A stretch of DNA of 64,000 bases, from NCBI GenBank assembly GCA_019635015.1, contig JAHCAG010000001.1, forward strand, positions 67,244 to 131,243, in the 5' to 3' direction. The stretch comes from Burkholderiales bacterium. Lineage in GTDB: Bacteria; Pseudomonadota; Gammaproteobacteria; Burkholderiales; SG8-41. This document shows positions 1-64,000 of this stretch, piece after piece (within the stretch, counting starts at the first letter, position 1; each line of letters opens with the position of its first letter). A model generated the notes under the pieces. That model was not told where the DNA came from. It ran no database searches and was given only the letters and a program-made list of their open reading frames with translations. The translations under genes and the position numbers were made by a program.

Positions 1-2
1 TG

Positions 3-833
3 ACCACACTGCTGTGGGCGGACTTGAGCAACCGCTTTGTCTGGGTGGTGCTCTGCGTCACCGTCGGGTTCGGCGCGATCGGCTGGGTCGACGACTACCG
101 CAAGGTGGTGCACCGCAACCCGAAGGGCTTGTCGGCAAAAGCGAAATTTTTCTGGCAGTCGGTGATCGGCCTCGGCGCGGCGCTGTTCATCGCATACTCG
201 ACCAACCTGCCGGCGCAGACCGAGTTCATCGTGCCTTTTTTCAAGCAGGTCGCCTACCCGCTGGGCGCAATCGGTTTTGTCGTGATGACTTATTTCGTCA
301 TTGTCGGCACCAGCAACGCGGTGAATCTGACCGACGGGCTCGACGGCCTGGCGATCATGCCGACGGTGATGGTCGGCAGCGCGCTGGGCATCTTCGCCTA
401 CGTCGCCGGCAACGCGGTGTTCGCCAAATACCTCGGATTCCCGTTCATTCCCGGCGCCGGCGAACTGACCGTGATCTGCGGTGCGATAGCCGGCGCCGGG
501 CTCGCCTTCCTCTGGTTCAACGCCTATCCGGCGGAAGTGTTCATGGGCGATGTCGGCGCGCTGGCGCTGGGAGCCGCGCTCGGCACGATCGCGGTCATCG
601 TGCGCCAGGAGATCGTGCTTTTCATCATGGGCGGCGTGTTTGTTGTCGAGACGCTGTCGGTGATGCTGCAGGTGGCCTCGTTCAAGCTTACAGGCAGGCG
701 CATTTTCCGAATGGCGCCGCTGCACCACCATTACGAACTTAAAGGCTGGAAGGAAAACCAGGTCGTCGTTCGCTTCTGGATCATCACGATGATGCTGGTG
801 CTGATCGGATTGTCGACGCTGAAGCTGCGATGA
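3..833 (+). CDS. mraY: Phospho-N-acetylmuramoyl-pentapeptide transferase MraY (5' end cut by window edge)
   Basis: Frame open from the window edge to TGA 831-833. Motifs [16 protein letters not shown] and [12 protein letters not shown]. First gene of a canonical dcw order. Confidence 0.95.
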
Positions 834-834
834 G

Positions 835-2313
835 ATGCCCATGCCGATGCCCGCAACAAGCCCTGCCAGCCACTGCCGCGACGCCGACAGCGCCGTGTTG
901 TTCCTGCGGCTGCGCCGCGATGGCACGGAGGTGCTGCTGATGCTTGATCTCGCGGGGGCCCGTGTTCTGGTCGTCGGTCTCGGCGACACCGGACTGTCGA
1001 TGGTGCGCTGGCTGCGACGGCAGGGTGCGGATGTCCGGGCCGCCGACACTCGCGCCGCGCCGCCCGCGGCAGAGGTCCTGCAGCGGGAATGCCCGGATCT
1101 GCGGCTGCGGCTCGGCGGCGTGCCCGGGGACGAGCTTGCGCATGCCGACATTATCGCCGTGAGTCCCGGCATCGATCGCCGCCGTGGCCCGATCGCGCAG
1201 GCCGCGGGACGCGGTGTGCCGGTGGTCGGCGACATTGAATTTTTTGCACAGGCGCTCGCCGCGCGCGGCGATGCGCCGCCGTTGGTGGCCATCACCGGTT
1301 CCAACGGCAAAAGCACGGTGACCGCGATGGCCGGGGAAATCTGCGGTGCCGCGGATTTGCGGCCGCTGGTCGCGGGCAACATCGGACTGCCGGTGCTGGA
1401 TGCCCTTGGCGGAATCGAGGGGGGTGCGGAGCCGCCGGCTGCGATCGTGCTCGAACTGTCGAGTTTCCAGCTGGAGAGCACGGCATCGCTGCGACCGCAG
1501 GCGGCGACGGTGCTTAACCTGTCGGAGGATCATCTCGACCGCTATGACGGCATGCCGGAGTACGCCGCGGCCAAGGCGCGCATTTTCGCCGGCACCGGGT
1601 TGCAGCTGCTGAACCGCGACGACGATTGGAGCCGCGGCATGGCAATGCCGGGCCGGCGTCAGGCAACTTTCGGCCTCGATGCGCCGCGCGCGGACGAGGA
1701 CTGGGGTCTCGGTGCTGCTGCGTCCACCCTGCGGCGCGGCAGCTTTGATCTGGCGGCGCTTGATGTCCTGAACGTCGCCGGACTGCACAACGCAGCCAAT
1801 GCGCTTGCGGCGGCGGCGCTGTGTCGTGCCATTGGTGTTGCCGATGCAGCCATAGTCGAGGGCTGGCAGCGATTTGAAGGGCTGCCGCACCGAGTAAAAA
1901 ATATCAATAAAATCAATAATATAAAGTTCTATGACGACTCCAAGGGCACCAATGTCGGGGCGACCGTCGCGGCATTGACCGGGTTGCGCGAGCCGGTGGT
2001 GCTGATCGCCGGCGGTGATGGCAAGGGCCAGGACTTTGCGCCGCTGGCCGCGGCTGCCCGCGGTCGTGCACGGACGATTGTGCTGATCGGGCGCGACGGG
2101 CCGCGCATTGCTGCCGCGATCGGCAGTGATGTGCCGCTGCAACAGGCCGGCGACATGGCGGAAGCGGTGGAACTCGCGTTCAGGGCCGCGCAGCCGGGAG
2201 ACGCCGTGCTGCTGTCCCCGGCCTGCGCGAGTTACGACATGTACCGCAATTACATCCACCGCGCCGAGGCATTTGCGGAGGCGGTATCGGCGCTGCAGCG
2301 GAGGTGCGCGTGA
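835..2313 (+). CDS. murD: UDP-N-acetylmuramoylalanine--D-glutamate ligase MurD
   Basis: Mur ligase motifs: [44 protein letters not shown] 835 lies 1 nt after the mraY stop. A conventional N-terminus ([15 protein letters not shown]) starts at the alternative ATG 940. Confidence 0.93.
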
Positions 2314-3476
2314 GCCAGTACTACGCCACAGTCAATCAGCGTGCGGCCGGCGACGAGTACGACGGCGCGCTGATCTGGGTGACGCTGCTGCTGCTCGGAT
2401 TCGGCATGGTCATGGTGTACTCGGCATCAATCGCGATCGCCGAGGCAAGCCGCAGCACCGGCAACAGCGCCGTCTATTACCTGACCCGGCATGCCGCCTA
2501 CATCCTGGTCAGCCTGGTGGCGGCCGCGATCATGTTCCAGGTGCCCTTGCGCGTCTGGCAGCGCGCCGCGCCGCTGCTGTTCGTGCTGGGCATGGTGCTG
2601 CTGATGCTGGTGCTGATTCCGGGCATTGGCCGCGAAGTCAACGGCAGCCGGCGCTGGCTGCCGCTGGGCATTGCCAACCTGCAGCCCTCGGAGCTGATGA
2701 AACTGTGCGCGGTGCTCTACGCGGCCGACTACACCGTGCGCAAGGCTGCATTCATGCACAGCCTGCGCAAGGGTTTCCTGCCGATGGCCGGCGTGATGCT
2801 GCTGACCGGGGGGCTGCTGCTGCGCGAGCCCGATTTCGGCGCCTTCGCGGTGATCACCGTGATCGCGATGGGCATCCTGTTCCTCGGCGGCATGAACTGG
2901 AAACTGTTCGCCGGGCTGATCGTCATGCTGCTGCTTGGCTTCCTGCTGCTGATCTGGACCAGTCCCTACCGCATGCAGCGGGTGATCGGCTTCATGGATC
3001 CCTGGGCTGATCCCTACGGCAAGGGTTACCAGCTGTCGCATGCGCTGATCGCCTTCGGCCGCGGCGAGTGGTTTGGCGTCGGACTCGGCGCCAGCGTGGA
3101 GAAACTGTTCTACCTGCCCGAGGCGCACACCGACTTCCTGCTGGCGGTGATTGCCGAGGAACTCGGCTTTGCCGGCGTGCTGGTGCTGATCGTGCTGTTC
3201 TCGTGGATCGTTGCGCGCGCCTTTGCCATCGGCCGCCGCGCCGCCGATCTTGACCGGCCGTATGCGGCGCTGGTGGCGCAGGGCATCGGCCTGTGGATCG
3301 GGGTCCAGGTGATCATCAACATGGGCGTCAACATGGGGGTGCTGCCGACCAAGGGGCTGACGCTGCCGCTGCTGTCCTTCGGCGGCAGTGCAATCCTCGC
3401 CACCTGCTGCGCGCTTGCCGTCCTGCTGCGCGTCGACTGGGAAAACCGGCAGCTTGCGCGGGGGTTCACGGTATGA
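2310..3476 (+). CDS. ftsW: SEDS-family peptidoglycan glycosyltransferase / lipid II flippase FtsW
   Basis: Polytopic membrane protein with the PLLSFGGSA motif. GTG 2310 follows GGAGG (2300-2304) by 5 nt and overlaps the murD TGA (GTGA). The track start GTG 2304 would sit on the SD. Confidence 0.9.
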
Positions 3477-4546
3477 ACCGGACCATCCTCGTCATGGCGG
3501 GCGGCACCGGCGGCCATATTTTTCCGGCGCTTGCCGTTGCCGACGTGCTGCGCGACCGCGGCTGGCGCGTGATCTGGCTTGGGGCGCGCGGCGGCATGGA
3601 AGAACGGCTGGTGCCGTCCCGCGGTTACCCGGCGGAATGGATCCGTTTCGGCGGCGTGCGCGGCAAGGGCTGGTTGCGCAAGCTGCTGTTGCCGGCAGCC
3701 CTGCTGGTCGCGTTCTGGCAAAGCGCGGCGGCATTATTCCGGCACCGGCCTGACGTGGTGCTCGGGATGGGCGGTTATGCGTCCTTCCCCGGCGGCATGA
3801 TGGCGGCGCTGTTTGGCCGGCCATTGCTGATCCACGAGCAGAATGCAGTTCCGGGACTGGCCAATCGCGTACTGGCGGGCGTGGCTGATCGCGTGCTTAC
3901 GGCTTTTCCCGATGCCTTTGAAGGGCGTGTCGACGTGATCTGGTCGGGCAATCCGGTGCGCGCCGACATCGTCAACCTGCCGCCGCCGGAAGCGCGCTTT
4001 GCCAATCGTGGCGGCCCCCTGCGGCTGCTGGTGATCGGCGGAAGCCTCGGTGCGAGAGCGCTGAACGAGACGGTGCCACAGGCACTCGCCCTGATGGCCG
4101 CAGGCGAACGCCCGCTGGTGGTGCACCAGTCGGGAGCAGCGCATGCAGAGCAGTTGCGTGCAAGTTACCGTTCGGCGGGCGTGGAGGCCGAGGTGCCGGC
4201 CTTTATCGATGACATGGCCGCCTGTTATGGCGAAGCCGATCTGCTGGTGTGCCGCGCCGGTGCCACCACGGTGACCGAACTGGCCGTTGCCGGCGTCGGC
4301 AGCATCCTCGTTCCTTTCCCGCATGCGGTGGACGATCACCAGACGCGCAACGCGCGTTACCTCGCGGATCGCGGGGCCGCGCTGCTGATGCCGCAAAAGG
4401 AGCTGACGCCGGGGGTGCTGGCCGATGTCCTGCGCGGGCTGACCCGGGAAAAACTGCTGGATATGGCGCGGGCTGCCCGCGCCGCCGGCAAGCCGGAGGC
4501 CGCAACCCGCGTGGCTGACTATTGCATGGAGCTGGCGCCGGCATGA
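3473..4546 (+). CDS. murG: UDP-GlcNAc:lipid I N-acetylglucosaminyltransferase MurG
   Basis: N-terminus [26 protein letters not shown] 3473 overlaps the ftsW stop (ATGA). Track ORF 3293 is an upstream in-frame extension inside ftsW. Confidence 0.93.
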
Positions 4547-5937
4547 GACACAAGGTCCGCAACGTGCATTTTGTCGGCATTGGTGGCGCCGGGATGAGCG
4601 GCATTGCCGAAGTGCTGCTCAACCTCGGTTATGCGGTCAGCGGCTCCGATCTCAGCGAGGGCAGTGCCACACGGCGCCTTGCCGGCCTCGGCGCGCAGGT
4701 GCACATCGGCCATGAAGCGGCGCATGTCGCGGCCGCCGACGCGGTGGTGATCTCCAGCGCCGTGAAGCCGGACAATCCGGAGGTTGTCGCGGCGCGCGCG
4801 CGCCATGTGCCGGTGGTGCCGCGGGCGCTGATGCTGGCCGAGCTGATGCGGCTGAAACAGGGCATCGCGGTGGCCGGGACACACGGCAAGACCACCACCA
4901 CCAGCCTTGCGGCCAGCATTCTTGCCGAGGGCGGCCTTGACCCGACATTCGTGATCGGGGGGCGCCTCGAAAGCGCCGGCGCGCATGCCCGGCTCGGAGC
5001 GGGCGAGTTCATCGTCGCCGAGGCGGACGAATCCGACGCTTCCTTCCTGCACCTGCAGCCGGTGATTTCCGTGGTCACCAACATCGATGCCGACCACATG
5101 GAAACCTATGGCCACTCGCTGGACAGGCTGAAACAGGCATTCGTCGATTTTGTCGAGCGCCTGCCGTTTTACGGTGTCGCGGTGTTGTGCAATGACGATC
5201 CCAATGTGCGCTCGGTCATGCCGCGGCTGACGAGGACGCTGGTTACCTACGGCCTCGGCGAGGGTGCGCAGATCCGCGCGCGGTCGGTGACGGCCGATGC
5301 CGGACGCATGCGTTTCCGGGTGCAGCGCATGAACGGAAAACGCCTGCCCGATCTCGACATCGTGCTCAATCTGCCGGGCGTGCACAACGTGCAGAACGCG
5401 CTGGCGGCGATAGCGGTCGGCATGGAGGCAGGCGTTGCGGATGAAAAGATCGTCAAGGCGCTGGCTGATTTCAAGGGCGTGGGCCGGCGTTTCCAGCGTT
5501 TCGGCGCAATTGCGCTGGGCACCGGCAGCTATGACCTGATTGACGACTACGGCCATCACCCGGTGGAAATGGCGGCGACCATTGCCGCGGCACGCGGCGC
5601 ATTTCCCGGCCGCCGGCTGGTGCTTGCGTTCCAGCCGCATCGTTATACCCGCACCCGCGATTGTTTCGAGGATTTTGTGCGCGTGCTGTCGAGCGTGGAT
5701 GCGCTGCTGCTCACCGAAGTCTATCCGGCGGGCGAGGCGCCGGTCGTGGCCGCCGACGGCCGGGCGCTGGCGCGCGCAGTGCGGGTGCTGGGGAAGGTGG
5801 AGCCGGTGTTCGTGGAGCAGGTTGCGGAACTGCCGGCGGCGATTGACCGGGCGGTGCGTGACGGCGACGTGGTGCTGGTCATGGGGGCCGGTTCGATCGG
5901 CATGGTCGCTGCGCGGCTGGCGAAGGCGGGGGCGTGA
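4543..5937 (+). CDS. murC: UDP-N-acetylmuramate--L-alanine ligase MurC
   Basis: Motifs [18 protein letters not shown] and [13 protein letters not shown] 4543 overlaps the murG stop (ATGA). Confidence 0.94.
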
Positions 5938-6941
5938 GCGGAAATGATGCCCCGGGACAACGGAACGACATGGACATGAGCGAACAGGCGGCAATCGGCC
6001 GCAGCGGATTGCGCGGCGAGCTGCGGCACGACGAGCCGATGGCAAGGCACGTCAGCTGGCGCGCCGGCGGTTGCGCGCGCCGCAGTTATTCGCCCGCGGA
6101 TCTGGCCGACATGGCCGCGTTCCTGCGCAGCCTGCCCGGAGACGAGCCGGTCTGCGTGGTCGGGCTGGGCAGCAACCTGCTGGTGCGTGACGGCGGTTTC
6201 GGCGGCACCGTCATTTTCACGCACTGGGCGCTGCGCGGGCTGCAGTTGACGCGCAACCTGGACGGTGGCGGTGAAATCCGCGCGCAGGCCGGCGTGGCGG
6301 GCCCGAAAGTGGCGCGCGTGGCGGCGCTGAACAATCTCGCCGGCGCCGAGTTTCTCGCGGGCATTCCCGGCACGGTCGGCGGCGCCCTGGCGATGAATGC
6401 GGGCTGTTACGGCGGCGAAACCTGGAGCATCGTGGCCGGCGTTGAAACGGTTGACCGGCACGGCACCTTGCGCCAGCGCACGCCGGCCCATTACACCATC
6501 GCTTATCGCAGCGTCGAACGACGCTGCCGGCAGATATCGCAGGTGCCTGCCGCGGCACAGGGCACCGACCACACCGAGGAGTGGTTTGTGTCGGCGACTT
6601 TTTCGCTGCCGCCGGGCGACGGGGCGCGGTCGCGGGCGAGGATCAAGGAGTTGCTGTCGCAAAGGATTGCTACGCAGCCGCTGGGGGAGCCGAACGCCGG
6701 ATCGGTGTTCCGCAATCCGCCCGGGGACCACGCCGCACGACTGATCGAGGCTTGCGGCCTCAAGGGGAGAAGCATCGGCGGGGCGGCGATCTCGGCAAAA
6801 CACGCCAATTTCATCGTCAACACCGGCAGCGCGACGGCAGCCGACATCGAGGCCCTGATTGCCGAGGCGCAGCAGGCGGTGGTCCGGCAGTTCGGCATCC
6901 GGCTCGAGCAGGAGGTGCGCGTGATCGGGGAACCGGCATGA
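5934..6941 (+). CDS. murB: UDP-N-acetylenolpyruvoylglucosamine reductase MurB
   Basis: FAD-binding-domain motifs [12 protein letters not shown] and [21 protein letters not shown] 5934 overlaps the murC stop (GTGA). Confidence 0.9.
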
Positions 6942-7849
6942 ACGCATACGGGAAAATTGCGGTGCTGTTCGGCGGTCGCAGCGCGGAGCGCGAGATTTCC
7001 CTGATGAGCGGCCGCAATGTGCTCGAGGCCCTGCGCGGCGCCGGCCTGGATGCCCACGGTTTTGATCCGGCCGAACGGGAGGTTCTGGACCTGAAGCGCG
7101 ACGGTTATTCCCGCGCGTTCATTGCGCTGCATGGCCGTTACGGCGAAGACGGCACGGTGCAGGGGGCCCTGGAGCTGATGGGCATTCCCTACACCGGCAG
7201 CGGCGTGATGGCCTCCGCGCTGTCGATGGACAAGGTGCGCACGAAGATGGTGTGGGCCTCGGCGGGCATCCCGACGCCGCGTTTCGAGGTCGTCGATGCC
7301 GGCAGCGACTGGGCGGGTGTGGCGCGGCGCCTGGGTTTACCGCTGATCATCAAGCCGGCGCGTGAAGGTTCGACCATCGGCCTGACCAAGGTGACTGATG
7401 CCGCCGGGTTGCCCCAAGCTTACGCACTGGCCGCGCGTCACGATGCACTGGTGATGGCGGAGGAATTCATCGAAGGCAGCGAGTTGACCGCCGGTTTCCT
7501 CGGGGACCAGGCCCTGCCGCTGATCCGCATCGAGGCGCCGCAGGGAAATTACGACTACCAGAACAAGTATTTCAGCGACGAAACGAAATACCACTGCCCC
7601 TGCGGGCTGCCCGAGGCGGAAGAACTGCGCATCCGCGAGCAGGTGATGCACAGCGCGCGGGCCCTTGGCTGCGCCGGCTGGGGGCGTGCCGACCTGATCC
7701 GCCGGGCGGATGGCAGCGTGCAGTTCCTCGAGATGAACACCTCTCCCGGCATGACCGGGCACAGCCTGGTGCCGATGGCGGCACGCCAGGCCGGGCTGTC
7801 CTTCGAAGCTCTTGTACTGCGCATCCTGGAGCTTGCCCATGTGGGATAA
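6938..7849 (+). CDS. ddl: D-alanine--D-alanine ligase
   Basis: Motifs [20 protein letters not shown] and [14 protein letters not shown] 6938 overlaps the murB stop (ATGA). Confidence 0.94.
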
Positions 7850-8576
7850 GCCCGCCGTGCTGAACTTGATCGCCGACCTGCTCTTCGTCGCGACGCTGCT
7901 CGCCCTGCTCTACGGCGGCGTGTCCCACGCGGTGAAGCAGCCGGTGTTCTCGATCACGCAGGTGCGCGTGGTGACACCGGTTGTCCATGTCACCCGCCAG
8001 CAGGTCGAGGAGATCGTCCGCAGCGAGGTCAGCGGAACACTGTTCACCCTGCGCCTGGACAAGGCGCGCGAGGCTTTCGAAAAACTGCCCTGGGTGCGCA
8101 GCGCCAATGTGCGCCGGCAGTGGCCGGGCGTGCTGGAGGTGGCATTGACCGAGCATGTGCCCCTGGCACGCTGGGGGCGCGATGCGCTGGTCAATGTGCA
8201 GGGCGAGGTTTTTGCGGCGGCTTTTGACGGAAACCTTCCGGTATTCAACGGGCCGCCGGGGGCTGCCAAGGAAATGACCATCCAGTACCACCATTTCCGC
8301 CGCAGCCTCGAGGACATCGGCAGGACGCCCGGAGAAATCAACGTGTCGCCGCGGCGCGCCTGGCAGCTGAGGCTCGATGACGGCATGACGCTGGATCTCG
8401 GCAGGGAACAGGTTGAACAGCGCCTGCGCCGTTTTGTTGCCGTCTATCCGAGGACGATTGCGCGCATGACCCGCCCGGTGGACCGGGTTGATCTGCGTTA
8501 TGCCAACGGGTTTGCGGCGCGGGTGCCGGGATTGCCGGCGATTGCCGACGATGTCCGGCACAAGAGCGGCGCTTAG
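7839..8576 (+). CDS. ftsQ: Cell division protein FtsQ
   Basis: Short cytoplasmic tail plus one TM ([21 protein letters not shown]), then a POTRA-like region. Sits between ddl and ftsA. ATG 7839 overlaps the ddl end by 11 nt. Confidence 0.85.
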
Positions 8577-8591
8577 GGTCATGCACAGGGA

Positions 8592-9842
8592 ATGACAGGA
8601 CAGATGAACAAGGCCAGGGAAAACAAGAAGATCGTGGTGGGGCTGGACATCGGCACGTCGAAGATCGTCGCCATCGTCGCCGAACTGAAGCCCGAGGGCG
8701 GCTTCGAGATCATCGGCATGGGCAGCCATCCCTCGCGCGGGCTGAAAAAGGGCGTGGTGGTTAACATCGAAACCACCGTCAATGCCATCCAGCGTGCGCT
8801 GGAAGAGGCCGAGTTGATGGCCGATTGCAAGATCCGCGAGGTTTACACCGGCATCGCCGGCAACCATATCAAGAGCTTCAATTCCCAGGGCATGGTCGCG
8901 ATCAAGGACAAGGAGGTGTCGCAGCAGGACATCGACCGGGTGATTGAAACCGCGAAGGCGGTGCAGATTCCCAATGACCAGCAGATTCTGCACGTGCTCA
9001 ACCAGGAGTTCATCATCGATGGCCAGGAAGACGTGCGCGAGCCGCTCGGGATGTCGGGGGTGCGCCTGGAAGTCAAGGTGCATATCGTCACCGGCGCGGT
9101 GTCGTCGGCGCAGAACATCATCAAGTGCGTGCGCCGCTGCGGCCTCGAAGTCAACGACCTGATCCTGCAGCCGCTGGCCTCTTCGGTCGCGGTGCTGTCC
9201 GACGACGAGAAAGATCTCGGGGTCTGCCTGGTCGACATCGGCGGCGGAACCACCGACATGGCCGTGTTCACCCACGGTGCGATCCGCCATACCGCGGTGA
9301 TTCCGATCGCCGGCGACCAGATCACCAACGATATCGCGATGGCGCTGCGCACGCCGACCAAGGATGCGGAAGACATCAAGCAGCGCTACGGCTGCGCGCT
9401 GTCGCAGCTCGCCGACCCCCAGGAAATGGTGGATGTGCCCGGGGTCGGCGACCGCGGCACCCGCCAGCTGTCGCGCAAGACGCTGGCCGAGGTCATAGAG
9501 CCGCGTGTCGAGGAGCTGTACTCGCTGGTGCAGTCTGAGTTGCGCCGCAGCGGTTACGAGGAATTGCTGTCCTCCGGCGTGGTGCTGACCGGGGGGTCGA
9601 GCGCGATGCAGGGCATGGTCGAGCTGGGAGAGGAGATTTTTCACATGCCGGTGCGCATCGGCATGCCGCAGTACGCAGGCGGGCTGTCCGAGGTCGTGCG
9701 CAGCACGCGTTATGCGACAGGGGTCGGCCTGCTGATCGCGGGCGCCGACGAGCACCGCCAGCGCGACGCAGCACGCATGCATGTCAGCAGCCTCCAGCAG
9801 GTGCTGGAGCGGATGAAAAACTGGTTTACGGGGAATTTCTAG
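8592..9842 (+). CDS. ftsA: Cell division protein FtsA
   Basis: Actin-fold motifs VGLDIGTSKIVAIV and DIGGGTTDMAVF. Position between ftsQ and ftsZ. Confidence 0.95.
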   Translation: MTGQMNKARENKKIVVGLDIGTSKIVAIVAELKPEGGFEIIGMGSHPSRGLKKGVVVNIETTVNAIQRALEEAELMADCKIREVYTGIAGNHIKSFNSQGMVAIKDKEVSQQDIDRVIETAKAVQIPNDQQILHVLNQEFIIDGQEDVREPLGMSGVRLEVKVHIVTGAVSSAQNIIKCVRRCGLEVNDLILQPLASSVAVLSDDEKDLGVCLVDIGGGTTDMAVFTHGAIRHTAVIPIAGDQITNDIAMALRTPTKDAEDIKQRYGCALSQLADPQEMVDVPGVGDRGTRQLSRKTLAEVIEPRVEELYSLVQSELRRSGYEELLSSGVVLTGGSSAMQGMVELGEEIFHMPVRIGMPQYAGGLSEVVRSTRYATGVGLLIAGADEHRQRDAARMHVSSLQQVLERMKNWFTGNF

Positions 9843-9929
9843 TGCGGGAAATGCAAGGCATTCGGTTTGCTGGTTTCGGTATCGCGGGACTTTTCAACAT
9901 TACTACGTTTGCGGAAAAAGGAGACTCAC

Positions 9930-11090
9930 ATGATTGAACTGATTGATGCACAGGCGCAGGAAGCGGTAATCAAGGTGATCGGTGTCGGAGGTTGCGGCGG
10001 CAATGCGGTGGATCACATGATCGTCCAGGGCGTGCAGGGCGTGGAATTCATCTGCGCCAACACCGACGCCCAGGCGCTCAAGCGCAATCAGGCGAAAACG
10101 CAGCTGCAGCTTGGCGGCGAAATCACCAAGGGACTTGGCGCGGGTGCCAACCCGGAGGTTGGCCGCCAGGCCGCTCTTGAGGACCGTGAACGCATAGCCG
10201 AGATGATTTCCGGTGCGGACATGCTGTTCCTGACCGCAGGCATGGGCGGCGGTACCGGTACCGGCGCTGCGCCGGTGGTTGCCGAAATCGCCAAGGAACT
10301 CGGCATCCTGACGGTGGCCGTGGTGACCAAGCCGTTCGCGTTCGAGGGCAAGCGTCAGCGCATCGCGCAGGAAGGACTCGATGCGCTGGCCCAGCATGTC
10401 GATTCGCTGATCGTGATTCCCAACGACAAGCTGATGCAGGTGCTGGGCAATTCGATCACCCTCGACGAAGCGTTCCGCGCGGCCAACGACGTGCTGCACG
10501 GGGCGGTTGCCGGCATTGCCGAAATCATCAGCTGCCCGGGCATGATCAACGTCGACTTTGCCGACGTGCGCACGGTGATGGGTGAAATGGGCATGGCGAT
10601 GATGGGATCCGCCAAGGCGGCCGGCATCGGCCGCGCCCGCGAGGCCGCGGAGCAGGCGGTGGCCTGTCCGCTGCTGGAGGACATCAACATTTCGGACGCA
10701 CGCGGCGTGCTGGTGAATATCTCGGCCAGCAAGGCAACCTTTCAGCTGCAGGAAATGTACGATGTCATGGAAACCATCAAGGCCTTTGCCGCCGACTCGG
10801 CGACCGTCATCGTCGGCACGGTGTATGACGACAGCCTTGAGGACGGCCTGCGGGTGACCATCGTGGCCACCGGCCTGGGCAAACCGATGGCCCGGCAGCA
10901 GCCCAAGCCGATGATCGTGGTGTCGCAGAAGACCGGCACCGACAACATGGCGATGGACGTCGATTACGGCGCACTGGAACAGCCTGCCGTGATCCGCCGC
11001 CGCAACCGCGATGCGACGGTGGAGGCGATGCGGCAATCCGGTGTGGAGATGCTCGACATTCCGGCATTCCTGCGCAAGCAGGCGGACTGA
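9930..11090 (+). CDS. ftsZ: Cell division GTPase FtsZ
   Basis: Motifs GVGGCGGNAV and GMGGGTGTGAAPV, with C-terminal DIPAFLRKQAD. ATG 9930 lies 7 nt after AAAGGAG (9916-9922). Confidence 0.97.
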   Translation: MIELIDAQAQEAVIKVIGVGGCGGNAVDHMIVQGVQGVEFICANTDAQALKRNQAKTQLQLGGEITKGLGAGANPEVGRQAALEDRERIAEMISGADMLFLTAGMGGGTGTGAAPVVAEIAKELGILTVAVVTKPFAFEGKRQRIAQEGLDALAQHVDSLIVIPNDKLMQVLGNSITLDEAFRAANDVLHGAVAGIAEIISCPGMINVDFADVRTVMGEMGMAMMGSAKAAGIGRAREAAEQAVACPLLEDINISDARGVLVNISASKATFQLQEMYDVMETIKAFAADSATVIVGTVYDDSLEDGLRVTIVATGLGKPMARQQPKPMIVVSQKTGTDNMAMDVDYGALEQPAVIRRRNRDATVEAMRQSGVEMLDIPAFLRKQAD

Positions 11091-11141
11091 TCGCGGGACG
11101 CGGCGGGAAATGCGGGCGCTGCCGGCGGGCGGGCCGTTCAT

Positions 11142-11166
11142 CCGGCACCCGAGGGCCGGTTTTGTT
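11142..11166 (+). terminator. Weak intrinsic terminator candidate after ftsZ
   Basis: CCGGC (11142-46) pairs with GCCGG (11155-59) around an 8-nt loop, followed by TTTTGTT. Confidence 0.3.
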
Positions 11167-11238
11167 GCAGTGCCGCAGCATGATAAAATCCGGCCCTGAC
11201 GCCCCGCAAAGCGGGGGCAAGGGATAAGCTTCGTTACG

Positions 11239-12150
11239 ATGATCAGGCAGCGCACATTGAAAAACGTGATCCGCGCCACCGGCGTGGGTCTGCACACGGG
11301 CGAAAAGGTCCATCTGACCCTGCGCCCGGCGCAGCCGCACACCGGCATCGTGTTCCGCAGGACCGACCTCGAGCCTCCGGTCGAGATCAGGGCGGATCCC
11401 TATGCGGTGCACGACACCCGGCTGTCGTCCTGCCTCGAGAAGGACGGCGCGCGGGTGCAGACGGTCGAGCATCTGATGTCGGCCCTGGCGGGGCTTGGCG
11501 TGGACAATGTCTGGATCGACGTGACGGCGCCGGAGGTGCCGATCATGGACGGCAGCGCCGGTCCCTTCGTGTTCCTGCTGCAGTCGGCCGGCATTGAAGA
11601 ACAGGAAGCGCCGAAAAAATTCATCCGAATCCTGAAGCCGGTCGAGGTTCGCGACGGCGACAAGTGGGTGCGTTTTGATCCCCACAACGGTTTCCGTCTC
11701 GAACTGGCGATCGACTATGCGCACCCCGTGTTCGACGCCAGCGCGCAGTCGGTGGTGGTTGATTTTTCCTCCACGTCCTATGTCAATGAAGTGGCGCGTG
11801 CCCGCACCTTCGGTTTCATGCAGGATGTGGAGAGCATGCGTTCGCAGGGACTCGCCCTGGGCGGCAGCCTGGACAACGCGATCGTGATGGACGAGTACCG
11901 CGTGCTCAACAGCGACGGACTCCGCTACGACAATGAATTCGTCAAGCACAAGGTACTCGACGCGATCGGGGACCTCTACCTGCTGGGCCATCCCCTGATC
12001 GGCGCGTTCAGCGGCCACAAGTCGGGGCATGCCATGAACAACCGCCTGCTGCGCAGCCTGCTGGAACAGCCCAAGGCCTGGGAATACGCCAGTTTTGACC
12101 GCAACGAAGACGCGCCCCCGTTCCTCGCCTGGCAGCCCCAGGCGGCTTGA
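11239..12150 (+). CDS. lpxC: UDP-3-O-acyl-GlcNAc deacetylase LpxC
   Basis: Motifs [34 protein letters not shown] and [10 protein letters not shown]. Usual position after ftsZ. Confidence 0.95.
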
Positions 12151-12179
12151 CCGGCCCTAGCCCGGGGTAAGGTCATCCC

Positions 12180-12365
12180 ATGCTGTTGCTGCGACTCGTC
12201 GGCATTCTGGCCCTGGTGGCCATCGGTGTTTCTTTTGCGCTCTACGCGGTGTCGAGGGACCGGCGTTATCTGCGTTTTGCCTGGCGGGTTTTTCTGGGCA
12301 CGCTGGGTTTCGCGGTCCTGCTGATGCTGTTTTATGCCGCCGAGCGTTTTCTGATGATCCTCTGA
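12180..12365 (+). CDS. Small hypothetical membrane protein (61 aa, two predicted TM helices)
   Basis: ORF with two hydrophobic stretches and G/C-biased third positions. No family recognised. Confidence 0.4.
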   Translation: MLLLRLVGILALVAIGVSFALYAVSRDRRYLRFAWRVFLGTLGFAVLLMLFYAAERFLMIL

Positions 12366-12375
12366 GCGGGCGGCA

Positions 12376-12816
12376 TCAGCCCCCGCCCCGGCGCCTGGCG
12401 GCGAAACGGGCCAGGGCCGAGCGCAGGCCGGGGTCGCGGACCCGGCCCGACAGTTTCTCAAAATCATCAATTAAATCAATGGGTAGCGCCGTTTTTTCGG
12501 AGTGAGCCCGGGGTGCGGATTGTTGTCCGGAAACTTGAACTTGGATCCGGATTCCAGTAACCTGCGCGCTCTGCTTTTGCAGGTTCTTCAGCAGTCGGGG
12601 CATGATCTGCTTCAGTTTTGCCGCGATTGCACCGTTGTCTGCCGCTATGACCAGCGTGCCGTTGTGGTCTCCGACCACCCGGCTTGCCAGGGACAGTTCA
12701 GGGGGTGCGCAGACCGTATAAAGCCGTTGCAGCGCTGAAATGCGCTGCGTTGCCCGGTTCAGTGCTGACAAGCCCGCTGTTTCTACAATCAGGGCGCTGA
12801 ATTTGCGGGTGGGCAT
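12376..12816 (-). CDS. DUF721 (DciA-like) protein
   Basis: The core SRVVGDHNGTLVIAADNGAIAAKLKQIMPRLLKNL fits the DUF721 pattern. Same lpxC / DUF721 / M23 / secA neighbourhood as in other proteobacteria. Confidence 0.6.
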   Translation of the reverse strand: MPTRKFSALIVETAGLSALNRATQRISALQRLYTVCAPPELSLASRVVGDHNGTLVIAADNGAIAAKLKQIMPRLLKNLQKQSAQVTGIRIQVQVSGQQSAPRAHSEKTALPIDLIDDFEKLSGRVRDPGLRSALARFAARRRGGG

Positions 12817-12836
12817 GGCGAAAAGGGAGTTTGACC

Positions 12837-13754
12837 ATGAATATTATTCTGGTTTCCGAGAAACTGCCAAAGGCGCGGACCATCACGCTGGGATGGCCGC
12901 ATCTCGCTGGCCTGGCTTCATTGCTGATGGTAATGGTGCTGACGCTGGCCGGCGCACTTAATTACGGCATTTTGCGCTTTGCCTCGGAACTGAACATTCC
13001 CTACGTCAGGGATGTGCTGGTGACCATACACCAGCAGCAGCAGGAAAAAAACCAGTCCTACCTGCAGGACAACCTCAATGCGATGGCGGTACGGCTGGGA
13101 CAGATGCAAGCCCAGCTGCTGCGTCTGGACACCCTGGGTGAACGCCTGGCCAAGCTGGCCGGATTCAAGCCACAGGATCTGATGTTCAACGAGATCCCGG
13201 GGCGCGGCGGGGCCCTGTCCTCGATACCGAGCCAGAATCTTTCGCTCGGTGATTTCACGCGCCAGGTCGAGCAATTGACGCGCCAGCTCGAGGATCGCGG
13301 CGACAAGCTGGGTCTGCTGGAATCCATGTTCACGCTGGAAAGCGCCCGCAAGAAACTGACGCCGACCAAGCTGCCGGTGGAGGGCGGCTGGTACTCCTCC
13401 AACTTCGGCTGGCGCATCGATCCGTTCACCGGTCAGCGCGCTTTTCACGAAGGCATAGACTTCATGGCGGAAGAAGGAACGCCGATTTACGCTGCAGCCG
13501 CAGGCGTCGTTGTCTACTCAGAGTTCCATCCTCAATATGGTAATATGATCGAGGTCGATCACGGCAATGATCTGATCACGCGGTATGCACACGCTTCGAA
13601 ACGTCTGGTGAAGGTTGGGGACATCGTGCTGCGCGGTTCCCGGATTGCAGATGTCGGCAGGACCGGGCGTGCAACAGGCGCGCATTTGCACTTTGAGGTG
13701 CGCCAGCGTGGTGCCGCGCGCAACCCCGCGCAGTTTCTGCAATTGCCCGGCTGA
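12837..13754 (+). CDS. M23-family metallopeptidase (N-terminal TM + coiled coil)
   Basis: M23 motifs HEGIDF, YGNMIEVDHG and GAHLHFEV. ATG 12837 lies 7 nt after AAGGGAG. Confidence 0.88.
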   Translation: MNIILVSEKLPKARTITLGWPHLAGLASLLMVMVLTLAGALNYGILRFASELNIPYVRDVLVTIHQQQQEKNQSYLQDNLNAMAVRLGQMQAQLLRLDTLGERLAKLAGFKPQDLMFNEIPGRGGALSSIPSQNLSLGDFTRQVEQLTRQLEDRGDKLGLLESMFTLESARKKLTPTKLPVEGGWYSSNFGWRIDPFTGQRAFHEGIDFMAEEGTPIYAAAAGVVVYSEFHPQYGNMIEVDHGNDLITRYAHASKRLVKVGDIVLRGSRIADVGRTGRATGAHLHFEVRQRGAARNPAQFLQLPG

Positions 13755-13781
13755 ACGGCTGTACCGATAGCTCGAATTGCA

Positions 13782-13808
13782 GGGGTGGGATTTTCCCACC
13801 CCTTTTTT
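13782..13808 (+). terminator. Intrinsic terminator-type hairpin after the M23 gene, directly before secA
   Basis: GGGGTGGGA (13782-90) pairs perfectly with TCCCACCCC (13794-802) around loop TTT, followed by TTTTTT (13803-08). Confidence 0.8.
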
Positions 13809-13821
13809 ATTCAGGATGTCC

Positions 13822-16608
<2,787 letters not shown>

Positions 16609-16612
16609 CACC

Positions 16613-17851
<1,239 letters not shown>

Positions 17852-17869
17852 TTTTCTGAATAAAAACAA

Positions 17870-18778
17870 ATGGCTATGAATAAGAAGCCGCCTGCAGATC
17901 CGGTCGCCTCATGGGAGGCCTTGGCAGCGCGTGCCGAGGGCGTGCTGGGCCGGCTCGAGCAACTGCTGCCGCCCCCGCCTCCGCCGGTCGACTGGAAAGC
18001 ATCGATTGCGTTCCGCTGGCGCAAGAAGTCTGGGCAGGGAACCCTGGAACCGATACACCAGGTGCATCGCATCGATCTGCGCGACCTGCAGGGCATCGAT
18101 GACCAGAAGGACCTGGTCGAGCGCAACACCCGGCAATTCGTCGACGGATTGCCCGCGAACAACGTCCTGCTCACCGGCGCCCGCGGCACCGGCAAGTCGT
18201 CGCTGGTCAAGGCGCTGCTGAACAAGTATGCATCACGCGGCCTGCGGCTGATCGAAGTGGAGAAGCGAGACCTGACCGATCTGTCGGACATCGTCGAGCT
18301 GATTCACGCGCGTCCCGAACGTTTCATTCTCTACTGCGATGACCTGTCGTTCGAGGCCGATGAGCCCGGCTACAAGGCGCTGAAGGTAGTACTCGACGGC
18401 TCGGTCGCCGCTGCGTCGGACAACTGCCTGATCTATGCGACCTCGAACCGCCGCCACCTGATGCCCGAGTTCATGCAGGAGAATCTCGAGTACCGGCACG
18501 TCGGCGAGGAAATCCATCCCGGCGAGACCAGTGAAGAAAAGATTTCGCTGTCCGAGCGTTTCGGCCTCTGGGTTTCGTTCTATCCCTTTGACCAGGACGA
18601 GTACCTGCGTATCGTCCGTGTCTGGCTGGACCATTTCAAGGTGCCGACCGGCAAAGCCGCGGAGGTAGAGCATGCCGCGCTGCAATGGGCGCTGCTGCGC
18701 GGGTCCCGCAGTGGCCGTGTGGCCTGGCAGTTTGCGCGCGACTGGGCGGGCCGTTCGCGGCTGGCGCGCCGCAAGTAG
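17870..18778 (+). CDS. DUF815-type AAA ATPase
   Basis: Walker A (LLTGARGTGKSSLVKALL) and Walker B (ILYCDDLSF). The overall pattern matches the DUF815 family. Confidence 0.75.
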   Translation: MAMNKKPPADPVASWEALAARAEGVLGRLEQLLPPPPPPVDWKASIAFRWRKKSGQGTLEPIHQVHRIDLRDLQGIDDQKDLVERNTRQFVDGLPANNVLLTGARGTGKSSLVKALLNKYASRGLRLIEVEKRDLTDLSDIVELIHARPERFILYCDDLSFEADEPGYKALKVVLDGSVAAASDNCLIYATSNRRHLMPEFMQENLEYRHVGEEIHPGETSEEKISLSERFGLWVSFYPFDQDEYLRIVRVWLDHFKVPTGKAAEVEHAALQWALLRGSRSGRVAWQFARDWAGRSRLARRK

Positions 18779-18783
18779 AGCCG

Positions 18784-19743
18784 ATGGCTGAACAGCCGGC
18801 GGGCCGCCGCCGCATTGCGGTGGTTGCCGCGGTGCTGCAGCAGGCGGACGGCCGTTTTCTGCTGGCCCAGCGCCCGCCGGGCAAGGCCTACGCAGGATAC
18901 TGGGAATTTCCCGGCGGCAAGGTCGAAAACGGCGAGTCGCCTGAAGCGGCGCTGTCGCGCGAACTTCACGAGGAACTCGGCATCGAGGTCACTGCTGCCT
19001 ATCCCTGGCTGATCCGCGAATTCGATTACCCGCATGCCGATGTCCGGCTGCATTTTTTCCGGGTACGGGGCTGGCGCGGCGAGCTTCACGGGCGCGAATC
19101 CCAGGCTTTCGCCTGGCAACGGCTGGAGGCTGTCGATGTGGCTCCCCTGCTGCCGGCCAACGGCCCGATCATGCGCGCGCTGGGGGTGCCGGAGACCTAC
19201 GGCATTACAGGATTCGCTGCGGCTGAATATCCTGCGGCCCTGGAGCGCATCGACCGTGCATTGCGCAACGGACTGCGCCTGGTCCAGGTGCGGGGCAGCA
19301 GGGGCTGGCCTCCGGATCTCTTCGCGCGTTATACGGCGGAGGTGGTCGAGCTGGCACATGCCTGTGGTGCGCGGGTGCTGGTCAATGCCGACATCGAACT
19401 CGCGCGGCGCAGCGGCGCCGACGGCGTGCACCTGACCGCGACACAGCTGCAGGGTATCGTGCGGCGTCCGGATTTTCCGCTGGTGGGCGCATCCTGTCAC
19501 GACAGCGCCGAACTGCGGCTTGCCGAAGCGGCGGGTGCGGACTTTGCGGTGCTTGGACCGGTGCTGCCGACCCCGACGCATCCTGATGCGCTGCCGCTCG
19601 GCTGGGCCGGTTTCCGGCGCCTGGTTGCGGATACGAAGATTCCGGTATTGGCCCTCGGGGGCATGCGGCCCGAACACCGGGAGCAGGCGCTGGAGAGCGG
19701 TGCCCATGGCCTGGCCATGCTGCGCGGGGCCTGGGGCGGCTAG
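18784..19743 (+). CDS. Nudix (MutT-like) hydrolase fused to a thiamine-phosphate-synthase/TenI-like domain
   Basis: Nudix box GYWEFPGGKVENGESPEAALSRELHEELGI. The C-terminal half carries TMP-TENI-like GADGVHL and ALGGM motifs. Confidence 0.8.
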   Translation: MAEQPAGRRRIAVVAAVLQQADGRFLLAQRPPGKAYAGYWEFPGGKVENGESPEAALSRELHEELGIEVTAAYPWLIREFDYPHADVRLHFFRVRGWRGELHGRESQAFAWQRLEAVDVAPLLPANGPIMRALGVPETYGITGFAAAEYPAALERIDRALRNGLRLVQVRGSRGWPPDLFARYTAEVVELAHACGARVLVNADIELARRSGADGVHLTATQLQGIVRRPDFPLVGASCHDSAELRLAEAAGADFAVLGPVLPTPTHPDALPLGWAGFRRLVADTKIPVLALGGMRPEHREQALESGAHGLAMLRGAWGG

Positions 19744-19944
19744 TCAGTTCGGACGCGGCGCCTCGTCGGCGTCGGGCAGTGACGACTCGTCGGATTCAGG
19801 AACCGGCACACGGTAACGCTCCGTGGCCCAGGCGCCGAGGTCAATCATTTTGCAGCGTTCCGAACAGAACGGCCGGAAACGGTTGGCAGGATTCCATTCA
19901 ATGCTGGCCCCGCACTGGGGGCAGGATACTATCCTTCCCGCCAT
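19744..19944 (-). CDS. yacG: DNA gyrase inhibitor YacG (zinc ribbon)
   Basis: 66 aa with CPQCG...[14 protein letters not shown]. Last gene of the coaE-zapD-yacG group. Confidence 0.88.
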
Positions 19945-19947
19945 GGT

Positions 19948-20757
19948 TCAGAGATTGCAGAAGGTCAGCTCGAACTCGACATCCGTGTCCGATGCCCTGG
20001 GACGCTGGATGCCTTCCTGGGTGGTGAAGCGGATGTTCAGTGCGTACTTGTTGGCACTGATTTCCGGTATGCAGGCGTAGTCACCGGACAGGCCGATGCG
20101 CAGCATCTGTGCCATGCGCCCGGCCATCATCTGCTGGTAGACCCCCTGCTGCGCGGTCTGTGCGGTGGTCTTGCCGCTTTCCCGCAGCAGCCGCAGCACG
20201 ATGTTGATGGCATCGCGGGTCGGCAGGAACGGCGCCAGCCATTGCTGCAGGTCGTGGCGGCGGACTTCGGTGGTCTGCTGCAGCCAGTAATGGTAGGAGG
20301 GCAGATCAAACTCGCAGACGCCGCCGGGGATGGCCGTGCGCTGCTTGATGCTCATCAGCCACTCGTTTTCCCGCAGTTCCTGCCCTACCTTGCCGGATGC
20401 CTGGAACAGACGCGACGATGCCTGGTCGATTTGCCACAGCACGTTGTCGAGGGCTTCCTCGGAAATGTCGGGGTTCTCGCGCAGGGCTTCCAGGGTCTGT
20501 TTCTGCCGTTCCAGTTCCTGCAGCAGATCGGACTTGAGGTCGGCACGGCTGGCCACCTCCAGAATCTCGAATATCAGCAGCAGCGCGACGTGGTGCTCCG
20601 GCGAATCGTTGCGGCCCTGAAAATACCCGATGCGTTCGAACAGATCCTCCAGGCGCAGCAAGGTGCGCACGCGCTCGCTCAGCGGATGTTCGTAGACAAT
20701 CACGTCCTGTGCGCCCGATGGCAAGGTTGGAAATGCGGTTGCGGGAGTATCAAACAA
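19948..20757 (-). CDS. zapD: Cell division protein ZapD
   Basis: The N-terminal YEHPLSERVRTLLRLEDLF motif is typical of ZapD/YacF. The only in-frame start is TTG 20757 and no SD is visible. Confidence 0.8.
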   Translation of the reverse strand: MFDTPATAFPTLPSGAQDVIVYEHPLSERVRTLLRLEDLFERIGYFQGRNDSPEHHVALLLIFEILEVASRADLKSDLLQELERQKQTLEALRENPDISEEALDNVLWQIDQASSRLFQASGKVGQELRENEWLMSIKQRTAIPGGVCEFDLPSYHYWLQQTTEVRRHDLQQWLAPFLPTRDAINIVLRLLRESGKTTAQTAQQGVYQQMMAGRMAQMLRIGLSGDYACIPEISANKYALNIRFTTQEGIQRPRASDTDVEFELTFCNL

Positions 20758-20777
20758 AAACCAGAAAAAATAAAGGC

Positions 20778-21398
20778 TTAATGCCGTTTCAGGCCTTCGT
20801 CCGCCGCCAGTTTCACGTATTTGTCGTGGAGCATGGTGACCTGGCGGCGCAGCTCCTCCACATCCCCGTCATTGCGGATGACGTCGTCTGCGCGTGCCAG
20901 CCGTTCATTGCGGGGGATCTGCGCCGCCATGATCGCCCGTACCGAGGATTCGTCAAGACGGCTGCGGGCAATGGTACGGCTGACCTGCAGCGCTTCGTCG
21001 CAATCAACCACCAGTATGCGCCGGACGATGTCGCGGTAGGCGCCGGTTTCCAGAAGCAGCGGCACAACCAGCAGCACATAGGGCGCAGTTGATTCGTTGA
21101 CACGGCTGCGCGCGGTTTCGCGGATGCGCGGATGCAGGATGTCCTCAAGCTGCCGGCGGGCCAGTGCATCGCCGAAAATCCGCTGTCGCATTGCCGCGCG
21201 GTCCAGGCTGCCGTCAGCCGCTGCCGCTGCCGCCCCGAAGGCGGCGACAATCTCGGGCATGGCACTGCCGCCGCTGGCGGTGATCTGGTGGGAAATTTCG
21301 TCCGTGTCGACCACGCCGGCGCCCATTTCGCCGAACATGGCCGCCGCACGTGATTTGCCGGACCCGATGCCGCCGGTGATGCCGACGCAATACGGCAT
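20778..21398 (-). CDS. coaE: Dephospho-CoA kinase
   Basis: P-loop GITGGIGSGKS at the N-terminus; 206 aa; sits downstream of pilD. Confidence 0.92.
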   Translation of the reverse strand: MPYCVGITGGIGSGKSRAAAMFGEMGAGVVDTDEISHQITASGGSAMPEIVAAFGAAAAAADGSLDRAAMRQRIFGDALARRQLEDILHPRIRETARSRVNESTAPYVLLVVPLLLETGAYRDIVRRILVVDCDEALQVSRTIARSRLDESSVRAIMAAQIPRNERLARADDVIRNDGDVEELRRQVTMLHDKYVKLAADEGLKRH

Positions 21399-21401
21399 CG
21401 G

Positions 21402-22244
21402 TCAGAGCGGGCCGAACCAGGCGCGGGTCAGCGCCGGTCCATGGGCGAGCGCGATCAGTCCGGCAATCGCGAGGTACGGACCGAAGGGTATGGGCATGCT
21501 GCGGCCGCGTCCGGCAAACACGATCAATCCGATGCCGATCACGGCGCCGACCAGCGAGGAGAGCAGGATGGTGAGCGGCAGCATCTGCCAGCCCAGCCAG
21601 GCGCCGATCGCGGCCAGCAGCTTGAAGTCGCCGTAACCCATGCCTTCCTTGCCGGTCGCCCATTTGAATACCCAGTACACCGTCCACAGGCTCAGGTAGC
21701 CGGCGGCGGCGCCTATGACGGCGGACTGCAGCGGCGCGAAAGTGCCGTTGATGTTGACCAGCAGTCCCGCCCAGAGCAGGGGCAGGGTCAGGCTGTCAGG
21801 CAGGTAAAAGGTGTCAAGATCGATGAAGGTCAGCGCGATCATCGTCCACGCGAACAGCAGCGCAGCTGCCGCCGCCAGCCCGAAACCGAAGTGCCAGGCG
21901 AGATATGCCGAGAGCGCGGCAGTGAGCGCCTCAACCGCGGGATACCGGACGGAGATGGGGGCCTTGCAGCCAGCACATTTGCCGCGCAGCACGATCCAGC
22001 TGAGCAGCGGGATGTTTTCGACGGCCCTGATCGGCCGGCTGCAGGAAGGGCATGCCGAGCGGGGCGCAACGAGATTGTAGTGCTCCGTTGCCGGCGCTTC
22101 CTCGCCGTTCAACTCCGCGCATTCCACCCGCCATTGCCGTTCCATCATTTTCGGCAGGCGGTGGATGACGACGTTGAGAAAACTGCCGATGCACAATCCG
22201 GCCAGCGCGGCGCTCAATGCGAAAACAATGGGGTCTGACAGCAT
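21402..22244 (-). CDS. pilD: Prepilin peptidase / N-methyltransferase PilD
   Basis: Polytopic membrane protein with a Cys-rich cytoplasmic loop (CPSC...CAGC) and A24 peptidase motifs (GMGYGDFKLLAAIG). Confidence 0.9.
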   Translation of the reverse strand: MLSDPIVFALSAALAGLCIGSFLNVVIHRLPKMMERQWRVECAELNGEEAPATEHYNLVAPRSACPSCSRPIRAVENIPLLSWIVLRGKCAGCKAPISVRYPAVEALTAALSAYLAWHFGFGLAAAAALLFAWTMIALTFIDLDTFYLPDSLTLPLLWAGLLVNINGTFAPLQSAVIGAAAGYLSLWTVYWVFKWATGKEGMGYGDFKLLAAIGAWLGWQMLPLTILLSSLVGAVIGIGLIVFAGRGRSMPIPFGPYLAIAGLIALAHGPALTRAWFGPL

Positions 22245-22324
22245 GACTGGAGTGTGGCTCGAACTGCCGGCTTAAGCGGCAAAAACGCAGCCCGCCGGCT
22301 GCGGCGTGGTTGCGCGGGGGAGGC

Positions 22325-23554
22325 CTATACCGCGGACCCCAGCTTGAAGATCGGCAGGTACATGGCGATCACCATGCCGCCAATCAGCGTGCCGAGTATG
22401 ACCATGATCATCGGCTCCATCAGGCTGGACAGCGCTTCCACGGCGTCATCCACCTCGGCCTCGAAAAAGTCGGCGACCTTGCTAAGCATCTGGTCCAGCG
22501 AGCCGGCTTCCTCGCCGATCATCGTCATCTGGATCACCATGTTCGGAAACACCTCGGTGCCCTGCATCGACGAGGTCAGGCTGGACCCGGTGGCGACTTC
22601 CGACTGGATTTTCTTGGTGGCCACGTAATACTCGTAATTGCCCGCTGCACCGGCCACCGAACCCAGGGCTTCGACCAGCGGCACACCCGCGGCAAACATG
22701 GTGGCGAGCGTGCGCGTCCAGCGCGCGATCGATGATTTGCGGATCAGGTCGCCGAACACCGGCACGCGCAGTGCAAAACGGTCCATGAACATCTGCATTT
22801 TCGTGGATCGCTTCCAGGTCCAGAAAAATGCGTAGAGGGCGGCACCGGTGCCGCCGAAAAGATAGAACCAGTTGGCCACCACGAAGTCGGATATGGCCAT
22901 CACGATCAGCGTCGGCGCCGGCAGGTCGGCGCCGAAACTCTTGAACACGTCCTTGAACGCCGGGATCACGAAAATCATGATGATGGCGGTGATGACCACC
23001 GCCACCACCATGATCGCGATCGGGTAGAACAGCGCGGACTTGATCTTGCTCTTGATGGCGAGGATCTTTTCCTTGTAGGTTGCCAGGCGGTCGAGCAGGC
23101 TTTCCAGGATACCGGCGGCTTCGCCGGCGCCGACCAGGTTGCAGAACAGCGCATCAAAATGCAGCGGGTGTTTTTCAAAAGCCTGTTTCAGGCTCATGCC
23201 GGTTTCGACATCGGCCTTGATGGTCATCAGCAGGCGGGCAACCGCCGGGTTGCTGTGGCCCTTGCCGACGATGTCGAAGGCCTGCAGCAGCGGAACGCCT
23301 GATTTCATCATGGTGGCCAGCTGGCGGGTGAAGAGCGTGATGTCCTTTTCGGAAACCGATCCGCCGGTGCCGATCCTCTGCTTTTTGACCTCGACGATCT
23401 TGATGCCCTGGCGGCGCAGCACGGCATTGACCTGCGCCTCGCCGCCAGCCTGCATTTCGCCGCGCACGGTTTTGCCCGCACGGTCCTGGCCGACCCAGCG
23501 GAAGGTATATTCTTTGATCTCGGATTTACGAGCGGCGGCGGCTGCGGTTGCCAT
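22325..23554 (-). CDS. pilC: Type IV pilus platform protein PilC (GspF family)
   Basis: 409 aa with a duplicated GspF-type domain and three TM segments. Lies upstream of pilD. Confidence 0.9.
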   Translation of the reverse strand: MATAAAAARKSEIKEYTFRWVGQDRAGKTVRGEMQAGGEAQVNAVLRRQGIKIVEVKKQRIGTGGSVSEKDITLFTRQLATMMKSGVPLLQAFDIVGKGHSNPAVARLLMTIKADVETGMSLKQAFEKHPLHFDALFCNLVGAGEAAGILESLLDRLATYKEKILAIKSKIKSALFYPIAIMVVAVVITAIIMIFVIPAFKDVFKSFGADLPAPTLIVMAISDFVVANWFYLFGGTGAALYAFFWTWKRSTKMQMFMDRFALRVPVFGDLIRKSSIARWTRTLATMFAAGVPLVEALGSVAGAAGNYEYYVATKKIQSEVATGSSLTSSMQGTEVFPNMVIQMTMIGEEAGSLDQMLSKVADFFEAEVDDAVEALSSLMEPMIMVILGTLIGGMVIAMYLPIFKLGSAV

Positions 23555-23662
23555 GGCGGACCTCCAAATTTCTTCGATGAACCAATAGGTTACGATCGGT
23601 TATTCGCTGAATGATGCCCGTCCCGCACGGTGTTGTAAAGGCTGTGGACGGAGTTTCACGGC

Positions 23663-24958
23663 CTATTTGGCGGAAGGCGTGAATACCCGCACACTTTTGA
23701 TGATCCGGTCCTGGGTCTGGACGATTTCCAGCGGGTGTCCGGCGATGCGTACGCTGGTATTGGGTTCGGGGATGTCCTGCAGGTGCTCCAGGATCAGCCC
23801 GTTCAGGGTTTTCGGGCCGTCCAGCGGGAAATCGAAACCGAGCTTGCGGTTGAGTTCACGCAGCAGGGTGCTGCCTTCGATGACATAGCTGCCATCCGGC
23901 TGGGGGTGCAGGCCGCGGGCCATCAGGGGCGACTGGGTGGTGAACTCGCCGATGATTTCCTCGAGGATGTCTTCCAGGGTGACCAGGCCCATGATTTCCC
24001 CGTATTCATCGACCACCAGGCTGACCCGGTCCTGGTGCTCCTGGAAATTCTGGATCTGCGACAGCAAAGGCGTGGAAGAGGGCACGAAATAGGGCTCGCG
24101 GATCATGTCGCGCACGCTCTCGTGCGTCAGTTCCTCGCGCTGGATCAGGGTAAGAGCGTGTCTCACACGCAGCGTGCCAATCACGTTGTCCAGCTGGTCC
24201 TGGTAGACGACCACCCGCCGGTGATGCGCCGTCGAAATCTGCTGCGCGAGTTCTTCCAGCGGCAGATCGATGTTGATGCCCTCGATCTGGTTGCGCGGCA
24301 CCATCACGTCATCGACCGTGATTGCGCCGATCTCGAGCAGATTGAGCAGCACCGAGGCATGCTTTTTCGGCAGCACGTTGGAGGATTCCAGCACGATGGT
24401 GCGGATTTCGTCGATGGACAGCGGCTGCGGTCCGGTTTCCTGGGGCTGAAGGCGCAGCACGCGCAGAGCGAATCCGAGCACGGCATCGGTGGACACCGTC
24501 AGCAGGTGGACAAAAGGCGCGGTGACGGCGGCCAGCCCGCGCATCGGCCAGGAAACATAACGCGAAATGTTCTCTGCGCTGTGCTGCCCGAGGCGCTTGG
24601 GCACGATTTCACCGACCACGATGGAGAAATAGGTGACGGTCACCACCACCACTGCAGTGGCGATGACGTTGCTGGTCCGGCTCTCCAGGCCCTGCTCCTG
24701 CAGCCAGACGGCGAAGGGTGCGGCGAGGATGGCTTCGCCGACGATGCCGTTGAGCAGGCCGATCGAGGTGATGCCGATCTGCACCGTCGACAGGAAACGT
24801 GTCGGATCGGCGCTCAGCTTGACCGCGGCAGCGGCCAGTTTGTCGCCTCGCTGCGCCAGGGTGGCCAGTTTCGACTGGCGCGCGGTCAGCAGTGCGACCT
24901 CGGACATTGCAAATGCGCCGTTCAGCAGGATCAGACAGGCGAGGATCAGTATTTCCAT
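23663..24958 (-). CDS. CNNM/DUF21-CBS-CorC_HlyC family transporter-associated protein
   Basis: N-terminal DUF21 TM region, a CBS pair, and a C-terminal CorC/HlyC-type domain. Confidence 0.85.
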   Translation of the reverse strand: MEILILACLILLNGAFAMSEVALLTARQSKLATLAQRGDKLAAAAVKLSADPTRFLSTVQIGITSIGLLNGIVGEAILAAPFAVWLQEQGLESRTSNVIATAVVVVTVTYFSIVVGEIVPKRLGQHSAENISRYVSWPMRGLAAVTAPFVHLLTVSTDAVLGFALRVLRLQPQETGPQPLSIDEIRTIVLESSNVLPKKHASVLLNLLEIGAITVDDVMVPRNQIEGINIDLPLEELAQQISTAHHRRVVVYQDQLDNVIGTLRVRHALTLIQREELTHESVRDMIREPYFVPSSTPLLSQIQNFQEHQDRVSLVVDEYGEIMGLVTLEDILEEIIGEFTTQSPLMARGLHPQPDGSYVIEGSTLLRELNRKLGFDFPLDGPKTLNGLILEHLQDIPEPNTSVRIAGHPLEIVQTQDRIIKSVRVFTPSAK

Positions 24959-25021
24959 GGAATCACCTCAAACATGTGGCGGGAGGGCGTCGAATCACGG
25001 CGCCTTCGCGGGGCGAGGCAG

Positions 25022-25855
25022 TCAGCTGCGCCCGAGCAGCACTTCGACAACAAACTTGCTGCCCAGATAAGCCAGTACCAGCATAAGGAAGCCGGCCAGC
25101 GTCCAGCGTACGGCGACGCGGCCGCGCCAGCCGTAAAAATGCCGGCCGAACAGCAGCGCGCCGAATACAAGCCAGGACACGATGCCGAAAATCGTCTTGT
25201 GGTTGAGCCGGGCCGCCCTGCCGAACACTTCTTCCGAGAACACCACGCCGCTGGCCAGTGTCAGAGACAGCATCACGAAGCCGGCCCAGATGATCCTGAA
25301 CAGCAGGATTTCCATGGTCAGCAGCGGCGGCAGGGTGCGCAGTCCTGCAGGCAGCGTTCCCCGGTGCAGGTGCCGCTCGAGCATCGCCATCAGCAGCACG
25401 TGCAGTGAGGCAATCGTGAACAGGCTGTAGGCAAGCATCGAAATCAGCAGGTGCAGCCTGAATGCCAGCAGTTCCGTGTTGGGCAGGGGCCGTGCCGCGG
25501 GAAACACCGCGGGCAGCAGGGCGGCCACCGCCGCCGCCGGCAGAATCAGCGCCTGCAGGCCTTCCAGCCGGTAAAACAGTCCGCCCAGCCAGTAAATGAG
25601 CACGGCAAGCCAGAGGATGGCCGACACGGCATCACCAACGCCGATGCGCAGGGTGTTGCCGGACAGCATCGCGCCGAACAGCGCCGCGGCATGCACGCCC
25701 AGCAGGACCAGCACGCACAGCCGTTCGCCGGCGCGGCTTGCCGCGGTCGCCGGAGCATTGGCGGCAGCCGACCAGTGCCGTTGCCAGAAGTACACGCCCA
25801 TTGCGGCATAGAGAAGCGCGCTGACGAGATACGGTAGAATGCCCTGCATATTCAT
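25022..25855 (-). CDS. Cytochrome c assembly family inner-membrane protein (YpjD-like)
   Basis: Polytopic 277-aa membrane protein. It diverges from ffh, the same arrangement as ypjD/ffh. Confidence 0.7.
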   Translation of the reverse strand: MNMQGILPYLVSALLYAAMGVYFWQRHWSAAANAPATAASRAGERLCVLVLLGVHAAALFGAMLSGNTLRIGVGDAVSAILWLAVLIYWLGGLFYRLEGLQALILPAAAVAALLPAVFPAARPLPNTELLAFRLHLLISMLAYSLFTIASLHVLLMAMLERHLHRGTLPAGLRTLPPLLTMEILLFRIIWAGFVMLSLTLASGVVFSEEVFGRAARLNHKTIFGIVSWLVFGALLFGRHFYGWRGRVAVRWTLAGFLMLVLAYLGSKFVVEVLLGRS

Positions 25856-25893
25856 GATCCAAGTTTACCCGAACACCACCCCTGCGCACTTCC

Positions 25894-27246
25894 ATGTTTG
25901 ACAACCTTACCGGCCGTCTCGCGCGCGTCGTCAAGACACTGCGCGGCGAGGCCCGCCTCACTGAAACCAACATCCAGGAAGCATTGCGCGAAGTGCGCAT
26001 GGCCCTGCTGGAGGCCGACGTTGCGCTGCCGGTGGTCAAGGCATTCATCGACCGGGTGCGCGAAAAGGCGGTTGGCGAGGAAGTGGCCGGCAGCCTGACG
26101 CCGGGACAGGCGCTGGTCGGCGTCGTTCACCGCGAACTGGTCGCTCTGATGGGCGATCACAACGAATCATTGAACCTTGCGGTGCAGCCGCCGGCGGTGA
26201 TCCTGATGGCCGGCCTGCAGGGCGCCGGCAAAACCACCACTGCCGGCAAGCTGGCGCGCTGGCTGCGTACCTCGATGCGCAAAAAGGTGCTGCTGGCGAG
26301 CTGCGACGTCTACCGGCCCGCGGCCATCGAGCAGCTCAGGCTGCTTGCCGGCCAGGTGGAAGCCGATTTCCATCCGGCAAATGCCGGCGAGAAGCCGGTT
26401 GACATTGCCAGGCGCGCCCTCGAATACGCGCGTACGCACTATCACGACGTCGTGATTGTCGACACGGCGGGCCGGCTTGCAATTGATGCGGCAATGATGG
26501 ACGAGATCCGCGAACTGCACGCTGCGGTCAAGCCGGTCGAGACGCTGTTCGTCGTGGATGCGATGCAGGGCCAGGATGCGGTCAACGTGGCCAGGGCTTT
26601 CAGCGAGGCATTGCCGCTGACCGGCGTCATCCTGACCAAGCTTGACGGCGATGCCCGCGGCGGCGCGGCCCTGTCCGTGCGTCATGTCACCGGCAAGCCG
26701 GTCAAGTTTGCGGGCACCGGGGAAAAACTGGACGGGCTGGAGGCGTTCCATCCTGACCGCATGGCCTCGCGCATCCTCGGCATGGGCGACGTGCTGTCGC
26801 TGATCGAGGATGTGCAGAAGACCGTCAGTCTGGAAGAGGCGGAGAAACTTGCACGCAAGGTCAAGACCGGCAAGGGTTTCGACCTGGAGGATTTCAAGCA
26901 GCAGGTTGCGCAGATGCGCAAGATGGGCGGCATGAGTGCGCTGATGGACAAGCTGCCGGCGCAACTCGCGCAGGTGGCGCAGGGCGCGCCGCAGATGGAG
27001 GACAAGGCGATCCGCCGGCTGGAGGGCATCATCAATTCGATGACGCCACAGGAGCGTGCCAGACCGGAGCTCCTCAAGGCCTCCCGCAAGCGCCGCATTG
27101 CTGCCGGCGCCGGCGTCAGCGTGCAGGAGGTCAACCGCCTGCTCAATCAGTTCGAGCAGACCCAGAAAATGATGAAAATGGTCGCCAAGGGCGGCATGGC
27201 GAAGATGATGCGCAGCATGAAAGGCATGTTCCCCGGCATGCGCTGA
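25894..27246 (+). CDS. ffh: Signal recognition particle protein Ffh
   Basis: NG-domain motifs GLQGAGKTTT and DTAGR, followed by a Met-rich M domain (MMKMVAKGGMAKMMRSMKGMFPGM). Confidence 0.97.
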   Translation: MFDNLTGRLARVVKTLRGEARLTETNIQEALREVRMALLEADVALPVVKAFIDRVREKAVGEEVAGSLTPGQALVGVVHRELVALMGDHNESLNLAVQPPAVILMAGLQGAGKTTTAGKLARWLRTSMRKKVLLASCDVYRPAAIEQLRLLAGQVEADFHPANAGEKPVDIARRALEYARTHYHDVVIVDTAGRLAIDAAMMDEIRELHAAVKPVETLFVVDAMQGQDAVNVARAFSEALPLTGVILTKLDGDARGGAALSVRHVTGKPVKFAGTGEKLDGLEAFHPDRMASRILGMGDVLSLIEDVQKTVSLEEAEKLARKVKTGKGFDLEDFKQQVAQMRKMGGMSALMDKLPAQLAQVAQGAPQMEDKAIRRLEGIINSMTPQERARPELLKASRKRRIAAGAGVSVQEVNRLLNQFEQTQKMMKMVAKGGMAKMMRSMKGMFPGMR

Positions 27247-27250
27247 AAAT

Positions 27251-27272
27251 CCCGGGGCCACGGGGCCCCGGG
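27251..27272. terminator. Hairpin between convergent ffh and nitroreductase genes (bidirectional terminator candidate)
   Basis: CCCGGGGCC (27251-59) pairs with GGCCCCGGG (27264-72) around a 4-nt loop. An A-run on the + side gives a U-tract for the minus-strand transcript only. Confidence 0.5.
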
Positions 27273-27299
27273 AACTGTCCGCTCTTGTTTCAACCGGCC

Positions 27300-28154
27300 T
27301 TATTTCAGGCTGAAACCCTGACGCCGGATGTAATTGCCGAAGTCTGCGCGTTCAGGTTCCGCATACTGCCGTGCCTTGTCTTCGGACCAACCGTAGAACT
27401 CCGCCGTGCCGAACAGCGCCGTGCGCCGCTGCTTGCCGTAAGGATGGTTGTCATGGCGCCGCCGGTCATAGGCGTCGATTTTTCCCTGCAGCCCCGTTTC
27501 GTCATAACGGTCGGTGTGCACCGTGACCTCCAGCGGCAGGCGCGGGCTGATGTGTCCGGCGGAGGCCGGATAACCGACACAGAGCCCGGCGACCGGGAAT
27601 ACGCCTTCGGGCAGTTCGAGTTCGCGGCTGACGGTGTCGACGGCGTTGCGGATTGCGCTGATGGGGCAGGTGCCGAGGCCGGCTGCTTCGGCTGCACTGA
27701 TGAAATTCATCATCGTTATGCCGGCGTCGACCGCGGCATTCATGAAATGGTCAAGGTGTTCGTTGGCGAAGGGTTTCCCGCGCCACTCGCCGATGTGGCG
27801 GATGCGCCGGTTGTTGCCGCAAAAGACCAGGAAAACCGGCGCATCGGCGATCCATGCCATGTCCGGGAGATGGGCAACAATGCGCTGGCGCCTGGCGGGA
27901 TCGGCGACATGAATGATGTCGGCCTGCTGCAGATCGCTTTTGGTCGGCGCCGACAGCGCGCAGGCGCAAAGCAGCCGCAGCAGCTCCGGGGCCACCGGGT
28001 CCGGCCGGTAACGCCGGATCGAGCGGTGGTTCGCGATGCGCGCCAGGCCATCGATTCCGGTCTGGGTCGTGCCCACCGGGAAGTCGGTGCCAAAACGGGT
28101 ACGCAGTGCCGCGGAGATTTGTTCCCGTGGGGATTTTTCTGTGCTGGAGGTCAT
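27300..28154 (-). CDS. Nitroreductase-family NAD(P)H oxidoreductase (NfsA-like)
   Basis: Motif HRSIRRYRPDPV...ALSAPTKSDLQQ is typical of the nitroreductase fold; 284 aa. Confidence 0.8.
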   Translation of the reverse strand: MTSSTEKSPREQISAALRTRFGTDFPVGTTQTGIDGLARIANHRSIRRYRPDPVAPELLRLLCACALSAPTKSDLQQADIIHVADPARRQRIVAHLPDMAWIADAPVFLVFCGNNRRIRHIGEWRGKPFANEHLDHFMNAAVDAGITMMNFISAAEAAGLGTCPISAIRNAVDTVSRELELPEGVFPVAGLCVGYPASAGHISPRLPLEVTVHTDRYDETGLQGKIDAYDRRRHDNHPYGKQRRTALFGTAEFYGWSEDKARQYAEPERADFGNYIRRQGFSLK

Positions 28155-28263
28155 GATCTATCTCGGGCCTTCCTGTTAAAAATCATTTAAAAACAATGAA
28201 TTGAGGGCAATTTTAATCTGTCGCGACAGACTGTGCCGAATCCGGCATTCCGACAGCGGTACA

Positions 28264-28293
28264 TTGCCTCCCGGGGTGAAAGTGGCGTAGAAT
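28264..28293 (+). promoter_or_regulatory. Sigma-70-type promoter candidate for rpsP-rimM-trmD-rplS
   Basis: TTGCCT (28264-69), 18-nt spacer, TAGAAT (28288-93), about 40 nt upstream of the rpsP ATG. Confidence 0.45.
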
Positions 28294-28332
28294 CCGCCCC
28301 TTTCGACTTTTTCAGTCGCCAGGAATACCGAC

Positions 28333-28590
28333 ATGGTAGTGATCCGATTGGCTCGCGGGGGCGCAAAAAAACGCCCGTTTTTCAATTTTGTCGTTGCTGA
28401 CTCGCGTTTTGCGCGTGACGGCCGCTTCATCGAACGTCTCGGGTTCTATGATCCCAAGGCGCCCGAAGGACGCGAACGCCTGCGCATCAACCGCGAACGC
28501 CTCGCGTTCTGGCAGGGGCAAGGTGCGCAACTGTCCGACACCGTGACCCGGCTCGTCAAGCAGGCTGGTGAACAAAAAGCCGCTGCCTGA
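28333..28590 (+). CDS. rpsP: 30S ribosomal protein S16
   Basis: [41 protein letters not shown]. Confidence 0.97.
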
Positions 28591-29083
28591 GCGGCTGGTG
28601 GTGATGGGGCGCATCATCGCGCCCTACGGAATCAAGGGTTGGGTCAAGATTCAGCCCTTCACGCAACAGCCGCAGGGCTTGCTGGACTACCCGGAGTGGC
28701 AGGTGGGGCGTGAGGGAAACTGGCAGGCACAGACCGTGGAAACCGCCAGGCTGCACGGCAACATGGTGACGGCCAAGCTGCAGGGCATTGATGACCGCGA
28801 ACAGGCCGCGGTACTGCGTGGCTTGCGGGTTGCGGTATCGCGGGACGATTTTCCCGAGCCCGGATCCGGCGAGTATTACTGGGCCGATCTGGTCGGACTG
28901 GAAGTGGTGAATGAGGCCGGTACTGCACTGGGCCGGGTGACCGGAGTGTTTGAAACCGGTGCGAATGACGTGTTGGTGGTCGCAGGCGAACGCGAGCGAC
29001 TGTTGCCATTCATCGGGCCGGTGATCCGGCAGGTCGATGTTGCAGGCGGCAGAATTGTTGTGGACTGGGACGCCGACTACTGA
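28568..29083 (+). CDS. rimM: 16S rRNA processing protein RimM
   Basis: Motif [16 protein letters not shown] plus a PRC-barrel C-terminus. GTG 28568 overlaps the rpsP end; ATG 28604 is an alternative. Confidence 0.9.
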
Positions 29084-29847
29084 TGCTGCAGTTTGATGTC
29101 GTCACGCTGTTCCCGGCGATGTTCGATGCGGTGACCGAACTCGGAGTCACCGGACGGGCGCGGGAGCGCGGGCTGTACCAGTTTGTGGCCTGGAATCCCC
29201 GGGATTTTGCGGGCAATTCGCACCGCACCGTGGACGACCGGCCCTACGGCGGTGGTCCGGGGATGGTGATGATGGCGGAGCCGCTGGGCAAGGCCTTGCA
29301 GGCAGCGCGCCAGCGTCAGTTGAGCGCCGGGGTAGAGCGCCCGCGGGTGGTGCACCTGACACCGCAGGGCAGGTTGCTGGACCATGCGCTGGTTGCAGGG
29401 TTGGCGAAGGAAGCCGGCGTGGTCCTGCTCGCAGGACGGTATGAAGGAGTGGACGAGCGGCTGATCGGGCATTTGGGGATTGAAGAAATTTCGATCGGCG
29501 ACTATGTGTTGAGCGGCGGGGAACTGGCCGCGATGGTGTTGATGGACAGCGTGGTGCGGCAACTGCCCGGTGTGCTGGGCGATGCCGAATCAGCGGTCCA
29601 GGATTCGTTTGTTGACGGCTTGCTGGACTGCCCGCATTACACGCGTCCGGAGGTGTACCAGGGCAGCGCAGTGCCGGCAGTGCTGATGTCGGGCAACCAT
29701 GCGGCGATTGCGCGCTGGCGGCTGAAGCAGGCGCTGGGCAGGACATGGCAGCGCCGGCCGGATTTGCTGGAGCGCCGTGTGCTGAGCAGTCAGGAGCGGA
29801 TTTTGCTGGACGAATACCGGCAGGAACTGCAGGACGGAATGAATTAA
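29083..29847 (+). CDS. trmD: tRNA (guanine37-N1)-methyltransferase TrmD
   Basis: Motifs [25 protein letters not shown] and [14 protein letters not shown]. The start overlaps the rimM stop (TGATG). Confidence 0.96.
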
Positions 29848-29895
29848 CCGCGGGCGCCATGTTGGCGGACGCAACGAGTTTTGAGGAGCATGAGC

Positions 29896-30315
29896 ATGAA
29901 CGTCATTCAGCAGCTGGAGCAGGAAGAGATCAACCGTCTGGGCCGCAAGGTGCCGGAGTTCACCACCGGTGACACGGTCATCGTCAGCGTCAACGTGGTC
30001 GAGGGCGAGCGCAAGCGCGTCCAGGCCTACGAGGGCGTGGTCATTGCCAAGCGCAACCGGGGCATCAACTCCTCGTTCATCGTGCGCAAGGTCTCCTCCG
30101 GGGAGGGTGTCGAGCGGACCTTCCAGACCTATTCCCCCGCGATTGCCGGCATCGAAGTGAAGCGTCGCGGCGATGTCAGCCGTGCCAAGCTCTATTACCT
30201 GCGCGGCCTGTCCGGCAAGGCGGCCCGCATCAAGGAAAAACTCGCAGTCGCGGCAAGTGTCGCCGTCGAACCCGAAGCCAGCGTTGCGGCGGAAGCGGCC
30301 CCGGCCGAAAAGTAA
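29896..30315 (+). CDS. rplS: 50S ribosomal protein L19 (with an Ala/Glu-rich C-terminal tail)
   Basis: N-terminus [31 protein letters not shown] 29896 lies 7 nt after GAGGAG. Confidence 0.95.
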
Positions 30316-30333
30316 TTTCCGGCAATCCTGCAG

Positions 30334-30363
30334 AAAGGCGGCTGCGGCCGCCTTTTTGTTTTT
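30334..30363 (+). terminator. Intrinsic terminator after rplS
   Basis: AAAGGCGGC (30334-42) pairs with GCCGCCTTT (30347-55) around loop TGCG, followed by TTGTTTTT. Confidence 0.8.
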
Positions 30364-30421
30364 GTCCGCCGCGCACCCGGCACGCCGTTTTTTCCGCGCA
30401 GGCACCCGCTAAAATACCGCG

Positions 30422-32104
30422 ATGTCCGTCATGCGCCGCATTGCCATCCCGATAGTTGCATTGCTGGCGAACCTGCATGCGGCATCCTCGCTGCAGGCAG
30501 CCTCCCCGGTGGCAATGGAAGACATCCGGGTTCTGGCGCAGGCCGGTGCCGTGCGGCTCGCGCTCCAGCGCATTGAAACACTGCAGCCGGCCGACGCCGC
30601 GGATCCGCGCTGGACGGACTGGGAGGATCTGCGCCTGCAGCTGCTGGGCCGCCTGGACCGCCACGAGGAGATCCTGCAGCGGGCCGCTGTCATGCCGGCA
30701 AGCTTGCCTGCCGCCGCCCGTGCCGATTTCCATGCCGCTGCCGCCCGCGCCGCCATTGCGCTGGGACGTGCGGTGCCGGCACGCGACCATGCCGGCCGCG
30801 CACTGTGGGCCTCCGGCACCGGTCCTGCGACGGTTCGCGAACTGCGGCTGCTGGTGATCCGCAGCCACTTTCTCGATTCGCGTCCGGACGACGCCTGGCG
30901 CAGCATGCTGCGGTTCGAGCAGGATTATCGTCCCCTGGATGCCGCAACGGCCGGCGGATTTGTCGATGCGCTGCTGGATGCCGGCATGGCGCGCGAGGCG
31001 ATCACCTGGCTGCCGCTGCTCGACGAGCGCGGCGCGACGCGTTTGCGGCTGCGGATGCATGCCGGCCTCGTTGCCAACGGGGAGGCGCTTGCGCAGGCGC
31101 GTGCGGCGCTTGCCCGCGGCGATGATCCGGCGTGGTGGAGGCTGCTGCTCGATGCTGCGACGCGCGGCGGTGATGGTGCGCTGCGCATCGCTGCGCTCGA
31201 GCAGTTGCTCGAGAAGGAGGCGCGACCGCAGGCCGCCGCGGAGTTGTGGTCAGCCTACGCGGGGCATGCCCGCGCCGCCGCCAATTCGCATCACCTGCTT
31301 GCGGGTGACTATGCCAGCTGGCTCGAGTTCGCCGCGCGCCGGCATGCAAGCGACGCGCCGGAGGCGCGGGCCTATTTTGCCTATGTCGCAAGGCATGCCG
31401 CCGATCCGGCATTGCGCCAGCGTGCGCAGGACCGGCTTGCGGCGGACTATGCGGTGGCAAAGCTGCCGCGCCTTGCCTTGAGCCTGTTCGATGCCTGGCC
31501 CGGACGGGCTGAACAGTTGCCGCCACCGGCGCGCCTCGTTCTTGGCCGGATGGCCGAAGACATGGGTGATCATCCGCGCGCATTGCGTTACCTGCAGGAT
31601 CTTCCCGCATTGGACCCGATGCCGGCGGCGGTCTGGCAGTTGCGGCTGTCCGCGCTTGCCTTGCGCGCGGGGAAGCCGGACGCGGCTGCGGGCATCGCAC
31701 AGCGGCTGGCGGCGGAGTCATCAGCCATTTCTCCGGCGCAGATCGCGGAGTGGCTGCAGCTCGCCGGGCAACTGGCAGACCACGGGCTGCACGACGCTGC
31801 GCTGGCTTTGCTGGAGCGCCTGTTGCCGCATACCGACTCCGCGCAGTCGCCCAGCGTGCTTTCGGCCATCGCCCGTGCCCATGCCGGGCGCAAGCAGCCG
31901 CAACTCGCGGCCGATTTTTACCTCCGCGCCGCCCTGCAGGTGCCGGCGACCGGTGCCGCCGCCGCGGAGGCGCGCCTGCAGGCCGGACTCAGCCTCGCGC
32001 GCGCGGGGCTGCACGAGGATGCGCGCGCGCAGTTTCAGTGGCTGCTGAAAAATGCCGCTGATCCCGCGCAGATCGCCGTGGCGCGGCGGGAGCTCGGTTT
32101 CTAG
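30422..32104 (+). CDS. Hypothetical secreted Ala/Leu/Arg-rich helical-repeat (TPR-like) protein
   Basis: 560-aa ORF with a signal peptide (IAIPIVALLANLHAASSLQAASP) and G/C-biased third positions. No catalytic motif recognised. Confidence 0.6.
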   Translation: MSVMRRIAIPIVALLANLHAASSLQAASPVAMEDIRVLAQAGAVRLALQRIETLQPADAADPRWTDWEDLRLQLLGRLDRHEEILQRAAVMPASLPAAARADFHAAAARAAIALGRAVPARDHAGRALWASGTGPATVRELRLLVIRSHFLDSRPDDAWRSMLRFEQDYRPLDAATAGGFVDALLDAGMAREAITWLPLLDERGATRLRLRMHAGLVANGEALAQARAALARGDDPAWWRLLLDAATRGGDGALRIAALEQLLEKEARPQAAAELWSAYAGHARAAANSHHLLAGDYASWLEFAARRHASDAPEARAYFAYVARHAADPALRQRAQDRLAADYAVAKLPRLALSLFDAWPGRAEQLPPPARLVLGRMAEDMGDHPRALRYLQDLPALDPMPAAVWQLRLSALALRAGKPDAAAGIAQRLAAESSAISPAQIAEWLQLAGQLADHGLHDAALALLERLLPHTDSAQSPSVLSAIARAHAGRKQPQLAADFYLRAALQVPATGAAAAEARLQAGLSLARAGLHEDARAQFQWLLKNAADPAQIAVARRELGF

Positions 32105-32113
32105 GAGGCGGTC

Positions 32114-32872
32114 TCAGCGCGCCGCGGTTTTCCACAGATCGCTGAGATACTCGTGATCAGCGGTGTTGATCCAGCTGTGGCGGTATTCCACCGGCGAATC
32201 GTTGTAGCTGTAGGCGATGCGGCGGATGTGCAGCGCCGGCTGGCTCGGGTGCATGCCGAGGATCCCCGCGATGTCGGCAGGCGGGTGCGCCGCCGACAGC
32301 TTTTCGCTGATGCGCACGACGTTGACCCCGTAACGCGCCTGGTAGAGGCCGTAGATCGTGCCTTCACGGCTGCGGAACGTCGATTCGTCCAGCCTTGCGA
32401 AGCGCTCGGTCGGCACGGTGATGTCGTCGAGCACCACCGGTCTGCCGCTCAGCTTCAGCAGGTTGCGCACCCTGGCGACACGGGTTCCGCGGGCGATGCC
32501 GAAGTCGCGCTCATCGCCGTCGCCAGCGCGCTCCTTCCGGAATCCGAGGAGTTCGGATTCCGGAAACTCGCTGCTGCCGTCCTTGCCGACGACATGGAAA
32601 AAATAGAACAGCGTGCGATCCTCGGTATGGGTGGCGACGAAGGTGCCGCGCCCCTGCTGGCGCACGAGGATGCGGCCGGCAACCAGTTCGTCGATGGCAC
32701 GGCGGATGGTGCCGATCGACACGCTGAATTGCCGGGCCAGCCGGGTTTCGCTGGGAATCGCCTCTCCCGGCTTCCATTCCCCGGCGGCGAGCGCGCGGGT
32801 GATACGCCATTGCACCTCGCGGTAGAGCGGATTCGGCACCAGGGTGTCGGGTGTGGGGGTCGAGGGGGCCAT
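32114..32872 (-). CDS. GntR-family transcriptional regulator (HutC subfamily, UTRA effector domain)
   Basis: wHTH region GEAIPSETRLARQFSVSIGTIRRAIDELVAGRILVRQQGRGTFV plus a C-terminal UTRA-like half. Diverges from the 33.0-45.8 kb gene set. Confidence 0.88.
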   Translation of the reverse strand: MAPSTPTPDTLVPNPLYREVQWRITRALAAGEWKPGEAIPSETRLARQFSVSIGTIRRAIDELVAGRILVRQQGRGTFVATHTEDRTLFYFFHVVGKDGSSEFPESELLGFRKERAGDGDERDFGIARGTRVARVRNLLKLSGRPVVLDDITVPTERFARLDESTFRSREGTIYGLYQARYGVNVVRISEKLSAAHPPADIAGILGMHPSQPALHIRRIAYSYNDSPVEYRHSWINTADHEYLSDLWKTAAR

Positions 32873-32910
32873 CGGCGGCGGAGTCTAGCACGGCCTTACA
32901 CGATTCATAT

Positions 32911-32928
32911 AGGTCATATAGTTGACCT
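32911..32928. promoter_or_regulatory. Candidate GntR/HutC operator
   Basis: Perfect inverted repeat AGGTCA-tatagt-TGACCT. It is embedded in the tandem TCATATAG-g-TCATATAG (32905-21) and overlaps the candidate -35. Confidence 0.45.
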
Positions 32929-32951
32929 CCCGGAAAGGCCGGGGTTAGGAT
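32922..32951 (+). promoter_or_regulatory. Sigma-70-type promoter candidate for the split UxaA-family genes
   Basis: TTGACC (32922-27), 18-nt spacer, TAGGAT (32946-51). Confidence 0.4.
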
Positions 32952-33017
32952 TTGCAGCCCTGCATAGCCGTTCCCAATCCGCTTGCACATCACCACAGCA
33001 TTCATCCAGGAGGCGCA

Positions 33018-33299
33018 ATGATTCACTTATTGGTTCACGACAAGAAAGACATGGTCGGCGTGGCCGTCATCGAAGGCATCAAGGCCGGACAGGAGATGAT
33101 CGGCTGGGTCATGGAAGATGATTCCACGATCAAGGTAAAGGCGATCAATGACATTCCCATCGGTCACAAGGCGGCGCTGTGCGAAATCAAGAAGGGCGAC
33201 ACCATCATCAAATACGGTTTTGACATCGGCAAGGCCGTGGCTGACATCAAGGTCGGCGAACACGCGCACGTGCACAACATCAAGACCAAGCGCTGGTAA
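33018..33299 (+). CDS. UxaA-family lyase, small SAF-domain subunit (SuyA-like architecture)
   Basis: 93 aa, MIHLLVHDKKDMVGVAV...IPIGHKAALCEIKKGDTIIKYG (SAF/altronate dehydratase N-domain pattern). ATG lies 4 nt after CAGGAGG. Confidence 0.8.
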   Translation: MIHLLVHDKKDMVGVAVIEGIKAGQEMIGWVMEDDSTIKVKAINDIPIGHKAALCEIKKGDTIIKYGFDIGKAVADIKVGEHAHVHNIKTKRW

Positions 33300-33348
33300 G
33301 CAGCGGCCGCAAGCCCCGCGATTCCGCCCCATTTTCGGAGACTGAAAC

Positions 33349-34518
33349 ATGATCAACAGCAAAACCACATTCATGGGCTACCGCCGCGAGAACGGCCGCG
33401 TCGGTGTCCGCAACCACGTCATCATCCTGCCCGTGGACGACCTGTCGAACGCCGCGGCCGAGGCGGTTGCCAACAACGTCAAGGGTGCGATCGCGATCCC
33501 GCATCCCTATGGCCGGCTGCAGTTCGGCGCCGACCTCGACCTGCATTTCCGCACCATCATCGGCGCCGGGGCCAACCCCAATGTCGCCGCCGTGGTGGTG
33601 ATCTGCATCGAGGAAGGCTGGGCCAAGAAAGTCGTCGACGGCATCGCCAAGACCGGCAAGCCGGTCACCGGTTTCGGCATCGAGCTGCACGGCGATCACG
33701 ACACCATCATGCGCGCCTCCAAGGTGGCCAAGGAGTACGTGCAGTGGGCTTCCGAGCTGCAGCGCACCGAGTGCCCGATCAGCGACCTCTGGGTGTCGAC
33801 CAAGTGCGGCGAGTCCGACACGACCTCCGGCTGCGGTTCCAACCCGACCGTCGGCAGTGCCTTCGACAAGCTGGAGCCGCTGGGCGTCACCATGTGTTTC
33901 GGCGAGACCACCGAAATCACCGGCGGCGAGAACATCGTCGCCGACCGCTGCGCAACCCCCGAAGTGCGCAAGGAATTCATGCGGATGTTCGACCGTTACC
34001 AGGCCATTGTCGAGAAAAACAAGACCAGCGATCTGTCCGATTCGCAGCCGACCAAGGGCAACATCGCCGGCGGCCTGACCACGATCGAGGAAAAGGCGCT
34101 GGGCAACATCCAGAAAATCGGCAAGAAGTGCAAGGTCATCGGCGTGCTCGACAAGGCCGAGGAGCCGACCAAACCCGGCCTGTGGTTCATGGACTCGTCC
34201 TCGGCCGCGGCGGAGATGGTCACGCTGTGCGCCGCGTCCGGTTATGTGGTGCACCTGTTCCCGACCGGGCAGGGCAATGTCATCGGCAATCCGATCATTC
34301 CGGTGGTCAAGCTGACGGCCAATCCGCGCACCGTGCGCACCATGAGCGAACACGTCGATTACGACTGCTCGGGCCTGCTGCAGCGTGAGAAAAACCTCGA
34401 CCAGACCGGCGACGAGCTGATCGAAATCATGCTGCGCACCTGTAATGGCCGGCTGACTGCCGCCGAGGCGCTGGGTCATCGCGAATTCGTGCTGACCCGC
34501 CTGTACGAAAGCGCCTGA
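33349..34518 (+). CDS. UxaA-family lyase, large catalytic subunit (SuyB-like architecture)
   Basis: 389 aa, [20 protein letters not shown]..., matching the C-terminal catalytic domain of altronate/galactarate dehydratases. Confidence 0.8.
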
Positions 34519-34534
34519 GTTCGCGCGCAGCAAA

Positions 34535-34577
34535 CCGCAGGGTCGGCAGAATCATCATGCCGGCCCTGCGGGTTTTG
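34535..34577 (+). terminator. Intrinsic terminator-like hairpin inside the island
   Basis: 13-bp stem (34535-47 with 34559-71, one G-U pair), 11-nt loop, then GTTTTG. Confidence 0.6.
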
Positions 34578-34583
34578 CGGTGT

Positions 34584-34599
34584 TCCCGGATATCCGGGA
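34584..34599. promoter_or_regulatory. Perfect 16-bp palindrome (candidate operator)
   Basis: TCCCGGATATCCGGGA, 38 nt upstream of the ThDP-enzyme start codon. Confidence 0.3.
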
Positions 34600-34637
34600 T
34601 TGCCACCGCTGACTGAAACGGACAGACCAGGATACCG

Positions 34638-36290
34638 ATGACCCCTCTCCGCGGTGCCGACATTCTCGCGCGTTCACTGGCGCAGGCCGGCCTGAAACGG
34701 ATTTTTTCACTGTCCGGCAACCACATCATGCCGGTCTACGACGCGGCGATCGAGGCGAAGCTGGCGATCACCCACGTGCGTTACGAAGGCGCGGCCGTGC
34801 ACATGGCCGATGCCTGGGCGCGGCTCACCGGAGAGCCCGGTATTGCGATGCTGACCGGCGGCCCCGGCCATGCCAACGGCATTGGCGCGCTGTACACCGC
34901 GCTCGCTTCGGAGTCGCCGCTGGTCCTGCTCTCGGGTCATGCGCCCCTCAACGAGCTCGGGCGCGGTTCATTCCAGGAAATACGCCAGGCCGACATGGCT
35001 GCCCCCGTGGTCAAGGCGTCATGGACGGCGGCGAGCGCGGAAACCCTGGGTGCCGACATTGCGCGCGCCTGCCGTGTTGCCCGCTCGGGGCGTCCTGGGC
35101 CGGTGCACCTGAGCCTGCCTTTCGACCTGCTGGAGGCGAAGGTGGCCGACGGCGAACAACGGCTGGCGGCGGCTGCCGATTTCGCGCCGATTGCCAGTCC
35201 GCTGCCGCAGCAGGCTGCACAGACCCTGCTGTCGCTGGTCAGGGAAGCGGACCGTCCGCTGATCCTGCTCGGGCCGTCGATGTCGCAGGTGCCGGTTGCC
35301 GGACTCGGCAGCAAGCTGGCCGAAGCAGCTGGCGTGCCGGTGCTGTGCATGGAAAGCCCGCGCGGCGTCAACGATCCCGCACTCGGCGCTTTTGCCGGTG
35401 TGCTGGCGCAGGCCGACCTCGTGGTGCTGATCGGCAAACAGCCGGACTTCACACTGCGCTTCTGCAAGGCCCCGGCGCTGGCTGCCGACTGCCGTTTTGC
35501 CGTCATTGACCCCGAGCCGGAGGTGCTGCAGCGTTCGGTGAAGAACATCGGCGCATCGCGCGTTGTGTTCTCGGCGCAGGCCGACACCGCGGCCGCAGTG
35601 CAGGCGCTTGCCGCCGCAGCGCAGCCGCATTCCGCCACGGCGTGGATGAAGCAGGTCGCGGATGCCGTGGCCTTCCGTCCCGAAGCCTGGCGCGCCATCG
35701 ACAGCGGCAAGGGCCCGGTTCATCCGGTCGAGCTCGGCCGCGCGGTGCAGGAAGTGCTCGCTGCATCACCCGAGGCGGTGTTTGTTGCCGACGGTGGCGA
35801 AATCGGTCAATGGGCCCAGGCCTGCATCAGCGCGCCGGTGCGCGTGATCAACGGCACGGGTGGTTCGATCGGCAGTGGCGTGCCCTTTGCATTTGCCGCG
35901 CGCATGGCGCGGCCGCAGGCCCCGGTGGTCGCGGTGATGGGTGACGGCGCCTTCGGCTTCCACCTGATGGAGTTCGACACGGCGGTGCGCGATGGTGTGC
36001 CGATGATCGTGGTCGTCGGCAACGATTCCTGCTGGAATGCCGAACACCAGATCCAGCTGCGCAGCTACGGCAAGGATCGGGCGCATGGCTGCGAACTGCG
36101 CGAAGGCACGCGCTACGACCTTGCGGTGGCCGCGCTGGGCGGGCATGGCGAACTGGTGACGCGTGTGGCTGATCTGCAGCCGGCTATGCAGCGCGCGCTG
36201 GCGAGCGGCAAGCCGGCCTGCATCAATGTGATGATCCAGCGCCTGCCGGCGCCGACGGTGACCGCCGGTGCCACGGCGGGGGCCCACTAG
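34638..36290 (+). CDS. Thiamine-diphosphate-dependent enzyme (acetolactate synthase / oxalyl-CoA decarboxylase / benzoylformate decarboxylase superfamily)
   Basis: N-terminal PYR domain (GADILARSLAQAGLKRIF...GPGHANG...GRGSFQE) and a C-terminal PP domain with GDGAFGF...NDSCWN. Confidence 0.85.
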   Translation: MTPLRGADILARSLAQAGLKRIFSLSGNHIMPVYDAAIEAKLAITHVRYEGAAVHMADAWARLTGEPGIAMLTGGPGHANGIGALYTALASESPLVLLSGHAPLNELGRGSFQEIRQADMAAPVVKASWTAASAETLGADIARACRVARSGRPGPVHLSLPFDLLEAKVADGEQRLAAAADFAPIASPLPQQAAQTLLSLVREADRPLILLGPSMSQVPVAGLGSKLAEAAGVPVLCMESPRGVNDPALGAFAGVLAQADLVVLIGKQPDFTLRFCKAPALAADCRFAVIDPEPEVLQRSVKNIGASRVVFSAQADTAAAVQALAAAAQPHSATAWMKQVADAVAFRPEAWRAIDSGKGPVHPVELGRAVQEVLAASPEAVFVADGGEIGQWAQACISAPVRVINGTGGSIGSGVPFAFAARMARPQAPVVAVMGDGAFGFHLMEFDTAVRDGVPMIVVVGNDSCWNAEHQIQLRSYGKDRAHGCELREGTRYDLAVAALGGHGELVTRVADLQPAMQRALASGKPACINVMIQRLPAPTVTAGATAGAH

Positions 36291-36300
36291 GAGCGTGCTG

Positions 36301-37014
36301 ATGGAAAACCTCAAGGTCAGGATCTGGCGCGGAGCCGAAGAAGGCGGCTTCCAGGAATTCGAGGTGCCGCGCCAGGAAAGCCAGACGGTGCTCGACGTCG
36401 TGACCTATGTGCAGCGCAAATGCGATCCGACACTGGCCTACCGTTTTGCCTGCCGTGTCGGTGTCTGCGGTTCCTGCGCAATGACGGTCAACGGCGAATC
36501 GCGCTGGACCTGCCGCACCCATGTGTCGAAGGTCGCGGCCGACAACCGGCTTGAAATCGCGCCGCTGCGCAACCTGCCGGTGGTCAAGGATCTTGTCACC
36601 GACATGCGTGAATTCTTCGACAAGTGGGCGAAGGCGCGGGGGCGCTTCACCGGCAGCAAGACACGCAAGGATGCATTCGAGCGCGTGTCGCCGGAGTCGA
36701 AGGAGCGCCGGCGCGTCGATGCCGGCATCGAGTGCATCGGCTGCGGCGTCTGCTACAGCGCCTGCGATGTCGTCAGCTGGAACAAGGATTACCTTGGCCC
36801 TGCTGCGCTCAACCGCGCGTGGACACTGATCAACGACGTGCGCGACACGGCGCGCGCCGAACGCCTGGCCGCGGTGGCGGGTGATGCCGGTTGCCATGCC
36901 TGCCACACCCACCTCAACTGCACCGAGCGCTGCCCGAAAGGGCTGTCGCCGACGGCCGGCATTGCCGGCCTGAAACGTGCCGTGCTGGCGGCAACGCTCT
37001 CGGGTGAAATTTAA
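36301..37014 (+). CDS. Succinate dehydrogenase / fumarate reductase-type iron-sulfur subunit (SdhB/FrdB-like)
   Basis: Cys clusters CRVGVCGSCAM (2Fe-2S), CIGCGVCYSAC (4Fe-4S) and CHACHTHLNCTERCP (3Fe-4S type). ATG lies 7 nt after TAGGAG. Confidence 0.88.
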   Translation: MENLKVRIWRGAEEGGFQEFEVPRQESQTVLDVVTYVQRKCDPTLAYRFACRVGVCGSCAMTVNGESRWTCRTHVSKVAADNRLEIAPLRNLPVVKDLVTDMREFFDKWAKARGRFTGSKTRKDAFERVSPESKERRRVDAGIECIGCGVCYSACDVVSWNKDYLGPAALNRAWTLINDVRDTARAERLAAVAGDAGCHACHTHLNCTERCPKGLSPTAGIAGLKRAVLAATLSGEI

Positions 37015-37069
37015 AAAATATGTTTAAAAACAAATATTTAAACTGTAATTTCGAAGCGAGGAGGCCAGC

Positions 37070-37417
37070 GTGAGCCGGCGCAGCGAGGTGTTGCTGTGGG
37101 GCGCGCAACGGATCAGTGCGATGGTGCTGGCGCTGTGCGTCATCGTGCACCTTGTGACCATGATCTATGCGGTCCGCAGCGGGCTTTCCGCCGCCGAGAT
37201 TCTCGGCCGCACCCAGGGCAGCGTCGCCTGGTTCGCGTTCTACACGCTGTTCGTCGCCGCCGTTGCGGTGCATGCGCCGATCGGCCTGCGCACGATCATC
37301 AGCGAAATGTGCAACTGGCGCGGCCGCGGGCTCGACCTGTTGACCGCCATTGTCGGCTTGAGCCTCGCGATGTGGGGCATGCGCGCGGTGTTCGCGGTGT
37401 TCGGAGGCGGCGCATGA
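37070..37417 (+). CDS. SDH/FRD-type hydrophobic membrane anchor (SdhD-like)
   Basis: 115 aa with three hydrophobic helices and a conserved-looking His (VAVHAPIGL). GTG lies 5 nt after GCGAGGAGG. Confidence 0.7.
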   Translation: MSRRSEVLLWGAQRISAMVLALCVIVHLVTMIYAVRSGLSAAEILGRTQGSVAWFAFYTLFVAAVAVHAPIGLRTIISEMCNWRGRGLDLLTAIVGLSLAMWGMRAVFAVFGGGA

Positions 37418-37761
37418 AGAACGATTTCCGCTCACGCAACCACCCGGCATACTGGGCATTCATCGTGCACCGCCTCTCCGGCGTGCTGCTTGCGCTGTTC
37501 CTGCCGTTGCATTTCTGGGCGCTGGGCCAGGCGCTGCAGGGTGCCGCCGCGCTCGACGGTTTCCTGCGCTGGACCGAACATCCGCTGGTGAAGTTTGCCG
37601 AGACCGGGCTGGTGCTGCTGCTGGCTGCGCACATGGCCGGCGGCCTACGCCTGCTGGCCCTGGAGTTCCTTGAGTGGCGGGAATGGCAGAAAACGCTGCT
37701 CGCCGCCGCTGCCGGGATTTCACTGGTGGCGGCGCTGGCCTTCCTGTTGAATCTGGTCTGA
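37414..37761 (+). CDS. SDH/FRD-type cytochrome b subunit (SdhC-like)
   Basis: 115 aa with an SdhC-like motif (AFIVHRLSGVLLALFLPLHFW). ATG overlaps the previous stop (ATGA). Confidence 0.7.
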   Translation: MKNDFRSRNHPAYWAFIVHRLSGVLLALFLPLHFWALGQALQGAAALDGFLRWTEHPLVKFAETGLVLLLAAHMAGGLRLLALEFLEWREWQKTLLAAAAGISLVAALAFLLNLV

Positions 37762-37783
37762 GCTGCCGTAACGAGGAGTGGAC

Positions 37784-39187
37784 ATGCGCAAGAAGCAGAA
37801 TCGCAGGAAACCCAACCTGCTGCTGATCCTGGTCGATGACCTGCGTTTCGACGAGTTCGGTGCCGGCGGGCACCCTTACATGAAGACTCCGCACATCGAC
37901 CGCATCGCGCAAGAGGGCGTGCTGTTCGAACGCGCCTTCCACACCACGCCGATCTGCTCGCCCAACCGCGCCTCGATATTGACCGGGCAGTACGCCAGTC
38001 GCCACGGCATCATCGACAACGTCGCGCGCGATCTGGCCAGCCACCGCCTGCCGAACTACCACCTCGAGCTGCAGCGACTCGGCTACGAGACTGCACACAT
38101 CGGCAAATGGCACATGGGCAACGACGGCAAGCCGCGCCCCGGCTACGATTTCTGGGTGGCTTATGACGGCCACGGCAACCTCTACGATCCGAAACTCAAC
38201 GAAAACGGCAAGTACGTGCAGCACAGGGGTTATGTCACCGACATCATGAACACGATGGCGGTCGACTGGATCCGCAGCCAGGGCCGCAAGAAGAACAAGA
38301 AGCCCTGGTCGCTGTGGTTCGCGCACAAGGCCGTGCACCCCGATGCGGAGCAGGCGGCTGACGGCTCGTTCAGGATGGACGGCTACCGTCCGGCGAAACG
38401 CCACGAGAACCTCTACAAGGGCTGCGTGTTCCCGAAGAAGCCGAACATGCAGAAACCGTCCGAGTTCCTCAAGCACAAGCCGGCCTGGACCGAGGCCGTT
38501 GCGTTGCGCAAGACGCCGGCGTCGAAGGTGATGCATGACGCGATCCACTCCGGCAAGCAGGAAGAGATCCGCCTGCGCGCGGCGATGATGGCCGCGGTCG
38601 ACGAGGGCGTCGGCATGATCTTCAAGGCGCTGGAAGAGGCCGGTGAACTCGACAACACGGTGATCCTGTTCCTCGGCGACAACGGTTATTTTTTCGGCGA
38701 GCACGGCATCGGGCCGGAACGGCGTTTCGCCTACGAGGAGGGCATCCGCTCGCCGCTGACCATCCGCTGGCCGGGAAAAATCAAGGCCGGATCAAGGGTG
38801 AAGCAGCTTGCGATACTGCAGGACCTTGCGCCGACGCTGATCGAGATTGCCGGCGGCAGGCCCGGCGGGCACATCCAGGGGCGCTCCCTGCTGCCACTGC
38901 TGCGCGGCAAGGCCGCCGGCTGGCGCAAGTCGCTGCTGGTCGAATACTGGGCCGAGAACGCCTACCCCTGGCTGGTCAACATGACCTACAAGGCGGTGCG
39001 CACCGACCGCTACAAGTACATCCACTGGGTCAACCGCGCGCGCAGCGGCGAACTGGACGAACTCTACGACCTGGACAAGGATCCCTGGGAAATGGTCAAC
39101 ATCGCGCATCGTCCGGCGTCGCGGGCGTTACGCGAGAAAATGCATCGCGAACTGCGCCGGCTCGCTGCGGATGCCCTCGGCCTTTAG
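37784..39187 (+). CDS. Cys-type sulfatase (formylglycine family), no signal peptide
   Basis: N-terminal LLLILVDDLRFDE and the FGly signature CSPNRASILTG. ATG 37784 lies 5 nt after GAGGAG. The N-terminus MRKKQNRRKPN has no hydrophobic h-region. Confidence 0.88.
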   Translation: MRKKQNRRKPNLLLILVDDLRFDEFGAGGHPYMKTPHIDRIAQEGVLFERAFHTTPICSPNRASILTGQYASRHGIIDNVARDLASHRLPNYHLELQRLGYETAHIGKWHMGNDGKPRPGYDFWVAYDGHGNLYDPKLNENGKYVQHRGYVTDIMNTMAVDWIRSQGRKKNKKPWSLWFAHKAVHPDAEQAADGSFRMDGYRPAKRHENLYKGCVFPKKPNMQKPSEFLKHKPAWTEAVALRKTPASKVMHDAIHSGKQEEIRLRAAMMAAVDEGVGMIFKALEEAGELDNTVILFLGDNGYFFGEHGIGPERRFAYEEGIRSPLTIRWPGKIKAGSRVKQLAILQDLAPTLIEIAGGRPGGHIQGRSLLPLLRGKAAGWRKSLLVEYWAENAYPWLVNMTYKAVRTDRYKYIHWVNRARSGELDELYDLDKDPWEMVNIAHRPASRALREKMHRELRRLAADALGL

Positions 39188-39293
39188 GGCGGCGGCTTGC
39201 TGCACCCCCGTGGCTGGGGTATCGTGAAACGGGTAATTTCCCGCATCAACAGACCAGTACAACCGAAAAAAACCGCACAGTGAGGAGAACGTG

Positions 39294-40256
39294 ATGATGA
39301 TGACCCGAGTAATCGCCGCGGCATGCCTGCTCGCCGCTTCCACCGCCTTTGCCGCCGATGCCTATCCGCAGCGCCCCGTGCGCATCATCGTGCCGTTTGC
39401 GCCGGGTGGCGCGACCGACATAGTTGCGCGCCTGGTGGCACAGAAACTCACCGAAACCTGGGGGCAGACCATGGTGGTCGACAACCGCGCCGGCGCCGGC
39501 GGCAACATCGGCGGCGAGCTGGCGGCCCGGGCCAACCCCGACGGCTACACGCTGTTCATGACCTCGGGCTCCATCGTCACCGCGAACCAGCACATGTACG
39601 CGAAGATGCCCTTCAGTCCGGAAAAAGACCTTGTGGCGGTCACCAACGTTGCCAGCGGCCCGCAGGTCATCGCCGTCAATGCAGGCAATCCGGCAAAGAC
39701 GCTGAAGGAGTTCATCGCGATGGCGAAAGCGAAGCCGAAATCGATGACTTTCGGCTCGGCCGGCGTCGGCACCCAGACCCACCTGGCCGCGGAGAACTTC
39801 GTCTACACCGCGGGCATCGACGTCACGCACGTGCCGTACAAGGGCGAAGGCCCGGCAGTCACGGACCTGATCGGAGGACAGATCCAGTTTGTGACCCCCA
39901 ACCTTTCCGCGGCGATCGCCTTCGTCAATTCCGGAAAACTGCGCGCGCTGGCGGTGACCAGCAAGGATCGCGCGCCGCAGCTGCCGAATGTCCCGGCGGT
40001 GGCCGAAACGCTGCCCGGTTTCGAAAACCTCGGCTGGTTCGGTTTCATGGTGCCGGCAGGCACGCCGAAGTCGGTAATTGACAAGGTGCATGTCGACACC
40101 GTCAAGGCATTGCGCAGCCCCGATCTGGTCAAGCGTTTCAACGACATCGGCATGGTGCCGGTGGGCAACAGCCCGCAGGATTTTGCGCGCGACATCAAGG
40201 CCGAGTCGGAGCGCTGGGCGAAGATCATCAAGGAACGCAATCTGCAGGTGAAATGA
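39294..40256 (+). CDS. Tripartite tricarboxylate transporter substrate-binding protein (Bug/TctC family) 1
   Basis: Signal peptide plus PVRIIVPFAPGGATDIVARL and other family motifs. Start ATG 39294, or 39291/39297. Confidence 0.9.
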   Translation: MMMTRVIAAACLLAASTAFAADAYPQRPVRIIVPFAPGGATDIVARLVAQKLTETWGQTMVVDNRAGAGGNIGGELAARANPDGYTLFMTSGSIVTANQHMYAKMPFSPEKDLVAVTNVASGPQVIAVNAGNPAKTLKEFIAMAKAKPKSMTFGSAGVGTQTHLAAENFVYTAGIDVTHVPYKGEGPAVTDLIGGQIQFVTPNLSAAIAFVNSGKLRALAVTSKDRAPQLPNVPAVAETLPGFENLGWFGFMVPAGTPKSVIDKVHVDTVKALRSPDLVKRFNDIGMVPVGNSPQDFARDIKAESERWAKIIKERNLQVK

Positions 40257-40264
40257 CGGCAGGA

Positions 40265-40320
40265 CCGGCTTCCGCGGACGCTGCGTCCTGTCGTGTCCGC
40301 GGGAGCCGGGTTTTTGATTT
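40265..40320 (+). terminator. Strong intrinsic terminator after Bug gene 1
   Basis: 15-bp stem (40265-79 with 40295-309, one G-U pair), 15-nt loop, then GTTTTTGATTT. Confidence 0.75.
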
Positions 40321-40335
40321 CCCGAAAGGTAATCC

Positions 40336-41211
40336 GTGAAAGTTGATCCGAAACAGGTCGAGGAGGCGTGCAAGGAGCTCTACATCCGTGCGCTCAAGAT
40401 GCTTCCCCCTGACATCAAGCAGGGTTTCCAGCGGCTGGACAGCGCCGAAACCAATGCCACCGGCAAGGCCATCCTCGGCACGATGATCCGCAATATCAAG
40501 GTGGCCGAGGACAACACCAACCTGTTGTGCCAGGACACCGGCATTCCCATCTACAACGTTGTCATCGGGTCCGGCATCGAGGTCGATGGCCATGCGCTGA
40601 AACAGGCGATCGTGAGCGGCTGCACCCGCGCCACCAAGGAGCATCCGCTGCGCTCATCCGTGGTGCATCCGACGACGCGCAAGAACGAGCACACCTCGGG
40701 CGGCCGCCACGTGCCGGTGATCAACATCGATTTCACCGCTGATGCCGACACGCTGTCGATCGAGATGATTCCGAAGGGCTCGGGCTCCGAGAACAATTCC
40801 TGGCTGAAAATGGCGATTCCCGCCGACGGCGTGGACGCGATCAAGACCTTTGTCATCGACTGCGTGCTTGAGGCCGGCGGCAAGAGCTGCCCGCCGGTGA
40901 TTGTCGGTGTCGGTGTCGGCGGCACCGCTGATCTCTGCGTGCACCTGTCGAAGGTCGCGGCAACGCGGCCGCTGGGCAGTGTCTGCGCGGATCCCGAGGG
41001 GGCGAAGCTGGAAGCCGAGCTCTCCGCGGTGGTCAACAAGCTGGGTGTCGGCGCCCAGGGCCTCGGCGGCGATTCCACCGCCTTTGCGGTGCATGTCGAA
41101 ACGGCCGCCACCCACATCACGATGAATCCCGTGGCGGTCAACATGCAGTGCCATTCGGCGCGGCGCGCGCGGGCGACCTTCACGCCGCAAGGCCTGGCGT
41201 ACGGCTATTAG
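40336..41211 (+). CDS. Fe-S hydro-lyase alpha subunit (class I fumarase N-domain / L-tartrate dehydratase TtdA-like)
   Basis: Motifs LLCQDTGIPIYNV and GGKSCPPVIVGVGVGGTADLC are typical of the family. GTG 40336 lies 5 nt after AAAGG. Confidence 0.85.
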   Translation: MKVDPKQVEEACKELYIRALKMLPPDIKQGFQRLDSAETNATGKAILGTMIRNIKVAEDNTNLLCQDTGIPIYNVVIGSGIEVDGHALKQAIVSGCTRATKEHPLRSSVVHPTTRKNEHTSGGRHVPVINIDFTADADTLSIEMIPKGSGSENNSWLKMAIPADGVDAIKTFVIDCVLEAGGKSCPPVIVGVGVGGTADLCVHLSKVAATRPLGSVCADPEGAKLEAELSAVVNKLGVGAQGLGGDSTAFAVHVETAATHITMNPVAVNMQCHSARRARATFTPQGLAYGY

Positions 41212-41220
41212 GATACGGAC

Positions 41221-41832
41221 ATGGCGCATTACGAATTCAACATGCCGGTCAGTGAAGAGCAGGTGCGCAAGCTGCGCATCAACGACACCGTCACACTGCA
41301 CCAGACCCTGTACGGCATCCGCGATGCCACCCAGATCCACATGTTCGACCATGGCCGGAAGACGCGTTTTGACATGCGGGGGCATGCCGTCGTCCACACC
41401 GCCCCCAATGTCAAATGGGTCGGCGAAACCAAGGCGCATCCCTCGGGCTACGCACCGATCTGCATCGGCACCACGACCAGCGCGCGCATGGAGCGTTTCA
41501 CCAGGCCGCTGATGGAACAGTACGGCGTGCGCATCATCATCGGCAAGGGCGGTTTGTTTGCCGCGTCGGCGAAAGCCTTTGCCGATCTCGGCGGCGTCTA
41601 CCTCGCGATCATCGGCGGCACTGCCGCGCTGGAAACCACCTGGATTGAACAGATCGAGGAAGTCGACCTCGACGACCTCAACCCGGAGTCGTTGTGGAAG
41701 TTCCGCATCAAGGGCTTCGGCCCGCTGCTGGTGGCGATGGATTCCCACGGCGGCAGCCTTTATACCGCGGTCAACGCCGCGGCCAAGGACCAGCGTGCCG
41801 GAGTGCTGGCGGCGCTGGGCGTCAAAAGCTGA
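41221..41832 (+). CDS. Fe-S hydro-lyase beta subunit (fumarase C-domain / TtdB-like)
   Basis: 203 aa, LTLHQTLYGIRDATQIHMF...IIGKGG.. pattern. Starts 9 nt after the alpha subunit. Confidence 0.82.
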   Translation: MAHYEFNMPVSEEQVRKLRINDTVTLHQTLYGIRDATQIHMFDHGRKTRFDMRGHAVVHTAPNVKWVGETKAHPSGYAPICIGTTTSARMERFTRPLMEQYGVRIIIGKGGLFAASAKAFADLGGVYLAIIGGTAALETTWIEQIEEVDLDDLNPESLWKFRIKGFGPLLVAMDSHGGSLYTAVNAAAKDQRAGVLAALGVKS

Positions 41833-41845
41833 AAATCAAAAACCG

Positions 41846-41927
41846 GCCACAGAGAGCACAGAGAACAGCAAAACTATCGATTGCAATGGTTTCTGTTTTT
41901 CTCTGTGTCCTTTGTGATCTCTGTGGC
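41846..41927. repeat. REP-like imperfect palindromic element built from CACAGAGA words
   Basis: Left arm GCCACAGAGAGCACAGAGAACAG (41846-68). Right arm CTGTTTTTCTCTGTGTCCTTTGTGATCTCTGTGGC (41893-927). The outer 10 bp are perfectly complementary. Confidence 0.7.
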
Positions 41928-41945
41928 TAAAAGGTTTTATTCCCT

Positions 41946-43661
41946 ATGCAAACCATCAAAACCGACATCCTGATCCTCGGCTCCGGCGGCGCCGGACTTT
42001 TTGCCGCGCTGCATGCGCACCAGCACAATCCGCAGCTGTCGATCACCGTCGCGGTGAAGGGCCTGCTGGGCAAGACCGGCTGCACGCGGATGGTGCAGGG
42101 CGGCTACAATGTCGCGCTCGCCACCGGTGACTCGGTCGAGCGCCATTTCATGGATACCATCGAAGGCGGCAAATGGCTGCCCGACCAGGACCTGGCGTGG
42201 ACGCTGGTCGAAACCGCGGTGGAACGCATCCACGAACTCGAAAACGAGCTCGGTTGCTTCTTCGACCGCAACCCCGACGGCACGATCCACCAGAAGGCCT
42301 TTGCCGGGCAGACCTTCGACCGCACAGTGCACAAGGGCGACCTGACCGGCATCGAGATCATCAACCGCCTTGCCGAGCAGGTGTGGGCGCGCGGCATTGA
42401 CCGGCTGGAAGAGCACCGGGCGGTGGAACTCATCCGCAACAAGGCCGGCGATGCGATTTCAGGCGTGCTGATGATTGACATGCGCACGGGTGAATTTGTA
42501 TTTGTGCAGGCGCAGGCCGTGCTGCTGGCCACCGGCGGCGGGCCGACGATGTACAAGTTCCACACTCCTTCGGGCGACAAGAGCTGCGACGGCATGGCCA
42601 TGGCGCTGCGTGGCGGGCTGATGCTGCGCGACATGGAGATGGTGCAGTTTCACCCGACCGGGCTGATCGCCGGTTCCGACACGCGCATCACCGGCACCAT
42701 CATCGAGGAAGGTTTGCGCGGCGCCGGCGGCTACCTGCTGAACGGCGCCGGCGAACGTTTCATGCACAACTACGATCCACGCAACGAACGCGCCACGCGC
42801 GACATCGTCAGCCGCGGCATGTACGAGGAAATGCGCGCCGGCCGCGTCAACCAGCACGGCGGGCTTTACATCACCATGAAACATCTCGATCCGGTCATGG
42901 TGCGCCGCGAATTCAAGGGCATGGTCGAACGCTGCGCCGACTGCGGTTTTGACCTGGTCAGCGGCCTGGTCGATGTGGTGCCCACCGCCCATTACATGAT
43001 GGGGGGCGTGGTGTTCAAGACGGATTGCAGCACCGATCTGCCCGGCTTGTTCGTCGCCGGCGAAGATTCCGGCGGCGTGCACGGCGCCAACCGCCTTGGC
43101 GGCAACGGCGTGGCCAATTCCACGGTGTTCGGCGGCATCGCCGGCGACGTGATGCCGGGCTGGGTCAGGGCGAATGGCGGGTTCCGCGCGCCGGACCAGG
43201 ATGCGATTGATGCCGCGGTGGCGCGCTGCCGTGCGCCGCTTTCGCGCAAGGGCGGCGACATCAACGCGATCCGCGAGGAACTCTATAACGTTATGTGGGA
43301 CGACGTCGGCATCATCCGCGATGCCGCGTCGCTGGTTCGCGCCGAAGGACAGCTTGATGAGCTTGATGCCCGGTTGGATGCGACCGGCGTCGATGGTTCC
43401 ACGCTGGCGTTCAACCTGACCTGGCACGACTGGATGAATTTAAAAAATCTTGTGCTGGTGTCGAAATCGATCCGTTTTGCCGCGATGGCGCGGGAAGACT
43501 CGCGCGGCTCGCATTTCCGTGCCGATTTTCCCGACGTGCGTGATCTGGAGAATTCCCGTTACACCTGCGTCAGCTGGCAGGGCGGGCGTTTTGCCAGCGA
43601 AACCCGGCCGGTGCACTTCACCCGCGTCAAACCCGGGCAGTCGCTGCTGACCCCGGCCTGA
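41946..43661 (+). CDS. FrdA/SdhA-family FAD flavoprotein (Cys in place of the FAD-binding His)
   Basis: Motifs DILILGSGGAGL, FHPTG, EEGLRGAGGYLLN, TAHYMMGGV, HGANRLGGN and REDSRGSHFR. It has GCTRMVQGG where SdhA/FrdA have SHT..AQGG. Confidence 0.88.
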   Translation: MQTIKTDILILGSGGAGLFAALHAHQHNPQLSITVAVKGLLGKTGCTRMVQGGYNVALATGDSVERHFMDTIEGGKWLPDQDLAWTLVETAVERIHELENELGCFFDRNPDGTIHQKAFAGQTFDRTVHKGDLTGIEIINRLAEQVWARGIDRLEEHRAVELIRNKAGDAISGVLMIDMRTGEFVFVQAQAVLLATGGGPTMYKFHTPSGDKSCDGMAMALRGGLMLRDMEMVQFHPTGLIAGSDTRITGTIIEEGLRGAGGYLLNGAGERFMHNYDPRNERATRDIVSRGMYEEMRAGRVNQHGGLYITMKHLDPVMVRREFKGMVERCADCGFDLVSGLVDVVPTAHYMMGGVVFKTDCSTDLPGLFVAGEDSGGVHGANRLGGNGVANSTVFGGIAGDVMPGWVRANGGFRAPDQDAIDAAVARCRAPLSRKGGDINAIREELYNVMWDDVGIIRDAASLVRAEGQLDELDARLDATGVDGSTLAFNLTWHDWMNLKNLVLVSKSIRFAAMAREDSRGSHFRADFPDVRDLENSRYTCVSWQGGRFASETRPVHFTRVKPGQSLLTPA

Positions 43662-43764
43662 GGCCGGGGCCGGTGATGTTTGATTTTTCCGCGCCGGCAG
43701 GCGAGACTGCCGGTCCCCGAACGTCCTGTTCCGGATTCCAGCATACAACCAGTGAGGAGTGGCC

Positions 43765-44742
43765 ATGGCCCAGTTCAACATTCTGTTACGCGGCTTCTGT
43801 GCCGTAATCGCAATCGCCGCCGGTGCGGCGCCTGCGGCTGCGCAGGAGTTTCCGTCCAGGGCGGTCCGCATGGTGCTGCCGTTCCCGGCCGGCGGCGGCA
43901 GCGACCTGGTGGCGCGCATCATCGCGCAGAAGTATTCGCAGCAACTCGGCCAGCAGGTGATCGTTGACAACCGGGCAGGCGCCAGCGGCAACATTGCAGC
44001 CGACATCGTGGCCAAGGCGCCGGGCGACGGCTACACGGTGTTTTTCGCCAACTCCTCCATTGCGATCAGCCCCGCGATCTACAAGAAGCTGAGTTTCGAT
44101 CCGGTCAGGGATTTTGCCGCGATATCGATGGCTTCCTCGTATCCCTTCGCGCTGGTCGCGCATCCTGCGCTGCCGGTGAAAACCGTCAAGGACCTGGTGG
44201 CATTGGCCAAGTCCAAGCCGAATTCCCTCGACTATTCGTCAGCCGGCACCGGCACGATGTCGCACATGGCGATGGAAATGCTGCGGGTCAAAACCGGCAC
44301 CCGCATCACCCACCTGCCGTACAAGGGCGCGGCGCCGGCTTCGGTGGCCTTGCTGACCGGCGAGTCCCAGGTGGCATTCGTGGTGATGCCGGTGGCGGCG
44401 CCGCACGTCCGCAACAACCGCCTGCGCGGGCTGGCTGTCGCCGACAAGGTGCGTTCGGCGGTCGCGCCGGAGCTGCCGACGATGATCGAGGCGGGCGTCA
44501 AGGATCACATCGCACTGCAGTGGAATGGCTTGCTGGCTCCGGCGAAGACCCCGCAGGCGGTGCAGGACAAGCTGTATCGCGAGTGGGTTGTGGCCGTCAA
44601 ATCGCCCGAGGTCGTGCAGCGCATCCGGGCCGAAGGCGCCGAACCCAGCGGCAACACGCCGGCCGAGTTTTCCGCATTTTTCCGCTCGGAGCTTGCGAAG
44701 TGGGCGGATGTCGCAAAGCAGTCCGGCACCACAGTGGACTGA
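43765..44742 (+). CDS. Bug/TctC-family substrate-binding protein 2
   Basis: Signal peptide plus AVRMVLPFPAGGGSDLVARI. ATG 43765 lies 5 nt after GAGGAG. Confidence 0.9.
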   Translation: MAQFNILLRGFCAVIAIAAGAAPAAAQEFPSRAVRMVLPFPAGGGSDLVARIIAQKYSQQLGQQVIVDNRAGASGNIAADIVAKAPGDGYTVFFANSSIAISPAIYKKLSFDPVRDFAAISMASSYPFALVAHPALPVKTVKDLVALAKSKPNSLDYSSAGTGTMSHMAMEMLRVKTGTRITHLPYKGAAPASVALLTGESQVAFVVMPVAAPHVRNNRLRGLAVADKVRSAVAPELPTMIEAGVKDHIALQWNGLLAPAKTPQAVQDKLYREWVVAVKSPEVVQRIRAEGAEPSGNTPAEFSAFFRSELAKWADVAKQSGTTVD

Positions 44743-44752
44743 GCCTGCCGCG

Positions 44753-45766
44753 ATGCCGACGCTGACCACGGGGGAGCTCTCGGAGCTTGTTGCGCGGGCG
44801 CTGAAGCGCGCCGGCGCGTCGAAGGTGATGGCGCAGACCACCGCAGATGCGCTGGTGGCGGCCGAGGCGGAGGGCCTTTCCGGCCATGGCCTGTCGCGCG
44901 TGGCACTCTATGCGCAGCACCTGCGCGAGGGTCGCGCTGATGGAAAAGCGAAGCCGAAAGTCGTGCGCAAGCAGGGGGCGACCTGCCTGATCGACGCCGG
45001 CGGCGGCCTCGCTTTTCCGGCGGCTGCGCTGGCGGTGACCGAAGTGGTCAAACGCGCGCGGCGTTACGGCATTGCCTTTGCCGGCGTCACCAACAGCCAC
45101 CATTTTGGCGCCGCAGCCTACCATCTTGCGCCGATCGCCGATGCGGGCATGACCGGCATCGCACTGACCAATTCGCCGGCGGCGATCAATGCCTGGGGCG
45201 GCAAGCGGGCGTACTTCGGCACCAATCCCGTTGCCGCGATTTTTCCGCGCAAGGATGCCGCACCGATCGTTGTCGACCTGTCGCTGACCGAAGTGACCCG
45301 CGGCAAGATCATGCTGATGGCGAAGGAAAACAAGCCGATCCCGCCCGGCTGGGCGGTCGACCGCGACGGCAACCCGACGACCAGCGCGCAGGCGGCGCTG
45401 ACCGGCAGCCTGACCGCGATCGGCGGCGTCAAGGGCGCTGCGCTGGCGCTGATGGTCGAAGCGCTGTGCGTTGCGCTGACCGGCGCGGCGCTGAGCGTGG
45501 AAAACGATTCGTACTTCGAACCCGGCAACAAGCCGCGCATCGGTCATGCGCTGATCGCGATCGATCCGCACGCGCTGGCGGGAGCGGAGACCTACTATTC
45601 GCGCATCGAAGACATGGTTACGGGCATGCTCGCCGACGATGGTGTGCGCCTGCCCGGTGCGCGGCGGCAGGCTGCGCTTGCACAGGCACAGGCCGGCGGC
45701 ATTGCCGTTGCCGATGCGCTGCATGCCGAACTGCGCCGGCTCGCCGGACGCAGTCGTGCGGCCTGA
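44753..45766 (+). CDS. LDH2/MDH2-family (Ldh_2) NAD(P)-dependent 2-hydroxyacid/2-oxoacid oxidoreductase
   Basis: Motifs EGLSGHGLSRVALY, HHFGAAAYH and GGVKGAALALMVE are typical of malate/L-lactate/sulfolactate dehydrogenase family 2. Confidence 0.82.
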   Translation: MPTLTTGELSELVARALKRAGASKVMAQTTADALVAAEAEGLSGHGLSRVALYAQHLREGRADGKAKPKVVRKQGATCLIDAGGGLAFPAAALAVTEVVKRARRYGIAFAGVTNSHHFGAAAYHLAPIADAGMTGIALTNSPAAINAWGGKRAYFGTNPVAAIFPRKDAAPIVVDLSLTEVTRGKIMLMAKENKPIPPGWAVDRDGNPTTSAQAALTGSLTAIGGVKGAALALMVEALCVALTGAALSVENDSYFEPGNKPRIGHALIAIDPHALAGAETYYSRIEDMVTGMLADDGVRLPGARRQAALAQAQAGGIAVADALHAELRRLAGRSRAA

Positions 45767-45857
45767 TAGTGATTATTGATAAGTATTTGATTTTAAACAA
45801 TAAATTGTAATTCCTCCAGCGGGTCATCCGGATCCGCCTGGAGGCGTTGCTGCACAG

Positions 45858-47663
<1,806 letters not shown>

Positions 47664-47678
47664 ACGCAGGTGTTGTGG

Positions 47679-47975
47679 TCAGGCCAGTCCTTCGACGATG
47701 CGCAGGTCGCGCTCCACCGCGCCACCGGCGAGTTCCTTCAGCGCCGCCTGGTAGGCCGGCGTGTCGTGGGCCGACAGGGCCTGCGCAAGACTGTCGAACT
47801 CGATGACCACCACCCGCTGCAGGATGCCGGCCTCGTGGACTTTCGCGGCCATGCCGCGCACCAGGAAGCGCCCGCCGTGCGCCTGGACGGCGGCAGGCGC
47901 CACAGCGGCGTAACGCTTGAAGGCTTCCGCATCGTGTATTGCCCGGTAACTGACCACCCAATAAGCTTTTGCCAT
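47679..47975 (-). CDS. DUF1330 domain protein
   Basis: 98 aa, MAKAYWVVSYRAIHDAEAFKRY...VVIEFDSLAQA. An SD (GGAGAAG) lies upstream. The longer track ORF is an antisense extension. Confidence 0.75.
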   Translation of the reverse strand: MAKAYWVVSYRAIHDAEAFKRYAAVAPAAVQAHGGRFLVRGMAAKVHEAGILQRVVVIEFDSLAQALSAHDTPAYQAALKELAGGAVERDLRIVEGLA

Positions 47976-48123
47976 GTTGTCTTCTCCGATCCGCTTGAAG
48001 TCACCGGCATGATACGACGCCGGCCGGCGCCATAATCCGGAAAACCGCTGCCGTGAGCGGGCCGATGCGTGTATGTTGACCGTGTGCCGCGGAGACGACC
48101 CGCAGACTGAAGGAGGAGAACAC

Positions 48124-49020
48124 ATGGGCATTACCGTCTGTCCGGTCACGCCGGATTTTGCCGCCGAGGTCGGCGATGTCGACCTGTCGAAACCGCTGTC
48201 CGTCGCCGACCTTGCGGCGATCAGGGAGGCGTTCTGGAAATACGCCGTGCTGGTGTTTCCGCAGCAGCATCTGGACCAGGAACAGCAGTTGGCTTTCGCT
48301 GCGCATTTCGGTCCGATCGAAAACGAGCGCACCCTTGATCCGAAGGCGACGCCATCACGCTTCAGTGGCGCGTTTTCCGACATTTCCAATCTTTCAGCGG
48401 ATGGAAAAATCTGGGGTGAAAGCAGCCGCCAGCGCATGTACAAGGCCGGCAACCGCCTGTGGCATACCGACAGTTCGTTCAAGCGCCTGCCCAGCATCTG
48501 CTCGCTGCTGTATGCCGAGACAGTCGCGCCGATCGGCGGCCATACCGAGTTCGCCGATCAGCGCGCGGCCTACGACGCATTGCCGGCTGCGACGAAGAAA
48601 AAACTGCAGGGCCTGGTCGTCGAACACTGGATCGCCACTTCGCGGCGCCGCAACGGCTTTTACGAATTCACCGAAGAGGAGCAGAAACGCCTGCCGCCGG
48701 TGCCTCAGGTGCTGGTGCGCACCATTCCGCAGAGCGGCCGCAAGTCGCTGTTCGTGGCCTCGCATGCCGGGCGGATCTGGGGCATGCCGGACGCGGAAGG
48801 TCGGGCATTGATCGACGAACTGATCGCCCATGTCACGCAGCGCCAGTTCGTCTACACCCATCGCTGGCGCCCGCATGAACTGGTGATGTGGGACAACCGC
48901 TGCACGATGCATCGCGGCACCGAATTCGACGACCTGCGCTGGGTGCGTGACATGCGCCGCGTCACCGTCAGCGATGTTGCAAACAGCTGTGAGCAGGAAG
49001 GGGTGCCACTGCCGGCCTGA
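48124..49020 (+). CDS. TauD/TfdA-family Fe(II)/2-oxoglutarate dioxygenase
   Basis: HTDSSF (HxD) facial-triad motif...TMHRG. ATG 48124 follows GGAGGAG. Confidence 0.82.
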   Translation: MGITVCPVTPDFAAEVGDVDLSKPLSVADLAAIREAFWKYAVLVFPQQHLDQEQQLAFAAHFGPIENERTLDPKATPSRFSGAFSDISNLSADGKIWGESSRQRMYKAGNRLWHTDSSFKRLPSICSLLYAETVAPIGGHTEFADQRAAYDALPAATKKKLQGLVVEHWIATSRRRNGFYEFTEEEQKRLPPVPQVLVRTIPQSGRKSLFVASHAGRIWGMPDAEGRALIDELIAHVTQRQFVYTHRWRPHELVMWDNRCTMHRGTEFDDLRWVRDMRRVTVSDVANSCEQEGVPLPA

Positions 49021-49036
49021 GCCCTCGCGGCAGTCG

Positions 49037-49059
49037 AAAAAAACCCCGCCGCAGCGGGG
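49037..49059 (-). terminator. Intrinsic terminator of the OmpA-like lipoprotein gene
   Basis: Minus-strand reading: CCCCGC-TGCG-GCGGGG hairpin followed by TTTTTTT (the + strand A-run 49037-43). Confidence 0.75.
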
Positions 49060-49086
49060 TAAACGCTCCTCCAGGGGATGTCGTTT

Positions 49087-49587
49087 TCAGTCGGCGCAGA
49101 ATTTGGTCACGGCCATCGGCTCGCGCGCATCCTTGCCTTCCCAGAACATCAGCTTCGCATCAAGGCCCTTCTCCACGAGATAGGCCTGCACGGCCTTGGC
49201 ACGAGCCTCGTCGAGGTTGGGATTGGATGCCGCCTCAAGGCGGTCGGTGTGCCCGGTGATGATGATCGAGCCGACATTGACCGGGCGCGGATCCTTCTTC
49301 ACGCCCTGCAGGATGACACCGACGATCCTGTCGAGCTCGGTCTTGCCGCCCGCTTTCAGCACCGCACTGTTCTGATCCCAAGCGCTGTCGCCCTGGGCCA
49401 TCGCACTCAGCATCACATTGTCCCTGCCGGGTTTGGCGCCCGGTTTTGCCGGCGGTTTTTCCTTGCTGCCGGTGACTTCCACGGCGACCCGGCGGTTCGG
49501 TTGCAGGCAACTGACGAGTTCCGGACTTGCAGCGCAACCCCCCAGCACGGCCACCAGCCCGGCGGCTCCCAAAGACATCATCCTCAT
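49087..49587 (-). CDS. OmpA C-terminal-domain lipoprotein
   Basis: Lipobox LGGC after the signal peptide, and an OmpA-like motif (ITGHTDRLEAASNPNLDEARAKAV). ATG 49587 is preceded by GGAGGAG. Confidence 0.82.
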   Translation of the reverse strand: MRMMSLGAAGLVAVLGGCAASPELVSCLQPNRRVAVEVTGSKEKPPAKPGAKPGRDNVMLSAMAQGDSAWDQNSAVLKAGGKTELDRIVGVILQGVKKDPRPVNVGSIIITGHTDRLEAASNPNLDEARAKAVQAYLVEKGLDAKLMFWEGKDAREPMAVTKFCAD

Positions 49588-49652
49588 TGTGTTCTCCTCC
49601 GTTGGAATTGTTTGAATGCACCGGTCCGGCATCGGCCTTCCCGTCCTGGGTG

Positions 49653-49682
49653 ATTCTAGGACGCGTGACGGATTGATTGCAA
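49653..49682 (-). promoter_or_regulatory. Sigma-70-type promoter candidate for the OmpA-like gene
   Basis: Minus-strand TTGCAA, 18-nt spacer, TAGAAT, with an A/T-rich UP-like tract upstream (49683-49740). Confidence 0.45.
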
Positions 49683-49933
49683 TTAAAAATGACAAAGGTT
49701 TAGTTTTTGTTCCAGAAAATGGAATTAAAAGTGTTTTCAGGCAGATTTGACCCAAAACCGCTTTAATCAGAACGAAAAATGCAGTCAGGAGGGTGTATTT
49801 CCGGTGTTCCGGAGGTGATGCGGACAGCTCAATTCCGTTTCCGTGGGCACCCCGACAGGCGCATGCGCGCCATCCGGGCTGTCATCGCCGCAGACGGAGC
49901 CCGCCGGACTTGTCCGTTGGTAAGCTGCCGCGC

Positions 49934-51208
49934 TCAGCGAATGCGGTAGAGGTCGGGAGCCCGCGTGTCCATCAGCATGCTGCGGCCGACCTCGGCGATC
50001 GAGTTGGCACCGAGCATGGCCATGTCACGGTCGATTTCGTCATGCAGCAAGCGGATCGCGTGGCGCACGCCGGTTTCGCCGGCGACCGCGGCGGCGTAGA
50101 GCATGGGGCGGCCGACGAATACGAATTTCGCGCCCAGCGCCAGCGCTTTGAGTGCATCGGTGCCACGGCGGATGCCGCTGTCCATCATCACCGTCATGCC
50201 GCCGGCCGCCTCGACAATGCCGGGCAGCACCCGCAGCGGCGAACTGGCCGAATCAAGCTGGCGGCCGCCGTGGTTGGAGACGATGATGCCGTCGGCGCCC
50301 TGCTCGCGCGCGATCACTGCGTCCTCTTTCGCCAGGATGCCCTTGATCACCAGCCTGCCTTTCCACAGCCGGCGCATCAGGGCGAAATGCTGCCAGTTCA
50401 GGTGGTCGCGGTTGGCGCGCTCGCGCACTGCAGTGCGCGATACCAGCGGCGTACGTTTGCCCATGTTCTCGAAATGCGGCATGCCGCGGGTGAAGTAGGT
50501 GCGCAGCGCCGTGCCGATGAGCCAGCGCGGCCGCGCGAGGCACTGCAGCGCCAGACGCAGGCCCGGCCGCAACGGCGCGTTGTAGCCGTTGCGCACGTTG
50601 TTTTCGCGATTGGCGCCGACGGGAATGTCAACGGTCAGCACCAGCGTGTCGTATCCCGCTTTCGCCACACGCTCGACCAGTTCGGTGATCGCCTGCTCCT
50701 CGCCCGGCAGGTATGCCTGGAACCAGGTGTGCCCGGGCGCGGCCTCGCGCACCTTCTCCAGCGGGGTCAGCGAGGCGCCGCTGAGGATCATCGGCACGTT
50801 GCGCGCCGCGGCGGCGCGCGCCAGCGCCAGGTCGCCATCGAAGGCCGCGAGCGAGGTGCCACCCATCGGTGCGATGCCGAAGGGTGAATCGTAGCTGCGG
50901 CCGAACAGTTCGGTTTTCTGGGATCGTTGCGACACGTTGACCAGCATCCGCGGCAGCAGCGCCAGGTCGTCGAAGGCCGAGCGGTTCCAGTTCAGCGTGA
51001 TGTTGCGTTCCACGCCGCCCGACACATAGCCGTAGATCGGCCGCGGGATGTAGCGCCGTGCGGGGGCCTCGAAATCCTCCAGCGCCAGCATCAGCCGCAG
51101 CGCCGGCGGTGCGGCTGCGCTGGTCAGCTGCGGCGTGGCGCGGTCGGCGGAGGACAGCGGCTTGTCGGCAGAAGGGGCGGTGTTCGGCATGGCATTCCCG
51201 TCGGTCAC
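49934..51208 (-). CDS. FMN-dependent alpha-hydroxy-acid dehydrogenase/oxidase (LldD / glycolate oxidase family)
   Basis: SNHGGRQLD motif and a TIM-barrel FMN pattern. Alternative start ATG 51091 (MLALEDFEAPARR) would remove a 39-aa low-complexity N-terminus. Confidence 0.85.
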   Translation of the reverse strand: MTDGNAMPNTAPSADKPLSSADRATPQLTSAAAPPALRLMLALEDFEAPARRYIPRPIYGYVSGGVERNITLNWNRSAFDDLALLPRMLVNVSQRSQKTELFGRSYDSPFGIAPMGGTSLAAFDGDLALARAAAARNVPMILSGASLTPLEKVREAAPGHTWFQAYLPGEEQAITELVERVAKAGYDTLVLTVDIPVGANRENNVRNGYNAPLRPGLRLALQCLARPRWLIGTALRTYFTRGMPHFENMGKRTPLVSRTAVRERANRDHLNWQHFALMRRLWKGRLVIKGILAKEDAVIAREQGADGIIVSNHGGRQLDSASSPLRVLPGIVEAAGGMTVMMDSGIRRGTDALKALALGAKFVFVGRPMLYAAAVAGETGVRHAIRLLHDEIDRDMAMLGANSIAEVGRSMLMDTRAPDLYRIR

Positions 51209-51367
51209 ATGGTGAGCGGCCGAGCGTAGATGAATGGGCTTCGCCGAGTCAATTTGTGCTCATGGATTGTGGACTTTCGACAGTTCCGGCGGGGTTGCGG
51301 AGTCGGTGTAAGCTGTGCCTGCCGGGATTTGTCGTTCCGGAATACGGTGCCGTGATGGAGTCTCGGG

Positions 51368-51892
51368 ATGAACCTTGAAGCGGAGCCATTCACCCCCGCG
51401 CAACGCACGGCGATTGTTGCCGAGTGGAAGCGCATTGCAGCCGAACCTGCGCCTGCGAGCCCGCGTCCCTATGGCTGTCTTGCGGTGATTGCAGGCCTGG
51501 TGCTGTTTTTCGTGCTGCCGCAGCTGGGCATTCACCTGTCTCCTCCGTGGAACACGGTGTTGCTGGCAGCCATCGGGCTGCTGGTGGCGGTCGGGCTTTT
51601 CACAGGAGTGTTCATGGGCAGCGGACGCTACGGACGGGCCGTTACTCGCGCGGAAGCGGCCCTGCAGGCGCTGTCCGGAGATACAGCCATCGATGAGGCG
51701 ATACGTCTGCGCCTTGCAGTGGACCTGATTGCCAATGCCTGGGTCAGCGACGGACCGACCCTGTCAGCAGCCATCGACTTTGCCGAGGCGAGGCGGCGCC
51801 TGGGCGCGAATCTGGACTATGTTGTTGCGGTGGAGCAGGTGCTGGCGCAGGAAATCGGCGATCAGCACGTGTTCATCCAGCCTGGCGCCTGA
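51368..51892 (+). CDS. Hypothetical membrane protein (two TM helices)
   Basis: 174-aa ORF with coding-like third positions. No family recognised. Confidence 0.45.
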   Translation: MNLEAEPFTPAQRTAIVAEWKRIAAEPAPASPRPYGCLAVIAGLVLFFVLPQLGIHLSPPWNTVLLAAIGLLVAVGLFTGVFMGSGRYGRAVTRAEAALQALSGDTAIDEAIRLRLAVDLIANAWVSDGPTLSAAIDFAEARRRLGANLDYVVAVEQVLAQEIGDQHVFIQPGA

Positions 51893-51904
51893 GCGCCGCA
51901 CGGG

Positions 51905-52171
51905 TCAGCGTTTTTCCGCAGTGACCCGCCCCTGTGCGTTGACATAGACCCGGTAGCGGCTGCCGTTGCTGCAGGTGGCAAGGTGGTCGTTGTTGCCCTG
52001 GGTTGCCACACTGACGACCTGGCCGCAGGGCAGACCCAGCAGCGAGATCGTCGCCGTCAGATCCTTGGCCAGCGGACTGTTGCCGTCAGCAGCGGACGCC
52101 GGTGTTCCCGTCAGCAGGAGTGCCGCCGCAAGCAGGCTTGCGCCGAAAGACAGTCTGTTCATCATGATCAT
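51905..52171 (-). CDS. Small hypothetical secreted protein
   Basis: 88 aa with signal peptide SFGASLLAAALLLTGTPASA and two Cys residues. Confidence 0.5.
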   Translation of the reverse strand: MIMMNRLSFGASLLAAALLLTGTPASAADGNSPLAKDLTATISLLGLPCGQVVSVATQGNNDHLATCSNGSRYRVYVNAQGRVTAEKR

Positions 52172-52183
52172 GGTTTCCGCCGT

Positions 52184-52870
52184 TCAGAGTTTTGCGAACT
52201 TTACCGGATCTGTCAGCACCTGCCATATGGCCTCGCGCGAAGCCATGATGGAGCCGGCAAGTGCGGGATCCCCGTCCTTCAGCAGGCCGTGAACCCTGGC
52301 CAGCAACTGGTCATAGGCCTGTCGCAGCTGGCTGAGCGTTGTGCCGTTGCCCTCGTGATGCGCGCGCACGCGGTTGACCAGGTCGTCGACCTGGTTCTTC
52401 AAGGCAATCTTGGTGAACAGGCCGATGGCATTGGTGTCTTTCAGGCGCTGCTCCAGGGTGGCCAGCGCCATGGCCGGTACCGTCTGCGGCGGCGGTGCTG
52501 CCGGTTGCGGTTGTGCCGCTGTTTTCTGCTGCGGGGCAGGTGCCGCCGTTTTTGCCGGTGGTTTTGCGGGCGGCTTTTCCGGAGCGACGGGCGCGGGTTT
52601 GGCCATTACCGCGGCGGGAGCCGCCGCCGCCGGTTTTTCGGCGGTGGGGGATGGTGCAATGGCGGGCTGCGGTGCCGGCGCGGCGACTGCGGGATCCGGC
52701 GCTGCGGCCGGGAGAGAGGCAGGGGCCGGTTCCGCCGTCTCCGCCGCCTGTCGTTCGGCGGCGACAGCCGCGGGTTCCGTTACCGCTTCGGTGGACTGCG
52801 CATCGCGAACCATGGCACAACCCGCCAACTGCAGCAGCAGGAATCCGGAGATGTAAAAGGGCAATGACAT
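52184..52870 (-). CDS. Hypothetical lipoprotein with a long Pro/Ala-rich linker
   Basis: Lipobox LQLAGC, about 110 aa of PA-rich low complexity, and a structured C-terminal roughly 90-aa domain. The longer track ORF is an upstream extension. Confidence 0.6.
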   Translation of the reverse strand: MSLPFYISGFLLLQLAGCAMVRDAQSTEAVTEPAAVAAERQAAETAEPAPASLPAAAPDPAVAAPAPQPAIAPSPTAEKPAAAAPAAVMAKPAPVAPEKPPAKPPAKTAAPAPQQKTAAQPQPAAPPPQTVPAMALATLEQRLKDTNAIGLFTKIALKNQVDDLVNRVRAHHEGNGTTLSQLRQAYDQLLARVHGLLKDGDPALAGSIMASREAIWQVLTDPVKFAKL

Positions 52871-52957
52871 CAGGTGCTCGCGAAAGAGTGCGCAGGTGAT
52901 TATAAAAACTTTGAACCCGCCGCAACGGCATGGTTCCCCGCTGCGGCCTCCAGTATC

Positions 52958-53221
52958 ATGCCTGCCTCGACCACAATCCCGCCCCGGATCGGAAAACCAT
53001 TGGAAACCCGCCAGTTCCTGCTTCGCGACGATCATGTCCGGCTGTGCGATCTGCTTAAACTCGCCGGCATCGTCGGCAGCGGCGGCGAGGGCAAGCACCT
53101 CGTTGCCGAAGGGGCGGTGACGGTCGACGGCCAGCCTGAAAGCCGCAAGACCGCGAAAATCCGCGCCGGCCAGGCGGTCGAGTGCCGCGGGGTCCGGATC
53201 GTCGTGCTTGCCGCCGCCTGA
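52958..53221 (+). CDS. S4-domain RNA-binding protein (YbcJ-like)
   Basis: VRLCDLLKLAGIVGSGGEGKHLVAEGAVTVDGQPESRKTAKIRAGQ matches the YbcJ pattern. Start uncertain (ATG 52958 or TTG 53000). Confidence 0.65.
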   Translation: MPASTTIPPRIGKPLETRQFLLRDDHVRLCDLLKLAGIVGSGGEGKHLVAEGAVTVDGQPESRKTAKIRAGQAVECRGVRIVVLAAA

Positions 53222-53229
53222 GCCGCGCC

Positions 53230-53430
53230 ATGGAATCGCGCCTGTCGGAAATCGAAATCAAGCTGAGTTTCAGCGAAGACCTGCTGGAAGAACTGAACCG
53301 TACTGTTGCCCGGCAGCAGCAGGAGATCGCAGAACTGCAGCAGCAGTTGCGTGACCTGCGCCTGCAGCTGCAGCGCAGCCTCCCCGCGGAACCCGGCGGC
53401 CCCGTGCACGAGATTCCGCCGCACTATTGA
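53230..53430 (+). CDS. slyX: SlyX-family coiled-coil protein
   Basis: 66 aa, MESRLSEIEIKLSFSEDLLEELNRTVARQQQEIAELQQQL. Confidence 0.85.
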   Translation: MESRLSEIEIKLSFSEDLLEELNRTVARQQQEIAELQQQLRDLRLQLQRSLPAEPGGPVHEIPPHY

Positions 53431-53440
53431 AAGGTCGACC

Positions 53441-54664
53441 ATGAACAGCCCCGAGTTGCTTTCCCTGCCGTTGCCGCGCGCCGAACCCCGGGCGCTGGGT
53501 TTTGCACCGGACCGTCTGCCGCGCATTGCCGCTGCGCTGAATGCCGAAATCGCCCGTGACGCGTTGCCCGGTGCCGTGCTGATGATTGCGCGCGGCGGGC
53601 GTCTCGGATACTGCGAGACCTTCGGCCATCTGGACCCGGCCGCGCGCACGGCGATGCCGGTCGACGCGATGTTCAGCATTGCCTCGATGACCAAGCCCCT
53701 GGTGACCGCAGGTGCACTGATGCTGTGCGAGGAGGGGCGCATGGCGGTCAACCAGCCGGTCAGCCACTACCTGCCGCAGCTTGCCGGCATGCGTGTCAAT
53801 CCGCCGCAGTGCGACGGTGCCGCAGGTGCCCCCACCGAGGCTTTGCTGCGCGAGATGACCATCGAGGATCTGATGCGCCACACCGCCGGCCTCAGCTACG
53901 GCCGTGGCGACAAGGCGCTTTACGCGCGGTACCCGTTTTCGTCGGACGTCGCTTCGACGAAGTGGACAGGCGCCGAATTCCTCGCGCAGCTCGCGAGCCT
54001 GCCGTTGCATTACCAGCCGGGCTCGATGTGGGAATACAGTCTCGGCCTCGATGTGCTGGGACTCGCCATCGAAGCCGTGACCGGCCGGCCGCTGGCGCAA
54101 TACCTCGAAGACCGCCTGTTCGTGCCGCTGCGCATGCAGGACACGGCTTTCACCGTGCCGCCGGCCCAGGTGCCGCGTTATGCGAAGGCCCTGCCGCGGG
54201 ATCCGGTAACCGGCGCGCCGCAGATCCTGCGCGACGGCACCACACCTCACAAGTTTGATTGTGGCGGCGGCTGTGCGGTGTCGACCGCGGCCGATTACCT
54301 GCGTTTCGCACAGATGCTGCTTAATGGCGGTGAACTGGATGGCGTGCGCGTATTGTCACGCAAGACCGTTGAATTCATGACGACCGATCATCTCGGACCG
54401 GAAGTCGACCTTTCGAAGCTCAATGATTATCCCAACATCCGCGGTTTCGGCTTCGGCCTCGGTGTTGCCGTGCGACGCAGCGCCGGGCGCGGCGGCATGC
54501 CGGGCAGCAGCGGCGATTATCACTGGGCGGGTTCCACCGGCACCTATTTCTGGGTGGATCCAGCGGAAGAACTGGTGACGGTGTTCATGGCCCATGCGCC
54601 GGGCGCCATCCGTTATTACCATCGCCAGCTGCTGCACGCGCTGGTGCTGCAGGCGCTGGACTGA
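53441..54664 (+). CDS. Beta-lactamase-family serine hydrolase (class C / esterase-like)
   Basis: SxxK motif SMTK in FSIASMTKPLVTAGALML; 407 aa. Confidence 0.85.
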   Translation: MNSPELLSLPLPRAEPRALGFAPDRLPRIAAALNAEIARDALPGAVLMIARGGRLGYCETFGHLDPAARTAMPVDAMFSIASMTKPLVTAGALMLCEEGRMAVNQPVSHYLPQLAGMRVNPPQCDGAAGAPTEALLREMTIEDLMRHTAGLSYGRGDKALYARYPFSSDVASTKWTGAEFLAQLASLPLHYQPGSMWEYSLGLDVLGLAIEAVTGRPLAQYLEDRLFVPLRMQDTAFTVPPAQVPRYAKALPRDPVTGAPQILRDGTTPHKFDCGGGCAVSTAADYLRFAQMLLNGGELDGVRVLSRKTVEFMTTDHLGPEVDLSKLNDYPNIRGFGFGLGVAVRRSAGRGGMPGSSGDYHWAGSTGTYFWVDPAEELVTVFMAHAPGAIRYYHRQLLHALVLQALD

Positions 54665-54673
54665 ATCTGCTGC

Positions 54674-55120
54674 TCAATGAGGCCGGCCGGAATCTCCGGC
54701 CGGCGCGGGATCGATCCAGCCTCCGGCAGTACGCGCGCGGATGCGCCATTGCAGGCTTTGCCCCTCGCCCTCGATCTGCGTGGCCGGCTGTTCGTCCGTG
54801 GTTCCGAACAGGCGTTCGAAATCCGCGGCACTGAATTCGCGGCCGACACCGAGGATCACCGCATCGATCCGAACCACCGTCGGCAGGCCGCGGCCGTGCC
54901 AGATCACCGCGTAATGCCGGTGGAAATCGAAGTGCATCACCCGCGTGATCCGGCTCAGTTCCAGCCCGGTGGCAAAGGTGACCCGCCGCTGCTGTTCGAT
55001 GGATCGGCCGTTGCTGACCTGCACCGACACCAGACATTGCCGGTCGATCGCCGCCGGTGCGGCGGTGGCGGTCGCCAGCAACAGCAAGCCTGTGACGGCG
55101 CAGCCGAGGCGCTGCTGCAT
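54674..55120 (-). CDS. Hypothetical secreted protein
   Basis: Signal peptide MQQRLGCAVTGLLLLATATAAPAA; alternative start 55144. The upstream part of the 336-aa track ORF is antisense to the 55329-55673 gene. Confidence 0.5.
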   Translation of the reverse strand: MQQRLGCAVTGLLLLATATAAPAAIDRQCLVSVQVSNGRSIEQQRRVTFATGLELSRITRVMHFDFHRHYAVIWHGRGLPTVVRIDAVILGVGREFSAADFERLFGTTDEQPATQIEGEGQSLQWRIRARTAGGWIDPAPAGDSGRPH

Positions 55121-55292
55121 GCGTGTGCTGTGCTGCGGAATCATTGGCGGATGGCGGAAATCGGGCAGGGGCGACTTGTTGCCCGGATGTCCGGTAACGG
55201 CATCGCCCCGGACGTCTTGAGGGCGCAGGCCGGTGGCGCGACTGCCAAATTGGATGGCCGTTCGCCCCCTTTCCCCTAAGCCGTTGTTTTCT

Positions 55293-55321
55293 TTGAAGGA
55301 TGGCTCATAAAATGCGATAAT
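55293..55321 (+). promoter_or_regulatory. Near-consensus sigma-70 promoter placed for a leaderless transcript
   Basis: TTGAAG (55293-98), 17-nt spacer, GATAAT (55316-21). The ATG 55329 starts 7 nt after the -10 and no SD is present. Confidence 0.5.
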
Positions 55322-55328
55322 CCCGGCC

Positions 55329-55673
55329 ATGAACGATTCACAGCCGCCACAGAATCCCCCCGTATCCCCGCGGGCGCGCATGCAGGAATTGCTGGCCATA
55401 CCGGACCGCAATCGCACCGACGCCGAGTGGGATGAACTCAACGAACTCGAGATCGCGCTCGCCTCGGGCAACCGCCCCGGTGCGCCTGAGCCGCAGAGCC
55501 GTCCTCTGCACCAGAGGCAGAATGCCGGTGGCCGCGGCCAGCCTGGCGGCCGGCCCCAGCAAGGCCTGGGCCAGAACAAGAATCCCGGCGGTGGTGGGGG
55601 CAAGAAATTCCACAAGCGCCCCGGGAAACGCCGTGGCGGCGGTGGCGGCGGCCAGCCGCCTCCGCAGCAGTAG
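55329..55673 (+). CDS. Hypothetical protein: acidic helical N-domain plus Gly/Arg/Lys/Gln-rich disordered tail
   Basis: 114 aa, RMQELLAIPDRNRTDAEWDELNELEIAL then a GGRGQPGGRPQQG...KRRGGGGGG tail. Flanked by a promoter and a terminator. Confidence 0.6.
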   Translation: MNDSQPPQNPPVSPRARMQELLAIPDRNRTDAEWDELNELEIALASGNRPGAPEPQSRPLHQRQNAGGRGQPGGRPQQGLGQNKNPGGGGGKKFHKRPGKRRGGGGGGQPPPQQ

Positions 55674-55691
55674 GCAAGCCGCAATCCAAGG

Positions 55692-55720
55692 AAGGCCGCG
55701 CGACATGCGCGGCCTTTTCA
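55692..55720 (+). terminator. Intrinsic terminator
   Basis: AAGGCCGCGC (55692-701) pairs with GCGCGGCCTT (55707-16) around loop GACAT, then TTCAATT. Confidence 0.7.
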
Positions 55721-55742
55721 ATTCGCATACCCGGAGCCCGTC

Positions 55743-56021
55743 ATGGCCATGAAACCCGCCGAGCTGCAGAAATACAACGCGCTGAAACTCGTCAACCGGA
55801 TGAAATCGGCATCAGCCCCGGACCGTTTCGGTGGCGCCGCGGCCGCGGTGCCCGACCGGCGGGAACAGCGGCGGCTCGACCAGGCGCGCGGGCTGGTGCC
55901 CTTCGCGGTCAAGCTCGAGGGCGGACTGGTGAAGCGGATCCACGCGCAGGCGCAGGAGCGGGGGGTGCCGCTCAACGATCTGGTGGCCGAGCTGCTGCGC
56001 CGGGCGCTCGACGCGAAATAA
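55743..56021 (+). CDS. Hypothetical protein with a possible ribbon-helix-helix C-terminus
   Basis: 92 aa. The C-terminus VPFAVKLEGGLVKRIHAQAQERGVPLNDLVAELLRRAL looks CopG/RHH-like. GGAG lies 6 nt upstream. Confidence 0.5.
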   Translation: MAMKPAELQKYNALKLVNRMKSASAPDRFGGAAAAVPDRREQRRLDQARGLVPFAVKLEGGLVKRIHAQAQERGVPLNDLVAELLRRALDAK

Positions 56022-56027
56022 GCGCCG

Positions 56028-56441
56028 TCAGTGCGCGCCGCCGGCCGGAAGCTCGGCCAGTTCAATCAGGCAGTTTTCGGTGGCCGACGGATCAAGGAAG
56101 GCGATACGGCAACCGGCATGGCCGATGCGCGGTTTTTCGTCGAGCAGCGGGATGCCTTTCGCTTTCAGCTCCGCCAGCGCCTCGTCGATGTTTTCGACTT
56201 CCAGGCAGATGTGGTTGAGTCCGCCCTTGCCCTCGGCGATGAGTTTCGCCTGCTTGCTGTCCGGCGTCAGCCCCGACAGCAGTTCCACCATCGAATCGCC
56301 CACCGGGTAGAGCGCCAACCGTCGCGTCGCATTATCCTCGGTGCCGGCAAGCTTGATGCCGAAACAGCCTTCCCACAGCTTGCGGCTCGCTTCAACGTCG
56401 CGGACGACGATGCCGACATGCTCGATGCGTTTGACTTTCAT
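56028..56441 (-). CDS. VOC-family protein, methylmalonyl-CoA epimerase-like
   Basis: IEHVGIVVRDVEASRKLW...LNHICLEVENIDEA...: paired beta-alpha-beta-beta-beta modules with metal ligands H/E. Confidence 0.7.
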   Translation of the reverse strand: MKVKRIEHVGIVVRDVEASRKLWEGCFGIKLAGTEDNATRRLALYPVGDSMVELLSGLTPDSKQAKLIAEGKGGLNHICLEVENIDEALAELKAKGIPLLDEKPRIGHAGCRIAFLDPSATENCLIELAELPAGGAH

Positions 56442-56556
56442 GGGTTTCCTCCCGCGTGGCGCCGCCTGGCATCATGCCCCGCTCGGGCTGTGGACTCAAG
56501 CCCGCGAGGCGGGCGTGCTCCGGTGTAACATGGGGCTCCCAGGCCAGACGCAGACC

Positions 56557-56982
56557 ATGACCGCAGAAAAACAACCCGGGCCGCAGTGGCGTTCCACCGT
56601 CCCGCTTTATATCCACCTTGGCTTCATTCTTGATGCGCTCGACGATGGTCGCTCGCAGGTGCGGCTGATGTTCCAGCCCCACCTCGGCAACAGTCGCGGC
56701 GATGTCCACGGCGGCACGGTCGCCGCGATCATCGATGCTGCGATGTCACAGGCGGTGCGTTCGCTGGTGGACCGGGAGATGGGTGTTGCCACCATGACCA
56801 TGAACCTCAATTACCTCGCGCCGGCCAAGGGCGAGATCGTATGCCGCGGCACGGTGGTCAAACGCGGCCGCAGCATCATGTTCACCGAAGCCGAAGTCAT
56901 CGGCGAGGACGGCGAAACCGCCTGCCGCGCCAGCGCGAGTTATCGCGTTCTGCCGAAGACCGTGTACGAAAAAAAACCGTAG
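56557..56982 (+). CDS. PaaI-family hotdog thioesterase
   Basis: HLGNSRGDVHGGTVAAIIDAAM motif; 141 aa; alternative ATG 56530. Confidence 0.75.
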   Translation: MTAEKQPGPQWRSTVPLYIHLGFILDALDDGRSQVRLMFQPHLGNSRGDVHGGTVAAIIDAAMSQAVRSLVDREMGVATMTMNLNYLAPAKGEIVCRGTVVKRGRSIMFTEAEVIGEDGETACRASASYRVLPKTVYEKKP

Positions 56983-57029
56983 CCGCCACCACAAAAACGG
57001 CTTGAGGCCGTCAGCAACGGAGGATTTGC

Positions 57030-57908
57030 ATGAGTTCGTTCGACATCCATGCCGGCGCCACGGAGACGCCGGCGCCGCCGGATTTCCGCTGGCCCGGGGG
57101 CAAACGCATCGCGGTGTTTTTCCGCGTATCCTTCGAGTGGTGGTCCGACGGCAAATGGCCGGGCATCGGCCCCATGGGCAATCCGCTGAAACCCGGTGTG
57201 CCCGACCTCAACGCCGTCGGCTGGGCCGAGTACGGTCACCGCCGCGGCATCCACCGCATCCTCGACGTGCTGGCACGCCAGGAGATCAAGGCCACGATCA
57301 ACGTCAGCGGCATCATGGCCGAGCGTTACCCGGAGATCGTGCGCCGCATTTCCGATGAGGGCCATGAAGTTGTCGCCCATTCCTACACCATGGACATGAT
57401 TCCCTGCTACCTGTCCGAGGGGGAAGAGCGCGCCAACATCGTGCACACGACCGGTCTGATCGAGCGCGCGACAGGCGTCCGTCCGCGCGGCTGGATCAGC
57501 CCGCGCAGCACGCCGGGCCTGCGTTCGCCGCGCCTGCTGGCCGAGGCCGGGTACGACTGGCATGGTGACACGCTGAACGACGACCTGCCGTACCTGGTCG
57601 ATTTCGGCGACCGTTCGATCGTCGCGTTTCCGAACAACACCGAGGTCAACGACCTGCCTTTGTACATGCGCCACGGCAACGCGCCGAAAGTCATGCTGGA
57701 GATTTTCGAGCACTGGCTCGACTGCGCGCGCCATCGCGAGACCGGTCCGGTGCGCATGGATCCCGCGATTCATACCCACGTTTTCGGCCGTTCACCCGGT
57801 CTTTTCGTATACGAGGACATCATCAAGGCGGCGAAGGCCGCAGACGATGTGTGGATCGGCACCCGTTCGGTGGCCGTTGACCACTTCAAGCGTGCGATTG
57901 GCCGCTGA
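57030..57908 (+). CDS. Polysaccharide deacetylase (CE4) family protein, PuuE-like
   Basis: FRWPGGKRIAVFFRVSFEWW...GHEVVAHSY pattern; 292 aa. Confidence 0.72.
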   Translation: MSSFDIHAGATETPAPPDFRWPGGKRIAVFFRVSFEWWSDGKWPGIGPMGNPLKPGVPDLNAVGWAEYGHRRGIHRILDVLARQEIKATINVSGIMAERYPEIVRRISDEGHEVVAHSYTMDMIPCYLSEGEERANIVHTTGLIERATGVRPRGWISPRSTPGLRSPRLLAEAGYDWHGDTLNDDLPYLVDFGDRSIVAFPNNTEVNDLPLYMRHGNAPKVMLEIFEHWLDCARHRETGPVRMDPAIHTHVFGRSPGLFVYEDIIKAAKAADDVWIGTRSVAVDHFKRAIGR

Positions 57909-57938
57909 TCCGCCCACTGAGAATCGAGGAGCCATAAC

Positions 57939-58934
57939 ATGAAGATGTCCAAGTCCGTCCTGCATGTCGCCTGCGCGGCCATGGCCGCGTTTACAGCCGT
58001 TCCGGCCGCGGCGCAGCGCCCGGCCGCCGATCCCGCCGCCGGTTTTCCGAGCCGGCCGATCCGCATGATCGTGCCTTTTGCCCCGCAGGGCCCGAACGAC
58101 CAGCTGGCGCGCATGGTCGGCATCAAGCTGACCGAGGCCTGGGGGCAGCAGGTGGTTGTCGACAACCGGCCGGGCGCCGGCACCGTCATCGGCACCGAGC
58201 TCGCAGTGCGCGCGCCCGCCGACGGCCACACCATGCTGATGATTTCGCTGAGCACCGCAGTCAACCCGGTGCTGCGCAGCAAGCTGCCCTACGACACGGC
58301 AAAGGAACTGCAGCCGCTGATCAATCTGGCGGTGTCGCCGAACATTCTGGTCACACACCCGTCCGTGCAGGCAAAAAACATCGCGGAACTGCTGGCGCTG
58401 GCCAAGGCGAAACCGGGTGAAATCACCTACGCTTCCGGCGGCACCGGCGCCGCGACCCACTTGGCCGGCGAGCTCCTGGCCAACATGGGGGGCGTCAAGA
58501 TGACCCACGTGCCCTACAAGGGGGCCAATCCGGCGACCATCGACCTGCTGGGCGGCCGTGTCGCATGGATGTTCGGGACGATCCTGCCGACGCTGCCCCA
58601 TGTGCGTGCCGGCAAGCTGCGCGCCATCGGCATCAGTTCGCTCAAGCGCGCCCCGACCTTGCCGGAGGTGCCGGCCATCGCCGAGACGCTGCCGGGATTC
58701 GAGGCGCTGTCGTTTTACGGCATCGGTGTGCCGGCCGGCGTGCCGAGGCCGGTGCTGGCGAAACTCAATACCGAGATCGCGCGCATCATCACCATGCCGG
58801 ACACGCGCGAGCAGCTGCGCCTGCAGGGCGCCGATGCCGTCGGCAACAGCCAGGCCGAATTCACCGCATTTTTCCGCGCCGAAATGACCAAGTGGGCCAA
58901 GGTCATCAGGGAGGCCGGCATCAAGGCTGACTGA
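57939..58934 (+). CDS. Bug/TctC-family substrate-binding protein 3
   Basis: Signal peptide plus PIRMIVPFAPQGPNDQLARM. ATG lies 7 nt after GAGGAG. Confidence 0.9.
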   Translation: MKMSKSVLHVACAAMAAFTAVPAAAQRPAADPAAGFPSRPIRMIVPFAPQGPNDQLARMVGIKLTEAWGQQVVVDNRPGAGTVIGTELAVRAPADGHTMLMISLSTAVNPVLRSKLPYDTAKELQPLINLAVSPNILVTHPSVQAKNIAELLALAKAKPGEITYASGGTGAATHLAGELLANMGGVKMTHVPYKGANPATIDLLGGRVAWMFGTILPTLPHVRAGKLRAIGISSLKRAPTLPEVPAIAETLPGFEALSFYGIGVPAGVPRPVLAKLNTEIARIITMPDTREQLRLQGADAVGNSQAEFTAFFRAEMTKWAKVIREAGIKAD

Positions 58935-59025
58935 GCGCGTGATTTTTTGCGGAATTTTTGTTGAATAATTGCGCATGCCTGCAGCATGCCGCCCTGATCC
59001 ACAGACCTGAAACGAAAGGACTTTC

Positions 59026-60018
59026 ATGAACAAGTTGCTGTCCTCCTGCCGCCTGGCCCTCGCCGGCTGTGTTTTTGCCGCCGGCCTTGCTCCGGCTCAG
59101 GCCGCCGAAGACCCGGCGAAATATCCCTCCAAGCCCATCCGTTTCATCGTGCCTTTCCCGCCCGGGGGCGGCAACGACACCATTGCGCGCCTGGTCGGCC
59201 AGCAGATGGCCGCCAGCCTCGGCCAGCAGGTGCCGATCGACAATCGGCCCGGCGCGGCAGGCGCGCTGGGGGCGCAGCTCGCGGCGAATTCACCGGCGGA
59301 TGGATATACGATCTTTCTCGCCGGCGTGGGCAGTCACGGACTCAATCCGAACCTTGCCAAAAAACCGCTCTATGATCCGGTGAAGGATTTTGACGCGGTC
59401 AGCCTGATTGCCTCGGCGCCGCTGCTGGTGGTGGTGCATCCGTCGTTGCCGGTGAAATCGGTGAAGGAACTCATTGCCCTGGCGAAAGCAAAGCCCGGCG
59501 TCATTAATTACGCCTCCAACGGCACCGGCGGCTCCTCGCACATGGCGGTGGAACTGTTCGACATGATGGCCGGCACGAAGATGACGCACATCCCGTACAA
59601 GGGGCTGGCCCCTGCGCTGACCGAGTTGATGGCCGGTGAAGTCCAGGTGATGTTTTCGAGCGCGGTGGCCATGTTGCCGCAGGTGAAGGCTGGACGGCTG
59701 CGTGCAATCGCAATGACCGGCAACAAGCGTTCGCCGGCGATTCCGGATGTTCCGACAGTCGCGGAAGCCGGTCTCAAGGGTTATGAGACCGGTTCCTGGT
59801 ATGGCGTGGTCGCGCCGGCCGGCACGCCGAAGTACGCGATAGACAGGCTGAGCGCCGAGATCATCCGCATCACCAAGTCGCCGCAGGTGACCGACAGGCT
59901 CGTCAGCGAGGCCGTGATTCCCGTGGGCAGCACGCCGGCCGAGTTTTCGGCGTACATCAAGTCCGAGATTGCGCGCTGGGGCAAGGTGATCAAACAGGCG
60001 AAAATCCAGCCGAGCTAG
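59026..60018 (+). CDS. Bug/TctC-family substrate-binding protein 4
   Basis: Signal peptide plus PIRFIVPFPPGGGNDTIARL. Confidence 0.9.
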   Translation: MNKLLSSCRLALAGCVFAAGLAPAQAAEDPAKYPSKPIRFIVPFPPGGGNDTIARLVGQQMAASLGQQVPIDNRPGAAGALGAQLAANSPADGYTIFLAGVGSHGLNPNLAKKPLYDPVKDFDAVSLIASAPLLVVVHPSLPVKSVKELIALAKAKPGVINYASNGTGGSSHMAVELFDMMAGTKMTHIPYKGLAPALTELMAGEVQVMFSSAVAMLPQVKAGRLRAIAMTGNKRSPAIPDVPTVAEAGLKGYETGSWYGVVAPAGTPKYAIDRLSAEIIRITKSPQVTDRLVSEAVIPVGSTPAEFSAYIKSEIARWGKVIKQAKIQPS

Positions 60019-60053
60019 GCCGGAACAGTCTCCGGCCGGCGGCAAGGCGCGCG

Positions 60054-60554
60054 ATGTCCGGGACCGGCTTGCTGCTGATGCTGGTGCTGATGTTCCCGGT
60101 GCCCGGCATCGCCGCGGGCGGAGGCATACATGACCGGAAGGACAACAAGGCAAGCATGGACGTTGCTCCGTATTTCAGGACCCTGCGCCGCCCCGACAGC
60201 CCCAATCACTGGCTGGCGGCGCCAGCCGGATTTCCCGGCAATCCTGATGCCGCTGCTCCGGTGTTCGAGGTGCCGGCCGCCGCGCTGCGCGAGGCCCTCA
60301 GGGTCGTGGTGACGCAGACACCGGGCGCGGCAGTGGAGTCCGAGTCCGCCGCCGGCATGCATATCGTCGTAACCACCCGGATATTCAGGTTTCGCGATGA
60401 CGTCCACGTGCAGTTTCTGCAGCCGGGGCCGCAACAGTCAACGCTGGCAGTGTACTCGGCATCCCGCGTCGGCTACTGGGACCTGGGCACCAACCGGCGC
60501 CGCGTCGAAGACTGGCTTGCCCGCATCGCGGCGGTGCTCGAGGCCGGCCGGTAA
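60054..60554 (+). CDS. DUF1499 domain protein
   Basis: C-terminal SRVGYWDLGTNRRRVEDWL motif, with an N-terminal hydrophobic segment. Confidence 0.65.
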   Translation: MSGTGLLLMLVLMFPVPGIAAGGGIHDRKDNKASMDVAPYFRTLRRPDSPNHWLAAPAGFPGNPDAAAPVFEVPAAALREALRVVVTQTPGAAVESESAAGMHIVVTTRIFRFRDDVHVQFLQPGPQQSTLAVYSASRVGYWDLGTNRRRVEDWLARIAAVLEAGR

Positions 60555-60569
60555 TCCCAGCCGGGAATT

Positions 60570-61187
60570 TCAGGTCTTCAGCGGCGGCAAGGGCAGTGGT
60601 GTGCCCGGCGGCACCGGAGTGCGGTCGACGTTCAGGCACATCGACACCAGCACGTAGAAGCCGTTGACCGAAATCAGGTCAACCACGCCGCGTTCGCCGA
60701 AACGGGCCACGGCGCGCCCGTAAAGGTCGTCGCTGACACCCTGCGTCTGCTGCAGTTCCTGCGAAAACTCGTAGACCAGCGTTTCGTCGGCGTCCATGCC
60801 TTCCGGACGCCGCCCCTGGGCGATGGCTTCGGCGATTTTCGGGTCGAGCCCGCCCTCGAGAGCGAGCTTGTGGTGGGCGACCCACTCATACTGGGAGGTC
60901 CAGTTTCGCGCGGTGACCAGGATGGCCAGTTCGTTCAGCTTTCCGGACAGCGAGCTGCGGAAACGGATCTCTTCGCCGAGCTGCTGCACCAGGTTGCCGA
61001 TGCCGGGACTGCGCAGCCAGACGTTGAACGGGCCGCCCAGCGGCCCGGGTTTTGAGGCCCCGGAACTGGCGAGTTTGGCCCGCGGTCCGGACTTGATGGC
61101 CTCGGTCAGCGCCTTCTGTTCCGGCGTGAGATTTTCCAGCGGGATCAAACTGAAACGGCGGGTATCTGCGGAGCTGTTGTTGCTCAT
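60570..61187 (-). CDS. Carboxymuconolactone decarboxylase (AhpD-like) family protein
   Basis: LAILVTARNWTSQYEWVAHHKLALEGGL pattern. Confidence 0.72.
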   Translation of the reverse strand: MSNNSSADTRRFSLIPLENLTPEQKALTEAIKSGPRAKLASSGASKPGPLGGPFNVWLRSPGIGNLVQQLGEEIRFRSSLSGKLNELAILVTARNWTSQYEWVAHHKLALEGGLDPKIAEAIAQGRRPEGMDADETLVYEFSQELQQTQGVSDDLYGRAVARFGERGVVDLISVNGFYVLVSMCLNVDRTPVPPGTPLPLPPLKT

Positions 61188-61302
61188 GATCAGTCCTGAC
61201 GGGAAAACCGGAAATTAACATGAACGCAGTATTCTGATGCTAGGATGCGACCCTGAATTCCAGCCTCAATCTCCCAACCCCAATCCTGTCCGCATCCACA
61301 TC

Positions 61303-62280
61303 ATGAAAATCGCCTCCCGCGTTTCCACCCTGATCCCCTGCGTCTCCGTCGCGGTGATGCTTGCCGTGCCGCTTGCCGCCACTGCCCAGGCCTTTCCGTC
61401 CAAGCCGATCCGCATCGTGGTGCCGGCAGCCCCCGGCGGCGGCACCGATATCCTCGCGCGCCTTCTCAATCCGGAACTCGCCAAACAGTTCGGCCAGCCG
61501 ATCGTCATTGAAAACCGCGCCGGCGGCGCGACCATGATCGGCACCGAGTACGTCGCGCGTTCGGCACCGGACGGCCATACCCTGGTCATTGCCACCACGC
61601 CGCACGCAATCAACCCGACGCTGTACCAGAAAGTACCCTTCGATCCGGTGAAGGACTTCACGATGATCAGCCAGCTCGGCCTGACCACCACCGTGCTGGT
61701 GGTCCACCCCTCGCTGCCGGTGAAGAACGTCAAGGAATTCATCGCCCTGGCCAAATCGAAACCGGGGCAGTTGACCGCAGGCACCGCCGCCGGAAACTCC
61801 GCCTATCTGGCCGTCGAAATGCTGAAGACGATGGCGAAGATCGATGCGCTGAACATTCCCTACAAGGGTGCGGGACAGGCGCTGAGCGACCTCGTCGCCG
61901 GCCATATCCAGTTCCAGGTCAATACCCTGCTGGCCGCGAAACCCTTCATCGAGGCCGGCCGCCTGCGCGCGATCGGCGTCTGCAGCGCAACGCGTTCGGC
62001 GGCACTGCCGGGCGTGCAGGCGATCGGCGAGACGCTGGCGGGCTTCAATACCAGCGGCTGGTATGCCCTGCTGGGGCCGGCAAACATTCCGCGCGAGACC
62101 ACGCTGCGCATCCATGACGGTTTCGCCAAGGCGCTGCGCACGCCGGAAATCTCCAGCCGCCTCGCCCAGCAGGGCGTGGAGGTGCTTGCCGGCACGCCGG
62201 ATGAACTGGCGAAGGTGATGCCGCTGGAAATCAAGAAGTGGGGCGCTGTCGTCAAGTCGTCCGGCGCAACACCCGGCTGA
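61303..62280 (+). CDS. Bug/TctC-family substrate-binding protein 5
   Basis: Signal peptide plus PIRIVVPAAPGGGTDILARL. ATG 61303; the track ORF 61237 is an upstream extension. Confidence 0.88.
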   Translation: MKIASRVSTLIPCVSVAVMLAVPLAATAQAFPSKPIRIVVPAAPGGGTDILARLLNPELAKQFGQPIVIENRAGGATMIGTEYVARSAPDGHTLVIATTPHAINPTLYQKVPFDPVKDFTMISQLGLTTTVLVVHPSLPVKNVKEFIALAKSKPGQLTAGTAAGNSAYLAVEMLKTMAKIDALNIPYKGAGQALSDLVAGHIQFQVNTLLAAKPFIEAGRLRAIGVCSATRSAALPGVQAIGETLAGFNTSGWYALLGPANIPRETTLRIHDGFAKALRTPEISSRLAQQGVEVLAGTPDELAKVMPLEIKKWGAVVKSSGATPG

Positions 62281-62315
62281 ACGATGCGCGGCTTCCGGCG
62301 CGCCGCTCCGGCGCG

Positions 62316-62768
62316 TCAGAAGCTGCGGTATTTTTCGGTTTCCAGCAGGCGTCCGATTTCCGCGCGCAGCTCGGCGATATCGTCGGGACGCAGCGGTTCC
62401 AGGCTGCCCATTTCCTTCCTGAAGGCCTCCCGCGTCGGCGGGAATGCCAGCGCGTGGCCCCAGGGCTGCAGCTTTGCACCGCGCGCGCGGCCGTAGAGAT
62501 GCACATGCAGTTCGGCGCGCCAGTTGCCGTTGTCCTGGTAATTGATGCGGCCGATGTCGATGCCCTTGCGCGTCAGCACGGTTTTCATCGCTTCGCCGCC
62601 GGCCATGGTCAGCTTGACCAGTTCGACCGCCTGCTCCGGCGTGAGCTGCGTGCGGTCTTCCACGGCAACTTTCGGGTCGATGACAATGTGTCCGCCGTCG
62701 CTGCGCGAGACATGGGGCTGCTCCAGCGTTTTCAGGATGAAATGCCGCGCTTCGTAGACCAGCGCCAT
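62316..62768 (-). CDS. HIT-like domain protein
   Basis: 150 aa with an incomplete histidine triad (ELHVHLYGR). Its start lies 2 nt downstream of the enolase-superfamily gene stop. Confidence 0.45.
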   Translation of the reverse strand: MALVYEARHFILKTLEQPHVSRSDGGHIVIDPKVAVEDRTQLTPEQAVELVKLTMAGGEAMKTVLTRKGIDIGRINYQDNGNWRAELHVHLYGRARGAKLQPWGHALAFPPTREAFRKEMGSLEPLRPDDIAELRAEIGRLLETEKYRSF

Positions 62769-62770
62769 GC

Positions 62771-63829
62771 TCAGTCCTTCAGCGAGAAGCCCAAGCCGGC
62801 GGCGGCCGGCACATGCAGCAGGCCCTTCGAGAACTCCGGTTCGCTGGCGAAACGTTCGCGCAGCGCGCCATGCGCACCGTGCACTTCCAGCATGCCGCCG
62901 TGGGCGTGGCCCGCCATTGCCGGCAGGTTCGCCGCCTCGAAGCCGCCGGCGCCGGTGACCGGCACGCCATGGACCTCGGCCAGAGAGAGGATGCGCAGCA
63001 TCGCACTGAGGCCGCCGCAGAAAGCGGCGTTGGGCTGCAGCACGTCGAGCGCGCCGGCAGTCAGCGCGTCGCGGAACCAGGACACCGACTGGATCATCTG
63101 GCCGGAGGCCAGCGGGACCGGCGTGGCGCGACGCAGTTCGGCCAGTGCGGCGATGTCGTTGCCGCGCACCGGTTCCTCGAAGAAGGCGATGTCGCAGTCG
63201 GCGACCAGCATCGCCAGCCGCTTTGCTTCGGCCACTGTGAACGCGCAGTTGGCGTCGAGCATCAGCGGCGCGTCGCCGATGGCCCTGCGCACCGCGCGGA
63301 TGCGCTGCGCGTCCTCCGCCAGACTGCGCCCGGTGCCGACGAGAATCTTGGCGCCGTGGAAGCCGGCGGCCAGCGCAGCCCTGCAGGCATCGACCAGTTC
63401 GGTTTCGCTGAATGCCGGCATGCCGGCCGTGGCATAGGCCGGCACGGCAGCGCGGGCGCCGCCGATCAACCGCGCCACCGGCAGGCCCAGCGCCTTGCCG
63501 CGGATGTCCCACAGCGCGAGATCCAGCGCCGACATTGCCGACACGAATACGCCCGTGGCCTGGCGCGGATTGAACTGTTTTGCAAGCTTCCCGGTGATGG
63601 CCTCGATGTCCAGCGGATCCATGCCCTTGCAGGCCGCGGCGATGCCGCCGTTGAGCAGATGAGCCACCTGGTCGGCGAGGAAGCGGCCCGTGACGCCTTC
63701 GCCATAAAAGCCGTCATCGGTGGTCACCCGGCAGCGCAGGAAAGTGAGGCTTTCGCGGCCGGCATAGGCATCGGCGGCGCGGGCGGGTTTGATGTGTTCT
63801 ACGGCGGCGGTGATGTGCTCGATGCGCAT
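62771..63829 (-). CDS. Enolase-superfamily protein (mandelate racemase / muconate lactonizing enzyme family), divergent
   Basis: SALDLALWDIRGKALGLPVARLIGG, LMLDANCAF and FFEEP motifs; 352 aa. Confidence 0.8.
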   Translation of the reverse strand: MRIEHITAAVEHIKPARAADAYAGRESLTFLRCRVTTDDGFYGEGVTGRFLADQVAHLLNGGIAAACKGMDPLDIEAITGKLAKQFNPRQATGVFVSAMSALDLALWDIRGKALGLPVARLIGGARAAVPAYATAGMPAFSETELVDACRAALAAGFHGAKILVGTGRSLAEDAQRIRAVRRAIGDAPLMLDANCAFTVAEAKRLAMLVADCDIAFFEEPVRGNDIAALAELRRATPVPLASGQMIQSVSWFRDALTAGALDVLQPNAAFCGGLSAMLRILSLAEVHGVPVTGAGGFEAANLPAMAGHAHGGMLEVHGAHGALRERFASEPEFSKGLLHVPAAAGLGFSLKD

Positions 63830-63852
63830 GGGTTTCCGTGTCTGCTGCAGGT

Positions 63853-64000
63853 TCAGTTCAGCGTCGCCGCGATTTTCCGGATGTCCTCCGGCGACCGTTC
63901 GCCGGCGAGCGGCGTGCCGGGCATCAGGTGTTTGCCCATGGCGGCCAGGCCGCCCACCAGCACCGGCTCGAAACCGGCGTCGCGCACCAGCCGTGTGGCC
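63853..64000 (-). CDS. C-terminal fragment of a COG2085-like NAD(P)-binding reductase (5' part outside the window)
   Basis: My manual reverse translation gives ...ATRLVRDAGFEPVLVGGLAAMGKHLMPGTPLAGERSPEDIRKIAATLN*. The DAGFEPV..G.L pattern resembles F420/NADP-reductase-like dinucleotide-binding proteins. Confidence 0.35.
   Translation of the reverse strand, partial: ATRLVRDAGFEPVLVGGLAAMGKHLMPGTPLAGERSPEDIRKIAATLN

Follow-up and report, generated by a model that had tools for sequence, protein, structure and literature searches.

The combination of sulfolactate sulfo-lyase SuyAB, the SlcC/ComC racemase and the TTT importer SlcHFG has been described for Paracoccus pantotrophus and Chromohalobacter salexigens (Rein 2005; Denger & Cook 2010, as given in the part of PMC12421959 that cites them). 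PMC11489063 cites the thesis of J. Mayer for a route from 3-sulfopropionate (3-SP) through sulfoacrylate to sulfolactate, reported for the homotaurine/3-SP metabolism of Roseovarius nubinhibens ISM; no genes or enzymes are assigned to it in the literature searched. According to papers from 2024 and 2026, there is no known route of 3-SP degradation. Sulfoacrylate is an established metabolite which is handled, as a fumarate analogue, by fumarate-family enzymes; in bacterial coenzyme M biosynthesis it is formed from phosphosulfolactate by an enzyme of the aspartase/fumarase superfamily (class II type) and not by dehydrogenation (PMC9457059). Further systems for comparison are complex II (SdhABCD; E. 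coli 1NEK, M. smegmatis Sdh1/Sdh2), the two-subunit class I fumarate hydratase (M. jannaschii FH, 7XKY) together with E. coli TtdAB, and the tricarballylate dehydrogenase TcuAB of Salmonella. In the latter, an SdhA-family flavoprotein with a membrane Fe-S partner desaturates a succinate-like acid other than succinate.

The island described here lies in a 64,000-nt stretch of DNA (the window) and consists of 13 co-oriented genes on the + strand and one divergent gene for a HutC-type GntR regulator (Pfam/NCBIfam calls). Every domain call of the original prediction holds in the profile matches, and so does its divergent regulator; its count of 14 co-oriented genes is reduced to 13 structural genes. 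As an arrangement the gene set is far beyond chance, and its conservation across dozens of species in a synteny check confirms the island as a coherent unit. The regulator gene (32114..32872, - strand) encodes a GntR HTH domain (PF00392) and a UTRA effector domain (PF07702); in Paracoccus wurundjeri the regulator encoded upstream of suyAB has the same architecture (PMC12421959, Table S1). A candidate operator, TATAGGTCATATAGTTGACCT, is located at 32908..32928; it is an inverted repeat with the arms AGGTCA and TGACCT, overlaps promoter-like hexamers at 32895-32951 (promoter scan), and is kept with no more than three mismatches in the GntR-suyA spacer of seven related loci (L001, L002, L004, L007, L009, L026 and L036). 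From this motif an operator function is inferred, and the regulator probably represses the operon there.

The two hairpins predicted earlier at 34535 and 40265 are real. The first (34535..34571, + strand, folding z -4.6) lies 3' of suyB and is possibly a partial terminator or an RNA-stabilising element. The second (40265..40320, + strand, folding z -3.6) is terminator-like, with a 17-bp stem (hairpin 40265-40309) and a U tract, and GUUUUUGAUUU after the hairpin; it was partly recovered by a simple terminator scan, which over the whole island gave 13 sites against 12 expected from shuffles, no excess. The spacer between the hydratase and flavoprotein genes contains a long imperfect palindrome (41839..41937, + strand, inverted repeat I1, folding z -6.0). 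It had been taken for a REP element; the palindrome is genuine, and the repetition is not, as a single copy occurs in the window and among the relatives it is common to L002 only.

The first two operon genes encode a SuyA-like small subunit (33018..33299, + strand, 93 aa, SAF-like) and a SuyB-like large subunit of (2R)-sulfolactate sulfo-lyase (33349..34518, + strand, UxaA_C, PF04295 and PF20629). The small subunit gave no Pfam match, as is the case for validated SuyA, and a weak GarD N-terminal match; its identity to the small subunits from Cupriavidus pinatubonensis and Paracoccus versutus is 59%. The large subunit, whose homologues carry the JGI name SuyB, shares 81% identity with the DHPS-cluster copy of C. 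pinatubonensis, which comes after hpsN-hpsO-MFS-hpsP, and 67.5% with the suyRABZ copy of P. versutus (order GntR-suyA-suyB-exporter), while all remaining UxaA proteins fall below 40% identity. At the sequence level this amounts to strong orthology, and the split UxaA pair is assigned as a SuyAB orthologue within the SuyAB orthogroup. With the SuyAB/SlcHFG system the island shares a split small and large UxaA-type lyase (67-81% identity to copies from sulfolactate/DHPS clusters), a ComC-family Ldh_2 protein, an upstream GntR/UTRA regulator and TTT binding proteins. It differs in that the lyase shares its operon with components foreign to that system, namely a complex-II paralogue, an Fe-S hydratase and a ThDP enzyme, and in that no SlcC-type D-2-hydroxyacid dehydrogenase, TctA/TctB, TauE or sulfite oxidase was found in the window. 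No sulfite exporter was detected among the window ORFs tested, as originally stated; this is a lineage-specific absence, close relatives having TauE between sdhC and the sulfatase gene.

The complex-II paralogue is encoded by four genes on the + strand. These specify an SdhB-like iron-sulfur subunit (36301..37014; PF13085 and Fer4 domains; TIGR00384 201 bits, cut-off 88), an SdhD-like membrane anchor (37070..37417; PF01127, TIGR02968 match), an SdhC-like cytochrome b subunit (37414..37761; PF01127; TIGR02970 58.6, cut-off 52.3), the start of which overlaps the sdhD stop by 4 nt, and an SdhA/FrdA-like flavoprotein (41946..43661; PF00890 and PF02910), which scores below every equivalog cut-off. 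The anchors had been named frdC and frdD; they are instead of the SdhC/SdhD type, with PF01127 and a conserved histidine aligned with the heme ligand His84 of E. coli SdhC, and not of the E. coli FrdC/FrdD type. In the flavoprotein, the lack of the FAD-linking histidine noted previously is corroborated, Cys46 being aligned with E. coli FrdA His44; Glu254 occupies the position of the catalytic Thr244. The FAD-linking histidine and Thr244 are, as far as is known, conserved across complex II and are present in every solved relative aligned to the flavoprotein. Cys46, Glu254 and a Thr-Arg-x-Thr-Gly-Thr loop occur without exception in the 66 aligned flavoprotein sequences, and the dicarboxylate-binding residues His236, Arg285, His349 and Arg383 are kept, which together points to a substrate that is succinate-like but not succinate. 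Identity within the family is 46% or more, and to true SdhA/FrdA it does not exceed 37%, a clear gap.

Compared with complex II, the island shares the four subunits, the cluster-binding domain set of SdhB, PF01127 anchors with the SdhC heme histidine, and the substrate-binding His/Arg residues and proton-shuttle Arg of the flavoprotein. It departs in the invariant replacement of the FAD-linking His by Cys and of the catalytic Thr by Glu, in the additional conserved Thr-Arg loop, in the gene order B-D-C...A, interrupted by transporter and hydratase genes, and in being embedded in sulfonate clusters. With TcuAB it has in common the recruitment of an SdhA-family flavoprotein, coupled to a membrane Fe-S partner, to a succinate-like acid; TcuB, however, is a single fused membrane Fe-S protein where the island has SdhB, SdhC and SdhD, and that system includes no hydratase and no sulfur chemistry. 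The flavoprotein is proposed to be a 3-sulfopropionate dehydrogenase.

The Fe-S hydro-lyase of the class I fumarase family consists of an alpha subunit (Fumerase, 40336..41211, + strand, PF05681) and a beta subunit (Fumerase_C, 41221..41832, + strand, PF05683). The alpha subunit passes the cut-off of PRK06246 (298 against 276) and fails that of TtdA (175 against 365); its translation contains three Cys cluster ligands and the CQDTG motif, and its closest structure is 7xky_A, the M. jannaschii FH. The beta subunit reaches no NCBIfam cut-off (TtdB 131 against 264) and keeps the GTTTSARM and GKGG motifs. Fold family, cluster ligands, CQDTG and the beta-subunit TTSxR and GKGG motifs are those of class I fumarate hydratase and TtdAB, the differences being that the beta subunit misses every family cut-off, that the TtdA and TtdB equivalogs are not reached, and that the pair always stands beside the complex-II paralogue. 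It is proposed to be a sulfoacrylate hydratase.

A total of 80 related loci was compared, 39 of them flanked on each side by 7 kb or more (long-flank loci). This comparison defines a conserved core, SdhB-SdhD-SdhC-(binding protein)-Fe-S hydratase alpha/beta-SdhA-like flavoprotein, and its hosts include Burkholderiales, Rhizobiales, Rhodobacterales, Pseudomonas, Rhodococcus and haloarchaea; the module occurs in more than 600 species genomes, marine ones included. SdhB/D/C are next to the flavoprotein in 38 of the 39 long-flank loci and the hydratase pair in 37, and in alphaproteobacteria the hydratase slot is filled by another fumarase-family pair of 30-36% identity. This recurrence, with the slot refilled, indicates that the coupling of dehydrogenase and hydratase is kept by selection. 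The view of all 14 genes as equal partners gives way to this invariant core, as SuyAB, Ldh_2, ThDP and GntR are frequent but movable and the sulfatase is limited to 9 of the 80 loci, each from one of the closest relatives. Within 10 kb of the core, SuyB, TauE or a Mo sulfite oxidase was found in 33 of the 39 long-flank loci. TauE, Mo sulfite oxidase and TauT-type ABC transporters occur within or beside the same operon in relatives, and DctA also recurs around the core. Together with the SuyAB orthogroup, these neighbours give good support to organosulfur-acid catabolism, one of two functions suggested originally. The whole set plus TauE is present on pMRAD01 of Methylobacterium radiotolerans, and on pTAV3 of P. 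versutus the module lies within a sulfolactate/DHPS island. Marivita has SdhBDC-flavoprotein-hydratase-sulfite oxidase-ThDP with TauE and TctCBA. When P. wurundjeri grew on a sulfosugar whose breakdown passes through sulfolactate, it released sulfite, degraded the substrate completely and had raised levels of nine proteins from a cluster for 'fumarate and tartrate metabolism', TauE being part of the cluster as well; the authors read the cluster as linked to the Krebs cycle (PMC12421959). It is probably the same module as the island core.

The remaining genes are all on the + strand. The ThDP enzyme (34638..36290; TPP_enzyme_N/M/C) belongs to the HACL/Oxc/BAL clade, is below every NCBIfam equivalog cut-off (Xsc 158 against 676) and has 2-hydroxyacyl-CoA lyase 7pt1 as its closest solved structure. 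Its gene co-occurs with the core in 17 of the 39 long-flank loci and is translationally coupled to the sulfite oxidase gene in Marivita; processing of sulfopyruvate is the best guess for its role. The ComC-like Ldh_2-family dehydrogenase (44753..45766; PF02615, 320 bits) has L-sulfolactate dehydrogenase as its best NCBIfam match (202 against a cut-off of 500) and lies close to the core in 29 of 39 loci, often adjoining a D-2-hydroxyacid dehydrogenase. It is a candidate for the interconversion of (R)-sulfolactate and sulfopyruvate. Two TTT (Bug/TctC) binding proteins are encoded, the first (39291..40256; PF03401, 265 bits; signal peptide) inside the core operon, with orthologues at the same place in many loci, and the second at 43759..44742 (PF03401, 233 bits). 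The cytoplasmic Cys-type S1 sulfatase (37784..39187; PF00884 and PF16347; CSPNR formylglycine motif; without signal peptide; closest solved structure GlcNAc-6-sulfatase 5g2v) is a lineage-specific insertion.

The island is tentatively read as a pathway for catabolism of a succinate-like organosulfonate, most probably 3-SP, with a little less than an even chance of being correct: 3-SP to sulfoacrylate to sulfolactate to pyruvate and sulfite. All steps other than the SuyAB assignment are inferred. The periplasmic Bug/TctC proteins would bind the sulfonate, with membrane components TctA/TctB encoded elsewhere. The complex-II paralogue (SdhA-like, SdhB, heme-b SdhC/SdhD) would then oxidise 3-SP to (E)-3-sulfoacrylate, passing electrons to quinone, and the two-subunit [4Fe-4S] fumarase-type hydratase would add water to give 3-sulfolactate, the (2R) form of which would be cleaved by SuyAB to pyruvate and sulfite. 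The ComC-like Ldh_2 may interconvert sulfolactate and sulfopyruvate, acting in other genomes with the adjoining D-2-hydroxyacid dehydrogenase as a two-enzyme racemase; the ThDP enzyme may route sulfopyruvate into a second branch, and sulfite would be exported or oxidised by genes outside the window.

Several observations weigh against 3-SP. The alpha subunit passes the NCBIfam cut-off for plain 'fumarate hydratase' (298 against 276). Invariant loss of the FAD-linking histidine would normally cripple succinate-type oxidation, so that a reductase fits as well as a dehydrogenase, and Glu where the substrate carboxylate is hydrogen-bonded is not an obvious solution for binding a sulfonate. The substrate of P. 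wurundjeri should not yield 3-SP, which calls for gratuitous induction by sulfolactate or sulfite; Marivita-type operons have no SuyAB within 10 kb, so sulfite may arise otherwise there; the window itself offers no TctA/TctB, TauE or sulfite oxidase; and the scheme leaves the ThDP enzyme and the sulfatase unexplained.

The same chemistry on another succinate-like sulfur compound, sulfosuccinate or 3-sulfinopropionate, is unlikely. Sulfosuccinate would be converted to sulfofumarate, hydration of which would give either oxaloacetate and sulfite directly or sulfomalate, from which Ldh_2 and a decarboxylation would lead to sulfolactate. In favour, the flavoprotein retains both of its carboxylate-binding His/Arg pairs and Marivita-type operons need no SuyAB; the tricarboxylate-type TTT transporters suit sulfosuccinate, a trianion, and a 3-sulfinopropanoyl-CoA desulfinase gene 10 kb from the Sulfitobacter module suits 3-sulfinopropionate. 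However, sulfosuccinate is mainly a man-made surfactant residue, at odds with the wide and partly marine distribution of the module; the 81% identity of SuyAB to a sulfolactate-pathway enzyme argues for sulfolactate as an intermediate; the extra decarboxylation has no dedicated gene; and the literature search gave no precedent.

It is distinctly unlikely that the block works as a genuine set of succinate dehydrogenase, fumarase and malate dehydrogenase, forming a sulfite-tolerant or alternative citric-acid-cycle bypass during sulfonate degradation, with no sulfonate converted. The hydratase score, the conserved dicarboxylate-binding residues, the existence of malate dehydrogenases among Ldh_2 proteins and the Krebs-cycle reading in PMC12421959 would agree with it. 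Against it stand the invariable replacement of the FAD-linking His and Thr244, the distance of the flavoprotein from true SdhA, and binding-protein or ABC transporter genes within the operon, which imply uptake of an external substrate.

The reverse direction, in which a quinol-dependent reductase would convert sulfolactate via sulfoacrylate to 3-SP as an electron sink like fumarate respiration, with 3-SP exported by TauE, is improbable. Flavoproteins without the covalent histidine usually act as reductases, in Enterococcus gilvus TauE has been suggested to export 3-SP, and the P. wurundjeri module is induced while sulfolactate is made. Yet the heme-b SdhC/SdhD anchors are of the succinate:ubiquinone type, most hosts are aerobic Proteobacteria that use ubiquinone, where ubiquinol would be a poor donor for such a reduction, and sulfolactate is already removed by SuyAB, with sulfite release and complete degradation in P. 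wurundjeri.

Quite improbable is a role of the complex-II paralogue as a membrane-bound sulfolactate:quinone dehydrogenase, with the fumarase-like protein as an enol/keto-sulfopyruvate tautomerase, which together with Ldh_2 would racemise sulfolactate for SuyAB. SDH oxidises malate to enol-oxaloacetate in a side reaction and FumA tautomerises oxaloacetate, an analogy that favours it, as do the presence of Ldh_2 without an SlcC-type partner in the window and the induction on a sulfolactate-yielding substrate. It would be redundant with the SlcC-like/ComC-like pair beside the module in many loci, no family member is known with alcohol oxidation as its main reaction, and a tautomerase role hardly explains why 37 of 39 loci keep a full Fe-S hydratase. 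The second function suggested originally, a sulfur-free route from tartrate or another hydroxy-dicarboxylate via oxaloacetate, malate and fumarate to succinate with a fumarate reductase, has some overlap in enzyme families with E. coli TtdAB, Mdh and Frd but is highly improbable given the TtdA and TtdB scores far under cut-off, the SQR-type rather than QFR-type anchors, the SuyAB orthology and a neighbourhood dominated by TauE, sulfite oxidase and TauT-type transporters.

The 3-SP route as a whole would be a sulfo-analogue of the succinate-fumarate-malate(-oxaloacetate) segment of the citric-acid cycle. No characterised pathway with this enzyme set turned up in literature searches, as had been supposed. 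If the 3-SP reading is true, the island would supply genes for a route to which none is assigned in the literature searched.

The island (32114-45766) comprises one regulator gene on the minus strand and 13 genes on the plus strand, and ORF listing and profile searches of the window bore out every gene named in the original prediction. The regulator (32114-32872) contains a GntR helix-turn-helix and a UTRA domain. The first plus-strand gene (33018-33299) encodes a 93-aa product with no Pfam match and is followed by the gene of a large UxaA-type subunit (33349-34518; GD_AH_second/GD_AH_C, PF04295 and PF20629). Downstream of this pair are genes for a thiamine diphosphate (ThDP) enzyme (34638-36290), an SdhB-like Fe-S protein, two PF01127 membrane anchors with a 4-nt overlap of their reading frames, a sulfatase and a TctC-family binding protein (39291-40256). 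The 3' part of the island encodes Fumerase and Fumerase_C proteins (40336-41832; hydratase alpha and beta), an SdhA/FrdA-like flavoprotein (41946-43661), a second TctC protein (43759-44742) and an Ldh_2 dehydrogenase. Among the island proteins NCBIfam cut-offs were reached by four models only: the broad or subfamily-level models dhsB, ttdA_fumA_fumB and succ_dehyd_cytB, and a single equivalog, PRK06246 'fumarate hydratase', passed by the hydratase alpha subunit. The island is built from known families, in which a sulfolactate-lyase pathway is combined with a complex-II paralogue and a Fe-S hydratase; the combination is new.

On one side the island borders on rpsP-rimM-trmD-rplS and an extra gene, on the other on recQ. 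Between rplS and the GntR gene, a 69% GC stretch (30422-32104, plus strand) encodes an Ala/Leu/Arg-rich protein of 560 aa that has a signal peptide and matches no model of Pfam or NCBIfam; it looks like an insertion, because the GntR gene lies a few hundred bases from trmD-rplS in two related loci (L004, L009). Just beyond recQ is a gene for a TauD/TfdA-family Fe/2-oxoglutarate dioxygenase (48073-49020, plus strand), with orthologues near the module in 8 loci (81% in L001; the alphaproteobacterial L037 included); this is possibly a second enzyme connected with sulfonates or sulfate esters. An FMN-dependent alpha-hydroxy-acid dehydrogenase (49934-51208, minus strand; PF01070, 429 bits), whose gene is kept 3' of the island in four close loci (e.g. 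L007, 68%), may represent a lactate dehydrogenase of the LldD type or else a sulfolactate dehydrogenase. In the regions 57939-62280 and 62771-63829, three further Bug/TctC-like genes (tblastn similarity at about 58229-62198), with polysaccharide deacetylase, DUF1499 and mandelate-racemase/enolase-family genes nearby, look like a separate cluster of orphan binding proteins.

A search with the flavoprotein against one genome per species gave more than 600 matches, of which 80 loci (69-97% identity) were retained, chiefly from Burkholderiales, with some from Rhodospirillales, other Alphaproteobacteria, Pseudomonas and Acidiferrobacterales. The 14 island proteins were mapped to these loci, and counts were taken from the 39 loci in which the flavoprotein gene has flanks of 7 kb or more on each side. 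The synteny in relatives that a true module should show was found for the core: SdhB, SdhD and SdhC lie near the flavoprotein in 38 of the 39 loci and both hydratase subunits in 37. The unvarying order is SdhB-SdhD-SdhC-(binding protein or ABC genes)-hydratase alpha-hydratase beta-flavoprotein. More variable partners are Ldh_2 (29/39), the large SuyB-like subunit (24/39), the GntR regulator (19/39), the ThDP enzyme (17/39) and the sulfatase (9/39). The order and orientation of the frequent partners differ among loci (e.g. L031, L043, L045, L050 and L055), a signature of functional linkage rather than of shared ancestry. Several alphaproteobacterial loci carry hydratase genes 3' of the flavoprotein gene that are 30-36% identical to the window pair, and there another member of this enzyme family takes that role. 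In one lineage a gene for a PF16036 chalcone-isomerase-like protein with a signal peptide (about 8710-9375 in L017-L019; also in L032 and L076) is placed between the hydratase alpha and beta genes.

The split UxaA pair shows the two-subunit pattern of SuyAB, with a small subunit without Pfam model and a large subunit of PF04295 and PF20629. Validated SuyA likewise has no Pfam model, and validated SuyB consists of PF20629 and PF04295 (Table S2 of PMC12421959). In a translated search of plasmid records the large subunit split sharply into one group of 62-81% identity and all others below 40%; copies in experimentally studied sulfolactate and dihydroxypropanesulfonate (DHPS) clusters of Cupriavidus pinatubonensis and Paracoccus versutus served as references. 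The 81% match lies directly 3' of hpsN, hpsO, an MFS transporter gene and a further dehydrogenase gene in the C. pinatubonensis dihydroxypropanesulfonate cluster. The 67.5% match, on P. versutus plasmid pTAV3, has the order GntR-small subunit-large subunit-exporter, the suyRABZ layout known for Paracoccus pantotrophus, and adjoins hpsN-like genes as well as genes for an ABC transporter and for a sulfite oxidase. JGI annotation names hundreds of close homologues of the large subunit SuyB. The assignment of the pair as a putative SuyAB (2R)-sulfolactate sulfo-lyase is well supported by these comparisons.

The other ORFs of the 80 loci were clustered and then profiled. Among them are TauE/SafE sulfite exporters in two groups, ABC transporters of the NitT/TauT type (NMT1-like binding protein, permease and ATPase) and DctA-type carriers. 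SuyB, TauE or sulfite oxidase is encoded within 10 kb of the core in 33 of the 39 long loci, and a molybdenum sulfite-oxidase gene lies between suyB and sdhB in L017, L018 and L020. On Methylobacterium radiotolerans plasmid pMRAD01 the order is binding protein-SdhBDC-hydratase-flavoprotein-ThDP-binding protein-TauE-SuyAB-DctA-dehydrogenase-Ldh-GntR. A Sulfitobacter plasmid and a Marivita chromosome combine SdhBDC-flavoprotein-hydratase with TauE, LysR and a complete TctCBA transporter; in Marivita translational coupling links the sulfite oxidase and ThDP genes to the hydratase. The P. versutus module is part of an extensive sulfolactate/DHPS island. The predicted lack of a sulfite exporter, sulfite oxidase and TctA/TctB holds among the window ORFs tested; the exporter absence is local, since TauE directly follows sdhC in the close relatives L005, L007, L009 and L016. 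A ComA-family gene ((2R)-phospho-3-sulfolactate synthase, PF02679) is found in the operon after sdhC/TauE in L006 (5107-6018), L012 (2409-3536) and L016 (2551-3372). On the Sulfitobacter sp. THAF37 plasmid (L084) an annotated 3-sulfinopropanoyl-CoA desulfinase (26403-27575) is encoded about 10 kb from the module, which hints at a link between 3-mercaptopropionate/3-sulfinopropionate and 3-sulfopropionate (3-SP) metabolism. Together, the SuyAB orthology and the sulfonate and sulfite neighbourhood support the organosulfur-acid reading of the original prediction and allow it to be sharpened: the island is likely to serve sulfonate catabolism with release of sulfite.

The hydratase carries the [4Fe-4S] ligands and catalytic motifs of class I fumarate hydratase/TtdAB: the alpha subunit has CQDTG, GKSCPP and QCHSARR, the beta subunit GTTTSARM and GKGG. 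Alignments of the beta subunit gave no residue change that tells the substrate. The second reading proposed earlier, a tartrate-type route to succinate, was rejected as the main reading. The alpha subunit passes PRK06246 (298; cut-off 276) and falls below TtdA (175; cut-off 365), and the beta subunit is under every curated cut-off (122 vs 269, 131 vs 264 and 135 vs 145).

The complex-II set is encoded together as PF00890/PF02910, PF13085 plus Fer4 and two PF01127 proteins. The solved relatives nearest to the flavoprotein are Sdh1 of M. smegmatis and FrdA and SdhA of E. coli, and it falls below curated cut-offs (best TfrA, 499 vs 718; TIGR01812, 431 vs 567; sdhA_forward, 338 vs 727); an exact look-up of the window flavoprotein found no record. 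In a plasmid search its family was at least 46% identical internally, Rhodococcus and haloarchaeal members included, and at most 37% identical to true SdhA. His236, Arg285, His349 and Arg383, which serve two-carboxylate binding and proton donation, align to FrdA and are invariant. The 8-alpha-N3-histidyl FAD site (His44 in FrdA, His45 in SdhA) is absent; Cys46 (about 42081-42083) replaces the FAD-linking His and is Cys in 66 of 66 sequences. The active-site Thr of the capping-domain loop (Thr244 in FrdA, Thr254 in SdhA) is replaced by Glu254, again in 66/66, and the preceding loop contains an additional Thr-Arg-x-Thr-Gly-Thr that is equally invariant. Glu at this position is unintuitive as a sulfonate ligand. 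In SdhC, a His is retained at the position that aligns to the E. coli SdhC heme ligand, and the anchors differ from those of E. coli Frd in being of the Sdh_cyt family. Loss of the FAD-linking His is normally an argument for a reductase; our reading of the alignments is that the flavoprotein would be a quinone-linked dehydrogenase for a substrate that is succinate-shaped yet different. An L-cysteate:quinone oxidoreductase was rejected because it would leave the hydratase without a role. A sulfite-reactive AprA-like enzyme was dismissed on the intact dicarboxylate site.

A succinate-type dehydrogenase and a fumarase-type hydratase that are kept together beside SuyAB suggest a sulfo-analogue of the sequence succinate to fumarate to malate, and the island very probably converts a succinate-like sulfonate. 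In the proposed route, 3-sulfopropionate would be oxidized to 3-sulfoacrylate by the complex-II paralogue, with electrons passed straight to the quinone pool; sulfoacrylate would be hydrated to 3-sulfolactate, and SuyAB would cleave sulfolactate to pyruvate and sulfite. The Ldh_2 enzyme, with a D-specific partner in other genomes, could equilibrate the sulfolactate enantiomers via sulfopyruvate. 3-SP arises in DHPS fermentation and in the breakdown of homotaurine. That 3-SP in particular is the island's substrate is a tentative assignment, at just short of an even chance. Slightly more tentative is the full proposal, that the His-to-Cys/Thr-to-Glu complex-II paralogue and its dedicated Fe-S hydratase form the missing quinone-linked route of 3-SP mineralisation to pyruvate and sulfite.

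The sequence 3-SP, sulfoacrylate, sulfolactate is reported for homotaurine degradation by Roseovarius nubinhibens in a thesis that PMC11489063 cites, and the same article states that bacterial 3-SP degradation had not been reported so far. A 2026 review (PMC12890257) describes the mechanism by which Bilophila wadsworthia degrades 3-SP as still unclear. That sulfoacrylate occurs as a metabolite is proven: in the bacterial biosynthesis of coenzyme M, fumarate-family enzymes both form and consume it (PMC9457059). A literature search found no paper that assigns genes to the route from 3-SP via sulfoacrylate to sulfolactate; searches on clusters of tartrate, fumarase, SDH and TTT genes yielded no relevant paper, and SuyAB with fumarate enzymes led to one paper, on Paracoccus wurundjeri. 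In that organism, grown on sulfofucose (degraded via sulfolactate), nine proteins of a 'fumarate and tartrate metabolism' cluster were up, and the cluster also holds a TauE homologue (PMC12421959). The P. versutus module is annotated as fumarate reductase flavoprotein, L(+)-tartrate dehydratase alpha and beta, and TauE. The induced 'cluster 3' of P. wurundjeri is probably the same module; the 90% clusters of the P. versutus module proteins had no MDP accession among their members. R. nubinhibens was not among the best 120 homologues of the marine flavoprotein; the genus was represented only by Roseovarius sp. PS-C2, in a cluster of hydratase sequences.

The Ldh_2 protein (PF02615, 320 bits) has as its best NCBIfam match NF040650, L-sulfolactate dehydrogenase (202 vs 500), and is 42-44% identical to Ldh proteins beside SlcC-like genes in Paracoccus and Methylobacterium. 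A D-isomer 2-hydroxyacid dehydrogenase gene lies directly beside the Ldh_2 gene in at least 7 loci; this pairing, with family assignments confirmed, matches the SlcC/ComC sulfolactate racemase of Chromohalobacter. The ThDP enzyme was rejected as Xsc, sulfoacetaldehyde acetyltransferase (TIGR03457, 158 vs 676). Closer matches are PRK05858 and 2-hydroxyacyl-CoA lyase, both under their cut-offs, and the enzyme belongs to the 2-hydroxyacyl-CoA lyase/oxalyl-CoA decarboxylase/benzaldehyde lyase clade. Speculatively, it might decarboxylate sulfopyruvate, perhaps eliminating sulfite in the manner of Xsc, which would explain operons without SuyAB; an equally speculative role is the formation of 3-SP from 2-oxo-4-sulfobutanoate.

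The sulfatase (PF00884, 166 bits) has the sequence CSPNRASILTG, which fits the C-x-P-x-R maturation motif of S1 formylglycine sulfatases, and lacks a signal peptide; its closest structures are carbohydrate 6-O-sulfatases. A scan of part of the window ORFs revealed no sulfatase maturase. In its nine loci, all among the closest relatives, the gene always lies between sdhC and a binding-protein gene, and the enzyme is outside the proposed 3-SP scheme. The end of the ComA-family gene of L006 overlaps the start of the sulfatase gene, which raises the question whether the 'sulfatase' acts on phosphosulfolactate there. The tripartite tricarboxylate transporter is incomplete: the island encodes two TctC proteins, and no TctA/TctB candidates were found among the window ORFs. 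TctCBA genes lie beside the module in relatives such as Marivita and Sulfitobacter. Comparison of the two island binding proteins with TTT proteins beside suyAB or slcC/comC genes gave 30-45% identity and was uninformative.

A promoter scan of the GntR-suyA spacer gave two promoter-like sites. The spacer also contains TATAGGTCATATAGTTGACCT, with inverted arms AGGTCA and TGACCT, which recurs with at most 3 mismatches in the equivalent spacer of seven other loci whose regulators are down to 45% identical. A search for the perfect palindrome failed in most loci, and a mismatch-tolerant search was needed. The element is a good candidate for the operator of the HutC-type repressor. Compared with shuffled sequence, folding is far stronger for the two predicted hairpins, one 3' of suyB (34535-34571) and one 3' of the first binding-protein gene (40265-40309), the latter with a U tract behind it. 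A generic terminator scan showed no enrichment over shuffles and gave no added support to the three transcription units proposed with them, so that this idea rests solely on the two folded hairpins. A long palindrome (41839-41937) also folds far better than shuffled sequence; the earlier label 'REP' was dropped, as the palindrome occurs in a single copy within the window.

To our knowledge, a complex-II-type enzyme acting on a sulfonate would be the first of its kind, with an unusual flavin site, and a cysteinyl-flavin link, if formed at Cys46, would be new for the SdhA/FrdA family; the flavoprotein might thus bear the first cysteinyl-linked flavin of its enzyme family. Through C3 sulfonates, very large amounts of carbon and sulfur pass among phototrophs, fermenters and mineralisers. 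If the proposal is true, hundreds of species from soil, fresh water and the sea share a 'sulfo-citric-acid-cycle' segment. The cluster provides concrete candidate genes in culturable Methylobacterium radiotolerans, Paracoccus versutus, Cupriavidus necator N-1 and Paraburkholderia. Some family members go under the name FAD-binding protein, and thousands of database entries bear the names 'L-aspartate oxidase', 'fumarate reductase', 'tartrate dehydratase' or 'galactarate dehydratase'; should the sulfonate assignment be true, these names would be erroneous and would distort the metabolic reconstruction of metagenomes from soil and ocean.
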